From positions 1-64,000 of the forward strand of contig MEDY01000089.1 in assembly GCA_001724265.1 (NCBI GenBank): a stretch of DNA of 64,000 nucleotides, in the 5' to 3' direction. The notes under the pieces are model-generated. The model was not told where the DNA came from. It made no database searches and saw nothing but the letters and a program-made list of their open reading frames with translations. Below are positions 1-64,000 of the stretch, piece by piece; within the stretch, counting starts at the first letter, position 1, and the number at the start of each line of letters is the position of its first letter. The DNA comes from Rhizaria sp. SCN 62-66 (taxonomy: Eukaryota). The translations under genes were made by a program, and so were the position numbers.

Positions 1-722
1 GAGGGATGATGTGCCGTTCTGCAGCCCGGCCCATTGAAAGTCGCGCACCTGGGTGTTGCGCACCAAACGGTAAAGGGGCCTCGCTTGCTCGTTGGCGACT
101 GCGAGCACGACAGCGTTCCACGAGTCATTGCGGCTATGCGACTGGGCCTTAGCAGCCTCAATCGGGATCTCGGCCTTGAGGAAGACGAGCACATCCGCCT
201 GAAAATGGACGATGCCGGTAACGCCGCCTGCTCGCACGGGGTAGCAGCGCTCAGCACGACTGTCTGCTAGTAGATGCGCAAGTCGGGCGCGGGTGCCGTC
301 GCGACCTCAGCGAGCGTCGTGAGTGGTGTAGTCTCGTACGGCGTGTCGGGTGACGCTTCAGTGAGAGAGAGGAAGAAAGAGGGAGAGAGAGAGAGAGAGG
401 GGTGAGCCGACCATACCAAACAGTCAAACAAGCAAGGCAACAGAGCAACAGCAAGCAGAAACGTACCGACAGGCGCCGCAGCGGGGAGCAGGAGGGCGTC
501 GAGGGCTTCTTGGGAGCGAGTAACCCGCTCATGAGCCCCGTCCACCTTGTTGTAGACGTCAATCTTGGCCTTGATAAGGTCCTTCTCCAGCTTAAGTTCG
601 GTCAGCTGGGCCTGGATAATCGTGCGGAGCTCCTTGTCAACGGTCTTATACAGGGCCTGGTTGGCCTGTTCGAGGCGACGGAGGATGGAGTCCAGATCTT
701 TGAGCTGCTCGGGCGTAGCCAT
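1..722 (-). CDS. Hypothetical protein with N-terminal coiled coil, running off the window edge; contains one in-frame TAG and an apparent 1-nt frameshift
   Basis: ATG at 722 (MATPEQLKDLDSILRRLEQANQ..., heptad-like). Exon 722-467, intron 466-356 (GTACGT...CT-rich...AAG, 111 nt), exon from 355. In-frame TAG at 269-267 is followed by CAG ACA GTC GTG. A GC3-rich frame (VRAGGVTGIVHFQADVLVFLKAEIPIE...GTSSL) runs to base 1 but needs one extra C in the CCCC run at 238-241. Confidence 0.5.
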
Positions 723-1094
723 GTTTCTGCGCAATAAAAGCAAACAAACAGCAACAAAAGGTAAACGATTAGCAAGAGGCAAGCCATTCCATGGTCGGTG
801 TGAAGAAGGGCGAGCAACCAAAGAGGTCCAACTCCGCGCTGCGCTGGTGGCGACATCAACTCGACCCCTCTTCCTGCCTCGTAAAACAAGCGTCAAACAC
901 TGCCACCAAACAAAGCAATCAGAACACAACAAACATAAAAATAAGCAACCATTCCCATCTCAAGAGCACCTGTCTGCATGCCGTTTTCCTCACCCCAAAG
1001 TTCCTCTGGGAGCCGAAGGAAGGTCGCCTCCCGTCACCAGTCCGTTGGGCTGCGAATGTCAATGAGGTCTGCCAGGGTCGTTTTTGGGCATTTA

Positions 1095-2615
1095 GTCATA
1101 GCAATTTTCGCGATCTTCATTATACATCACATTCAACCCATAAACCGTTTCATCACACAAAATCGCCGTCGTGTTTGTGCGCAAATGGCTAGCAATCTCA
1201 CATTGTAGTTGCGCACACGTCGACACCACCTGCCCCGCCAGGGGTTGTTAGGAAAAGTGACTGTGAGCAGGGGTTCTCAAAACCTCGTTTTGAAGGTAGG
1301 TCCGTAACAGATTTTATCAATAATATAGATGAAGATTGTTATGAAACAATTTCTTATTTCCGAGATATGTGCAATGCTCAGTTTAATAAATTATGAAATA
1401 TTTTAAAATTGTGGTTGGAATCGTTCTTAGGTCCATATCCAGGATTTACGAAAAAACTAATATCGCAGAAACCGCGATATATAAACTTTTTGGTGAATAT
1501 AAAACTCGTTTTTTGATGAAATTTTGATTTCTGTGTTTAAGTTTTGATTCTGCAAGTACCTTAGCCATAACCATTCGTCTTGAAGTCAGTTTCTGAAAGT
1601 AACTATAGAGTCAAAGTCGGGACACTTAAAATAAGAATTTATTTGTGAAATTTGTAAATATACAAAATTAACCTAGTTAATTTACTATCTAAAGTGTCAC
1701 CACGTTAAGAAAAACGAGATTTTTTAAGTTAAAGTTTGATTATAAAGAGATATAGTCCGTAATAGTTAAGTAGCCGATTTCGCACGAGTGACCTACCAAG
1801 CGTTTGGTGGTCTTCTGATCAGGGGATTTCTCAAAGTGACATAAATCTCCACTGTAAGGTAGTAATTATAATAGCATTCCAATAAAGGTGCGAATCGTGA
1901 GAACTGAGTATCATCACGAGTCTCTGGATAGCATTCAGTGACATGGACTCACCCCTTGCCAGTCAAGTCTGAGTGTGACTCTCATGATGAATCGAGGTCC
2001 GAATGGTTATACTAAGCAATACATCCGACGTATTATTAATATTATTGACCAGCCCCAAACACATTTTTCACCCCATTGTGAGATATTAACCATAAGGATG
2101 AGCTGATGTGGGTTGGTGTTGACACGGCCGGCCGGGCTCAAGGGCCCATAGCGGAGCGGAGGTATCATAAAAGACGCAGAAAACTACAAGCGGTGTCAAA
2201 TTTTTGATTTAGAAGTGCGATGATGATGAGCCCGCGGCCAGTGAAGCCCCAGTGACTGCCACAGTCAAATGACGCGAAATGATATTATCACAACATGCAT
2301 GTGCTAATATAACGCAAGGTAGTACAATTCAATGTTTGAACAACATAAATGACGGGAATATTACAGATAATTAATTATTACCGATGAAATTGCACATATT
2401 TCAACATGTGTCACAAGAATGACGATGATCTGAGCTTTACTTGATATTTTGAGAACCCCACCGGAAGGGACGGGGCGGGTGATGTCGAAGAGTGCGCAAC
2501 TGCAATGTGAGATTGCTACCCATTTGCGCACAAGCACGACGGCGATTTTGTGTGATGATATAGTGTTTATGGATTAAGTATGATGTATAATGAAGATATC
2601 GAAAATTATTATGAC
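1095..2615. mobile_element. Degenerate non-autonomous element (or paired element ends) bounded by long imperfect inverted repeats
   Basis: Arm 1095-1282 matches the reverse complement of arm 2447-2615. The core 1151-1216 vs 2492-2557 is identical at 63/66 nt. Inner ends carry GGGGTTCTCAAAA / TTTTGAGAACCCC. The interior is AT-rich with no recognisable transposase ORF, and no target-site duplication was identified. Confidence 0.6.
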
Positions 2616-3149
2616 AACGAGGTTAAATGTTGTGAACGTTCGGATTTGTTAGAACGAAGCGGCAGTGGACAACATGTGGACTAACTGACCTTTAAATGTG
2701 CATTTACACAATTCTACGACGTGCTCTTCATGCAGAACCCTCGGACTTGCCCACAGGGGTTAAGTTTGTACTTTCCAAGATGGGGAGATTAGATGTTGTA
2801 GACGTAGAATTTAAGGAGATCTATGATGTTTATATGCAAGGATACCAAGGAATAAGCTCAATTATGCTGTATATCGAAGACTGTATTGGGGAAATAAAAA
2901 TTAAGTTCGTACTTTCCAAGAACCTCAACCTCAAGCGTCTTTTCGGGGAAAGCAAATGTGAAGGATAGCATCCTGACTGCTGACATTTAGTTTGGTTTGT
3001 ATAATCTTTGCATATAGTTATATTATATTGTTATTTTTGGTTGACATTCATGGTTTGTATCATTCACATTCTGCAGTGGCAAACGCTGACCTTCCTCTTT
3101 TCTCACACTTTTTTTTTTGTGTGTGACCATTTTAGTCAACGTTACAACG

Positions 3150-3692
3150 ATGCTTGGGGCTTGTTTCCGCTCGCTTGCGTCCCACACTGTCAGCAAGAGC
3201 GTGTGCAATGGTTTCTTACGGGCTATGTCGACCGGTCCTGTCGCAACAGGCATTACGTCGTCGGCGCCTCTGCCTGCGGCGCCTCGACCGACGGCACCCG
3301 CACCTACGTCGTCCACGGTGACTGCTGTTGCTGAGTTTGCCGCTTTGACGACGAAGCATATCGCGCCCGTTGTCTTTTTTTTCACCACTGCGTGTGTTAC
3401 TGTGGGTGTTTGGCTGCACCGCAGCATCGAGGACTCGTCCCGCGACACCCGCGCCGACATCGCCACCTTCCGCACCGAGATGACCCACGCCCACAACGCC
3501 ATGCGCGCCGAGATGGCCAGCGACCGCGCCGAGCGCCACGCCGAGATGGCCAGCGACCGCGCCGAGCGCCGCGCCGAGCAGCGTGATGCGAATGCGCGTC
3601 TTGACAACATCATGAACATGTTTGTGACCAACAAACTTGCCTCTGGCGCATCCTCGTCCACCAACACCGCCAACAACACAAACAGTAACTGA
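3150..3692 (+). CDS. Putative mitochondrial single-pass membrane protein with C-terminal coiled coil (180 aa)
   Basis: ATG 3150, TGA 3690-3692. The acid-free R/S-rich N-terminus (MLGACFRSLASHTVSKSVCNGFLRAMST) resembles a presequence. Hydrophobic stretch IAPVVFFFTTACVTVGVWL, then GC3-rich helical repeats AEMASDRAER. Confidence 0.6.
   Translation: MLGACFRSLASHTVSKSVCNGFLRAMSTGPVATGITSSAPLPAAPRPTAPAPTSSTVTAVAEFAALTTKHIAPVVFFFTTACVTVGVWLHRSIEDSSRDTRADIATFRTEMTHAHNAMRAEMASDRAERHAEMASDRAERRAEQRDANARLDNIMNMFVTNKLASGASSSTNTANNTNSN
3506..3578 (+). repeat. 33-nt coding tandem duplication (11-aa unit AEMASDRAERH/R)
   Basis: CGCCGAGATGGCCAGCGACCGCGCCGAGCGCC at 3506 and again at 3539. Confidence 0.9.
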
Positions 3693-4322
3693 ACATGTTG
3701 CCGACTGCGCATATTGTTTTCATCATCTTGATCATTGATATCCTCATCAGCATTGGGTGTCGCTCGTCTGGATGATAAACAGTAGTCCACGGCCGGTTTT
3801 CATCGGCGCTCTCATCGACAGCTCACTGTTGTTTGTTGTTTCTCATTTTCTTTGTCACCGACCGTCTCACCAACTATTAATATTACGTTTTACATCGACC
3901 GTGACACTGTTCTGTGACGCACGACATTTGCAATATACATGTACATACATCATAATTTATTTATTTTTAAACGGTTTCAGTTGTTACAACCGACAATTAG
4001 CATAAAATATCAAGTTTCACAGGCTCACACTGGGGCAAACACCAAACGTCAATTCCAAGCAGCCACATAAAGGTGGTGATTCCTGTGTACACACATTTCG
4101 TTTTCATGTGAACACACAGTCTCTTTTTCTGTAAAAACACAATCATCAAAGTATATAATTCGAATTATACACGTGCTTCTTATTGTTTTCATAGAAAAAG
4201 AGAGTCTGTGTACATAGGAAAACGAACTGTGTGTACACGGGAAACACAATCTTTATTACGCGGCCGGCAAATGATGTGTGAAGGAGATTTTATGCAGAAC
4301 GTCGGCTGTAACAGAGGCCGCG

Positions 4323-4349
4323 CCTTTCACCCTTTTCAAGGGTGAAAGG
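4323..4349. repeat. Perfect 12-bp hairpin with 3-nt loop
   Basis: CCTTTCACCCTT-TTC-AAGGGTGAAAGG. Confidence 0.85.
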
Positions 4350-4361
4350 TTGATGTGACAC

Positions 4362-4612
4362 CGTTTAATTTCGTTCATATTTCACCACTCAACCACACGG
4401 AAATGTCAAATATGCCATGTAATAACCATTAAAAAGGCATGTAGATGACCAAGGCGCGGGGCTGTTGTACATCATGCGGCGGCTTACTTATGGATCTACA
4501 TGAAAAGCAATGTATTAATAGTTAAATTTTATGTCATAATGTCCATCAATTCACCATGTAAACCAACCATTTAGCCGGTAAAATTTTGTCGAAATATGAA
4601 TGAATTTAAACG
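4362..4612. mobile_element. Possible MITE-like remnant with ~22-bp imperfect terminal inverted repeats
   Basis: The reverse complement of CGTTTAATTTCGTTCATATTTC (4362-4383) matches GAAATATGAATGAATTTAAACG (4591-4612) at 20/22 nt. AT-rich non-coding interior; no clear TSD. Confidence 0.4.
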
Positions 4613-5297
4613 CTGCCATGAAGCATGATATTAGTTCCGATGACAAATCATTACGTTGGTGCAAAATGATCCACTTGCCTTCCACCCAGCTTTTAGGCAT
4701 AAATGCGCTCACAAGCACGCAAAAATTGGTTGTTGCCACGTTTTGCACATAGGCTTTGACCTTTAAGTGCATCGTACATCCCTTATAATGATCATCTCAC
4801 GCCGCTGGCGCCGACGGGGCCTGTACTTCATGTGAACTGGCCACAACTTTCTCGGAGCGCTGGATGACTGGGTGAAACATATACAGTACTTAAGAAAAAA
4901 TATGGAAGAATTATATTTTCAAACACTACAAAAATTGGAAAATGCAGTTATAGTGTTAATTGACGGAAAAAACACAGATATCTGCGCCCTATTCAAGTTG
5001 CTATGAGGAATCCGGCGGGTTCCCATGATGACGACTCTATATGGCTAAGATAAGAGTGAAAAATAGAAGAATGACAAGGAATGTTGAGCAAGTTATACAG
5101 CGTATGAGTATGCATGATGCAGTGTCGTGATGGAGAGAACGAGAGTAAGGTGAGTCGAGATTGAAAGTCGAGATGTATTTTAGAATGTCGTATTATGCTA
5201 AATAAACGCTTGATTTGAGATCTATCTATGTAGTCGTTACTTTAGATAGAGCTTTCGTTCCAAGCTCCTTGATCATGGGAAGGCAAGCTGAGAAGAC

Positions 5298-8200
5298 TTA
5301 GTGAAAGTTGTGTTGCATTGTGTGATAGTATTCGCCTTCATACATCACCATCGACGGCCCATTGTCCACCGCATTCACGCTGCCGCCATTGACGGGGCCA
5401 GCAGTCGCAACTTCAACAGCGACCGCAGCAGCAGCAGCAGCAGCAGCAGTTTTCTCAGTGCCAGTCAGATCAGCAGCAGTGTTGGTAGTGTCGTCATCGT
5501 CGAGAACGATAACATCGTCAGCAGCAACAGCGTTAGCGCCAGTGGCAAGCCCTGCAGCAGTAACAGCAGCGCCATTGTTAGCCTCGTAACCGCTGCTTCC
5601 ACGTTCGCGACCAACACTGTCATTGACTTCATCATTGTCGTTGTCGCCGTCGTCGCCGTCGTCGTCACTGTCGCCGACCGAGCCCAGCACGAGCCGCAGC
5701 GGCTTGATGGCGTCTGACTGAGACATGACGTCGTAATCACCCTGTTTGTCGCCATGCACAGTTTTGGTGAGGGGATCTCCAAGATGACACTGCTGATTCT
5801 GTTTCTGCTGCAGTGGCTGCTATTGCTGATGCTGCGACTGCTGCTGCAGGTGCACCGATTGCTGCTGCTGCTGCTGCTGCTGCTACGAGTCACCACCGTT
5901 GCCGTCTATGAGCACGCTGTTGAACTGATGATAGTAGCCGCCGCTGCCTTGTCCAGGCTGCATTCGACCGAAATCCCCCCACCGGCAACCGCCACCGCCA
6001 TTGTCACAGGCGCTGTGACTCGCACTGTTCTTTGTGAGAGAGCTGTCGCCGTTGCTAGAGGTCATCAGCGACTGCGAGCGCGCAGTCCTTTGCTGTTGGT
6101 GCTGTTGTTCCTGTACAAGCAGCGGAGCAACGCTCACATCGGTGGCAGGAGTAACATTCGGGTTGACAGCAACAACAGCAGCAGCAAAAGTCTCTGAAAA
6201 GCGCCTCGCTACAGTCTCAGAAAAGCGGCGCCTCGCTACAGTGTGCCGCTCTGCGGGGGCGGGTGCGGCCACCGGTGACAGCGGCTGCAGCGGCGGCGGG
6301 CTCTGCGGCGGCGAGCCAGACCCGAACGCCGCGAACGCCGTGGTTTCGTGCGCGAGCGCGGTGTGGGACTGGCTCTGCATCTCCAGCTGCAGTCGCAGAA
6401 GCAGCTGCGCCTGCGCCTGTGCGCGCGCCTCTGCGCCCCCCGCCTCGGCCTCAGACCCAGTCTTAGCTTTAGTCATAGCGCCCGCGGCAGTCTGCGCATG
6501 CGCATGCGCCTGCGCCTGTTCCTGTTCCGGCTGAGACTCTTGTTGCGACTGCGGCTGCAAGTGCGGCGGCGACTGCTGTTGCTGCTGCATTGGCGAAGAT
6601 TGCGGTTGCGACTGGGATTGCGACATGAACAGGACGTACGGCTTGAGGTTAAACATCGACTGTGACTGTCCGAGCGCGTCTGCGTCGTCGGTGCGACTCG
6701 CATCGCTATATACAACGACGCTGCCGTTCCTATCTTTGGCGGCACTCGCACGAGCAGCTGTCGCAGCAGCAGCAGATGTCACACCGCTCGTCTTCACGGC
6801 CAGAGGGCTAGCGACTGCGAGAGCAGATAAGGTGCGAGAGCTCAGGTCGATCGCTGCCGTCGTCGTCGCGTGGCGGCTTAACTTAGCGCCGCCGCCGGCA
6901 GCAAGGCCGCGACTGTGACTGTCTCTGTTGACGCCAGTGTTACTAGAGCTGCGGTGCACAGTAGTGCTTCTGTAGTTGCTCTTGGTCATGATGATGTCGA
7001 TCATATCGACGTCATTCGCGCGTGTCCGGGGCGACGGGGTGTACCCCGTAATAATGACGCCTGGCGACACGTTGACGGCGCTCTCGGCGTCCGTTGCCGG
7101 CACGATCACGGCGTCATCACTCGCGTCACCACCGCCATCACCACCAGCAGCAGCGGCGGCGGCTGCCGCGGCGGCGCGTTCGGCAGCGGCCTTCTTGTCG
7201 GCCTCTGCGGCGGCCCTCAGAGCCAGCGCGGCGGCGACGCTCCTGGCAACCTCGGCGACACGGTCGCTCTGAGGGGGCTGCTTAGACTGTGGACTAAGGG
7301 GCGACGCGAGCTCGGCGCCGCCCTCAGCGCCAGCGCCAGCGCCAGCGTTGTCGTTGCCAGTGCCCGCGGTGATAGCGGCGCTTGTGAGAGCGTTTGCGCT
7401 AGGGGACATACTGGCCAAGCGACGCTTCTTCTGGCAACCACTGCCGCTCGCGGCAGCGTTGTCGCGGCTGCGGTCGCCGCAGTCCTCAGACTCTGAGCCC
7501 GAACCCGTCTTCAACTCGGACAGGCGCCGCTCACGAGGTGCTCGAGAGCGTGACTTGGAGGACAGCAACAGTCTCGACGCGGCGCCAGTGACATCATCGC
7601 CGTCACTGTCACTGCCGGTCTCGGAGTCCGTCCCGTTGACTGAGCTCGAGTTGGCGTCAGACTGCGTGAATCCGGTTGTCTCGTTGTTGACCCAGTAACC
7701 CTGAGGCGACGGCGCGCGCCCGAAAGCGAAGCCGCCTCGGTCCACAGCGGCGGTGGCGGTGGCGGCGGCAGTGGTTTTGGGGCTGCGGAACGCGGCCAAA
7801 CGGGCTCCGATCGAGAGATGAGGGCCGATACCGCCGGCACGGCCACCGCCGACGAGACCACCGCTGACGCCGCCGCGGCCGCGAGAGTTGCTGCCCGCGC
7901 TGGCGGCGTGTCTATTCGCAGCCGGAGGCCCATTTGCAGCAGCAGCAGCAGCAGCGCTCTCGGCGGCGGCGGCGAGGGCGGCGGTGGCGGGAGTGCCGCA
8001 GGCCGTCGCGACCGCCGAGGCCAACGAGCCCGCAAGGGACAGCGGCGCCGACTCAGTGCCAGCGCCAGCGCCAGTGCCGGTGAAAGCGCCAGTGCCAGCA
8101 GCAGCAGCGGCAGCGGCCGCGTTGAGCGGTGCAGTGAGGGCGCGCTTGAGGCCGCGGGACTGGGACTGGACGATGCTCTCACTGGTGATGCTGAGGTAGG

Positions 8201-10769
8201 CCGAGAGAGTCGCATCGCGGGCAGCAGCGGCGGCGTTTGCTCTGGTTCTGTTGTTGTACACTGTGTGAGGGTTGTAACTGGGAGCGTAGACGTTTCTCGA
8301 TCCGTATCCGCTATTTGAATTGTTGTTATAATGTTGCTGCTGCTGCTGCTGCGGTTGTTGATTCACGCTCGCAGCAGCACTCACTGCTTGACCGTTATCA
8401 TTGCAATGGCTGTTCACGTACAGAGCAAGAAACGGCACGGAAATCGCCTTGTCCCGGCCCGCAGCGGCTTGACTTTTCTTCGACGCGGCGTGACTTTTGT
8501 TCGCCTCGAGCTCGCCCCGCACGACGCCAACCGCGGTGCGCGCCGCGTCGGCTTCCTTCTGCAGCCGCAAATCGAGCTTGCTGAAGTCCTTCGCGGCGGC
8601 GGCGGCGGCGGTGGCAGTAGCGGCGGCAGCGGCGGCGGCCGCGGTCGCATGAGGGCCAGCGGCGACGGCAGTCACAGCGGCAGCGGCGGCAGCAGTGGCG
8701 TTGACAGTGGCGGCGGCGGCGGCGGCGGCGGTGGTCGCTGCTGCGGCCTCCGCGATAGCCAGTCGCGCGCTGCCAGAGGCCTCGAGGAAGGCGAGCAAGT
8801 TAAGCCGCCACTCGGCGGGCGTCGAGAGCACCGTCGCGGCCGCAGGGAACGTGATCGCGACCGTGGGCGTGACTGTGGGCTGCGGTTGAGAGATGTGGGG
8901 CTGAGAGCTGCGAGCTGCTGCTGCTGCTGCTGCGGCGGCGGCTGCTGTGCTGTTCGCGGCGGCTGAGGCGGACGCAAAGGGCGTGTCGGCGGCAGTTGCG
9001 AGACTGCTGTGACCGTTATCGTGACTGCCGTGGGTGTAAGGGGTGCCGAGGAGCCAGTCCATGACTGTGCTTAGGTCTCGGTCGCTAGGACTTGCACTTG
9101 CCCCATTTGCACAACTCTGCTCACAGCAGTCAGTCATTCGCACCTGTTGTTGTTGTTGCTGCTGTTGCTGTTGCTGCTTGTGGTATTGATAGCGACAGAG
9201 TGCGAGCGCGCGGGTGACAAAAGCCGCCTCGTGCGAAAGATAGGCCGCGTCACGCGAAAGGTAAGCCGTATCAGACGGAGAGTAGGCCGCAGAAGCGGAG
9301 GCCAAGGAACTGTGAGCACCTAATAAGTGACTGTGAGCGGCCGACAAGTGACTGTGGGCTGGGCCCAGGGCAATGTAGTGCGCAGTCGCAGCCAGAGGCG
9401 CGAGAATTTGCTGTTGTAGCTGAGCCTGAGCCTGCGGTTGAAGCTGAGGCTGAGATTGTAATTGTGCACTCGCACTCGAGCTTTCGTTGGCAGCGCGTGA
9501 TTGCTGCTGCTGCAGCTGTAGTGGCAAGCGAGAGCGTGAGTGTGACTGAGTACCCGAGCGCGTGGGAGTATGCAAGTGTGTTTGAGGATGCGAGTGACCG
9601 TGAGCATCCGAGGGACCGTGAGCATCCGCGGCACCGGCACCTGCCGCGATCAGCGACTCGAGCTGCACTGGCGCCCGCGCTGGCGCCTGCGCTGCTGCAG
9701 CATTCCCATTAGCATTATCACTGGCATTCGCATTAGCACTGACGCTGGCACTGGCACTGGCGGGGGCGGCAGCGGCGTCGGCGTCGGCGTCGGTGTCGGC
9801 GACAGACACTCCAGGGCTCGTTCGCGCGCTGCTATCGGCGTCTGCATTGTTGGCATTGATGTGATTGGTGATATTGTTATTGTTCTTATGCTCTTGTTTC
9901 AAAACGAGTGCGCGCTGGCAGTCAGGTGCGCTCTCAGTCGCCGCACTCGCCCCAGCCCCCGGCTCACTATCTCCCGTGTTTATCGTGTTGCCCGTGTCAG
10001 TCCCTTGCGCGTCAGCGGCGTCGGCGTCAGTGTCTTTGGTTATGTCGGTGTTTGCATGCTTTGGTGCCACGGCAGTAAATTCAGTCGCAGCAGATGTTGT
10101 AATCCCAACAGCTTTAACAGTGTCAGTCTCCGATTCAATCCCAGTATTTGCTTCAAATGCAGCAACAACAGCAGTCGTCCCAGCTTTCACGGGAGCGTCT
10201 CCAGCAGCGCCGGTGACAGCAATATCAAGTGCCTACTTCGCGGTGACACTGCAATTGTTGCCCCCCGAGCTCGTAACGACGGCGAGATACGCAGCAGACT
10301 TAGTTGTATGCGCTCCCGCAGCCGCATTCGGCACGTGCAACAACGCCGCTAAGGACGACGATGACGAAGACGACGATGAGGACGATGAGGACGGCACTGG
10401 CGACGCGGGCGCTGCAGCCGACGCCGCGTGCGGGCCATAAGCCAAGCCCGCGGAGCGCTGCTGCGAGAGCCGCTGCGACTGTGAACGTAAGTGCGAGTGC
10501 GAGTCCGACTGAGAGTCCGACTGAGAGGGCGACTGAGAGGGCGACTGAGGGGGCGACTGAAGGGGCGACTGAAGAAGCGACATCGGGAGCTGGAATACCG
10601 CCAGGCTCGCGAGGCGCGCTGAGGTATGCTCCAATGCGGCGGCGCTCTAACTGGCGCCGACACCGTCAACCGCTGTCAGTCCTGCGGCCGCGGTGTACGT
10701 GTCGGAGCCGGGACTGAGGCGCGGCGGGGCGGCGGGGCCGGCGCGGGGCGGGGAGTTGTCGGAGCTCAT
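5298..10769 (-). CDS. Intronless 1823-aa low-complexity (Ala/Ser/Gln-rich) hypothetical protein with four in-frame TAG codons
   Basis: ATG at 10769 (MSSDNSPPRAGP...). One frame joins track ORFs 10233..10634, 5883..10190 and 5298..5759. The only interruptions are TAG at 10649-10647, 10235-10233, 5885-5883 and 5822-5820. Ends TAA at 5300-5298, where AT-rich sequence begins. Confidence 0.8.
10501..10572 (-). repeat. Coding minisatellite, six 12-nt units (QSPL/QSPP/QSPS/QSDS)
   Basis: The plus strand reads GAGTCCGACTGA x2, GAGGGCGACTGA x2, GGGGGCGACTGA, AGGGGCGACTGA. Confidence 0.85.
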
Positions 10770-11227
10770 GCAGGATCGGCAGAGCGCGGCTGAGTGGACA
10801 GATAGAAGACTGCTGGAGAGAAAAATTAGAGCGAAAAATAATCAATTAAAAGTGGTTGTGAGTTATACCGGGGTTTTATCGGCCTTGACGATAAGTTGAA
10901 TGAGCTGAGGTGAGGGGACAAAATCAAATCTGGGCGCGGAGGCAAACCACCGAGAAACACCACAAAACAATTTAGCTCCAGATCGAACTTTCACTTCTTT
11001 GTTCTCGGCACCCCAGCCGTCTCTATTATCACAACTTCGGCAATGTTTTAACACCGCCTTTAATTGCTTATGTTTTTAATTGTTTTGTGCTCACATTTCG
11101 TTCTATCGCTGGCTCTGGCTTTGCTTTTGCCTAGAGTCGAGTCACCACCACACCTGGTTGTGTCTTCGCTATTCACCCCTAGACCTAGTCACAGCCTTCG
11201 CTCACGCGCTCAGCATTCTTCTCACCA

Positions 11228-12020
11228 ATGAGTAGTGGTACGTGTCTATCTTTATTTACTCTGTGTTTCTCCCGGAACTCTACTCTTTGCCTACTTTGAC
11301 GCTCGTTGTTACCTTTCTCTGATCCCTCCACTGAAGTGGTTTCTCATCTGCTCACTATCATTCTTGCACTCCCATATCTCTCTCTCAATCATATATCCCG
11401 TATTTTATGCTGAATTTGACGCTTTTGTCTCCTCTTATCACCCTCACAGAGGACCCTAGCAACGCCGTACTGCCCCTGGCTCGCATCAAGCGCCTGATGC
11501 GCAGCGACGAGGATGTTCGTGTACGTGACAACTGTGCCGCATATATCTCGCTGAAATCAAAATGTTTATCTTAAAGAACAACAAGGAACACTTTTATAGT
11601 TATGATAAATCAATCTGTATAACTTTGTGACACAATGTTCTACTTTCACCGACTTGTGTCAATTTGCCATACTCACTTAATCTCACTCCTCAATCTCTCC
11701 CCCATTTGCCGCCCCTCGCCCGCCGCCACCACTGACAGATGATCTCCGCTGAGACACCCGTGCTCTTCTCCCGCGCGTGCGAGCTCTTTATCGCGGACCT
11801 GACGTCCGCGGCGCACGCGGCGGCGCAGCAGGACGGCGAGCGCATCCTCGACCGCAACCACGTCATGCGCGCGATCGCCACGGACCCGCGCTTCGACTTC
11901 CTCCGCATGGTCATGCCCGCGAATCCGGCTGCGACGACCGCGGCGGGCGCCGGAGCGGGCGCCGCTGGCGTCGGCGCGGGCGGCATGATGGGCGACGGCG
12001 ACGACGAGGATGACGAGTAA
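11228..12020 (+). CDS. NF-YC/HAP5-like histone-fold protein (CBFD_NFYB_HMF family), 120 aa
   Basis: Exons 11228-11237, 11450-11520, 11739-12020; both introns GTACGT...CAG. The spliced protein has [39 protein letters not shown]...FDFL, the NF-YC/DPB3-type histone-fold signature. Stop TAA. Confidence 0.88.
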
Positions 12021-13014
12021 GCGTCAAATTGAGTATGAGTAAAGTTATGGCGATAAGAGAAGAGTTGATACTGTGATTGGCTGTGATATAAACATTACAG
12101 TTTGAATTTCAATTAGAATTTGATGAAAATACACCAAAAAACACTATTAAACCAAAGACGAGCGTCGACCTGACTGAGCTTGCGGTATAATCCTATTGAA
12201 GCAAGCATATAACGTTGTTGCGATAAGTATGTTTGTTGGAAAGCAATATAATGTATTATTTGTCCGTCATCATCAATGACGAATAAATGAGGAATAACAA
12301 CAAAATGAGGAACTAAGACACAATTTCAAATCATGCGCATTCAGCCATTCGTGTCGTGCTCAAAGCACAGTAAGCTCTTAAACACACTCAAAACATGTCA
12401 TGAGCATGTGAAGCTATCAAGTGAGTGCGTTGCTTCGCTTCTATCATGCTCTCTTTCTCTGTCTGTGTCGCCGTAACAGTAACTGGCACTGTTGATCGTA
12501 CTTACATGTTAAGACTTACGACTAGCGGCAGTGCTAGGAGGAAGAGCAAGTAAGTGGGAGCAACAAACGTACAGTCAAAGAAGCAAGACCAGGCGTCACA
12601 ACGAACACTGACGAGTGTTAGTAATGCAACAATGACAGATTAGCAGAAGGATAAGAGAATAAAGAACTGTGCGCAAAGCAGAGACGAAAACAACGAGCGA
12701 GCTCGATTATTCGTGTGTTTTGTTGGTTTTGATTGTTGATTGTTATTTGCTATAAATTATAATCGCGTAATGATTTTGTACTTGTAATACTAAAAACTAT
12801 GATTGCATGAAAATATTACGAAAAACTATGTGAATCTGTGTGTTTCTTGTCGTAACAAGAACAAAAGTTTGAAAGGAGTCGATCTTGAGTCAATCAGTCA
12901 AAGAGAAAAGAGAGAAACAGACAAAAGAAAGAAAGAGTGACTTGACGGAACAATGTCACCAAACAAATCAACTCCAAGAACAGAGAAGAGGAAGGTTACC
13001 GGTTAGTTCTTTCG

Positions 13015-16000
13015 TTAGTTCCTCCTGAACGACGCCAGTCCAAAGGCCTGCTCGCCGGTGGCTGCCAGCGTCGCCGCCAACGAGCCCTGAGCCCCCATAC
13101 CGCCACGGCCTTGGCCTTGCTGTTGCGGCTGCCGGTAATGTCCCTGTCCTTGCTGCTGCTGCTGCTGCTGCTGCTGGAGAGCGAGTTGCTGCTGCAGACT
13201 CATCTGCTGCGGCGGCGGCTGCATGCCCCCCCTCGGCCCCATCACAGGCCCGCTACTGATATTCCCCCCGCCGCCGCCGCCGCCGCCGCCGCCCTGAGGC
13301 AGGCGGGGGTTCCTGGCGACGAGGCGCCGCGCCTCACCCACCGTGCGCGGCCGGTCATACCCCGGCGGCAGCCGCCCGCCAGCAGCAGCGCCAGCGGCAG
13401 CGCCGCCGGGAGCGCTGAAGCCCTGGGGGCCGGCGCCGGCGCTGCTCGCGACAGGCACCGAGCCCGCGGTGTGGGCGTGGGCGGGGGCGTTGTTGTAGCG
13501 GGACACGGGGCCCGCGCGCGAGGCCGACTGGGAGCCGTACATCGGGCCCGCGGCGGCAGCGCTGCTGTTGTTGCTGTTGTTGACGGCCCCCAGGTCCAGG
13601 CGGTAGTCGCCCGCGCCGCCGCTGCTGCTGTCGAGGCGGCCGCGGCGGGGCGTGCCCAGTGAGCCCATTCCCAGTCCAGCGCCAGCGCCAGTGCCAGCGG
13701 CGGCGCGGGCGCCGGAGAGCGTGCCGGCGAGACTGCTGCCGGCGCTGAGCTTGGCCGCGTTCCCGTACATCAGTCCGCCGCCGCTAGGACCGTTGTGGCC
13801 AGCGCTCTGGCCGCTCTGGCGGTACACTGAGGACGGGTAGGGGGGCTGCACGGCGGCGTGGGTGTACTCGTACTCGTACACCTCGCCGCCACTGCCGCCG
13901 CCGCCGCCGTTGCCGTAGCCAGCGCCGCCAGTGTAGCCGTTGGCGTTGCCGCCGTTGCCACTGTTGAGCGAGTTGAGGTATGCACCGTAGCCGTTGTAGC
14001 CCGCGCCCTCCGCGCCGCCGGAGCCGCTGTTGTTGCGCGAATGGTGTGCGCTGCCGCTCGCAGTGCCAGCGCTGTACTGCGGCAGAGACTGCTGCTGCTG
14101 CTGGTGGTGCAACTCGTCGCTATAGTGCTGTTGCTGGGGCGGGTAGTCGGTGCCGCCGTAGTGCTGCTGGCTGCTGCTGCTGGTGTAAAACTGCCCTTGC
14201 TGCTGCGGGTTGTTGTTGTTGCTGAATGGACCGCTGTGGTGTTGGTTCGCATTGGCCGCGCCGTAGCTGGCGCCGGCGCCGGCGCCTCTGATGCTGTGGC
14301 TGTTGGGGTGGGGCGCCCCGCCCGCGGAGTACGACACGCGCATCCGCCGCTCAGTCGGCCCCGCGCCGCCGCCCTGGCCGCCGCCGCCGCCGCCGACGGT
14401 GCGGACAGGGACACTTACATTGCCGTGGGCGCCGCTTACATTGGCCGGAAGGGAGCCCGAGTTCGAGGCCCCCGCCAGGCTGTTGCTGAAGGGCCCGCTC
14501 CCGCTCGCCGCAGGAGCGGTGCTGCCCGCGATGCGCGCGCCCGAGGTACTTAGACTCGCGTGTAAGTACCCACCGCCGCCATCGTCGTTGTTGACGGAGC
14601 CAGCGCGCGCGGTCGAGGGCGTTCCGGGCGGCGCGTAACCCTGATTGGCGTGGGAATTCGTGCTTGCGTTCATCGCGCGCGCGGTGCGGGGGGTGCCCAG
14701 ACCCATCGCGTTGTTCCCACCGCCGCCGCCGCTGCCGCCGCCGCCAACAGGGACGTCGTCGTGGTTGTGGTACACCGCCGCGGGGGAAGCGCCGCCACCG
14801 CCACTGTACAAGTCAGCATTGTCGTTGCTGTTCAGGGGCCGCAGAGGGCCGCCAGAGCCAGGCCTGGAGGTCGTGCCGGTGCCGGCGCCAGAGTCAGAGC
14901 TCTGGTAGCCGCCGCCGCCGCCGTAGTGACCGTGGGTGTGACCGTGGGAGTGACCGTGAGCGGGGCCGCCGGGGTAATTGCCGTTGTCGTAGTTCTCGCC
15001 GGCGTTGCTGCTGCTAGCGTACTACCGGCTGTTGCTGTAGCCATTGTTGTACTGCTGCTGCTGCTGTAACTGCATTTGGTGTTGCTGCATTTGCTGCTGC
15101 TGCTGCTGCTGCTGGTGCGCGTACGTGTTATACCCGCCGCCCAGCAGCCCGCCGGTGCCGGATCCGCCCAGCTGCTCCCGCTTGCGCGCCTCCACGGCCG
15201 CGCGGTCGGTGCCGCCCGCGCGCCGCACGGCCGAAGCCATCTCGGCCGCGCGGCGGTCGGCCTCGGCCAGCTTGCGCGCCAGCATCGCCTCGCGGGTACT
15301 TAGACCGCCGGGGGTACTTAGACCGGGGCCCGGGGCAGGGGAGCTGAGACCACTGTTGTTGCTGCTGTTGGCGTTGCTTGCACCCGTGGTGGTCGTTGTG
15401 TGCGCGGTCTGGACGGGGTACTGCGAGTGCTGATGCAGAGTCGCCTGGTTGCTGTTCTGGTACTCCGAGCCAGCGCCAGAGCTAGAGCCAGAGGGGCCAG
15501 AGCCGAGGAGACCGTGAGCAGAGTGACCGTGAGCGGCGTCGTCATTGTTAGCCACAGGCGCAGGCGCAGGCACAGGGACCGATGCCCAGGACCGCTGGCG
15601 CACATGCGTCCTCCCCCCAGCGCCCGCGCCAGAGCCAGTGGAGCCGGGGCCGGAGCCGGGGGGCGGCTGCGGAGTCAGGAGACCGGGCCCGCCGTTGCCG
15701 TTGCCGTTGGGGGAAGTGAACGGCGAGGGCTGCGACGGCGGCCGCGGCTGCATCGGCTTTGCGCCACCAGAGGTTGAGTTCGCAACGCTGACACTGACGC
15801 CAGCGATCCCGGAACCACTTCCGCTCGAGGTCACAGCGGTGGCAGCGGCAGCGGGGGGCTGGGGCGACACCGGCAGCGGCGTGTCGTTGGTAACCACGGT
15901 GGGCTGCGGCGGGGCGCCGATGACGACGCCGCCGTGGATGCTGCTGTCGCCCGCGATGCGCGGCGTCGCCGAAGTACTGACACCAGAGGTACTTCCACCG

Positions 16001-18857
16001 CCGCTGCCGCTGCCATTAGCGGTGGGCGGCCGCGCGCGCGCGCTGAAGGCCCCGGGCGCCTCCGCGCCGCCGCGACCGCCGCTGCTGGTGCCGGGGCGGG
16101 GGCCGACAGGCCGCTCGTCGTAAGCCGTAGCAGCGTTGTGTTGCCGTGGGGGCTGCTGGGACTGGGACTGCGGCGGCTCGAAGGTCTCCAGGAGGGGGTA
16201 GGCGGCGGCGATGGCGCTGTCGAGCGCGGCCGAACCTGACAGCGTGGCCGTAGCGGCGGTAGCGGTGTGGGCGGTGATGGCAGCAGGGATCGGTCGGTCG
16301 ATGACAATACTAGCTGCAGTGATGTCATCGTCGTCGTCCTCAGGATTGCTATTGCCGTTGCCGTTGTTGTTGTGATACATGCCGCCGACAGGATCAGCGC
16401 CGGAGCCGGCGTGCGAGAACGAGTGCGCATTGCCGTGGCTGCCATCGGAGCCGTCGACGTTGTTTGACGCCATCCGCAGCAGCAGGTTGTCGGCGTCGGC
16501 CACGAACGAGTTGTTCACACCACCGCTCTTGCTGGTCTTGGTGATCGTCATCACGTGCCCGGTCTCAGTCGCAGTCCCAGTCGCACCAGTCGTGTTCGCG
16601 GCCGTGTTCGTGGTGGTGATCAGCCCGGGTGCCAAAGGCTTGCGCTCCGCGATAAGCGTGCCGTTGGGGCCGAGCACGGCCTGCACGGGGAACGCGTCCG
16701 TGCGCCACATCGCGCTGTCATCCACGTTCACGGCCGCCACGCCCGCGCTCACCACTGGGGCGCCCGCGATCTCAAAGCTGGCGCCAGCGATCGGGTTGCC
16801 GTGAGCGTTGACCTTGATGGTGTCGCCGCTACGGACTGTGGTGGTGCCGCCAGCAATAGCGTTGACGTTGCCATTGGCAGTCGTGAGCGCGCTCGTCGTG
16901 TTGGAGGCGCCCGGCAGCGCTTTGCCCTCGTACACGGCCGTATCGGGGTACAGCTCCGCCGCGGCCGCGCGCGCCGCCGCCGCCGCAGCGCCGTTGGTGG
17001 CGTTGGCGGGGCCGTTGACCTGAGCGTAGTCCTCGAAGTCGTCGGCGTACTCAGTGTCGCCGAGCTTGTTGTTGATGCTGGCTTTATTCCCAGCGTTGGC
17101 GTCATTGCTGTTGGTCTGGTTCGCAGCAGCAGCAGCAGCAGCAGTGGTGTTGTTGGCGGTGGGATAGGCAGACGCTGGGAGCCCAGCCGCCGCCGCAGCC
17201 GCAGTCGCCGTCGCGTTCGCATTGGTGGCAGTGCTGCTTGACTCCTGCGCGTTGCTGTTGTTGCTGTTGTTGTTTGCGCGCAGCTGCTGCTGCTCGCGGA
17301 GATGCTGCTCCCACACGGGGTCGACCTCGAGCGACTCGCCCTCGGGCCACGAGCACCGCGCGTCGAGCACGCGCAGTCTCGCCAGCGCCTCGTGCACGTC
17401 CGGCCGGTCGTCGGGGCTTTTAGACAACAGCGCGTCAATCAGGTCGCTCAGCCCCGTCGAGTACAGTGACCCGATGCCCGGGAGAGCCTTGAGCGGCGTG
17501 TGGGGCTCCAGCACGATGAGCCGCACCAGCGACAGGATGTTGTTGGCCTGAGAGAGATAGAGAGTCGAGATCAAAGCAAAAGAGTGAGAAAGATGGATTC
17601 GAGGATTCGAGGACGTATAACTGAGAATACGACAATACAATGATTTAAAGAACTAAAAAAGATTTAAAAGGAGCATAGAATACATAAAGTTACATGCTAC
17701 ACAGTTGTAATGTCTTTGCATGATCGATTACAGTCTGACTGCAAGCCGTACCTGGAAGGGCCTCTCAAGCGCGCAGAGCTCGTACAGCACGACTCCGAGC
17801 GACCAGATGTCGCTCTTATAGTCGTAGGGCTGCGCCTTGGCCAGCTCGGGCGAGAGGTAAAAGGGCGTGCCGCACTGCGTGTTTGCGTTGTCGAGCGTGT
17901 TGTCCATCTTGCGGGCGACGCCAAAGTCGGCGAGCTTGACCTCGTTCTCGGCCGTGAGCAGGATGTTGGCCGTCTTGATATCGCGGTGCAGCACCTTGCG
18001 GTCGTGCAAGTAGCCCAGCGCGAAGCCCGACGACAGCGCCCAGTGCAGCACGCGCTTCTCGCTGAAGTGGCGCCGCCTCATGAACGCCTCGTTGCACTTG
18101 CCGCCGCCGAGCGGCGACACGCCGGGCTTCACACCGCCGCCGCTGCCGCCGCCTCCGCCGGGTTTGCGGGCCGCCGCGGCCGCCGCGGCAGCCACGGCGG
18201 CGGGCCCCGCGGCGCGCTCGGCCTCGTTGCGCGGCAGCGCGGCGCGGTGCGCGATGCGGACGGCGAGGTCGCGGCCGGCAGCGTACTCCATGACGATGGC
18301 GACGACGCGCTCGCCGGCCTCGAAGGCGCCGTAGACTTTGATGATGTTGGGGTGCTTCATCGCCTGCAGCAGACGCGCCTCGCGGACGGCGGCGCGTGTG
18401 GCGGCGGCGTAGGCGGCGGCGTCCGAGGCGGCCGAGCCCGCGGAGGCGTCGGGCTGGATGGTGACCTCTTTGAGGACGATGCGTGTGCGGTTCTCATCCT
18501 CGGCCAGATAGACCGTGCCGTAGCTGCCGCGGCCTGGAGACACACACAAAGGGACAGAAAGAGAGAGAATAGAGCAAAACAAAACAGAAACACACAGGAA
18601 AATGAACAAGGGGAGTCGAAAAGAGTTGGAGAGAGCGAGCGAGGACGAAACGTTGGTCAATAAGCGAGACGATATAAGATGAAGGACGACGAACCAAGTA
18701 CACCGAGTTTGTGGAAGCGAGCGCCGCTGCCACCACCGCCACTGCCACTGCCACTGCTGGCAGCGTTGCTGTTGCTGCTGCTCGCAGTGGTCGAGACGTT
18801 GTTGTTGCTGCCGCCGCTCGGAGGTGGCAGCGCTGGCCCCATCGGTGGCGCTGACAT
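13015..18857 (-). CDS. NIMA-related Ser/Thr kinase (NEK family) with very long disordered C-terminus, 1825 aa, one in-frame TAG
   Basis: Exons 18857-18695, 18533-17752, 17547-13015 (introns GTTCGT..CAG, GTACGG..CAG; total 5478 nt, divisible by 3). Motifs LGRGSYGTVY, VLK, HRDIKTANILL, DFG, CGTPFYLSPEL, DIWSLGVVLYELC. TAG at 15024-15022 joins track ORFs 15022..17640 and 13015..14811 in frame. Ends TAA. Confidence 0.9.
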
Positions 18858-19754
18858 GTCGGCGGCGACGGTAGAGACGGCGGCGACGACTGCGACGCGC
18901 GCGCGGGCGGACGACACCGGCTGGCTCTGTTGCTGCGGCGGGTGGCGCGAGTCGGCGAGGGGGCGCTGCGGGGCGCGGGGCAAGATGCTGCGCTGAGCTG
19001 GCGGGAGCGAGCCTTAGGGCTCAGACAAGACGCTAGGCAGGGAGAGAGGAGTTGGGGGTGGCGAACCAGCTGGCTCCTGATGGAATATGGGGCGCGTGAA
19101 GAAACAGCAAATAAAAATTTGGATGAGCAAGCACAGGAGATAACTTATAGATCAAACATAAAGCCGCAGCATCGCTCAGGATACCATGAAAAGCCACCGA
19201 TTTAAACCATGAAACTCTCGCCAGAAACCGTACTCAACTTGGCTTGCTTGCTCCTCGCACTCGGTTCTCAAAAAATTACTGTCCGAACCAAAAAGTGGGC
19301 GAGATCACAATCTGGACCGTTCGTGTCAGGTGAAGGACGAGTTTTCGAGGTGAAATGACAGATCTGTGCCATAGATTCGTGATAATATTATCGCTAAACC
19401 GATAGATAGGTGATTATACTACTTGCTTTCTACTAATTTCTGCCTTGAAACATATTATCTTGACCTCTGGGCCACGAAAGGCGAAGGCCGCTGAGCCCGG
19501 CGAAGACCTCCCCCTTATAGCCCCACTTGGTTGGACTTTGTTTTGTTTGTTTCCACGTCTGCCTGTGCTTTATTTCACACGCTCTTACTTTATTCCTTTT
19601 TTACGATACTTTTCACATCTATTAGTGCAACTTGGGGTCTATTAAACACGCTAAAAACATTGTCTTGTCCCTGTTAAAGGCCTTGCCCCTCCGCTGTCGG
19701 CGTCCCACGACACTAACTGTTACAACAATCGCCCCACACACGGTCCCATTCGTC

Positions 19755-22700
19755 ATGCAAAGGTCCTGCGCGCGGTACACTACTATTTTTGCTGGCCTTT
19801 TCCTTTGTGTCACTTTCCTCTTTCCGGCCAACGCCATCCCATTGGCCCCAGAAAGGTCCTTCAAAATCGCTGCCGACAACACAGCCCCAGTCACGTCGAC
19901 CGCTTCAAACTCCGCTGTTTCCACTCCGGCCCTCACTAACACTGTCACTGAAGACGATGCCCATTACGGCCTATATCTTACCGATCAATCGGGGCCCTTC
20001 ACAGGTTTTAACCCCACTTCTGTCACTGTTGCAGATGCAGATCCGGCCTCTGCCAACGGAGCCGCTCATCTGGCCCTCCCCTTGAGCGCAGAGGAAAATG
20101 ATAGTACTCACACAGAGAGCGGTGTCCACGAGTCGCTCCTCGAGCGCACCCTGCGCAAAGCGTCTAGTGCACGCTCTCACAAAACACCAACCGCTCGTTC
20201 AGGCGTCTCTAGCTCTGATTCTCTTTCTCGCCCCGGCTCAAGCACTCGCTCCGGCTCCCACTTGAATTACGGTGATGCTGGCCTGTCAGCTCGCGCGAGC
20301 GCAACTGCGAGTGCTCGCATTATCGACGCGTCCCCCAGGCCCAGCTTTTTCTCGCAGCCGTTCTTTCCCACTGATGACGAGGAGCCCCCCCCGACAGACC
20401 CCGTCGGCGACGACACCGAAGACGAAGAAGAGCCCGTCGAATCAATGGACATCGACCCGTCGTACACGTTCGCGAGCGAGACGCTTTTGGTCATCCCTGA
20501 CTCCTCATCGGGCGCGACCTATACGCTGTCGATTGACGGCACATTTACCATCGACGCCATGTTGGCCGACCTCGCGCTCAACACCTGGATTGAGATCGTG
20601 TCCACCAACACGACCGCGATGACCCTCGTCTCCGGCTCCGTTTCTTCGACCTCGTCCACCTGCTCGTTCGTCTCGGCCTCGGCCTCGACGGTGCGCGCGC
20701 TGTTAACCGCCGCGCCTACCACCCATCTCCAATACGCGACCACCACGTGTCAATTCCGCAATCTCCGTCTGCTGTACGTCGGCACGTCGGCGTGGGCGAC
20801 GACGTCGAGCCCTTTCGTGCTCAACTCGGCGATCCTGGCGCTGCGCGTGCAGTCCAGGGGCACCATGCTGTTTGGCGCGTCGACGACGACGCTGTCGCTG
20901 ACCAACAGCGGCGTCACGACGCCGTGCTCCTACATCAGCGGCATCGACCGCCGCGTGAATCGCGCTTCGTTGACTGCGACGCGCATGGTGACGTCGACAC
21001 TGCGCATGTTCATCTACCCCATCGTCGACGCCAGCGCGATGGCAACGACGTTCACGCTCACCGTGGCTGCCAGCTGCAACTCGGTCACGGCCACGCACGG
21101 CAGCCCATCCGGCATAAACAAGTACGACTCGTCCGTTAACGCGCCCTACCGCGTGCTGTACTTCGACTTCACCAAGACGTTCCCGCTTGACGAGGCCGAC
21201 GACCACCTGATCGACCCGACGTGCTACACCGTCACGATGACGTCCATGGGTACTGCGCGCAGGCTTACTGAGGTTCTCCGCACAATCACGTCGGCGACCT
21301 CAATGCACGACTTTGCCATTTACCCCGTTGGTGTCAAAATCTCCTCTCTCGCGACGCCCAGCATGGCGACTAATGACGTGCTGCTGTCCACAGACTGGGA
21401 GATGCTGATCTGGCGCCTGCAGAACTCTAACCTAAACGCTAACCTCACCGTCACTTGCGACATTTTGGGGGCGTATTTCACTTCTGACGCGCAGCGTGTC
21501 CCATCCGCCACGTCGGGCGTAACAGAGCTGGCCTGCACCGGCAGCACTGTCGTCGACGGCAATCTGGTTTTGTACGGCTGCCCGAAGTACACGCTGCCGA
21601 CAGACGGCCATCTCGAGACGTTCGTGGCGCGATTCAGTGATGTCATTTTGACTTACGCTACGTTCAACGCGATCCTCGGGACAAACACGATGGTTGCGCG
21701 AACTTTCGGGCTAACTAACAAGGCCAACAACGTTGTCATCACACAGCAGAACACAGACGCTAGCGACGACACGCTCGTCATCGCCGACTCCAAGACGGGC
21801 TTCCTCGTCCGAGGCTACTCCCGAGGCGCCAAGTCGTTCTCCTCCACCAACTCGCAGTCAGCGTCGCCCACAGTGACACACCAGGTCAACATGGCCTACT
21901 CGATCAGGCTGTTCTTTTTCCGCCGCGTGACCAACTACTACATCTCAGTCTCGACCAACTACCACGTCAGCCCGGTGAGTGCGACTGTGCCGGTCGACTC
22001 ATGCGCGACGAAAGGAGCATTGGTTTTCAATTGCACCTCCAGTACCACCTCAGTCAGTGAAGTCAGGCCTGTGTACTCGATTGACTGGGCTGTGACGACT
22101 TTCGCCGCCTCAGGTTGGACGTTTACATCCAATTTCACGTACATCAAAGCAGGCCTGATCGTCGAAACATCCAACGCGGCCGTTGGCGGCCCGATGTACG
22201 ACACTGTTATCTCCGAGCCGCAGTTCTCGTTCAACCCCGTCTTCACGGAGGAGACGTGGACCGAGTACAACTTTGCGGCCACGTTCTCAATCTTTATCAT
22301 GATGTATCAGTCCACGCTGCAGGGCGATTGGGCTGTCGCGCTCACATCCTCGACCTGCGGCACGCTGCTTGGCAACCCTGCTGTGGAGCTGGTCAATGCG
22401 CCAACGACGCCGGCGTCGTGCGCCACGCGCTACGACGCTACGGGCTACACCAACGTCTCGATGGGGGCCGTTTGCACGTTCACGCCGCCGGCGTTCTACG
22501 TTATGAGGCTGAAGTATGCTTACACACTGAATAACGTTGACCAAACTGCGTATTTTAGTTCCAAGCAAGTGCCAAGCACATGTTTCACGATGACACGTGC
22601 CTCAACCGCGACTATATACGGCCCTGTGACGTATGCAATCCTGCCCAAGGTTCCGAACAACTATTACACGTTCACGTCGTCGTCGTTTACTATGACACCC

Positions 22701-25700
22701 GGACCCAGCCCAGCGACTACAGTGACAGCGACGGTGACCGGCAACTTCACCTTTTACTTCGGCGAGTACATTATGCAAGGCACCCAGTTTTCGCTTTACT
22801 CAACCTACGGAGCGAACGTGATTGACTTTTCTAACGCCACTGTTACCGGCTCACTGCCCGCGTGCGCCCTTGTCTCGGCGTCATCGACCTTGTTGAAGCT
22901 GTCTCTATTGAGCTCGACCGTGTACTCCCCCACTAACACCGTCAAGTTCTCCTGCATTATCACCGGCATTATCGTCGGCAACTCCTCCGCGGCCGCCGCG
23001 GTGTCGTCCTCAGACGCGTACACGCTGGTCCCTAACGCCATCACGATTTTGTCTGCGGCCCACCCAGCCGCGGGCATGCCCTCCCAGGACATGTCGATCG
23101 CTCTGCGCGCCGCGGACACACCGCGGTACTATTGGTTCATCATGCCCGTCGGCACCAGGTATGTCAATCGTGGCTCCGCTGCGGCCTCGGTCAACTACCT
23201 CTACCGCCAAATGTACGTGTACTTTTACTCTCCTTACGGATACGATGAGATTATTAGCTTCAACGTCGTGTACTCGGCATCATCTCCTTGCAACGGACTG
23301 ACTCCCATCGTGTCGTTTGGCACAGTGTCAATGACTTTGGGTTCGCGCATTGGATATTACACCAATCTTCCTCTGGTGTTCGATCTGACGACGACTTCAC
23401 TGTACACACTGCCGACGTCATGTTTGACCTTCACGACCACTGTGTCGTCCGTAACGTACCCGATTCCCTACTGCGGCGCCCCTGCGCGCTCGATGAACTC
23501 GTACACGAGGCAGTATGACTTCGTGATCTACCCCGTCGGCGCGTCCTTCGACACCAGCACGGTCGATCCCTACGCCGTCCCGGGCGATTCGGCAACCGTG
23601 CTGATGACGTGGGACTTAGTGCTGTTTTACCACAACACAGCGGTGGTAAACCACAGTATTCCTCTGGTGATGCAGTCCACGCTCGCTTCGTTTACAACGT
23701 TGACCGGGGCCACGATTGCCCTTCCTCTCTACTCATCCACGTATTCTAAGCTCTCGTGCAACGATATTGCTGCAACTGCAAATACGGTCACACTTAGCAA
23801 CTGCGCGACTGTTACTGGCACAACTGATGGCTATTTTGCGCCCGTTACGTTGCGAAATCGCAGACCCGACGGCCAGGAGCGGCACCACGTGTTCTACGAT
23901 GATCAAGGGGTATATGTTGTGCAGTGTGCCGGCCGCGCCTGCGGCAGCTATGTTTCAGGTTTACATCACATACTTGTTCCCTTACTCTACCCTGACCTAC
24001 CTCCGGGCGCAGTTTAAGAGCAGGGTCATTTTTGTTGCTGGGGTTGGTTTCAACTCTGAGTTGTTGCCTCTGTTTGACGTCAATCTCCAAAAACGCATTG
24101 ACACGTCAGACGGTGTCCCTCTTGGAATCTACGTTCATCTAGACAACCCCTTGTACGCTGGGACTGATTATGTTGCCGACATCTCGATCTACATCTTTAT
24201 GATTGCTGTCGCTGGCACAGATATTGTCACGGCGCATGATCTCGCAATCACTCCGGGTTGCGGCACCGTCACAAGCGGTATTGTGCCGTCACTGTACAAT
24301 CATCAGCTCACAAACACGTGCTCGAATCGTTACAACGCACCCGACGGCTTCAAGTATCTCATCAATTTTCCCGTCGAATGCGTGCCGAGTCCTCAGCCGA
24401 AATTTGCGAGGTATACGATGGCCAGCGGTTACACCTTGCCCAATGCCGACTTAAATTCCTATATGTTGGCTGGCAACCTCTCGTATACTTGCTTTCAGGC
24501 CACATCCCAGGATTACGGAACAACTTTTCATATGTTGGAAAACATCGCTTTGCCTGAAGCGCCCAAGGCTTCTTACACTTATGTGGCGACGACATATTCT
24601 TTGGACCTTCACCCTTTGTCGCCGTCTGTTGAGTACGTCACAACAGTCTCGACAGTGCTGCAGATTTCTTTGTCTCAGACGCTGGACAGTTTATCGTACG
24701 TGTCGTTTCTTGCCGCAGCCAGTTCGTTCGACTTAAGTGCCGCTGTGTCGTCCAACTGCACGGTGGTGGCCAAGACGACGACGACGTTGAAGATGATGTT
24801 TCCACTCACGGGTTACGTTGCTGGCGAGATGTTTTCGTTCGCGTGCCAAATTACCGGAATTCAAATTGTTTTCGCCAACAGCGCAGTGCGCGTCACATCT
24901 ACCGTCCCGTACATTATGCTGGCGAATTCACTGCAGATGCGTGTTAACATGGAGTCCGGATCCGGCGTGCCCAACGCAGCAGGTAACATCAACGTCTACG
25001 CGAACGCGCCAAACGCGTTTTGGTCTGTGGTTCAAACAAATCGGGTTATGTCGAGCTTTTATGCGCCCACCCTTGTGCCAGACTTGTCTCTGATGTTCAA
25101 GGTATTTGTTCTCTTCCCAGCACCGACTTTAGAGTCGATCATTATTGCTTTGTCAAGCAATACGACGCTGTGTCCTGATTTCGCCATCTCTCAATCAACG
25201 GGCGCGACGTCAACCTCGGCGAGTGAATACCGTGTTCTCTCCCTTGCCCGCTTGACTTCGTTTAAGTCGACGAGTACTTCTGCATTTTTAGCCACCCACA
25301 GCTGCTTCACGTTTACTTCGTTGACCTCCAGCACAAATGGTGCGCTCACTTACATGCAGTCGACTCCTAACAAGCTTTTCTTGATAGATCAGTATACTGC
25401 TTCCAAGCCGGTTGAGTTTTCGATCCACCCCATGGTGATGACGATGAACAGCGCGACTGACGCAGCCACTACTTCATTTGGCAGCGCGATTATGGATGTC
25501 ATGTTTGAGATCACAATGTATTTTCACACAGCCGTCTCTGGTTACTCCTATACTCTGATCACGGACTCATCTTTCGGGAGTTTAATTAAATTTTCCGCGG
25601 CGTCCGCTCAGCTGGGCACGGTGACTGCGGGCAAGACCACCTACACAAACTGTGTCCTGAGCTTTGTCAACGAGTCAGCACTGGCCTTTAATAGCTGCGA

Positions 25701-28700
25701 TCCTGTTGTTGCGGATGCTGGCTACAACTACCGCTATGAATCCCGCTCGATCCGATTCGGCCCAATCACCATGTTACGATCCACGTACGTGAGCATGTAC
25801 ACAAATTACACGAGTGGTGCCGCGTTCAAGCTTGTTTACTCCAGTCTAACTCAGTCGATGCTAAACTCTGACTTTGATAGCTCGGTGTTGGATCCTCTCG
25901 AGAATGTCCCGCAGTACAATGTTGCACTGTACTCAAAGTATATTCAAGCCTCGACGTTTACGAATATCACTTCTAACCCTCCATCACTCATGACAAAATC
26001 TCATCACAGTTATATTGTGAAGGTGTTTCTGGCGCGGCGTGCGATGACAATCACTATGTCCGATATCTTGCTTACGAATATCGGTACAGCCTCATCTATT
26101 TCATCAACGTCAACGTGTTCGTCTATCACAAGCTCTAAGTTGACCGCTTGTAGTGTCGTAGCATCCAATTTGATGGAGTACACATTCTACCAGCTGTATA
26201 TCACAATACCATTTGAATCAACGACTTTTGCTGCTGCCAACTCCAAGATCACATTCAATGTCACATATTTTGTCATTATGTCCAGTCTCCTCTACCCAAC
26301 GCCGCAATCAGCACGCGTTTCCGCGGTGGTGCTTTACCCCCTTAATTCTCTTAACCAGCCGTTTGCGTACGACCTTCGTCTTGCCGGCGCAGCATGGTCA
26401 GGCTCAGATATAGTCGCGGACCTGTATTTGTTTGTGTATCCTCTCGCTGCGGACATCTTAACTCCTTTTCTGCTCACGTTTAACACGGACTGCGGGGTGT
26501 TTCAAGCTACAACGAATATCACTCTGTTCAATCAACAATCAACTACAACATGCGATGCCCGTTACACATTCGGATTTCAGAATTTGACACTGCCCGCCGC
26601 GTGCATGGGCTTACCACAGCCGCTGTATGCAGGGTTCCGCCTGGGTCAGGCATACAAGCTCGCCAACGCGTTGTCATCTTCCTATGTCACGGCCGGTGTC
26701 ATTCCTCAGACATGTTTTAACATGACAAGCTCAGCGTCTTCAGCGTATATTTTAAACCCGGTCTCAGCCGTGCCTTTTCCAAATTTACCGCCCAAGAATT
26801 ACTTTTACTACGACATCACCTTTACACGCGATTCATCCGCGGCACAGCAGCGTCTGCAGCTTGACTTGCGTCTCGTCATGACTGAAGTCGTGACAGAGAC
26901 TTCTGCCGCGCTGTACATTGTCATCGACACCACCACGGCGGGCTGCTCGCAGTACAACAGCTTTTACGCCACGACCATGACGCTGCAGGGCCCTGCCACT
27001 TTAGGCTGTGCCGCGTCAGCAGCGCTCACTTCTTCACTCGCAGTGACGTGCTCGTTCAGCGCGGGCAAGGTCGTGCCCGGTGATGCTTTCTCCTTTGGCT
27101 TCAAGCACGTCGTGCAGCCTTCTTCGACTTCTTCTCCGGCGAGTCTCGACCTCGAGCCCACAATCCCCGCCAGCTGTCTTGCTGTCGAGTGGCGCAAGAA
27201 CACCAACGTCTACAAGGGCGTCGCAGTGCGGCCTGCTTTTTCGACCGCGGCGCATTTCAGCACGTCGATCAGCTACGCGCTAGCGTCCGATGTCTCTAAG
27301 TACGGCGCTGGACTGCAGTACATGCTTCAGCTCACGCTGTATGACTTCAAGATGACGCCGAATCACCCGTTTGTGTACATGCTTTCACTGCCTGTGGACT
27401 GCGACTACGACTTTAGCTACTTTGATTCGACAACATATGTGGTGAGTTTCTCTTGGCGCATTACTTATATCTCGCCCCGCGTCGTCGAGTTTAGCCAAGA
27501 GAATGCATCTTCTGGATTCTACCTGACGACGACAGTTTCGAACATGCGCTTCCCGGTTACACGTCGTTACGACAGCATTTACGCTGGCGTCAACCCCTTT
27601 AACATTCTGACAATGAGCTCGCGCGAGATTGCCACTGGTACTATTCGGGTCCACGCACTGCCTCCGCTCACTTTACCGGCACCGTTGACGCAAACAATTG
27701 ACTTGTACTCATCGTCTGTACAAGACACATTCTTAACTAGCAATTCATCGAGTATAACATCTTCCTCCACGACACTAACAAATTATACTCGGGGTTACAC
27801 GGTATACTTTAGCTTGTCCTACACGGTCCCCGGACCGTTTCAGCAGCTGTTGTATGTTCAATTGCCGACTGTTAGTTTTGACTACTCTCTTGCTGATTAC
27901 AGTTTCTACTACCCCGGCTTTGCTTCTGCGTATGTCGCTGTGCCTGCAGATGCTATCATTAAGTTCGCCATCCCAACAGCGATGTACAATAACACAGATT
28001 GTCGTATTTTTGTGCGCAAAATGATTCCCACTAAGACAACCACAGTGCGCAGGGAAGCAGTCATTTTGTCTATTATGGATAAGAGGATGACATCCTATGG
28101 CGGATCAACTGCGACATACCCTGCGCGCGTCCTTTCGTTGGGTTATAGCAGTAGCGCGCTCACAACTGCTATCGCGGTCTCTTTGGCATCAACGGGAACC
28201 TCTGTGCGTGCCTCGGTGTACAAGGTCGACCCGTGCACGCGCGTGACGGACCCTTCGACGACGGATTTTACGATTAAGTGCACGGTGTGGCCTCTCGGGA
28301 TGACTGACTATTTCGCGCAAGATATCTCGTTTCGGTCCATGATGCGGCCCGGCAACGCGGCTGTCGATCAAACCCTGGCCACGCTTACGTTTATTAGGGC
28401 CGACCGTATTTGGCCCTCGGCGTCGCCCGCGCCGTGCGTCCCGACGAACGCGGGGGATCTGGTGGTTCCAATGGCAGCGTGTTACGCCGACATCACCCAC
28501 ACAAGTCCTAAGTTTGAAATTATTTATAGCATGTCGTTTTTGCCGATCAACCAGTATATTGAGCTCCAAATCTACAAGCACAATTTTGGCGATATCATGA
28601 TGAGCTTCATTATCGACCCTGTTGCGGGTCCCATTTTTGACCTCCCGTACTCCAATTTCTCGTTTGCAGCGCCCGACTTGACCAGTGCCACGTCCAACCT

Positions 28701-31700
28701 GGTGCCTATGTCGCTCACCGTTGCCCCACCGTTCTGGAATGCGAATTCGACCACGTACGCGGTTGAGTTCGCGATCGAGGGCGGGAATAACGGTGTGTAC
28801 ATCCGTGGTGGCCCGGTCTTTAGGTTTGTGGCCGTGAACGGCACTGAATGTTCGATCTCTTGTGCGCCTTTAGACGCGAATCCTATCAACACAAACTTTT
28901 ACAAGCGTTACTTGTGCGCGCTCTGGACCGCCTGCACGCCTGCCACGCCCACGTGGACCATCAGCTCGACGAATATTGCATACTCGGGTGCTATTTCTAG
29001 CGAGCGCGCGCGGCTGCGGATCTCGATCCAGGCCGAGTGGCTGCTCTCTGGCGAGAAGCGCACAGTGTACCAGACCACAATCGCGTTGCCAGCACCGATG
29101 TCACCTCCGATGTCGCCGCCGATCTTGAGTTCACTGATCATCACTTCTTCCCAGAGTTATTTCACTCTTTCGCCGAGCATATGCTCGCGTGGTGATATGA
29201 TTGCTGAAACTAACGACATCGTGCGACTGACGCTTCCTCCCTCTTCGCGCACGGCTGGACGATTTCCGCTGTTGTCCACTGGGTTCTCATTCCGGACGTT
29301 AAATGAATCATCAACGCCATCTTACACCTATCCGAGCGCAACCGTTTCCTCTCCTCTTCGGTCTTTCTCGTTTCCTATTACATCCGCAGTTATGCAGGCG
29401 TGCCAAGACGGCATCTCCATGAGCGTAATTTCGATGACTGGTCCGCACTATTACGAGCCCGGTGAGCAGATTCTCGTCGAGCTGCTCGACCCCGCTGGTA
29501 GCTGCCGCGCTGCGTCGGCTCTGACCGTGCCAGCAATCTTCCCGACCTATAGCACGGGAGGGATGCCGCTTTCTTTTACGACATTGACTTATATGAACCG
29601 CGACATCTCATATGCCACTGTCTCGCTCTCCAGCACCTACACTGCTACGCGTACTGCCGCCAGCGAGATGGAGATCCGAGTGAGTTTTGGGCCCGAGTGC
29701 TTCTTCTCGCCCCACGTCAGCAAAGGTGCGCTTGATCTGACGTACTACGCCGCAGTTGTTAAAATCCCCGCGGATGCGGCCCCGCCCGCGGGCAGCTTCG
29801 CGGCGGCCGCGCTGGCCCGCGCGCCCTACCGCTCGATCCCCGTGCCGACCGTGAGTGTGATGCCCGACAACTCCACGTCGACGGGTGTCAAGATCCCCGG
29901 CGTGATCTGCGTTTACGGCAGCACTGTGACAGCCACGGTCGAGTTCTACGCCTCTCCGCTTGCGTCAACCCCGCTCACACGGGTCTCCGGCAATGTGTCG
30001 ACGAGTGGGTTTACCTCCACAGGAGGCCTCGTCCGCGTTATCAATGTCAACTATCACGCTCTCGGGAGCTACCCGACCGGTATCTTTGCGCCGGAGCTCG
30101 CAACCTACCCCGGTCCTAACTCAGCGACACCGTTCGATGTCATGATGCAGGTCAGCTTCTTCCACGGCGTCCCGCCGGGGTTTAACGTCGAGTTTGTCTT
30201 CAACTGGTGCCTGCTGTCCGGGCTCGACACCGCGCGGCTGTACGACCCCGAGGTGGGCGCGTTTTTGCCCATGTCGGCGTACACGTACACGCCGTTTGCA
30301 ACCGCCCGGCGCGGGTCTTTCTTGCTGCCCGATGGCTGGCCCTCTGGTGCGCCGCTGAACATGTTGATCAGCAACGTGTCGGTCGACGTGAGTTCTCTCA
30401 CATCGGGCTCACTCGTCACGATCAGCGTTGTGCGCGTGCAGTTTACCGATAGCAACTCACTGATGCATGCCACCAATTCCTACACCCCCTTCCCGATGCG
30501 GACTGACTGGACAGTGGACTTCGCCACGGCGGCCGTCAACCTCATCCCCCACGCCCCCACCGGGAGCAACTACGGCCGCGGGTTCGATCTGAGTCTCACG
30601 TTTTCGGTTAGTGCACCGATGTCATTATCGACCTCTATCGGCTCGTATGTGCGCGTTTCCTTTAAGATTCCTGAGTACATCGGTCTGACCGACGCGCAAG
30701 CCAAGCTGTTGGTGCCCACTCGTACGTCGTGGTTGCAGCAGTCGTACACGTGCGGCGGCGCGGGTCCCTACCTGATCACGGGCAGCTTTGACTGGGGGCT
30801 GTCTCCGATCGACATGTCTGACGCTTCCAACACCACTACTCTCGCTGGGACGTCGCGCACGCGCTATGTCACTTTCCGGGCTAACGTTTATTATGGCACT
30901 ACCCTGTCGGTGCCTGCGGGCACGGAGTGTGTGTTCAACTTTGCCGGGTATTACACCAAGTCCTTGAGCAGCACGTTCCGCGACTTTGCGCTCCGCAACC
31001 CCGCAGTGCTGACTTTCAAATACTTGATGTCCTCCAATTCCTACTTCTACCAGAGGGAGGTCGCCATCAGCCCCGCCGCCTCAGACGTCGCCGCCACGCC
31101 ATCCATCGCACCCTTCACCTCGGTCACGCTGCGCTGGGCTTCGTTCCCGCAGCACGTGGCACAGACCACCGCTTTTCCGCTCGCCGGCTCCGACTGGGGC
31201 TACCTGTCCCGCGCGCGCATCGTGCCGCTGGTGGGCCCGCGGTACGACTTCTTCCCCCGCAGCGGCGCCAAGAACACCGAGGGTTACGCCGGTCTGGGTC
31301 CCGAGTTCGCGATGGTCGTGCCCGTCAAGGTTTCCGCTGTGGCACCTGCGGCCGCTACGGGGCTGTGCGTCACGCTGCCGGTCGGCGTGTCCACCTTGCT
31401 GTCGCCGACGAGCGAGCTGCTGTTCCACGTCGTCGGCAAGACTGGCGTCAGCTCGTGGGCCGCTGAGGCCGCGACGGTCAAGCTGTGCTCCGCCACGGGC
31501 CTGCCCGCGGCGGCCGTCGCGCTGTCGCACGGCGCGGGCCTGGTGCTCAGCCCCGTCTCCGGCGGCTCTTTCTCACTCGCCGACCTTGTCCCCACAAACT
31601 GTCTGTGCACGAGCTCGATGCCCGCGACCATGGCGAATCGGACGGCCACGGACACAGTGCTTATCGGCGTCTCGGGCCTCCGCATCGCTAGCTACAACGG

Positions 31701-34700
31701 TCTTATGAGCGAGGAGCCTCTGGCGCGCGCCGCGCTCTTTTCGCTCTTCTTGACGTCGAACAGCAACACTGTTGTGGTGCCCGGGACGCTGTCGAGTGTG
31801 CCGTCGCAGCCGCCGGCGCGCAACCGCATCTTTGCCCCCACGTGGTAGCCCGCCACGGCGTCGACGATGACGGCGATCTCTGGCAATCCCGCGACCTCGG
31901 CGGTGGCCATCTCCCCGAGCGGACTGCTGATTTACGCCACGACGGCAACGACGATGTACGTGTCGCGCATCAAGGCGTTGACGCTGAACATGTCCACTCC
32001 GGAGGTGCCGCTCTTCCGCCGCATCGATCTCGACACCTCGTACAGCAGCGGCTGGACAAGCATCTTTGTCGACACCGTCGGCCGCCGTCGCGCCATCACG
32101 GTCGCGCCCGACGACACGACGCTGTTCGTCAATGTCGACAACACCGTGCTCTTGGTGCTCGAGACTAACGGCAAGGACGGTATTTTGATCGCACGCGTGA
32201 CCCTTCCGACCGTCGAGTCCCCCGGTCCCTCGGCCACGTTCAACGGTGGCACGGAATTGCCCATTTTTGCGCCGCAGCTTTTGGGCTGGACCGAGCGCTC
32301 TCGCACCAACGCTACCGCGGTGGCGAGCGTCGTTGTCGCCGTCGGCCCCGTGCTGCACCGCTACGGATTGTTTTACGACAACACGGTTCAGTTCATCGCC
32401 ACGGAGCGGCCGCTGCCCGTCGCGTCCGGCTACGTCTCCTACGCCACCGCGCTCGCGTCTTTGCCGTCCGGCAACGGGTTTGTGGTGTGTTACAAGACCA
32501 CTTTCCAGCTCGGTGACTACGGCGCCAACTGCTTCAAGAGTGCGCGCTCTGACGGTCTTGCCACGCAAATCGTGACGAATCTCTACTCCAACGCCGCGGC
32601 GGGTGCCTGGGTCACCGCGATTGACGTATGTACGCCCTCCAGCTCCGGCGCAGACGATGCCGGCGGTGATGGCGGCGGCGACTGCGTTTTCCTCGCCCTC
32701 CGTTTGTCTTACACTCGCACATCTCTATTGAACCCCAATATTGTCTCAAACACTGACTCGACCACGGGCAACTCAATCATCCGCCTCACCGCCAGCACAA
32801 CCGGCGTTGTCGTCGCCAGCCAGGCTGCGATGGTGCCCGGCGCGCCAATCATCGACCTGAAGATTACATCGGGCGCCAACATGCTGATGCTGCTGCGCGC
32901 CTCGGCTGGTGCTTCGGGCGCCACGCAGGTCGCCGGGCTCACCGTGCTCGCGCGCGTGGCCGCCGGCGTGTACCAAGCCATCGGCACGCCGCTGCAACCG
33001 GTGGCCTCGGATACGCTGTCGCAGTCATCAGCGAGCGCGGCGATGTTCACGCCGCAGATCGTGGCGACGGCGGACCGGGAGTCGTTTCTCGTCGCGGCGG
33101 GCGGAAAAACATCCACGTGGTTCAGCTACTTGCTGACGCCTGTGCTGAACATCGCGACCCTCACGTTGCCGTCCAGCGCACAACTGAAGCTGAGCTACTA
33201 TGTGTGGGGAACGAACACGACCAATTTGTTTACCACGTCCACGCTTCTTTCGCTGAATGACACGACCGTGGAGGTCTCAGGTAACTATCGGATGGCTAGC
33301 TATGTTTCGACTGCGTGTACTGACATCACTAGCAACTGTAACGTAACTCTATCACAGAACCCGGGTGATGTTGTAGGCAACTTTTCCGACGTCATGGTCG
33401 ACCTTCCTTCGCCGTATACATCACAACTGTCTTTGAGCAATAAGCCCCGGCCTGGGTTTTCGACTGCAGCGAGCGTGTTCACGTTGCCCACTGTCGCGCG
33501 TGCGCTTCTACGAGAGATGCTGGTTCCGCACATCATCGCTATTGCTGACGTCGTTCCGACCACTGAGGTGAGTTGGTTTGACACTTCGATGACTGGTTCT
33601 AACTTTGGCGGTAGCGGTGTGCGTAACGTTATTGCTGCCTGGTATACGAATCCTGTGTTTGGCGCTACCACGAAACTCAATATCATTTTTGCGCCGCAGC
33701 TCGCAACTAACAACATCAATTACTTTACGCTTACAATTCCTCATGGTGCAATGAGCTCAAGCCTGGTCACTTTTACGGCTCTGAACACCGGATGGTACGC
33801 GAACTTCTCGTGCTTGCCAGTTACCTCGACCAACAAAAAGCAGGTCTTGTGCACCCGTGTTTGGAATTCCGCGGCACCCGTTGCCAATCAAACCTACGTG
33901 TTCCACGCTGTATTCCCCGTCGTTCTATCGTCGCCGAGCTCTTTAGACACGCCGACCGACGGCGCCACCGCTGTGCTTGCCATGAAGGACGGCTTGTCCG
34001 ATACGGTCGCCAACAAGGCTGTGGCTTCTGCGTTTTACTCGCACACGCCGCTCTACGTGCCGCCCAATCAGATTCCCGCGGGCTACTTTGGCCACACACA
34101 CCGCACCCGCATTGCACTGCTGCCTAACTCAACGGTGGACCTCTCGTGGATCGCGCGCGGCAAGACGCTGTGCTACGCGTTCGCAGCCAACCACCGCGGC
34201 TGCTTCCACAACGAAATCTTCAGCTCGGAGATCCGCGGTGACCTTACTGCGGCCGCAGTGAGCGCGACGGCGCCGCTGAACAGCAACTCGGCCGCGTACA
34301 GCGCGCACGGCACGCTCGTGAGCATCGTCACTTCTGCCGACTGGACCTACGCGGCGATACGCTTCTACACCAACGCCAACCGCGCGCCGCAGGCCGTGCC
34401 GGAGACGTACCAGTACGCTGACTTGCCGTTTGACCCGGCTCTGTTCCATGAGCGCCTCGGCTACAGCAATCGGTCGCGCATTCATGTTGTGCAGTCTGCA
34501 GAGGCGTTCGGCGCGATTGTCATCGTCCACAACGACGCGTTTAACGTCGTTATGCTGGCGCGCCTGAGCTCGCACACGCTGCGCGCATCAGGCCGCGCGC
34601 AGAGTCTGACGGCGGAGCTGATGAAGCGCATGATGACGCCCATCAGCTTTGCGCCGCCCGCATCGCTGGGCACCGGCGTGCCCGTGTCAGCCGACTCGCT

Positions 34701-37700
34701 CGTGGCCGTGCTCGACTGGACGGCTCCCACTATGCTGTCCCCTGCAGTCGAGCCCAGCACGCGCATCGTGTTCATCTTTAAGTCCGGCGCGGTCGTCATG
34801 TGCACGGCCACAATCCGCAACACGGTCTTTGCGGACCGCTACGCCAGCGACATCACGGTCGACAGCGTCAACATGGCTTGCCCGCCCGCACTGGCCCTCA
34901 CGGTGACGGCGTCGGCCGCCGACAGCACGCCGCTACGACCCACGTCGGCGGTGATTAACCGCGCGTCAGGTTACATTTACATCGGCACGCGCGAGGGCAA
35001 GGTCGTCGTTCTGGCGCTGGAGGTTCAGAGCCAGAAAATCGTCACGACGCCCAACGTCGTTCAGACGCTACAGACGGCGTGTCCGGTCGCCGCGATGGCG
35101 CTCCACCCCACCGGTTACTTGCTCACGGTTGCCTGCGCTTCGTCGCGCGAACTCATTCCTTTGCGCATCGTGTCCTCTGACGATCTCTATCGTTACATTT
35201 ACCGTGATGACCAGTTTGTCGGCTCTTTGACTCATGTGCCACTGACTCCCACGCGTGACCACAGTGCTCTAAACACATTGCCGCTGAATATGTCGCTTGC
35301 ACAAGCTTCCATCAACTCCGGAATTACGACGTACATCAACGGTTTTCCTTACTACTCGCGCAAGACACTGTTCCGCTCCATCTCCGGCATGGCTTACATG
35401 CCCAACGGCGCTTATCTTGCTGTCATGGGTAATCTTTCTACAAGCGCGGTGTCCGCGCAACAGGCGCACATTCAGTTCTTCCGCTCTGTGGAGGAGGTGC
35501 CCGCCCAGTTCTCGATCGTCGGCAGCATAAACATGGGGGCGACATCCGACTGGCGCATCAAGGTCGAACACTTCGGCACGTATAACATGTTTAAACCGAG
35601 TGGGTTCGCTGCGGGCCTGTCACACTACTGTGCTGTGACTGCTCCAAGCACCACAGTTTTGCCATCAAATAGCGCATATATTCCATTGAATTCGACGTTG
35701 AATGGCAACGTAAACTCACAATTAAGCACCACATTTGTCAGCTATACTTCGTCTCCCCTACCCACTCTGCGATTCTTTGTGGATGAGAACAACACTATTG
35801 GCTCTGAGCGACTCAGTTGGACGTTAGGGCTTAACAGCGTCAAGAACCCTGCGACAGAGGACTTGAATAAGGTTCAGGGACCCTGGCTGTCATGCAGCGC
35901 GTATGTCTTGCAACAGGACGTGTCGAGCCCGTTTTGGGGCGCGAGCGGTTATACGCCTGCGTGGACAGGGTCGGCGACTCTCTTGTCGAGCACTGACGGC
36001 GCGGTAAGCTACGACACCTTTATTACCAAGGTTTACGGAATGAATACCTACATGAACTCATATTGGTCAATGACCCCCTACATCAACACGCCCGGCATGG
36101 ACGACAGTGTGTCGACGTTCGGTCTGGCCCAGACGATTCCCTTTGTGTTGCTCTCTGACTCTAAGACGGCGGTCGCCCGCGAGTTTTTCATCCGCGTTGT
36201 GGCCAGGTTTCCCGGTGAAACCGATGAATCGGAGCCCGCACCGCACTGCACTCTCTCCGGTAGCAACCAAGGCATTGTGGTGGTATTTGCGCTTGGCGAC
36301 AACATGTCCACGAGCTTCAACTTCCGCTGCACTGTCTCCAGCAAGGCTAACATGCCGTACGTGATTGAGGCCACACCCTGGGTTGGCGGCCTCACCACTG
36401 GCCACGCTGTGGGCGAGCCATTCCTTCTCTGGCGCGAAATCACCGTCACCGCGCTGTTCACACTGGTTACCAAGACCGTGAGCCCGCTTGACGGCGTGAC
36501 CATGGACGTCAACGCCGAATACTACGTCGCCGGGGTCCCGGTCGAGATCTGGCTGCAGTCGGACTCGCCGTGGACGCAGCCCTCGGTGGAGGTCATGATC
36601 GACACCGAGGCCGCCGGGGGCGTGTGCGAGATCCGCGCGCTGCCGCAGTGGGGGTATGTCGCGACACCCACCACCACGGCGTACGTCACCGTTTACTCGG
36701 AGCAGGCGACGGTGGACCCCGCGCTCAACGCAGTGCTCGTCGCCACAATGACGTGCAGGGACCGGATCCCGGACCCCGGCTTTGTGGTCTCACACACCGT
36801 GCTCGCCTCGGGCGCGACCGGAGACCTGCTGCCCGCGCGCCCCGTCAAGGGCGGCGTGTTTATCTCCGCCTTGAGCATGGAGTACCCATTCGAGATCGCC
36901 GTCTCGTTGCCGCCGGCGCCCGTGGAGGTCACGCTGCTGGCCGTGCCCAAGCCCACGATGAGCGAGGTCACGGTCTCGCTTGAGCTGCTGCGCAACGGGC
37001 TCCCGCTCGCGGTGCCCTGCTCGCTCGCCGCGGGCCCCGGCCAGCCCGGCGACGGCGTTGTTACCGCCGCGCGCCAGGTCACGATGTCGGTGTACATCTC
37101 CGAGGAAGTCTACCCGACGACGCTGTTGACGTGCACCGGGCCCGTGGCGCCCAGCGACTTGGTCACGCTGCACATTGCTTTCCCCAACAACACGGGCGAC
37201 TACGTCGTCATTTCCTACACCCCGATCTCTGCTTGGATCCTTTCATCGATCGGCATCGTGCCTGTGCAGGCGCCTCTGGCATCCGCGCTGCGTCCCGACT
37301 TCCTCCCCGTGCTTACCCCGGTGTGGGTCGAAGTCGCGCCGTCCGTGTACCAGAACGAAGGCGTCACCACGACTCTTACGTTCACCACTGTGCCTTTAGT
37401 CCTGGTCAACGGCACAGTGCTCTACAACGAGCTCTGCGCATTTGCGTCCGCAGACTACTTGGACACTGTTTTCCGTGACGCGCGCACTGCTGCAGGCTAC
37501 AACGCGCTCCTTTCGGCCGGCGTGCTGGTTTATTCTCTCCGCGCGACCTTCGGTCTGCAGCAGAGCGCCGCGCGGATGGCCGTGCTCATGGTCTGCAGCG
37601 ACGCCGCGATCGCGTCGGCCGAGTTCGCCGGGCTCTCCAGTGGCTTCCAGAACGGCAACTACATCACTGTGTCTGTCTCGCGCGCCGCCGGAGCGTATCT

Positions 37701-40700
37701 CTACGCGCCGCGCCTCGCGCGCCACAACGAGTCGTTCTCGTTCTTCCCCATGCCGCGCATCGGCGTCACGGACACAACGCGCTCCGCGTACGCGCTCGAG
37801 CCAGGCTCCGAACCCTTCTCCGAGCCGCAGACGGACGTGTACCTAAACGAGGAGGGCCCCGCGGTGCTGACGCTGGACTGGACGTTCCCGCCGGGACGCG
37901 AGAACCCGTGGGTGATATTCATCTACCCGCGCGAGCAGTGGACGTGTTATTTTGGCGACGACGCCAATGCGTCGACTCTTGAATTTGTCGTTCCCACGAC
38001 CAACGGCACTGACGTTGGCTCGTTCACATTCAATTTCTCCTGCCCAGCGCTGCGCCAGAACGAGACCTTGACGACGACTGTGTACGACGGCTCTAGCGGC
38101 GAGCCGTTCATCATGTGGTGGGATACGCTCAAGCTCCGCTTCCGCGGCCGCGTCACAGCCACCGCATCGCCGCCCCCTCACATCGCGGGCGACGCGGTGT
38201 TGAACCTCAGCGACCCCTGGTCGACGGTGATCTTCCCGTTGGTAACTGTGATGCAGGTCACGTTTGCGTTTGCGCCGCCGCTATTCGTGACCACGGTCTT
38301 CCGGCTCTCGTTCAGCAACCCGACGGCGGAGTGCGTGATTGTGGAGACGAACCTCGAGTCTCACGTGTTTAACGTGTCTCAAGGCGCCGACGCGCTGGCT
38401 GTACTGATTTCGTGTCTCTACCCGGCCGCGATTCCCCCGCAGATCCTGCTCGAGGCTGAGGTCGCTGAGACTGGCAACTTCGAACCCTTCGCGAGCTCCG
38501 CTCTGCAGACGCAGGGCGTGATGACGCTTACGATCCTGTCGCTCACCACCGGGGCTCAAGTCCCGCTCGCTGACTATAGCGAGGGCCTCGTCGCCGCTCT
38601 TACGTACACGATTACGGGCGTCTTCACGCCGGCGCCCAAGGTCCCGCAGACGGTGAACCTGACGCAGATCATGCATCCCGCCAACTGCGTCTTTACGCTC
38701 CCAGGCTCCGCGCTCGACAAGGGCGTCGCCGCGGCCGAGCCGCTGTTTGTGCAGGTGCAGCCGAGCAACGACTTCGTCGCGCTCATGGTCTGCCGCCGCG
38801 CCCACTCGCTGGGCTCGCTCATCGCTCTCAGCTCCAACGCGTACGAGGGCGGCAACATCGGGCCCTGGCCTGTGTACGGCCGCATCGGCATCGACATGCT
38901 CTCGCCCGCGGCCGCTGCGGCGCAGGGCCTGGCGCTGACGGCGTCCGCGGCGATGAAGGATGTTACGGACCTTGCTTCACGCGCGCTGCTCTCCCTAACG
39001 CCGATCCCCGTCGCCGCGACACCGCTGCCGACGCCGTACTTCCTGCGCGCGCCCGTCGCTAACACCACCGTATTCCGCCTCCGCATGCTGCCGCCCGTCA
39101 TCGTGCGCACCACCGTGCGCATGTCCATGGTCTCGACCGCGGGCGCGTGCGGCTTTACGTCCGTCGACGCCGGCATCACCACCGTCTCGAGCTCGCTACA
39201 GATCCCGCTCGTGCTCGGCGACATCTCGCAGACGTTCCTCGTGTCGTGCAACGCCACGACGTTCGAGAGCGTGCGGCTGCTCGCCGAGGTCATCACGGGC
39301 TCGCTGCACCTGCCGCAGCTGTCGGCGCCGCTGCTCGTGCGCGGCACCGTGCTGTTTAAGACAACGCCTTCGTCAAGCCCGACATCGGTCGTCATCGCTC
39401 AGCCCTTCCAGGTACGTTTTATTTCTCATACTGATCACTTCTATTTCTAAACTTACAAATCCGTGCCATTTCCACCATTGCTATTTTAAATACTACTTGC
39501 ATGCTTCATACTTTTTTCTTTATTTTATTCTCTTGTAGGGAGAGATGGTGGCGACTCGTGACTGGATCTTCAGTCTTTCTCTGACTCCTCACGCTTCGTC
39601 CAACATTACCCTGCACATCGTCATGCGCTCTTCCTCTGCATCCGACCTGAAGCAGCCCAACTGCGCGTTCCGTCTGGCGACAGATGTCGTGCCGTACGCG
39701 CAGCTCGACTACTCGACGCCGTTCGAGCTCGTGTTTACATCCGCGATGCTCTCCGTCGACGTCGTCGCCAACTGCCGTGGCGAGACGCAGTCGAACCCTG
39801 CGCAGCTCACGATCTCCAACGACGACACGGACATGCTGTACGACCGCTTCGAGAGCGGCAGCTTCCGCGTCCGCGGCGCGCTGTGGCTCGAGGACGCCGC
39901 GCTGGACCGCAACCCCACGGTGCCGAACTCGACGGCGATCACGCTGCAGCGCGTGCCTGTGATGGCCGTGCACGCCGTGCGCTTCCGCCTCGCGCCAATG
40001 CTCGCCGAACCCGCTGCTTTCGTTTTTTCGACTGTGGTGGACTCTGATTGCTCGCTCAGCGTCGAGAACATCACGACGTCGCTGTTTTCCTCCGTGTTGT
40101 CTGCGACGTTCCCCGCGGGCACGAGCGAGACCATCATTTTCCTGTACTGCGCGCGCACGCTTGCACAGATGTCGCTCACCGTCACTGTCGCGAACGCGAG
40201 CTCCCCGGCGTTCTACGCGGGCTACACGACCAACCCGTTCACGGTCGAGTCGCGCTTCAATATGCCTACGCTGCCCGCCGCGGTGCACGTGCAGGAGCCG
40301 AACAAGCTGACTGTGTCATTCCTGCCCGTGGACGCGCTTAACGTCATCAGCCGCACGGTCCGCGTGGCCATCACCGTCGACAGCATGTTCACCGACTGCT
40401 ACGCCGCGCCCCTCAACACCGCCACGGGCGGCGTGCCCGACGCGGCCACGTGGGTGCGACTCGCGACTGCGGCGATGGAGATGACGGTGAAGAGCGCGCT
40501 GAGCTTCGACTTCTGGTTCAAGTGCCTTAAGTACACGCACGTCAACAACGGCTCACAAGTCGCAGACTCAGTCGTCCCGCGCATCGTCATCAAGCGTCTC
40601 ACGGGCACCGCGTTCATGCAGTACATGTCCCCAGAGGTTCAAATTTCGCTCATTGACTGTCTGCCCCTGGCTGCGATTACGAACGGCACCGCCTTGTACA

Positions 40701-43700
40701 CCGACAAGGGCTTTGGCCTGACCAACTACAAGGCCGAGGTCGCCGTCACGTGCCAGGACGGCTACGCGCTGCAGGCAACGGCAACGGCGGGCACCAGCTG
40801 CGTCACCAACACGGCGCTGTCGCCGCCCGTGACCATTTGCACGCAGACGCTGACGTGCCTCGCCACAGGCTGGTCCGCCCCAGCGCCGTCCTGCGGGGTC
40901 TACAGCTGCCCTGCAGTGCCCGCGGCCTTCCCCACGTTCGGCACCGCGCCTGTGCTCGTGGCCGCGGCGCCCGCGGGCGGCGCCACGGGTTTTGGCGCCA
41001 AGTACAGCTACGGCTGCATCTCGGGCTTTACGCTCAACGGCGCGACCGAGACGATTACGTGCACTGCTGGCGGCTGGAGCTCCCCCAGCGCGCCCGCGTG
41101 CGGTGCGGTTGAGTGCCCGCTGCTGGCGCTGAGCAACAACATCGGCGCAATCACGTACTCGAAGCTGCCCTACGGCGCGCTCAAGTACCTCTCAGTGGCC
41201 ACGCTCGAGTGTATGCCGCTGTACGAGCGCACGTCGGGCGACGCCAAGCTGACGTGCCAGGCCAACAGGACGTGGTCGGGCACCCCTGCTATTTGCCGCT
41301 CCAACACGTGCGTGCGCATCTACCCCGACACGGCGACGATGAAGGCCATCACGTTCATGCGCTACGGCGCTCCCGTGGTCCCGGACGCGGCCTCGCTGAC
41401 ATACGCCATCGACTCGGTGGCGCAGTACGCCTGCGCCGACGGCTACGTGTGGGAGGACACCGCCGCGGCCACGGCGCGCACATGCGTCATCGCACAGGGC
41501 TGGCTGCCCGCCGACCCGCCGCGCTGCGTTCCGCGCGCGTGCCCGACGCTGGGCACTGCCACGCTCGGCTCCATCACGCAGCTGCCCGCGGCGCTGGCAA
41601 ACCTGTACGGCGTCACGGCGACGTACGCGTGCGACTACGGCGCCGTCATGGACAGCAACGACCCCAAAATCATGTGCACCACGTCTGGCCAGTGGTCCAG
41701 TGCCGCGCGCACGTGCAAGCCCTACAACTGCGGCGCGCCCGGCGGCATCATCGCGGGCTCTGTGGCGATTGCGAACAACGGCACGCACGGCGCGTACGGC
41801 GTGTACTACAACTACTCGGTCGTTGAGTACCGCTGCAACGTCGGCTATAACATGCGCTACGTTGGCTACTCCCTCAATGACGGCTCGGGCGTCATGCTGC
41901 AGGTGACGCAGTCGGGCGCGACGGTGCTTGCCGCGCGCCGCGAGTGCACGCCCCGCGGCTGGACCCCCGTCTCGCTGCCCATCTGCGACGTTAACCAGTG
42001 CGTGGCGCTCTCCGTGCCCACCAACGGCCTCTCGGTCACCTACGAGGACACGCTGGGGACGAGCAACAACGGGCTAATCCCGCGCTCCTACGGCACCACG
42101 GCGACGTACGCGTGCAAGGTCGGCTACGAGGCGCGCGATGCGGTGACCGACGTCCTTACGTCGGCCAAGCGCAAGTGTGGCACGCTCGCTGATGGCTGGC
42201 TGCCAGCGGTGGCGCCCGTCTGCAACTCCATCGACTGCGGCTCACTCGACGATGCCATCAACAACGCGCTGCCAGTGACGTACACGTACAACGAGACGAC
42301 CATGGCGGGCCCCACGCGCTACCAGGCGACCGCGGAGTACCGCTGCAAGGCCGGATTCATGCTCAGCACCGGTGCCGACGTGTACATGCGCACATGCACG
42401 TCGGTCCGCACGTGGGCGCCCGCGGTGCCGCTCTGCGTCGACGTCGACGAGTGCGACGCGCAGGCCTGGGGCGGCAAGTACTTTGTCGACTGCGCCGCTC
42501 TCTACGGTTCGCGCTCGCGCTGCATTAACACCTACGGCTCCTACGTCTGCACGCCCTACGTGCTCGCCTCCCCGGCGCCCGAGAACGTCATCTCGACCGC
42601 TGGCTCTGTTACTTACATGCCCGCAACGACCGAGATCGTACCCGACAACGCGCGCGGCGGCCAGATCGTGCGGTTTACACTGCAAGCCGGCGCTAACGTC
42701 CCCGCGCCGTACATTTCGCGCGTGCAGTACTCGAACTCGAACACGACGCTGTACGCTGACGCCGCCGCGCTGCTGACGTACGAGTGCGAGGACGCAGTGG
42801 CGACTCCCAGCACCGCGGCGCCCGGCTACCTGCTTGTGCAGTGCACGCTGGTGCCCGGCCAGGGCACGGACCTGTTTGTCGCGATGCAATTCTGCACGCA
42901 GCCCACGCTCGGCGGTGCCGTCAACTGCAGCGAGTGGAACTGGGCGTGGAGCGGCGGCAGCTCGATGTCCGACGCGGCCAGCATCGGCTCCAACAACGGC
43001 GTCCGCGTGTCGTACCCGATGCACTACTTTGTGCCGGCCTCCCTGCACTCCATCACTGTCGCGGGCCCTGGCCAGCGCACCAGCGACTACGTCAGCATTA
43101 CGACCCTTGGCGAAAATATCGGCTTCGACGTCGAGAACCTGTTCCTCGACCGTGCCGGGCTTGTCAAGATGTCCTACGGGCTTGCCACAACTGTCGATGA
43201 CTATCCGTTCGACTGCGCCTTCAACCAGGCCGCGTCGCAGGGCTACAGCTCGGTGCAGCGCACCATCGTCTGCCACACCAAAGACGCCATCAACGAGATC
43301 GACCTCAAGTTCCGCCTCACCATCGCGGGCCGCCACGCGTACGGCACGGACCGCTACTCGTACCCGCAGAAGCCCATCGTCGACTCGGTCTACGGCTGCA
43401 AGACGGACGACGTGCTGGCGGGCACCACAAGCGACTGCCCCACCGACTCCGGCAACGTCCGCATCACGGTCAGCGGCTCGGGTTTCCTGGAGCCGCTCAC
43501 GGCCATGATCTCGGGCCGCCAGTGCACCGGGATTGAGCGCGTGACCAACTACGCCTTCACGTGCTCGCTGCCTATCGGCACGGGCACCGGGCTCTCACTC
43601 ATCGTCAAGGCCGGCTCGCAGCGTACCGAGTCCCGCGGCCGCGTTACCTACGCCTCCCCGACCATCACTGAGATCCGCGGCTGCCAGATGCTCAGCAAGA

Positions 43701-46700
43701 CTGAAATCGCCGACTGTAGCCGCCTCGGCGGCGACCGCATCATGCTGCGCGGCACCAACTTCGGCGTCTCCGGCGCCACGGTGTCGATCGGCGGCCTCAC
43801 GTGCTTCAACGTGACGCACACGGCTACGGACCCTCACCGCGAGGTCTTGTGTACGACGCCGGCCGACGCGACGGTGGACCGCGCCGTGACGCTGCTGCAG
43901 CGCTACGGCTCGCTGTCGCAGGAGACGATTCTGGTGTCGTACGTGCAGTGCCCGCCCGGCCAGCACACGCTCGACGTCGCCTGCGTTGCGTGCGAGTCAG
44001 GCAACTTCAACGACATGTGGTCGCAGACGGCCTGCCGCTCCTGCCAGCCCGGCACTTACTCGGCGGACCCCGGGGCCACTGTGTGCTCCGTCTGCCCCGT
44101 CGGCACGTACTCTGGACTCGGCGCGAGCGAGTGCACGCGCTGCCCGCGTGGCACATTCTCGCAGGAGCGCGCCGAGAGCTGCTACCAGTGCGCGCCGGGT
44201 ACCTTCGCGGAGCACGAGGGCAGCGCACAGTGTGAGGCTTGCCCGCTCGGCGCGGAGCATACGAGCGACTACTCGTACTGCCAGTGCAAGGTGGGCTCGT
44301 TTATGGATACGGCGGGCGTGTGCCGCACGTGCATGCTGGGCGGCGACTGCTCGCAGGCCGGCGTGTCGGTGTACAACGTACACTCGCTACGGTCCTACTC
44401 GCCCTCGGTCTCGTTCCGCGTCTCGCCGCTGGTCATCCGCCTGCATCTACCCGTGGCTGTGGCCGTGTCGGCGGCGTCGGCGAGCGCGATGAGCGCGGAC
44501 GACTTCCACCGCGCTGCGCAGACGCTCGCGCTCAAGGCGCTCTTCGACGGCACCAAGCGCCCGCGCGGCCGCTTCACCGTAGTCTCGGTGGAGACCGTCG
44601 CCAGCGCCGCGACACTCGTCGAGCTCTCGCGGGAGTGCACTGACGCCGCTGGCGACAGCAGCAGCAGCAGTTCGAGCTCTAGCTCTAGCATCACGACCAA
44701 GAAGTCTTTTAGCTCCACTGCCGTGAGAGTGAACATGACGACGTACCACCTCGTCACCGTCGATATTGTTCCCATACCTACGACGACGAGCTCGAGCAGA
44801 AGCGTCACGACCACACAGCGCGGCAACAGTCTCGATCTCGCCCAGCCTTCGTTCCACACGAGCGGCGCTTATGATAACGACCTCACCGAGTACGCATACG
44901 ACGACGCTGCTCTGTCCATCTCCGGCACTCGCAGCAGCACTAACTCGGGCCGGACCGACAACGAAGACACTGCGACGTCTGAGTCCCTTGCCGAATCCGT
45001 CCTGTCAACCTACAACAGCGCCAACCTTGCGCTGTCCGCCGCCACGGCGTACGTCGCGCCCGCGTTCCGCAACACGACGTACCACCGCCGCGCCGTGACG
45101 TCGTTCGAGGCGTGTCTGGAGAACACGTGCGTGAGCGGCGACGCGTGCGTCGAGGGCCACACGGGCCCGCTCTGCACCGTCTGTCTGCCGGGCTACGGCA
45201 AGACCTCGGCGTTCAAGTGCGGCCGCTGCAACGAGCCCGCGCTGGCGTGGTTTATCCTGATTGCCGGCACCATTGCCGCGATCCTGGTCTGCGCCATGCT
45301 GGCGTGGAAGCAGATCGTGGACGGCCGCGAGTCGATGAACGAGCTGCCCGCGCCCGCTGTGCCGCTGCTGTTCAAGATCGCAACGTCGGGCCTGCAGGTC
45401 ATGTCCATCGCGTCGCGCTACGACCTCAAGTGGCCCGGCTTCCTGGGCGGGCTTTTCGACTCGGCCGACACAGCCGCAGGCGTGGGCACCGCCATGGTCT
45501 CGCTCGACTGCTTCCTGGGCGACGACCCGGCCGTGAACCCGTTCTGGGTGACCTCAATTGGAATCATGCTCCTGCCCATCCTTGGCATCCTGCTGCCGAT
45601 CATCTTCTTTGCGCCGCGCTATTACACCGCCAAGCGCGCGTACCGCAAGCACGCACTTGCGGAGCTCAGGAAGCAGCGCCGCGTGCTGGTCGAGATGGTC
45701 ACCGACTACGAGGCCTTCATCCGCGGCCGCGAGCGCGCCGCCGCGGCCGTGCGCCGCGCCGACGAGCAGACGGCGGCCGAGAACGACTTGCGCGCCGTGA
45801 TCTGGGACGGCGTCGACGATGCGGCCGACGGCGGCGTGCTCGCGGCCAAGGGCGCCGACTTCCGCGCGCTCGCGCTGCAGCACGTCGCCACTGTGGACAT
45901 GGATCTCGACCTGGAGACCAAGGAGAGACGCACCGCGGCGACCATCGCGGCTGAGGTCGCGGCGGCCACCGCGGCGGCCAAGAAGAAGCGCGCCGACGCC
46001 AAATTTGAAGGCAAAAAGCGCCGCAACGCGCGCCGTACGCTGATGCTGCGCGCCAACAGCGCCCACACTGACGCAAGCGCTGGCCACGGCCGCGCCGCGG
46101 GCGCGCAGCTGACTGACGTTTCGGCGACTGCGACCAAGGCCACCGTGTCCGGCGGTCCGCTTGCGCCGCCTGGCCTGCCGCCTGTGCCCGCCGCTAGCAA
46201 CGCTGCTGCTGCTGCTGTTGCGAGTGGTTCTGGTCTCCCGACTGTGGTCATCACCGACCCAGCGGGCGTCGAGAACAACCACGGCAGTCGCAACAGCAGC
46301 CCGACCGCGGACGCCCGTGGCAGCCCGATGTTTGGCTCCGTCAACAACAGCGTCAACAGCACTGCTAACGCGGTGGCTGCTCGCATGCGGGCGCGTCTAA
46401 ACGTCAGCCCAGGTTGCAGCGGTAACTCCGCTGCCAACTCTCCCTCTCGCTCTCCTCGCAACAACAGCGGCGCGGCGGGCAACGCATTCTTCAATTCGGG
46501 CCCCGCAGCTCCTGTCAACGTTGTTCATAGCGGCCCTAGCATTGCTGCCGGTGCCAGGTCGTCGTTGGCAGTTCTAGCTTTTGTCTCAGGCTCAGCTTCT
46601 GCAGTGTCGGTCTCCCCGTCCTACTCGCCGTCGCACTCGCCGTTGCAGTCGCCCGCGCACAGTCGCAACGCGCGTACCGCCCCCTGTGGCCCCGCCCCCG

Positions 46701-49700
46701 GTGGCGCCGCCGCAGCCTGCGCCGTGCCGGCCTCGCGCCGCCGCCCCGTGCGCCCGTTGCTGCTTCCCGGCAGCGGCGGCGCGTCAAGCAATAACTTCAG
46801 CAACAGCAACAGCACCAGCGGGTTCGTCTCTGTGGGGTTCCACCAGCGCTCGCAGTCTCTCTCGCCGATGGCCGCCAGCGGCACGACCGCAAACGCGCGC
46901 GCGCTCGCGGTGTCCGGCCCGCCGTCGCCGTCGTCCTCGTCGACAGAGGGCGACGCCAGCGGGGTCGAATCTGTCTCGCACTCGCAGGCGCAGTCGCGCT
47001 CGCAGTCGCCGTCCCACTCGCGCTCAAGCTCCTCAGCGTCGCCGCTGTCGGTATCGGCGTCCTCCGGCTCGACCGCGCTCCACCCCGGCCACCTCGACCA
47101 CAACAGCCGCGTCTTCGGCGCTGCCGCAGCCGCAGCCGCTGGTAACGCTGTTGGCGTTGTGACTGCGCCGGTGGTGCACTTCGACCACAACTGCGCCGTC
47201 GACAGCGAGAGCAACGGCACAGGCACCAGCGACAGCAACAGCGACATGAGCGACATCGACCACAGCGCCGGCAGCAGCAGCAGCGACGCGACTGCGAAGG
47301 CGATGTTCACCGCGTCTGCCGAGGATGACGCCCTGCGCGTGTTGTACAGCAACGCTAACGCAAGCGCCGCCTGCAGCCTTTCAAGCGCGCGCGCTGGCGA
47401 CACCAGGCACATCAGCGTGCAAAAGGTCCGTATCCGCGTGGGCAGCCACACGCGCTCTGGCGGTGATCTCTCCGAGGTTGACCGCGACGCAGCCGTGTTC
47501 GGCGGCGCTCATGGCTCTGGTTTGCACGGCAAGCTCGTCAAGCGGAGCGCGCCTAAGAGCGGCAAGTCGCGTCACCACGCGCCCAGCGACTCAAACTCCT
47601 TTTCGCAGCCCAGTTCGCCGCGCACTCTGAGCAGCCACTCACACACGCACTCGACCACGCGCGACGACGACAGCGACCACAATATTGGGAGCGATAGCGA
47701 CACTGCCGTCGCTCACCGCAACGCCAATACCAAGCGCTTTGGCTTTGTCACCGACACGCTCGCATTCGGGAACAACTGCCCCGTCAACGGCGACGCGTTC
47801 GCGCTCGACGACTCGGCTTTCATGTTCCAGAAGGCCTTCCTCGAGGACCTCCGCGTGTCCGAGGCCGCGCTCGCCTCCGCCTTCTCCAACGGCGCCAGTG
47901 CCAACGCCAACAGCAAGGAGGCTTTGTTCGAACACACTGCTCGCGAGGTCGCGCTGTACGCCGCGGCGGCCGGGCAGACTTGGGACGGCGCGGCAAGCCA
48001 GGCCGCGAGCGACCGCGCGTGCGCGCGGGCCGCGTCGATGCCGGAGATGGCCGTGATCGCGCAATCGGCCGACGACCTGGAGAACATGAAGCTGCTCTCA
48101 ACAGTGCCGTTCGAAACGTTTTACCGCGCTGAGGAGCTGCGCGAGCGTGTGCTTGGCCGTGAGCGCGCCGTGCAGAGCGCGCGCTCGGAGCGCCAGCGCG
48201 AGTGGTATACGGCCACCTACGGCAAGCGCGAGGGCGAAAAGGTATTTGAGCGCGAGCGCGAGAAGCGTCTCCGCGCCGAGCCACCGAAGTTGATGGCGTC
48301 CGAAGTGCGCGTGCGGCTGGACGTGGCCGAGACACAGTACAATAACGTGGCGTCCGAGTTCTCCGGCTACGTCATCACTGCGATCACCGTCGTCATGTTC
48401 ATGATCCACCCCAACATCACGCGGCAGTTTTTCACGGTGCTGTCGTGCAAGAACGTCGGCGGCACGGACGACCCTACGGCCAACGTCGTGCTGGGCGACA
48501 TGCTCGAGCTGTGCTACTCGTCGCAGCACCTGCTCTTTATTCTCGCGCTCGGAGTGCCCATGCTGCTGCTCTGGGTGCTCGGAATTCCCTTCTTCGCCTG
48601 GATCGTGCTGTACCGCAACCGCGACCTGGTGACGATGCCCGCCCAGGGCGCGTCTGCGGTCATGCGGAACCAGAAGCGCATCTTCGAGTCGCAGATGGCC
48701 TTCCTCTACCGCGGCTACAAGCCCACGCGCTACTACTGGTTCCTGACTGAAATGGCCCGCAAGGCTGCGCTCGTGGCGATCGCTGTCTTCTTCCCCGGTG
48801 CGCTGCACACGCAGCTCATGCTCGCCTCACTGCTCATTTTTATGTGCATCATCGCACAGATCGTGGCCAAGCCGTTCGAGAACCGCATCCCCGAGGTGGT
48901 CGAGTTGATCTCGCTCTTCACGTCGTTCATGGTCTTCTTCTTGGCCAACTTCCTCTTCGTCGAAACGGTGTCTGACGCCGCGATGGTCGTCATCACCGTC
49001 CTCATCTGCGCCCTCGTCATCGCCTTCATCGCCATCGTCGTCTTCGCCTTCTTTGTGCTGTCGAAGCAGGAGGCAGACCTGACGCCGCTGCGCACTGCGC
49101 TTCGTCTCGCGCACGCGCAAGGCACCAGCTCCAGCGCCGTCATCCGCGACTGGCGCATCGCCGCCGCGCGCAAGCGCCGCGAGGAGCTCGAGGCGAAGAC
49201 GCTGGCCATGATCGACGCGCAGATGGCCGATGCGGTCGACGTAGACTCGGACTCTCACTCTGACATCGACATCGGGACGCGCAGCAAAAGCGACCGCAGT
49301 CGCAAGGCCAAGGGCAAGGCGTACCACGCCGCCGCCGTCGCGGCCGCGAACAAGGCGCTCTTCGGCAACGCCGCCTTCGCTGAGTACAACGGTGACGGCG
49401 CGGGGGCCACGAGCGCGGGCTTGAGCGCCGCTGCGGCGGCCGCCAAGAGCCAGGAACACAGTTGGTTTGACCTCTCTGACCCTGCTAACAAGGCGAAGCG
49501 CGGCGGCAAGCAGACACCAGGCTCCGGCTCTGGGTCCAGCGTTGGCGTCGACAGGAGCGAAGCGAGCTCTGGCGGTGCCGGGGGGCTGGCCGGTCTGCGC
49601 GCGATTCGCGAGGAGGCGGTCGAGACCGCCGAGCACGCCGCGCTGAGCGCACTTGACGCGAGCACAAACGACACGCGCCGCGGCTTGCTGCTGGCGACCC

Positions 49701-50047
49701 GCGTCGACGGCGGCGGCGACATCACCACAGGCCTCACACACGCCGGCCAAAGCACCCACGACGGCGTCGACGTTGAGGGCGACGGTGGCAACGGCTCCGC
49801 GGCCAACGCACGCTGCGCTGCTGCGATGACCGCGGTGGAGCACGAGGCCGCGAGTGCTGCCGCCGCGGCCGCCTTCATCACCTCCGCGCGCGAGCGCGCC
49901 GCTCTGTTGGCGCAGTCGGCGCACGGGCTCGCGCTCGACCTGGACCTCATGCCGCCGCCCGCGGCCGTGGGGGACAACCACGGCGGCGTGGGCGACGCGC
50001 TCAATGGCGGCAAGAAGTGGGCTCATGAAGACGCATTTGGCGAGTAA
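19755..50047 (+). CDS. Giant (~10,050 aa) cell-surface multi-pass membrane protein: signal peptide, three ~735-aa repeats, long beta-rich region, 8 Sushi/CCP, EGF-Ca, IPT/TIG, Cys-rich repeats, ~9 TM helices
   Basis: ATG 19755 with signal-peptide-like MQRSCARYTTIFAGLFLCVTFLFPANA. +1 frame change near 23850-23860; in-frame TAG 31846-31848; one phase-0 intron 39412-39538 (GTACGT..TAG); stop TAA 50045-50047. Sushi C-C-W-C pattern ~40660-42435, DVDEC...CINTYGSYVC EGF-Ca, P-I-x-I..GG..I.L.GTNFG IPT motifs, CxxCPxGT(Y/F)S repeats ~43950-44330, TM helices ~45240-45610 and ~48365-49060. Confidence 0.82.
20450..26800 (+). repeat. Three diverged ~735-aa (~2.2 kb) internal protein repeats in the giant gene
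   Basis: Recurring anchors: DFAIYPVG 21309 / DFVIYPVG 23517 / EFSIHPMV 25414; CATRY 22419 / CSNRY 24319 / CDARY 26551; PSYTF / NYYTF / ASYTY / NYFYY at unit starts. Visible only at protein level; boundaries approximate. Confidence 0.7.
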
Positions 50048-51113
50048 GTTTAGCCGCCGTCTGCAGAGTAAGTCCGCGCCATGCTGCATCATCATATCAT
50101 TGTTTATTCTGTATAATATTACGTAGTCGTGTCGATAATACTTTTTTTTTCTTTTACACTCGATGTTTGTGCGCTTTTTTTTTGCATTGACTTCGTGTTC
50201 AGGTACAAGGAGTAATATCACCGAATTGTTATCACCATTATCACCATAATGTCTTTAAAGTTTTGCAGTTTTGTAAACTATGGTTCAAAACAGCAAAACA
50301 ATTCCTCTTTCATTTGCTTGATCGTCAGCGGCAGGAAAGAGATATTGTTGTTTATATTTTGTTTAGTTCGTATTGTACACGTATTGATTGCACACAACAG
50401 CTGTCATAAGTATCTATATATCGCATGTTACACTTGTTACGTTCTTGTTAAGACAAACAAAGTTTGATAAGTGTACATGGTGCACATTTATATTCAGCTG
50501 TTGATGCTAACAAAATCATTTCGTTTATTATAGTCTTTGTAGATTTTATTTAATTCTACTGTGTATATCTCAATAAGTTTATGTCTTTAGTTATTTCGCA
50601 CGAATTTTCAAGCGTTCTTTGCGTTTTGTTTCAGTTTGCGAGTTTTGTGTTGTCATTTTTCCTTCACTTTTATAACTTCTCGAGGAAAATTTAGCTTTGT
50701 CGTTATGAGTAACAATATTTGACAATGCGAACCCTTTTGTTTTATTAGTCATTGTGTCCTGTCCCTTCACCCTTGCATTCTTATTCATTACTCCCATCAT
50801 TATCAACATCACACATTCCGCTGATGCTTCTCATTTCATTTCCGTGTCAGTTTTTACTCTCCCACATCCCCTTTCAACAAAAATACATTTTTTCATTTTT
50901 GTTATTATTTTCTTGAGCATTTCACGAAACTACGTAGTACGTACACTTTAAGCCACTTTTGAAGCAGAAACTGCTTGCACGGTCTTCAGGCTACTCGCAT
51001 ATCATCTTATGTCTCGTTCCAATTGTGATTCAATTACGTCAGGTCACAAAAGCTACTTAGTGACAGTCAGTAATATAAAAGGCGGGTTACATTGAGATTC
51101 ATAACAAAAGCAG

Positions 51114-53849
51114 TCACATATCCTCATCTTCTACCCTCGATGCAAAGTTGCAATGTATGATTGACACATTGGCATTGTATACACCGACACTGCATTTTTC
51201 AGTCCCACAGCGCGCCTGGAAGTGTCGCAACACCGTCGCATCGAACGGCTTGTTCCCGCTGTCGTGCGCCGCAGGCATAATGCCATCCACGCACGACATC
51301 ACGCGGCCGACGGGCACGGCGCCGTGCAGCAGACTCACGGGGCACGGCTTGAACACGATGAACCACGGCGTGTCGCCGGGGCCAGGTTGACTGCACCAGC
51401 GCTTCAAGGGTTCGGAAACCACAGATCGCGGGCACACCAGCACTGTGCCAACGGGGTGCGTCCCGGCGGCGCCCGCAGCAGTCTCGGGGAGCTCGCCGTA
51501 AACGGCGTCGCTCGCGGGCAGCGCGACGGCGGACGCCGCGTTGCACGGGAGCTGGTGATCGCGGCCCTCGCCGTGGTAAAGCGTAACAAAGGGCAGCGAC
51601 GCAGCCGCGCGGTCGGGAGGCACGAAACACGTGTGGAGCAGAGCACCGAGCGCGTACGAGTCAAGCGCAAGGCGGAAATGCGCGGCGTTGCAGGGAAACC
51701 TTTTGTCGTTGAGCCGGATGACGAGACTGTACGTGTGCTGCGCCTGCAACTCGCTGTCGATCACCATCGACATCGTCATCACAACGTCCGCAGTCATGCG
51801 CTCGGCCCCCAGCCTCTCCCAAGCATCGACGAGCACGCGCTCGCGCGCCCTCGCCTGCAACAAAGCCAGCGCAGCCGCGCTTGGCGCGCCGTTAACGCGT
51901 TGCGGGGGGACGGGAGTGACCGCGAGTGAACGCGTGTGGATATTGTACGCAATCCGCCGGGGAAAACCGCTTTCTTCACGACTGCACGCAATGTGGGCAT
52001 CGAACGCGGCTTGCCAGTCATCCTGATCCTGCTCCTGCTGCTGCTGCTGCTTTGCGTGTGCAGTCGTCTGGTGACCGCCGTGCTGCATGAATGCACGCAT
52101 CTCAACGAGGGCTTGTTGACGCGACTCCTCTGTCGCGGCGGCTGTGTCGGGCGCAATCACATTCATCCGCGCAAGCAGCGCGCGCAGTTGCGTCAGCTCG
52201 TGCAACACAGTGCAACCCCCGTCCTAGGCGCGCAGGCAGGCGTCGTAGCGCAGCAGCTCGAGCGCCTGCAGCCCGCGACAGGCGATGAACTCGGTCACGA
52301 AAGGGTTCCACGCCGCGATACCGCTGTCGCGCACAGTCAAGTCGGGCGAGGTGTCGCTGGTGCAAATCAACAAGTTGAGCAGGTGCAGCAGCTGTGCGAT
52401 GCGCCGTGCACTCGGTGGTGCTTCGGGACCCTCTTGACTCGGCGGCGGCAGCAGAGAGCGCTTCAGGAAGGCGCAGCACGTACCGACGGCGCCAGCCGCG
52501 AGCAGCTGTAGCGCCGCGCACGCCACGTCGGAGCTGCTCATCAGAACACTCTCAAACACAGAAAGCGTGCTTTTGAGAAACACTTCAGAGTTGGACTTAT
52601 AGTCACTGTAAAAATGATCATCAATATAGGCCAACAGTCGCTCGAAATATGGCGCCGTTGAGAGACGCTGAGCAAAACCAGAGACGTAAGCTGCAAAAGC
52701 GGCAAAGAGCCTCATTCGAAAGATCGCATTTTTCATCGTTCTAATCTTTTTCTCGTTAATCTCGCTGATCACGAGCTCAACGCGGCGCTCATTGAACGCG
52801 AGACTAAACGTCTCTGCATCAAACAAGTCGAGAAACATCTCCAGTGCGGGCGCCATAAGTGAGTCCAATTCCTCCAACATCGGCTCAAAGTCTTCACTGG
52901 CCGCAAAGTCCGCAAGGTCACTCCGCCACTGCTCTGCAACGTCAGAAGCATCACTAGGTGCGCCATCGCAATTGCCAGGGCCATCGCCGTTTTCGCTTTT
53001 GTTGTTATTGTCGCCACCACCCTCGAGATTGCAGCCGCAGGCAAAGATGCTCGCCAGCGCATCGCAGGCGGCGCGGTTGATGTACACGTCAATGCCGCCG
53101 AGCGCAGTGCGGCGCTGCATGACCTGGCGCCACAGCGGGACAAAGGCCGAGACGGCTGAGTACGGCAGCCGGGTCACTGCGGCCGCTGCTGAGGCAGCCG
53201 CTGCGGAGGCAGCCGCTGCCGAGGCGGCTGCAGCGGCTTCAGCGGGTTGGCTTGGGGCTGCTCTCAGCAGCGCGACGAAGCACTTGGACATATCGCAGTA
53301 GTTTGAGTCGCCCCGCCTCATTGACGACGGGCTGGCCAGCTCGAGCTGCGCGCTGTGCATATACCAGAACACGTGCTCCAGGGCGGCAAGCGCGGCGGAC
53401 GCCGGGATTGTCGCCTTGCGGGCTATATTTACGATGATGCGGAAGACGAGGGCGACACGTTTGGGGTTGCTCTGGGGAGCACTAAAACAAGGCAGGAGAG
53501 CAGTCACCTGCTCGACGGCGCCGCACGCGATAAGACAAGCCCCGCCGTCGTCGGTGCTGGCAATCAACTGAAGCAGCGCCAATGTCATCCAAGCGCGCTC
53601 CTTGCGTCCTGTTGTCCTTGTCCTGGAGAGCTTGCTCCCCCCCGCGTGGGCGGTGTAGGCGGCTTGCATGAGCCACTGCAGGAGCAGTGGAGCAGCACCG
53701 CTTTCGCTGAGAATTTCTGCCGCGTCGGGACGCTCCTGACAAACGGCATTAAGCTCGAGCAAAGCAGCGTCAAGATCGGCTGCTGCCAGCGAAGTGACCC
53801 GGCTGATCGCGACGTGGCAGCTTTCAAGGGACAACTCAGAGGAGCTCAT
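51114..53849 (-). CDS. 911-aa protein: ARM/HEAT-like helical N-terminus plus degenerate cyclophilin-like C-terminal domain; one in-frame TAG
   Basis: ATG 53849. Track ORFs 52224..53849 and 51114..52208 share a frame and are separated only by TAG 52226-52224 (LRA*DGGCTVLHEL). Ends TGA 51116-51114. ARM-like motifs SESGAAPLLLQWL, IACGAVEQVTALL, LAAGAVGTCCAFL. The C-terminal RLNDKRFPCNAAHFRLAL...HPVGTVLV...WFIVFKPC..LLHGAVPVGRV follows cyclophilin motif order. Confidence 0.72.
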
Positions 53850-55003
53850 TACGACCAGCAGTAGTTGGAGCTACTTCTCGTAAAATTCCTGGAAAACACG
53901 ACCAAGACTCAGACCTCGAATAGAAACATGTAGTTTGACCTTAGAAAATTGTAGAACAATGCCCACGTGCGAACTTTGGTATGGACTACTCTTCACGCGC
54001 ACAACATGTAACATGGTAAAGAGCGGGGGAGGGGGGATCGGGAGGAGTGAGAGTTTGGACTGCAAATGACAGATCAGTTGACAGCGGCATGCGATCTTCT
54101 TCACTTCATAGAAAATAAGGAAATCAAGTAGAAAACACGAGTTCAAGTTGTACATAAGCAAAAAAGTGACATTGTCGATGGATTTACATCAAAAAGTAAT
54201 TCCATATCCACGATGACGTCGCCCAAACCAAATCGAGCAACGCACCACAAACGCGTGTTACAATATTGTTTGTACGCTTTCATGACGAGAACTCCTCTAA
54301 AGAGAAGAGTTATGACGCGCAGATGTTTGTGCACGTATCAATCACGTATGGATCTCTTTAGTCCCTTTGTTTTTATGTCCGCACACATGTGCATTCCCTT
54401 TCAAGTCGTTTAAGACATCCTGCACGAGAGCATACATTTCGGACTCACCGATACTTCGTAAAAGTAGATCGATACATTCGACTGAATATTGACGGTGATT
54501 CGTGAAGTGAGTCTGTGTTATGTATGACTTAAAAGATTTGGGTTAAGTAGATCGAAGTTGTAAGCGTGTACATCGTGTACTTTTGTAAGAGTGTACTTCT
54601 CACAAGGCACTGATGCAACTTACAGGATTATATAATGCCAACGGCAAGCCACACAGGATCAACAACAAAAGAAAAAAAAAAAGAGTGGGAAAGAGAAGAT
54701 GTCATACAAAAAGAAACAAAACGAAGAGAGAAAGAAACAGAAGAGTGTGCAGGCTTCTTTTGCACACGTGACAGGAAAATAAAAAAAGATCAAAGAGCTG
54801 GGTAAAACAACACGTGACAAAACCAACTTTAATGTAACAGGAACAAAAACGCAAGCACATCACAACACACGATAAGTACGTACTAACGTCCATCGTCGTA
54901 ACGTGCGCTTACGTTTACATCCGAGCGAGTCTGGGAGAACCACCCAAGCAACGCGACCTCACGAACCTCTCCACGACAACACAGCCTGACTTAATAGCGG
55001 CGG

Positions 55004-55045
55004 CGCGGCTTAACTTACTCGAGGTGACGCGGCTTAACTTACTCG
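55004..55045. repeat. 18-nt direct repeat duplicating the LSm14 stop-codon context
   Basis: CGCGGCTTAACTTACTCG at 55004-55021 and 55028-55045. Confidence 0.85.
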
Positions 55046-57165
55046 CGCCAGGCGCCGCCTTTGCTGGCGCCGCCCTTCTTGGCGTGGCCGTTGAGCCCAA
55101 ACGCGTCGTCGTTGTCGTCGTCGTCACCGAAGTTGTTCTTGAAGCGAGGCTTATAGTCGTCGTTGTTGTTGTTGCCGCTGCCGCCACGGCCGGCGCCGCG
55201 GCTATTGTTACCGTCGCGGCCGCCGTCATTGTTGCTGCCGCTGGCGTAGTAACTGTTGCGGTAGCCGCCGCCGCTGCCGCCGTCGCGACTGTTGTTGCCG
55301 TCACGGTTGTTGTTGCTGCGGAAGTTGCCACGGTCGTTGTTGTTATTATTATTATCACGGTTGTTGCGGAAAGTGCCACGGTCACCGGAGTTGTTGTTTC
55401 CGTTACGGTTGAAGCCACGGCGGTCGTCACCGTTGTTGTTGCTGCGGAAGTTGCCACCGTCGCGGTCACGGTTGTTGTTGTTGGAGCGATCACCGCCGCG
55501 GCTATTGTTGTTGTTGTAGCCGCCGTTGCGGTCACGGTTGTTGTTGTTGTTGTTGTTGTTGCCGCCATGATACCCGTCCGCGTTGTTGTTGTTGTTGTTG
55601 TTATTGCGGTACTTATCGTTGACAGCGCGCACCTCCTCCTCGCCGAACGCCTCGCTGTCCTTCTTCAGGCCGCCACGGCCGCCGACATGGCCGCCGTAGC
55701 CGCCGCGGCCGCTGTGGCCATGCCCGCCGCCGGCCGCCGCGGCGCTGTGGCTGCGTGTGTTGACGGAGCTCGATATCGAGTCGAAGAAGGACGCCTTCTT
55801 GTCGTACACCTTGATCGCGGGCACAGTGACAGGCTTGCTACCGTCAGCAGCGTCGCCCGCGAGCGCGGCGGGGGCGGAGCCGTCAGCGCCGGCGGCCGCG
55901 GAGGAGGAGGATGCGAGAGACAGGTCGGCGAGCTGGGACTTGATGAACTGGCTCTTGTCGAAGAGTTGGTTCGAAGCCGCGATGTCGAAGTCCGGCTTAA
56001 CTTCCACCGGCGGCTTAACATTCGAAGCAGCAGCGCCACCGGCAGCCTTCTTCGAGCCAGCGCCAGCGGCGGCGCCGGCGGGGGCAGGGATGACGGGGCC
56101 GGAGGAGACGATGGCCGAGTCGGCCGCGGCGATCTTGCTGATCTTGGCGATCTCCTGGAGCCGGAACGTCACGAAAGTGGTGATGCCCGGCGTCTCGGCC
56201 ACGGCGGCAGGGTCCCCGGCCGGCACGCGCGCCTCCGTGCCCTTGACGGTGACGTTGTTGAGTGTGATCGTCTGCGTCGCGTTGTCGATGGCGGAGACGA
56301 CACCGACGTACCGCACATGCGCCTTGGTGACAACGGACATCGTGAGGCCGATGTAGTTCATCGCGGACGGCGCGGGCGCGGCAGCAGCGGGGGCCGCGGG
56401 CGCGGCAGCGGCGGCGGCAGGGGCCGCGGCAGCGGCGGCGGGCGCAGCAGAGGCGGCAGCAGGAGCGGCAGCGACGGCGGGGGCAGCGGCGGCGGTGGCG
56501 GCAGCAAGCTTAGCGGCGGCTGAGCCAGGGGCGATGCCGGTGTAGCTAGCAGCAGGAGGAGCAGCGCCAGCAGCAGGGGCGGCGGCGGCGGCACTGGCGG
56601 GGGCGGCGGCAGGGTTGGGCGGGGTGTAGTAGAGTCCGTGGGGGGCGAGGTGCCCGTGGGCCGCCGCGGAGGCGCCGTGAGCGCCGTGGTGCGGCGCAAG
56701 CCCGGGCGGCATGCCCATGCCCATGCCGCCCATGCCTGGCAGCCCGTGGACGGGGATGCCGTGGCCGCCGTGGAGGCCGTGTGCGCCATGGGGGCCGTGC
56801 GGTGAGGCGACGCCGTAGACGCCCGGCGGGGGGATGCTGTAGTAGCCGCCCGGAGGGAAGCCGCCGGCGCCAACGTAGGGCGGCGGCGCGAGGCCCTGTC
56901 CGGGGTTGGCGGCGCCCGGGGGCGGCGGGGCGTGTTGGTAATGCGTGGGGGGCGCGTAGTGAGGGTTTGCGTGGGGGTGGTAACCGCCGCCTGCGTGGCC
57001 GGCGCCGGCGGGGCCGGTGTGGGGCGGGTAGGCCATAACGCCGGGGGGCGCGGTGCCGGCGGCGGCGCGGGACGCGGAGGAGTTGCCAGCGTTGCCGCCA
57101 GCGTTGCCAGCGGCAGGGGCGGCGGCGGCGCCCTGGGGCCGCTTGGGGTGGGGTTGGTTGGACAT
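55039..57165 (-). CDS. LSM14: LSm14/Scd6/RAP55 P-body protein, 708 aa
   Basis: ATG 57165, TAA 55041-55039, intronless. LSm14 domain (YIGLTMSVVTKAHVRYVGVVSAID...ITLNNVTVKGTEAR...FVTFR), DFDF-like PDFDIAASNQLFDK, FFD box YDKKASFFDSISS, TFG-like DSEAFG, RGG/Asn-rich tail. Confidence 0.9.
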   Translation of the reverse strand: MSNQPHPKRPQGAAAAPAAGNAGGNAGNSSASRAAAGTAPPGVMAYPPHTGPAGAGHAGGGYHPHANPHYAPPTHYQHAPPPPGAANPGQGLAPPPYVGAGGFPPGGYYSIPPPGVYGVASPHGPHGAHGLHGGHGIPVHGLPGMGGMGMGMPPGLAPHHGAHGASAAAHGHLAPHGLYYTPPNPAAAPASAAAAAPAAGAAPPAASYTGIAPGSAAAKLAAATAAAAPAVAAAPAAASAAPAAAAAAPAAAAAAPAAPAAAAPAPSAMNYIGLTMSVVTKAHVRYVGVVSAIDNATQTITLNNVTVKGTEARVPAGDPAAVAETPGITTFVTFRLQEIAKISKIAAADSAIVSSGPVIPAPAGAAAGAGSKKAAGGAAASNVKPPVEVKPDFDIAASNQLFDKSQFIKSQLADLSLASSSSAAAGADGSAPAALAGDAADGSKPVTVPAIKVYDKKASFFDSISSSVNTRSHSAAAAGGGHGHSGRGGYGGHVGGRGGLKKDSEAFGEEEVRAVNDKYRNNNNNNNNADGYHGGNNNNNNNNRDRNGGYNNNNSRGGDRSNNNNRDRDGGNFRSNNNGDDRRGFNRNGNNNSGDRGTFRNNRDNNNNNNDRGNFRSNNNRDGNNSRDGGSGGGYRNSYYASGSNNDGGRDGNNSRGAGRGGSGNNNNDDYKPRFKNNFGDDDDNDDAFGLNGHAKKGGASKGGAWRE

Positions 57166-57917
57166 GGGGTGCGCCAACAAACTAAGCACAAAGCGGGAGA
57201 AAGAGCACGGTTATAGATGGATAAAGAGGTGAGGTGTCATATATATGTGTGCGATTGGCGAGGAGGCGCAGGGAAATGGCGCGAGAGAGCCACGAAGTTG
57301 GGGGCCAATCAAGGCGCTCGAGGCGAAGGGCGAGCCTGCCAAAGAAAAGAGATACATCGTCGCGAAAGAGCAAGAGTATAATGAATAAAGAGAAGACTGC
57401 GCAAGATCTATGTCTGTTTGTTGTGGAAAGAAGGACTAGATCCGCGCAGAACGGTACTTTCATGATTCGCCCGTTTTCAAAAATAATATTCACAGCCAGC
57501 CACTGTTCTTCGATGGACTGACTGAGTCGGTCGTCGGTCGTGACTCTGTTCGTGGTGGAGCTGACTGACTGTGAGCGACCTAACTTTGCTCTCAGCGAGT
57601 CAACAAACCGGACTGTGAGCAGCCAGCCAGCTTCGGCCAGAGACTCAGAGGGTGGCTTTCGAGTGAGGTTTGCAGCGCGTCGTGTGCGTTATATCGCTCG
57701 TGTGATAGATTCGTAGTTTTTTTATTAGCGAATATACGTCGTATTCTACCAGTGAATATTATTCAGTGGTCTCTATGCGCTCACTAGTGCCCACAATTGC
57801 TTCAACAATACCTCGCCCCAATCCTCACTCACCCCCACGCCACTCTGCCCACAACTTCGCCGCTTCCCTGCTCACCTTTTCACTTCTCCGTGTCTGCTTT
57901 TGCTGCCCACAGTTCCG

Positions 57918-58371
57918 ATGGCCGGTGACCCGATCCCTTCCAAGCGCCCCGTGATGCCCCGCATGGAGACCTGGTGGACCAAGTACCGCCACGTCTCCGG
58001 CATGGTCGTCGAGACCATCTCGCCCCACCGCCAGAAGATCATCACCCCTCTCTTCCGCAACATCCCCACCAAGCTCGGCCACCACGCCGCCTCCGTCGCG
58101 CCCGCCGTTCCCTTCCTCCTCGGCTACCTCGCCCTCAAGGGCTGGCTCACCGAGTACGTTCCACACACACTCTCTCAATGCTACTCACTTGATAGAGGCA
58201 GTTGCTCATGCTTCGCTCTGTCTCGTCGCAGTCCGGTTCTATTAGGCTTTCGCGTTGTATCCATGAATATTTGCTCACGCTTGCTCTTCTACTATCCTTT
58301 CATTCTTTTGTGCTTTTGTTTTGCGCGTCCACAGGAAGGCGGACAAGATGCACCGCTCCCACTGGGATTAA
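57918..58371 (+). CDS. Probable cytochrome bc1 complex subunit 8 (QCR8/UQCRQ-like), 90 aa
   Basis: Exons 57918-58153 and 58335-58371 (intron GTACGT..CAG). GMVVETISPHRQK resembles the QCR8 G-I-x-x-Y-x-L-S-P-x-x-Q motif, followed by a single TM segment and a short basic tail. Strong GC3 bias; stop TAA. Confidence 0.65.
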
Positions 58372-59309
58372 GCGACTCACCTCGCCCCCAGTCGTGCTTC
58401 GAGTGCTGACACTCTTGATTAAGAGCCTGCCGCTGCTCGTGCTGCTGAGCTGGTGCGATGACGCGCTTTGCCGCTCGCCGTTTGCGACGACAGAGTGCGT
58501 GTAAGCAACGCTAAGCAGCACACAAGCTGTTCTACAGCAACTGCAGCTGCAGCGAGTGCTCTGAAGCTATTGTCCTTCTTTTCTTTCTTTTTTTTTCAAG
58601 CTATTTTCGTTTCCTTTTCGTCTGGAGATCCTGAGTCTGCTTCACTTTTGCCTGTTGACGCCGCACTTGCAGCAGCGCACCCGCGTTTACTGCGCACCCG
58701 CGTTCACTGCGACCTTGTGGGAGTCGTGAGCAGGTGGCTTGCAGACAGACTTGGAATCTTTTCTATTTTATGATGTTCGTTTTCTCTCTCACGCACGCGC
58801 AACTATGCGTGCGTGCCCCAGCAGAGTTGGTTTTGTGTAATTTATGAGCTCCCCATCGGCGCAACCGTTGGTGCTGCTCCTTGTGTGCTCACTAGCAGCT
58901 GTTGTTATGCAACAGCAGCTGTGGGGGAGTGATCACGGCTCGGTTTAGCCCTGGGATATGCGTCTTGGGGCGTCTAAGCAAACGCATTTGCGTCATACAG
59001 CCTTCTTTTGTCACATATATGCCATCCTTTCTCTTGTATCGTTGCTAGTCGCTCTGTTCTATCACATTTGGACTCTGCTTGTTGTCAGTTTGTGGTCACT
59101 TGTGGGGGGTGGCAGGGCTCTGAGATAGGCGTGATTTGGGGTCAAGTTTGATTTGCATATGCACTTGTATCCTCCGCATAATACGAATGGTACTGCGCAA
59201 GCCGATATTAACTAACACGCACACCCACAAATCTATTTTGAAATTTTTTCCACGACTCATCTTTGTGCTCATATATCGTCGTCGCTGTTTCTCTCTCGCC
59301 ATTGTGCAG

Positions 59310-61270
59310 ATGTGGTCTCGCCTCCGCCTTGCCCGCCCCCTCGCGGCGCGCTCCGGCCTTGCCACCGTGACCTCTGCGCTTGCCACCCAGCGCCTTGCCA
59401 CTGCCGGCCCTCTTGCCGCCCCCGCGCGCCCGCTCTCCCTCGCCAGCCTCAGCTCCAAGCCTGCGACTATGAAGACGGGCTCGACTGCAAAGCCCTCCTC
59501 TTCTGCGTTCGCCCGCATTACCCTGACGCGCCTCGTCTCGGTCACCTCTGTCGCCGCGGCCCCCGCCCGCTCCGTGTCGGCTTCCGCAGCGCTGTTCAGC
59601 TAGCCGCAGGGTGTCGTGATCGACATCGACCCCACCGCGACCGCGCGCGTCACCTCCTCCTACCCCTCCTCCGCCGCCAACTCGAGTGACGCCAGTCCAA
59701 GCTCTGGCACGGACACGACCGAGGCGGACGCGGACCTGCGCACGGCGCTGCTCACGCAGGCGCTGGCGTATGTGCCTGACTACGGCTGGAGCGACGAGGC
59801 GCTTCTCAAGGCTCTCGCAGACAATGGGCTCTCGGCCTCGAGCTTCGGTTTGTTTCCCAACGGCGCAGGGGACCTGGTCGAACACTTTGTCGCCACCGCC
59901 AACGCCGCCACTATCAACCAAATCCAGGTATGTCTTCACACTTTACTACAAAAGAAGGGAATATCTTGCTATGAAGTTGTTTTATCCCGTTTTATGTTCG
60001 TTTGAAGTCGCATGACGCTATGCTAAAGTTGTCTCATGCTTTAAAGCTCACTTGACACTTGCTATGTTCTTTTGTCGTTCCGACCCTCACAGGACCGCCC
60101 CGACTTCGACACGATGCGCACCCCGGCGCTGCTGACGGCGGCGCTGCGTCTGCGTCTGGAGCAAAACATTCCATACCTGCCCCGCCTCTCGCAGGTACGT
60201 CTTGTTGGATCGTAACTTTGAGCGAGGATATCTCGCGCCTGTCACAACATATTGTGTTTATTTTACAACATTTCGGTATATTATACATGTATTTGTATAT
60301 AAATATTGTTTTATATCCATATAACTCAACTATGCTGACGTATCTCCCTTCTTGTGTCCCCGCCCTCGTGTTTGTTCACACTCGTCCCCTCTCAGGCGCT
60401 GTCCGTGGCGCTGCGCCCGTCGGCCGTGGCGCCGCTGGCCACGCACGTGGGCTGGCTCGTGGACGACCTGTGGCACCTGGCGGGCGACACGGCGACCGAC
60501 TCGGCCTGGTACACCAAGCGCGCCTCGCTGGCCGCGGTGTATCTCGCCACGGAGCTCTACATGATTACCGACAAGTCCCACGGGTTCCAGGACACGTGGG
60601 CCTTCCTCGACCGCAGGATGAAGGTACGGGCTTATGTTTATTGCCTCATTGACAGAGCTACCCAGAAGATAAACAGTGAGATGCCGTGTTATCCTCCGGG
60701 GTGCAACTTCAAAACTATTGCTCAGCCACTTTATGACGATTTGACTCTCTTCATTGATGTTATTTCAGAATTTTTAGATTGAAATAATGAGTTTTGCTGA
60801 CTTCGATTTTTCTGTTTTTAATATCCTCTCACACAACATCTATTTGCATTCTCTGTATCTCAATCATCCTTCCCTCCCACTCTCTAGGACGCGGCCTCCG
60901 TGTCCACGCTGCCCTCGCAGGCGCAGGACACCGTCGTCAAGGTGGCCACCACCGCGGGCGAGATTGTCGCACGCATTATGGCCGACTTCGCCCCTCAGGG
61001 CGCCTCGGGGGCCGCCGCCTCCGCCGCCGCCTCGGCCTCAGCGGCCGCGAGCTCGATCACCGCCGCGTTCTCCAACGTCGTCTCCAGAGTCGCCAGCAGC
61101 GCCAACAACAACGCCAATACCGCGAATACTCACAGTGCCACTGCTGCCGGTGCCGCCGCCGGCGCTGCTGCGGGGGCAGCCGTTGACGCCGCCGTTGACG
61201 CCGCCGCTGGCGCTGCTGCCGGCGCCGCAGCCGGTGGCACTGATGCCATCAAGGCCACGGCCGACGCCGC

Positions 61271-61305
<35 letters not shown>

Positions 61306-61775
61306 CTGCTGCTGGCGTTGGCGCTGGAGCTTTCGGCTCGAACCCGAGCAGCAACGGCGCTAGCGCGAACGCTGGAGGCGCTAGTCACAACAACAACAAC
61401 AGCAACCCCATTGCTGGCGGCGATTTCGTGCGGAACCTCTTCACCAACGTGACGGCCGCCGCCTCCGCGCTGCCGCTGCCGCCCGCGGCGGCCTCGGCGC
61501 TTAACTCGGCCTCCGCCGCCGCCGCCTCGGTCGCCGGCTCCGTCGCCGACAAGGTCTCCGGCGCGGTCGCTGGCGCGGGCGCTGCGGTGCCCCAGTCGGC
61601 TCAGTCTGTGGCTCAGTCACTGGGGGCTGCGGCGGACAGCTTCGGCCGCACTGTGGGACAGACCGTGAGTCAGACCGTGGGCAGCTTCAGGGAGGGCGTT
61701 GCCAAGGGCGCGGGCTCCACAGGCTTTCAGCAGCAGGCTCAGTCTCAGTCGCAGGCGCAGCAGGCGAAGCCTTGA
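59310..61775 (+). CDS. COQ9: Mitochondrial ubiquinone biosynthesis protein COQ9, 611 aa, with an in-frame TAG just after the presequence
   Basis: Exons 59310-59927, 60093-60194, 60396-60623, 60888-61775 (1836 nt). Motifs ALAYVPDYGWSDEAL, LFPNGAGDLVEHF, VDDLWHLAGD..DSAWYTKRASLAAVYLATELYMITDKS.GFQDTWAFLDRR. Arg/Ala/Ser-rich presequence; TAG 59601-59603; stop TGA. Confidence 0.92.
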
Positions 61776-62080
61776 GTGACCGGTGAGTGAGGAGTGATTT
61801 GGGGTTATATATTGCTCGTAAAGGCCATAGGACGGAACATACATGTGCATGGTCATGGTTAATTATTGAATCAAATACATACTATCGAAGTCATATTCGT
61901 TTCATGCACCTGAGCAATACTGTTGTGGTTTTGATGAACATTCGTGGTGGGTCAGGGAGGTTCGCAAAAAATCGAATGGCAGCGAACTTCGTTCGGTGGT
62001 CGGGCCGACCGAGGGCTGATGAGTAGCTTTCGCAGTTTAATAATTCCTGTTTATAGAACCGGTCATTCCGCCTGTAGATA

Positions 62081-62621
62081 ATGTCTGACGACGAGTACGA
62101 CAACAACAACTTTGACGATGGTGGCGACGACGTCGATGAGTACGTATCTTTTGTATCCCCCCACTTGGAATTTCTGCTCTTTCCCAGCCCAACACAACCC
62201 CCAGCACCATCTCCCTTTTCCACTCTACCCTACCCTCCCGTTCTCACCTCTCTCTCTCCCCTCACCTTTTGCCCACGACTGCCCCCGCAGGATGGTTGAT
62301 GACGAGGCCGTCGACGGCGCTGCGGCCGGCACCGGCGCGCAGGACGGCATCGACATGATCGCCCCCGAGGACGCGATCCGCTCCGACACCAAGGTGACGA
62401 CGCGCTACCTCACCAAGTACGAGCGCGCGCGCATCCTGGGCACGCGCGCACTGCAGATCTCGCACGGCGCGGCGATCATGGTGGACCCGCAGGGCGAGTC
62501 TGACCCGCTGGAGATCGCGCGCAAGGAGCTGATCCAGGGCAAGATCCCCATCGTCATCCGCCGCTACCTGCCCGACAACTCGTTCGAGGACTGGCGCATC
62601 TCAGAGCTCATCGTCGATTAA
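62081..62621 (+). CDS. RPB6: RNA polymerases I/II/III shared subunit RPB6 (RPABC2), 129 aa
   Basis: Exons 62081-62139 and 62291-62621 (intron GTACGT..CAG). Acidic N-terminus, then [22 protein letters not shown]...[28 protein letters not shown]; stop TAA. Confidence 0.96.
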
Positions 62622-63665
62622 TTCCAACAACGCATCACGATACCAAACGCAGCAATGTAGCGCCACGCAGCGCATGCTGTCGCGGCCGACGTCAAACTGC
62701 GGCGCCGTGGCCAGACGCGTCGAGCGTTGACCGATGACACCACAACATGCGACGCCACTACCTGCATGACAACACTGTCCCTTTCACGGCACGGGCCTGG
62801 CTTGCAGGCGCGTGGCTGCGAGCGCGGAAGATGCGCGAGTGAGCGTGACGGGACGTACACAACGGTATCCTGTCGTGCCACAGCTCGAGCGAGCGCATCA
62901 CAGCGCTGCTTGGCGCTGTGATGCTGAGCTTGCTACTCGGCGCAAACTGTTGAGCAAAGCGCTGACGTTGGCAACGAACTCCCTTGTTACAAACGGCACG
63001 CACATATTTGCCCACAGGCCCAGGCATTGTCTCAGCTGCCGCAGGCGCTGTCGCTGTCGCATTGTCCCACTCAACGCAGTTTGCACCACCAATGAGCGAA
63101 GGTCAAGCGCCGCCGTCCCTTGGCTGGCGCCTGCGACTGCGCCTGCGTTTGCGCTTGCGACTCCGGCTGCGACTCCTGCCGTGGCTGCTGCTGTGGCTGC
63201 GACATTGCGTGTGACCGGTCGCAGCAATACATGCTCTGTGAGCGTGAGTGGTCCATTCGGACACGGCTCCATTCGGACACGCAATTGCCGTAGGCGTTTG
63301 TTGCCTGTAAGCGCGGGCCGCTCTGTTGCGTTGATGCAATGTAAGATATTTTCGATAAGAATAATCACAAAATAGTAATATATAGCCTCCCTTTCTTTCT
63401 ATTTCAAAATAAGACGAACAAAAATACACTTTTAATTCGAAACATGCCCACTTCTCCGTGTAATTGTGCATCTTGAAAAGCTGTCAATGTCACAGGTTCA
63501 TTGTGTATCTTTTTGAGTCAAATATAAAAGGAGTTGCAGACCAATTATTCACAATCTAATTATGTATTTAATCTTTCTCTCTAGGTATCATTTCAATCAT
63601 TCTAAGTAATCTTGTGATTGTTACTCTCTTGTGTGGTCCTCAGCAACAGCAAGCGGTCAAAGCAG

Positions 63666-64000
63666 TTAGAGCTCCAACGCGTCCCTCTTGTTGCGCACCC
63701 GCTCTTCCCTCTCCCTACCTTCCTCCCTCCTCTTCTCGCGCCTCTGCGCCTGCTCCACGGTCGCCCTCTCCATATTCCGCACGCCGCCCCGGCCGCGCCC
63801 GTCGTCCAGCTCCGCGTTGCCGTAGGCCGCCGTAGCCGTGGCCGCCAGCACCGGGTCACAGAACAGACAGCCCTGGTAGACCAGCCCGTCCACCCCGCCG
63901 CTACCGGCAGCGGCGCCGCTACTTACACCGGTGTAAGGGGCGGCGGCGCGGGCCAAGGGGTTTTCGCGGTGGCACTCGATGTGGAAGAGCGCAGAGGAGC
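63666..64000 (-). CDS. 3' end of a gene with a PHD/RING-like zinc-binding motif (partial)
   Basis: Open frame from the window edge: SSALFHIECHRENP...VYQGCLFCDPVL...RDALEL, TAA 63668-63666. HxxC...CxxC ligand pattern; GC3-rich codons. Confidence 0.6.
   Translation of the reverse strand, partial: SSALFHIECHRENPLARAAAPYTGVSSGAAAGSGGVDGLVYQGCLFCDPVLAATATAAYGNAELDDGRGRGGVRNMERATVEQAQRREKRREEGREREERVRNKRDALEL

Follow-up and report, generated by a model that had tools for sequence, protein, structure and literature searches.

A probable UAG-only stop-to-sense change in the nuclear genetic code of an unplaced eukaryote known from metagenomes of bioreactors and wastewater

Results

Gene content of the window

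The window (i.e., the whole 64-kb stretch of DNA analysed) is nuclear and belongs to an unplaced eukaryote recovered in metagenomes of bioreactors and wastewater. It is a multi-gene stretch of 48–70% GC, with nine gene models. Four of these contain no in-frame TAG, and each ends in TAA: a histone-fold (CBF/NF-Y-type) gene (11470–12020, plus strand; intron 11521–11738), an LSM14/Scd6-like gene (55039–57210, minus strand), a QCR8 gene (57918–58371, plus strand), and the last exon of Rpb6 (RPABC2; 62082–62621, plus strand). The intron of the QCR8 gene (58154–58334) is seen in a spliced contig from run X5, and the gene matches plant-type QCR8 chains (E = 0.0014).

The remaining five gene models carry in-frame TAGs. 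Gene A (5298–10769, minus strand; end TAA) encodes a low-complexity protein of 1,823 codons that belongs to no Pfam family. Gene B (13015–19020, minus strand; intron 17548–17751; end TAA) encodes a protein kinase of the NEK type that has a long tail of low complexity; the best non-self matches of the kinase (36–38% identity) come from scattered eukaryotes. A giant gene (19752–50047, plus strand; intron 39412–39655; end TAA) runs to ~10,000 codons and encodes a protein with a signal-peptide-like start, novel repeats, Sushi and Ephrin_rec_like parts, and a TRP-like membrane end. The last of these parts has 17 relatives—all of them metagenomic, with no named homologue among them—and no relative of the giant protein was found among bacterial and archaeal genome contigs or viral contigs. 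Gene C (51114–53849, minus strand; end TGA) has 911 codons and matches no Pfam family. In a related locus, L013, a B-box gene ends in a stretch with 53% identity to the final ~230 residues of gene C (E = 2e-57), and an L013 query bearing this C-terminal domain retrieves 87 representatives from the library with E values of 0.001 or less. An Atlas search returned only generic kinase clusters for the NEK kinase and no useful result for the domain of gene C, and an Rfam scan of the window gave no match.

The fifth gene is COQ9 (59310–61775, plus strand; exons 59310–59927, 60093–60194, 60396–60623 and 60888–61775; introns of 165, 201 and 264 nt; end TGA). An Arg-rich, 97-residue presequence (targeting peptide) lies upstream of its TAG, and all domains lie downstream: COQ9_N at 27.1 bits (cut-off 27) and COQ9 (PF08511) at E = 1.1e-28. 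The initial annotation, which was made from the sequence alone, had named COQ9 and a probable QCR8, and these matches bear it out; together, the two genes indicate that the organism has an aerobic mitochondrion. Seven introns were located in the window, all AT-rich and starting with GTAYGT or GTRNG. Their lengths span 165–264 nt; the range given earlier was 111–264 nt.

The giant gene contains an unexplained change of frame near 23830–23870, where the coding score swaps from one frame to another without a gap; either the assembly or the giant gene is therefore not flawless. An intron was considered as the cause and rejected: around 23.85 kb there are 84 frame-keeping GT..AG pairs, none of which is of the window's intron type. 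The frame change is the sole pseudogene-like sign that was seen.

Eight in-frame TAG codons in five genes

The nine gene segments (15,565 codons) contain eight in-frame TAGs, no TAA and no TGA, a count that is partly circular in that the reading frames were delimited by TAA and TGA. In the two other frames, the same DNA holds 41 + 118 TAA, 24 + 70 TAG and 296 + 231 TGA codons. The eight TAGs, the lack of internal TAA and TGA, and the 3' triplets (AGC, GCA, CAG, CAG, TAC, GAC, CCC and CCG, with no motif in common) are all as initially described.

As a control for circularity, we collected every single stop that is flanked in frame, on both sides, by an open stretch of 120 codons or more. There are nine TAG, 25 TGA and no TAA of this kind. 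All 25 TGAs fall in off-frames or antisense frames and have flanks of at most 475 codons, while the open flanks of the claimed TAGs include 2714|2533, 876|668, 548|369 and 137|1449 codons. Frame and codon bias had been said to continue across every site. This holds for six of the eight, at which frame 0 has the best codon-usage score on both sides; the score is ambiguous at the remaining two (5885 and 5822), both of which lie inside CAG repeats.

Four of the TAGs are in gene A (all minus strand). The first (10647–10649) is codon 41 from the first ATG and is the weakest of the eight sites: because another ATG follows 22 codons downstream, this TAG could lie in the 5' leader of the gene. The second (10233–10235) has flanks of 137|1449 codons, with frame 0 scoring best on both sides. 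The third (5883–5885) heads a run of eight Gln codons, and the fourth (5820–5822) lies within a Gln-rich stretch, with a 173-codon tail behind it that stayed open in 174 of 20,000 shuffles. These last two sites are weaker than most, their support being the open tail.

Each of the other four genes carries one TAG. That of gene B (15022–15024, minus strand) is in the low-complexity tail of the kinase, between open flanks of 876 and 668 codons. The only TAG of the giant surface-protein gene (31846–31848, plus strand; flanks 2714|2533 codons) is in a poorly conserved linker: the signal-peptide-like start lies ~4,000 codons upstream, and ~6,000 stop-free codons follow, encoding the Sushi, Ephrin_rec_like and TRP-like membrane parts. 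In gene C the TAG (52224–52226, minus strand) separates a 541-residue N-terminal part from the conserved C-terminal domain; no homologue spanning it was found, except for the organism's own truncated product. Codon 98 of COQ9 is the last of the eight (59601–59603, plus strand), between presequence and COQ9_N domain, and exon 1 holds no in-frame ATG past it. Most of the window TAGs sit in low-complexity or linker sequence, and none of the eight coincides with a position that is conserved in a known domain. They do lie upstream of protein parts that are needed, and the frames run on behind them for hundreds to thousands of codons.

The same TAGs in other assemblies

The TAGs are truly present in the DNA. 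DNA contigs from X3 (a second study, from 2017) and X4 (a third, from 2025) span the COQ9 site without a single differing letter; the allele is hence common to contigs of three studies (2015–2025), and the site is confirmed in other assemblies. The gene C product that is cut off at TAG 52226 (P0005) is found on four contigs from JGI/IMG and ENA; among the pieces listed, no DNA contig bridges this TAG itself. No letters other than TAG were seen at 59601–59603 or 52224–52226 in four runs (two of them RNA-type), with the proviso that a missing row is no proof.

These data also bear on whether the mRNA loses the TAGs as part of short in-frame introns or has them altered through U-to-C editing. No RNA contig bridges TAG 59601 or TAG 52226 among the pieces listed, as removal from the mRNA would allow: record 29 of X7 ends 44 nt short of 59601, while record 30 covers an unspliced intron, and the X7 library therefore holds DNA or pre-mRNA. 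However, the seven known introns are AT-rich, 165–264 nt long and have the starts given above, whereas the surroundings of the TAGs are GC-rich and coding-like and retain their coding-frame scores. An intron-like stretch was found around none of the eight sites, and the four runs offer no edited letter. We consider splicing or editing extremely improbable.

In-frame TAGs in related loci

Relatives from other metagenomes comprise 14 loci (~139 kb summed). Two of their genes, in L003 and L013, contain six further in-frame TAGs, and neither gene is interrupted by TAA or TGA. Over 2,726 codons, the L003 gene has three TAGs, of which two fall within Sushi domains. The B-box gene of L013 has three in 797 codons, one of which lies inside the B-box zinc finger, between the last two zinc-binding His residues. 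Over its length, this gene shares 85% identity with P0148, an intact homologue, and 76% with P0150. In the region of TAG 31846 of the giant gene, the relatives are too poorly conserved to name a residue, and L013 is gapped there. Nine distinct giant ORFs of the relatives contain no TAG in 29,087 codons.

Nonsense mutation and error as sources of the TAGs

If the code were standard, the TAGs would be nonsense alleles, marks of decaying genes, or assembly or base-calling errors. Several observations lean this way. TAG is the likeliest nonsense codon here, accounting for 59–64% of the possible single-base nonsense changes because codon usage is GC3-rich, and CAG to TAG is a simple transition. Eight TAGs out of eight would then arise by chance with P = 0.014–0.028, such that the "TAG only" pattern is, by itself, weak evidence. 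In addition, the giant gene has its change of frame, and most window TAGs are in low-complexity or linker sequence.

Set against this, five of nine genes are affected, COQ9 among them, and the explanation requires 14 of 14 TAGs over the window and its relatives, with a probability of about 0.6^14 to 0.64^14 (~0.001–0.002, assuming the window shares for the loci). The same TAG recurs in contigs of three studies and two repositories; thousands of stop-free codons follow the TAGs; and the L013 gene is still 85% identical to its intact homologue behind three of them. Overall, a standard code with nonsense alleles or errors is very improbable. Pseudogenes in particular, for which mixed stops, frameshifts and lost constraint are typical, were rejected on three grounds: all 14 interruptions are TAG, the downstream domains are conserved, and the allele is held in common by three studies.

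UAG is absent from the gene ends examined

Nine gene ends could be fixed in the window: seven TAA, two TGA and no TAG. The initial annotation had counted eleven (eight TAA and three TGA), likewise without TAG. In the relatives, no TAG occurs among 11 different ORF ends (12 rows, L005 and L006 being identical), all of which are TAA or TGA. The sample of gene ends is small, and the locus ends belong to homologous genes and are not independent.

Most likely, then, the organism translates UAG and terminates with UAA and UGA, as first proposed: in-frame TAGs occur in intact and partly essential genes, in other assemblies and in relatives, and none of the gene ends examined is TAG. The probable explanation of the locus is thus that UAG alone has gone from stop to sense in the nuclear code. 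Under this explanation, UAG would be decoded by a tRNA with anticodon CUA or by an altered near-cognate tRNA, eRF1 would no longer recognise UAG efficiently, and the residue inserted would be a polar one. Scans for tRNA genes of any type gave no match in the 64-kb window or the 14 loci, and eRF1 is not among the genes of the window.

Alternatively, UAG could formally be a stop that near-cognate tRNAs read through with high efficiency, no dedicated tRNA(CUA) being involved, or one whose meaning is ambiguous and varies with context. The rarity of TAG, and its avoidance of conserved positions and of most giant ORFs, are what costly or incomplete decoding would lead one to expect, and the 64 kb plus ~139 kb searched yielded no tRNA(CUA). 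On the other hand, several single genes carry three or four TAGs, a load that ordinary low-level readthrough could hardly sustain; TAGs stand early in COQ9 and inside a B-box; and the eight 3' contexts have no common motif. Ambiguous decoding is further opposed by the gene ends (TAG at 0/9 in the window and 0/11 in the loci), in which respect ambiguous codes differ. We therefore regard readthrough or ambiguity as improbable. Programmed readthrough, in which one leaky stop close to the end of the ORF, with a conserved 3' context or structure, yields a C-terminal extension, was rejected, since there are up to four TAGs per gene, some of them N-terminal, in differing contexts.

Which amino acid does UAG encode?

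Provided that UAG is sense, Gln is the somewhat favoured residue, with Glu, Ser or Lys taking up the rest. The first reading of the DNA as UAG = Gln is one candidate among several: two sites lie in poly-Q, but Q fills only 3 of 30 homologue cells at the five TAG positions that could be aligned in relatives, and Glu and Ser score alike. Specifically, two of the eight window TAGs have a Q-rich context, compared with 1.3% of all positions (P = 0.0046). A poly-Q context fits Gln; it fits mere descent of TAG from CAG equally well. The close homologue P0150 has Q at two of the three L013 TAG sites, and UAG and UAR changes lead to Gln more often than to any other residue (PMC11687900, PMC5304391).

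These same three points count against the alternative that a different polar residue (Glu, Ser or Lys) is inserted at UAG, a reading that likewise makes UAG sense and that we hold to be unlikely. In its favour are the column log-odds at the five positions—Glu 1.23, Ser 1.16, Gln 1.11 and Lys 0.47, from sites too few to decide the residue—and one TAG of L003 that lies opposite Ser in four of five aligned homologues. Precedents exist, too: UAG = Ser in Scotinosphaera and UAG = Glu in an oligohymenophorean ciliate (PMC11687900). Leu, Tyr and Trp fit the aligned TAG columns poorly.

In-frame TAG is rare

The rarity of in-frame TAG went unmentioned in the initial annotation. The TAG/CAG ratio is 0.019, as against 0.38 for TTG/CTG, making TAG ~20 times rarer than expected of a settled sense codon; it represents 8 of 537 (1.5%) CAG, CAA and TAG codons combined. 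Since TAG is both rare and absent from most giant ORFs, its low use suggests that the change is recent or that decoding still carries a cost. A more specific scenario is tentative, and more doubtful than the change itself: an early-stage reassignment, in a lineage without a sequenced relative, in which UAG is translated and gone from gene ends but still rare. TAG is kept out of most ORFs of 5,000–6,000 codons and out of conserved positions.

Discussion

Few lineages are known in which UAG has changed meaning and UAA has not, namely Iotanema, a rhizarian, Scotinosphaera and some ciliates (PMC5304391, PMC11687900). The list of such cases in the initial annotation lacked Protocruzia tuzeti (Gln) and Scotinosphaera (Ser), both of which are given in PMC11687900.

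In the fornicate Iotanema spirale, UAG encodes Gln while UAA and UGA are stops (PMC5304391). The organism described here resembles it in that UAG alone is sense, UAA is the main terminator (7/9 ends) and UGA is retained. It differs from Iotanema, an anaerobic metamonad, in having COQ9 and QCR8, and in that UAG is rare.

The ciliates Hartmannula sinica, Trochilia petrani and Protocruzia tuzeti also translate UAG as Gln (NCBI table 15) and, as here, combine UAG-only reassignment with UAA as the preferred stop (PMC11687900). For H. sinica and T. petrani, this similarity extends to the evidence, as their code was inferred from genomic data and no tRNA(CUA) was detected (PMC11687900). In UAG = Gln ciliates, however, UAG makes up 18.5–31.8% of Gln codons and ~80% of genes carry it (PMC11687900); the density here is far lower, at 1.5% (8/537). 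Unlike those ciliates, moreover, the present DNA is a multi-gene, 64-kb stretch of 48–70% GC with introns of 165–264 nt. Ciliate ancestry is unlikely.

UAG is read as Leu in the rhizarian exLh and in TARA phyllopharyngean MAGs (PMC5304391, PMC11687900). Those codes are alike to this one in that UAG is decoupled from UAA, but Leu fits poorly here (log-odds −2.85, versus +1.1 for Gln). The nuclear genome of Amoebophrya sp. ex Karlodinium veneficum has UAA, UAG and UGA in frame, each as a sense codon (PMC6394959). Here, by contrast, only UAG is in frame, with 0 TAA and 0 TGA. The in-frame stop codons of that Amoebophrya are reportedly sparse. Our literature search, which left subscription journals and supplements outside its reach, turned up no report of UAG-only recoding in a eukaryote that is GC-rich or from wastewater.

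If true, the change would be a further uncoupling of UAG from UAA, in an aerobic, GC-rich and intron-bearing eukaryote, and the very low codon use would show reassignment while it is early or costly, which can seldom be seen. Should the early-stage scenario also prove true, the order in which the UAG stop is lost, a tRNA is gained, eRF1 changes and the codon spreads would be directly observable.

There is also a consequence for annotation. Standard gene callers cut at TAG: P0005 ends at the TAG of gene C, and P0149 begins only behind the last of the three TAGs in the L013 gene. As a consequence, genes are annotated wrongly in wastewater eukaryote bins that belong to this lineage.

Nature and gene content of the window

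The 64 kb window is eukaryotic nuclear DNA, with AT-richer spacers between GC-rich, GC3-biased coding blocks. It contains seven spliceosomal introns of 165–264 nt (5' GTAYGT or GTRNG; 3' pyrimidine tract plus YAG), one of which, in QCR8 (58154–58334), is backed by a spliced contig from sequencing run X5. The encoded proteins include a NEK-type kinase (Pkinase E 1.5e-48; NEK names among the matches), COQ9 (start 59310; E 1.1e-28), Rpb6 (E 4e-12; PDB RPABC2 E 8e-33), a plant-type QCR8 (PDB E 0.0014; Pfam E 4.5e-4, under the cut-off), a histone-fold protein (PF00808, 26.4 bits) and LSM14/Scd6 (55039–57210, minus strand; E 1.6e-13). In the LSM14/Scd6 ORF, ~280 Pro/Ala/Gly-rich codons precede the LSm domain and the tail is Asn-rich and RGG-like; the LSm domain is N-terminal as a rule, and the real start may be the Met immediately before it. 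DNA of the window is also found in bioreactor and wastewater metagenomes from several studies (2015–2025).

The giant surface-protein gene (19752–50047, plus strand; ~10,000 codons) encodes Sushi and Ephrin_rec_like domains, ~6,500 residues of Thr/Ser-rich repeats matching no Pfam family, and a multi-pass, TRP-like membrane end (PF06011). All 17 database relatives of this end come from metagenomes and are not informatively named, and no relatives of the protein were found in the prokaryote (bacterial, archaeal) or viral contig sets scanned. Frame 0 gives way to frame 1 as the coding frame near 23830–23870 (within 23800–24020, plus strand), where there is no low-scoring, intron-like gap and the GT..AG pairs are all unlike the window intron type; the change could reflect an indel introduced by assembly, a genuine frameshift or sign of a pseudogene, or a pair of overlapping ORFs.

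In-frame stop codons are exclusively TAG

The initial annotation proposed that UAG is a sense codon, on the basis of eight in-frame TAGs: 10649–10647, 10235–10233, 5885–5883, 5822–5820, 15024–15022 and 52226–52224 (minus strand), and 31846–31848 and 59601–59603 (plus strand). All eight, together with their 3' triplets, are positioned as it gave them, and the absence of other in-frame stops is borne out: nine coding segments (15,565 codons) hold 8 TAG, 0 TAA and 0 TGA, while their remaining two frames hold 159 TAA, 94 TAG and 527 TGA. Nine gene ends could be fixed, as against the eleven first counted, and none is TAG (7 TAA, 2 TGA). Coding was also said to continue in frame across every site; when codon usage is scored with the giant gene as training set, frame 0 ranks top on either side of six of the eight, and two sites in CAG repeats are ambiguous. 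Of 20,000 shuffles, 174 left the 173-codon tail following TAG 5822 open.

Since the ORF limits were themselves set by TAA and TGA, a separate control was made by listing, in all six frames, each single stop with at least 120 open codons on either side. This returned 25 TGA, 9 TAG and 0 TAA. Every TGA case is off-frame or antisense (biggest flanks 475 and 242 codons). Five of the TAG cases are claimed sites, with flanks of up to 2714 and 2533 codons; of the other four, one lies within the intron of the giant gene and three are antisense. At this codon usage TAG accounts for 59–64% of all single-base nonsense changes, and so the occurrence of TAG at 8/8 sites has a probability of only P = 0.014–0.028; the TAG-only pattern alone is suggestive, not decisive. 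Some TAGs are intron acceptors and are therefore to be left out of ORF-based counts: 60885–60887 is the acceptor of COQ9 intron 3, and the first ORF TAG of the related metagenome locus L013 (20932, in L013:20860–20940) reads ...gtgttag/TGTTGC.

Coding sequence lies beyond the TAG in three genes

In three genes translation would have to pass the TAG, because parts of each stand behind it. (i) In COQ9, a 97-residue, Arg-rich presequence without acidic residues runs from 59310; TAG is codon 98, followed by the COQ9_N domain (27.1 bits, cut-off 27) and then the COQ9 domain, and the remainder of exon 1 contains no ATG. (ii) The giant gene has a signal-peptide-like start ~4,000 codons upstream of its TAG, and ~6,000 codons without a stop, membrane part included, downstream. 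(iii) Gene C (51114–53849, minus strand; 911 codons) encodes beyond its TAG a conserved domain 53% identical to an L013 gene (E 2e-57).

This C-terminal domain (~230 residues; 51117–51800, minus strand; L013 counterpart 22660–23325) has no Pfam family, carries motifs that include FPxNAAHFR and PWFIVFKPC, and by eye recalls a putative degenerate cyclophilin-like fold. The N-terminal parts to which it is fused differ: in the window, 541 residues of helical character; in L013, a B-box and coiled coil. Among 1.84 billion representatives, the 797-residue L013 query carrying the domain matched 87 at E ≤ 0.001 and 72 at E ≤ 1e-10, the majority aligning to the last ~230 residues.

TAG codons in related loci

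When metagenomes were scanned with the giant gene's last exon as query, 14 related loci were found (43–64% identity to it). Their giant ORFs have 11 different ends (12 rows), all TAA or TGA and none TAG, and nine distinct giant ORFs totalling 29,087 codons contain 0 TAG. Locus L003 has 3 TAGs in 2,726 codons, two within Sushi domains with conserved flanks and one in a private insertion. In L013, the gene adjoining the giant gene encodes the B-box, coiled coil and gene-C-type end; past its intron acceptor there are 3 in-frame TAGs in 797 codons, one between the last two zinc-binding His of the B-box. Two intact homologues, P0148 (85% identity) and P0150 (76%), align without interruption at these places. 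Window and relatives together contain 14 TAG, 0 TAA and 0 TGA in frame. No tRNA genes occur in the window or the 14 loci.

Which amino acid?

Two of the eight window TAGs lie in a Q-rich context, compared with 1.3% of all positions (P 0.0046); descent from CAG would produce such a context too, which therefore does not discriminate between residues. The relatives offer five TAG positions that can be aligned, and there homologues have G, E, T, S, N (L003:947); S, A, S, S, S (L003:1859); D, K, D, G, G, D, G (L013:21037); R, Q, Q, R, R, R (L013:21169); and L, Q, E, P, P, L, P (L013:21853), with Q in 3 of 30 cells. A simple BLOSUM column score over these positions ranks Glu 1.23, Ser 1.16, Gln 1.11, Lys 0.47, Leu -2.85, Tyr -3.3 and Trp -4.5. 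From these columns and scores a polar residue appears indicated and Leu disfavoured. Gln is the probable residue, favoured by poly-Q context and precedent alone.

Sparing use of TAG, and known UAG-only codes

TAG constitutes 8 of 537 CAG+CAA+TAG codons (1.5%), whereas in the UAG=Gln ciliates described in PMC11687900 UAG makes up 18.5–31.8% of Gln codons and ~80% of genes contain it. The TAG/CAG ratio is 0.019, against 0.38 for the analogous pair TTG/CTG, and TAG is kept away from conserved positions and from most giant ORFs. Such sparseness agrees with a code change of recent date or with decoding that carries a cost. The same rarity and avoidance are the chief support for a rival that stays alive, namely that UAG is passed by readthrough or read ambiguously. 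Reading UAG as a sense codon in the window organism is well supported, and we consider it probable.

UAG-only codes covered in PMC5304391 include Iotanema spirale (Gln) and the rhizarian exLh (Leu); those in PMC11687900 include Hartmannula, Trochilia and Protocruzia (Gln), TARA phyllopharyngean MAGs (Leu) and Scotinosphaera (Ser). As in these, UAG here occurs in frame, UAA and UGA never do, and there are no UAG terminators. No wastewater organism with such a code was found in the literature searched, and an independent origin is plausible. The window organism would join a very small set, distinctive in its sparing TAG use.

TAG sites in contigs of other sequencing runs

TAG 59601 is spanned by DNA contigs from two other studies (runs X3 and X4), in which no letter differs. 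For TAG 52226 no bridging contig is among the pieces listed from the runs compared; a 541-residue product terminating there is recorded on 4 contigs (JGI/IMG, ENA). Other letters are listed at neither site in the four runs, an unlisted position not being proof. No RNA piece among those listed crosses any TAG: record 29 of run X7 ends 44 nt short of 59601, and record 30 retains an intron in unspliced form, which means that DNA or pre-mRNA is present in the X7 library. Around the TAGs the sequence is GC-rich and resembles coding DNA, in contrast to every intron seen in the window.

The studies show strain differences: relative to the window, 17 nt at 58675 and 3 nt at 57628 are missing from run X4, which has 9 nt extra behind 49272. 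Single-letter differences between studies number seven among those listed, over 20 kb compared; with so few, the population seems to have stayed almost clonal for ten years.

Follow-up and report, generated by a model that had tools for sequence, protein, structure and literature searches.

The window (the whole stretch of 64,000 nucleotides analysed here) is contig C89 of a eukaryotic assembly of 34.9 Mb in 714 contigs. The organism is uncultured, and the sequencing runs containing the window came from bioreactor, wastewater and sludge samples. Its genome has GT-AG introns and about 11 dynein heavy chains, which together identify it as a flagellate. About 0.9 Mb of the assembly was inspected, largely picked around conserved families, and runs with small shares were left out of the evidence. 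The minus strand of the window carries a long low-complexity gene rich in Ala, Ser, Gln and Asn, whose frame is interrupted by four TAGs; nothing in Pfam matched its 1,823-codon protein. Two of the TAGs lie in a Gln-rich tract near the 3' end. Beyond this gene, the window contains four more isolated in-frame TAGs, all in other genes, one of which we take to resemble COQ9. These features are collected in Table 1 together with the gene for a candidate tRNA(CUA) found elsewhere in the assembly.

Table 1. Features of the window (contig C89) and the candidate tRNA(CUA) gene.
Feature	Position	Strand	Remarks
Low-complexity gene (Ala/Ser/Gln/Asn-rich)	5298..10769	-	1,823 codons + TAA with TAG as sense; 4 in-frame TAGs; ATG at 10769 inferred
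First in-frame TAG of the 1,823-codon gene	10647..10649	-	codon 41; identical letters in run X4 contig
Second in-frame TAG of the 1,823-codon gene	10233..10235	-	identical letters in run X4 contig
Gln-rich tract	5790..5890	-	coding, unalignable
Third in-frame TAG of the 1,823-codon gene	5883..5885	-	head of CAG run
Fourth in-frame TAG of the 1,823-codon gene	5820..5822	-	
True stop TAA of the 1,823-codon gene	5298..5300	-	coding score and GC drop sharply beyond
In-frame TAG, low-complexity tail of NEK-like kinase gene	15022..15024	-	
In-frame TAG, middle of 5,249-codon frame	31846..31848	+	
In-frame TAG in repeated-family gene	52224..52226	-	
In-frame TAG near N-terminus of COQ9-like gene	59601..59603	+	
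tRNA(CUA) gene	G000:C84:76008-76080		single copy, T run behind

On the minus strand the tract reads GAC TCG TAG, seven CAG codons, CAA TCG GTG CAC CTG, three CAG codons, TCG CAG CAT CAG CAA and then TAG CAG CCA. The sequence and a frame that stays open to the TAA at 5300 were confirmed as given in the preliminary description, which had also held the tract to be translated. The region between 5301 and 5819, that is the 173 codons past the fourth TAG, has a G frequency of 0.53 at codon position 1, and the frame running through it has the top score among the six frames. The dicodon score, from a model that was trained with the 1,823-codon gene left out, was -0.04 in this region, -0.10 in the 900 nt preceding the third TAG (5885) and -0.89 beyond the TAA. 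When the region was shuffled, 55 of 5000 sequences were without TAA or TGA. The coding signature thus continues up to the TAA at 5300, and the Gln-rich tract is not a 3' UTR. A contig from run X4 spans 9189-11873 with zero differences and thereby reproduces the TAGs at 10235 and 10649. None of the contig pieces listed from other runs spans 5793-5892, which is flagged as a repeat, and no allele differences at TAGs were found among these pieces, a comparison that is confined to contigs and leaves the tract unspanned.

The use of TAG at the ends of genes was determined from 89 stops that followed at least 80 coding-like codons and had no coding sequence downstream. TAA was found at 58 of them, TGA at 30 and TAG at one, and even this terminal-looking TAG is followed by 16 further codons and then TGA. 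Another 14 TAGs had coding sequence downstream, one of them being intronic. In-frame UAG codons occur in conserved single-copy genes, namely those for eRF1 and UBE2J1, a USP5-like gene and kinases, and the kinase family searches returned five exonic TAG sites. The idea that TAG is read as sense in the gene with the tract stood. UAG is almost certainly a sense codon in this nuclear genome, and most likely it alone has been reassigned while UAA and UGA remain stops. Its use is very low: 24 of 143,770 called codons were TAG, at least one of which is probably a wrong-frame call, corresponding to about 0.3% of the number of Glu codons (24 vs 7,108). The base following these 24 TAGs was C in 8, G in 8, A in 5 and T in 3, and they share no readthrough context.

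Several TAGs within domain matches turned out to be intron ends, which would be expected if the standard code applied and the TAGs were due to nonsense mutations in genes undergoing decay, to tiny introns or to errors of assembly. Those at L103, L104, L109 and L110 were dropped as they look like intron 3' ends; the matches in kinesin (1/51), DEAD (1/43) and Ras (1/31) were intron ends; and mixed stops in two of 19 SNF2 matches and in three UCH matches were attributed to introns. TAG was absent from the ABC (0/19), AAA (0/21) and WD40 (0/117) family matches. A kinase-repeat gene with three TAGs also fits this explanation; at one of them, a paralogue of 89% identity has TGG. Such an account is nevertheless very improbable, given the near absence of TAG from gene ends, the letters shared with run X4 at 10235 and 10649, the presence of a CUA tRNA, and the gene for the release factor itself, which bears a TAG and is altered at positions that read UAG.

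The release-factor search gave three matches, one being eRF1 and the other two belonging to exons of a Pelota-like gene. In this sole eRF1 gene found, a TAG takes the position of human E107. This TAG sits in the middle of a 237-codon exon that is otherwise intact and aligns without a gap to residues 30-266 of human eRF1, which speaks against decay or an intron. A metagenome scan recovered one identical contig that retains the TAG, so the same letters stand in a second assembly, possibly of the same sample; the other 31 eRF1 loci in that scan were distant, and no close relative was among them.

The residue inserted at UAG was approached through conserved alignment columns, which were obtained at orthologue level for three TAG sites. 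The homologue sets are animal-rich. In eRF1, after exclusion of 3 of 120 matches (longer than 530 aa), the column of residue 107 has E in 106, D in 10, V in one and Q in none of 117 homologues. E also occupies this position in the nearest named relatives found, Guttulinopsis vulgaris and exLh, as judged by eye from the supplement of PMC5304391. At 107 the closest eRF1 found (P0004, 84% identical) carries Val, which shows that the column can vary within the lineage. The TAG column of UBE2J1 (n=120) has D 105, E 10, H 2, S 2, N 1 and Q 0. The third column, in the CaMK-like kinase L049, was limited to 20 orthologues of at least 55% identity, the other 129 aligned matches being more distant; it has Q 7, K 4, V 2, M 2 and one each of E, L, R, H and A, and both closest orthologues have Q. 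For calibration, the organism's own residues were placed in four alignments, and columns at least 90% acidic took up 1 of 25 of its Q, 47 of 59 of its E and two of the three TAGs. No TAG was found at an invariant-Gln column among the sites examined. In the USP5-like gene the TAG aligns to a gap in the sole structure match.

Paralogues gave a mixed picture. A kinase with the site MEYL*GG has Asp in both of its close paralogues, while the TAG of a ubiquitin-fusion gene is CAG in five of five. The TGG/TAG pair in the kinase-repeat gene indicates that TGG, like CAG, gives rise to TAG by transition. TAGs in young families may mark decay, and with mixed origins in addition, such sites say little on decoding. 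No Pfam match was returned for six of seven TAG-bearing segments. The Pfam bits summed over seven sites were 638.0 for E, 636.4 for Q, 625.1 for Y, 622.9 for L and 620.4 for W, so that Leu, Tyr and Trp are disfavoured and Glu and Gln are barely separated (1.6 bits). Editing of A to I giving Trp was rejected, W having the lowest score. The Gln frequency near TAG was 0.068, as compared with 0.043 near Glu codons and 0.152 near Gln codons. The preference for Gln over other residues in the preliminary description held with respect to Leu, Tyr and Trp, without Gln being singled out. Its preference for Gln over Glu was not sustained, as Q is missing from the two strongly conserved columns, both of them acidic, and the sole CUA tRNA found is of Glu type (see below). 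The alignment of TAG with conserved residues, which it had put forward as a check, likewise gave acidic columns outside the window, in eRF1 and UBE2J1. On the evidence as a whole, UAG is most likely read as Glu and not as Gln, with a probability that we put at about three in four.

The argument for Gln from the tract itself was examined across the genome. The pattern (CAG)3-TAG-(CAG)3 has 80 matches, of which 39 were sampled, and their best frame encodes Ser in 21, Ala or Thr on the reverse strand in 13, Gln in 3 and others in 2. Extrapolated from 3 of 39, the total in the Gln frame is some 6-8 genome-wide. The windows (CAG)3-N-(CAG)3 in the coding sample have CAA in 8 of 77 and TAG in none, which extrapolates to about 310 CAA genome-wide. 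With two CAG codons on each side (n=141), CAC was found five times and CTG, CGG and TAG once each. Put roughly, the synonymous transition exceeds TAG in Gln runs by a factor of some tens, and TAG there is about as infrequent as variants that change the residue. This rarity (about 6-8 TAG against about 310 CAA, both extrapolated) speaks against singling out Gln, although a disfavoured synonymous codon could be equally rare, and the tract is not decisive on this point. The polyGlu counterpart, GAGGAGTAGGAGGAG, had no matches, a search with almost no power, since only 10 (GAG)2-N-(GAG)2 windows are present in 143,770 codons and fewer than one match would be expected even at the polyGln rate. Both TAGs of the tract probably did originate as transitions of CAG, as proposed before. 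However, such a transition accounts for the origin of a codon and says nothing on its decoding, and the inference of Gln fails at this step. The same tract also holds CTG, CAC and CAT, each one step from CAG, indicating that it tolerates changed residues.

UAG could be read as Gln, as in Iotanema, either through a Gln suppressor that is unassembled or through charging of the C84 tRNA by GlnRS. The recurrence of TAG in Gln runs (3 of 39 sampled matches), the L049 column with Q in 7 of 20, the CAG codons of the ubiquitin-fusion paralogues and the small deficit of Q in the Pfam bits would suit this reading, as would the frequent glutaminylation of E. coli amber suppressors through U35, described in the available part of PMC9976931. 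We consider it quite unlikely: neither of the two conserved columns has Q in any of its 117 or 120 homologues, TAG was not found at an invariant Gln, and transitions from CAG to TAG are expected at tolerant sites under either decoding and occur from TGG too. The acceptor stem of the tRNA described next, which has little in common with that of Gln tRNAs, also argues against it.

A pattern for CUA tRNAs with a short variable loop gave six matches in the assembly, one of which is a tRNA. The pattern is blind to intron-containing genes and to those whose variable arm is long. The tRNA scored 58 bits against the Rfam tRNA model and fits RF00005 end to end, and the composition of its contig resembles that of the window (r=0.93). 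Its free-energy folding (z -1.5) was uninformative. ARAGORN labelled it 'Pyl', which reflects the CUA anticodon; the body is that of a canonical tRNA, and tRNA-Pyl was rejected. A tRNA-Pyl has one base between the acceptor and D stems, a 6-bp anticodon stem and a 3-nt variable loop. Over the acceptor stem and discriminator, the tRNA(CUA) agrees with both own Glu tRNAs at 11 of 15 positions, with Lys at 8, with Asp at 7, with each Gln tRNA at 2 of 15 and with Trp at 0, and its first five acceptor pairs are identical to those of both Glu tRNAs. The T arm agrees with the Glu tRNAs at 15 and 14 of 17 positions and with the Gln tRNAs at 12 and 11. Over the whole molecule, identity with the Glu tRNAs is 47/73, equal to that with His and the intron-containing Tyr. 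The tRNA has U11-A24, U13-G22:A46, no base 47, U35 and A37, which are determinants of E. coli GluRS in the portion available of PMC9976931. Those in the D arm are mostly common to tRNA-Gln(CUG) too, but not A46, which is shared with the Glu tRNAs, Gln(CUG) having U46. According to the accessible part of PMC12204705, about 95% of the residues inserted by an engineered human tRNA-Glu(CUA) are Glu, and a eukaryotic GluRS can thus accept a CUA anticodon. The pattern search returned no Gln-derived CUA tRNA from the assembly, which may lack other CUA tRNAs, and all five copies of tRNA-Gln(CUG) are identical and unchanged.

Besides its internal TAG, the eRF1 gene encodes the substitutions T32S and G57S at positions where T and G are retained in 117 of 117 homologues and in P0004. 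T58K and L126M are also present, and E55 and Y125 are retained. T32 forms a bond with the G of UAG and differs in Iotanema, and in Fig. S2 of the same report, read by eye, G57 is altered in 18 of 22 rows with UAR=Gln and in exLh but retained in 26 of 26 standard-code rows (PMC5304391, part seen). Thus T32S and G57S fall at positions altered in other lineages with reassigned UAG. T58K as a marker of reassignment was rejected, being present in standard-code ciliates in that figure. In the available accounts, Tetrahymena motifs put into human eRF1 increase UAG readthrough (PMC4695839), and in yeast eRF1 T32A is lethal and E107A halves readthrough (PMC4381064). It appears from the substitutions that recognition of UAG by this eRF1 may be weakened.

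Taken together, the TAGs in single-copy conserved genes, the gene ends, the Glu-like body of the tRNA and the eRF1 substitutions are consistent with a reassignment of UAG alone, in which UAA and UGA terminate genes and UAG would insert mainly Glu. The single-copy tRNA(CUA) on contig C84 probably derives from tRNA-Glu, would be charged by GluRS and could outcompete an eRF1 whose recognition of UAG has been weakened through T32S and G57S. The two TAGs of the tract would then most likely be CAG-to-TAG transitions that now place Glu in a tolerant Gln-rich tract.

UAG might instead be ambiguous, giving mostly Glu with a sizeable share of Gln, or being only partly sense as eRF1 still terminates at it. 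This is unlikely in our judgement, though consistent with the rarity of TAG (it amounts to about 0.3% of Glu codons here, and in Iotanema to about 8% of Gln codons in the part of PMC5304391 available), with its absence from 30,056 codons of dynein exons, where about five were expected at the mean rate, and with the single suppressor gene against eight pattern matches for tRNA-Glu(CUC). The retention of E55 and Y125 in eRF1 and the mixed evidence from sites, some acidic and some leaning to Gln, point the same way. Against it stand the four TAGs in one gene, an essential gene with a TAG early in its frame, the single TAG among 89 gene ends and the want of a readthrough context shared by the 24 TAGs, and a young reassignment with strong codon bias fits the rarity equally. 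An ambiguous reading would itself be an intermediate stage, possibly with feedback on eRF1 through its own UAG. A rather speculative extension, which we hold to be doubtful, is an early capture in which a single Glu-derived suppressor reads a UAG used about once in 6,000 codons, eRF1 still reads UAG in part, and the UAG at codon 107 of eRF1 is a feedback switch. A TAG would fall by chance in a gene of about 435 codons with a probability of about 7% at the mean rate, so the support for this feedback is weak.

Six eRF1 motifs, each confined to one or two of 120 homologues, and two HSP90 motifs absent from all 120 are common to the organism and the G. vulgaris rows, as compared by eye in the supplement of PMC5304391. 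Two other HSP90 motifs are frequent (95/120 and 105/120) and carry no lineage weight. The best HSP90 matches are at most 71% identical, and a tandem polyubiquitin sought in the assembly was not recovered. The 18S contig of the assembly is very divergent and has four group I introns; its composition differs from that of the window (r=-0.3), and it was left out of the lineage call. Sainouroid 18S is described as extremely divergent in the available part of PMC6133090. The shared motifs point tentatively to a flagellated sainouroid rhizarian (Sainouroidea; Helkesida, Cercozoa). As G. vulgaris most likely uses the standard code and a Rosculus gene terminates with UAG (PMC5304391, in part), the reassignment here would be independent of that in exLh.

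The nearest known code is that of exLh (Sainouroidea, UAG=Leu; PMC5304391, part available), which probably belongs to the same rhizarian group and in which likewise only UAG is reassigned, UAA and UGA are stops and G57 of eRF1 is altered. The residue is Leu in exLh but Glu or Gln here, Leu lying 15 bits under Glu, and here UAG is very rare and a candidate tRNA gene is known. UAG alone is also reassigned to Gln in Iotanema spirale, Hartmannula sinica and Trochilia petrani (PMC5304391, PMC11687900) and to Leu in three phyllopharyngean MAGs (PMC11687900), as far as the accessible parts of these reports go; the present lineage is unrelated and differs from them in its acidic columns, Glu-type suppressor and much lower use of UAG, and T32 is G in Iotanema (PMC5304391, in the same part) and S here. 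In Oligohymenophorea sp. PL0344 (UAA=Lys, UAG=Glu) the tRNA-Sup(CUA) is likewise most like tRNA-Glu, but that organism is a ciliate with ten suppressor genes of 69-93% identity to Glu tRNAs (PMC10553269, available part), against one gene with 64% here, where UAA is the main stop (58 of 89). Glu is also placed at UAG in peritrich ciliates and Blastocrithidia (UAR=Glu; available parts of PMC11687900 and PMC12153298), with UAA coupled there and not here. According to the part of PMC11687900 seen, UAA and UAG are almost always reassigned jointly, the exceptions being UAG as Leu, Gln or Ser, or Lys/Glu with both stops lost. UAG=Glu with UAA and UGA kept was not found in the literature searched, which mostly excluded subscription papers, and an earlier report is possible.

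Genes for class-I release factors that contain an internal stop-type codon, and so could curb synthesis of the factor itself, are likewise known in Mimivirus R726 and Megavirus mg280 (PMC3521657, in the part available). The present gene differs in being cellular and in having one UAG, which is a sense codon genome-wide; feedback may be suggested by analogy, and chance could account for the codon. Release-factor feedback by another mechanism has a precedent in plants (available part of PMC5397192).

UAG=Glu with UAA as the main stop would, if true, be a new nuclear code. The steps leading to it could be tested, given a candidate tRNA and an eRF1 with two substitutions on one side and P0004 with T32 and G57 on the other. 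For annotation, the standard code cuts short eRF1 and other genes of this genome. The very low use of UAG makes the organism a candidate for an early stage of reassignment, which bears on the choice between codon capture and an ambiguous intermediate. If the feedback reading were true, eRF1 would be the equivalent, in a cellular eukaryote, of the release-factor circuits known for bacterial RF2 and for giant viruses, and if the lineage call is true, the sainouroids would have uncoupled UAG twice, with different residues.

The very long frames on the plus strand of the window may encode a single giant membrane protein: inspected by eye, they show a signal peptide, repeats of Sushi-like and Cys-rich type, and membrane helices at the C-terminus. 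The spliced gene is oriented divergently to the gene carrying the TAG-containing Gln-rich tract; its GT-AG joints were found at 11236-11449 (sequencing runs X5 and X7) and 11520-11739 (run X7).

Coordinates of the features in the window and on two other contigs of the assembly (G000)
Feature	Location	Strand	Remark
Spliced gene	window 10918-12098	+	GT-AG joints from runs X5, X7
Very long frames, 1,518, 5,249 and 3,683 codons	window 19464-50047	+	one TAG at 31846
Repeated protein family	L124 (G000:C681) and window 51114-53870		
18S rRNA gene, very divergent, with four group I introns	L211 (G000:C706) 1501-5945		

In the repeated family, the C681 copy is a ubiquitin fusion with TAG at a site that is CAG in the paralogues, and its contig is atypical in composition (r = 0.25). 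A kinase gene (L107, G000:C148:56000-62492) from a family of at least seven members contains three in-frame TAGs. At one of them a paralogue with 89% identity has TGG, so the gene is either decaying or tolerates a radical change. The ubiquitin genes examined (L122-L129, L206-L209) are divergent monomers or fusions, and no tandem polyubiquitin was seen among the 12 of 23 ubiquitin matches read. Several begin with Met-Ser-Met-Gln, a start that recalls the rhizarian polyubiquitin insertion.

The 18S rRNA gene possibly belongs to another organism, because the composition of its locus differs from the rest of the assembly. A stretch near 2090-2580 of this locus resembles, by eye, a His-Cys-box homing endonuclease.

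The eRF1 homologue P0004 is 84% identical to the eRF1 of this assembly (L039, G000:C63:103370-103699), and rare motifs are common to both. P0004 retains T32 and G57, has Val at 107 and represents a candidate sister lineage with the standard code. The L039 gene itself has a reassigned UAG at codon 107; UAG was absent from 30,056 dynein codons. This UAG could have arisen by chance, for which about 7% is expected at the mean rate, or reading of UAG within the eRF1 gene could possibly exert feedback on eRF1.
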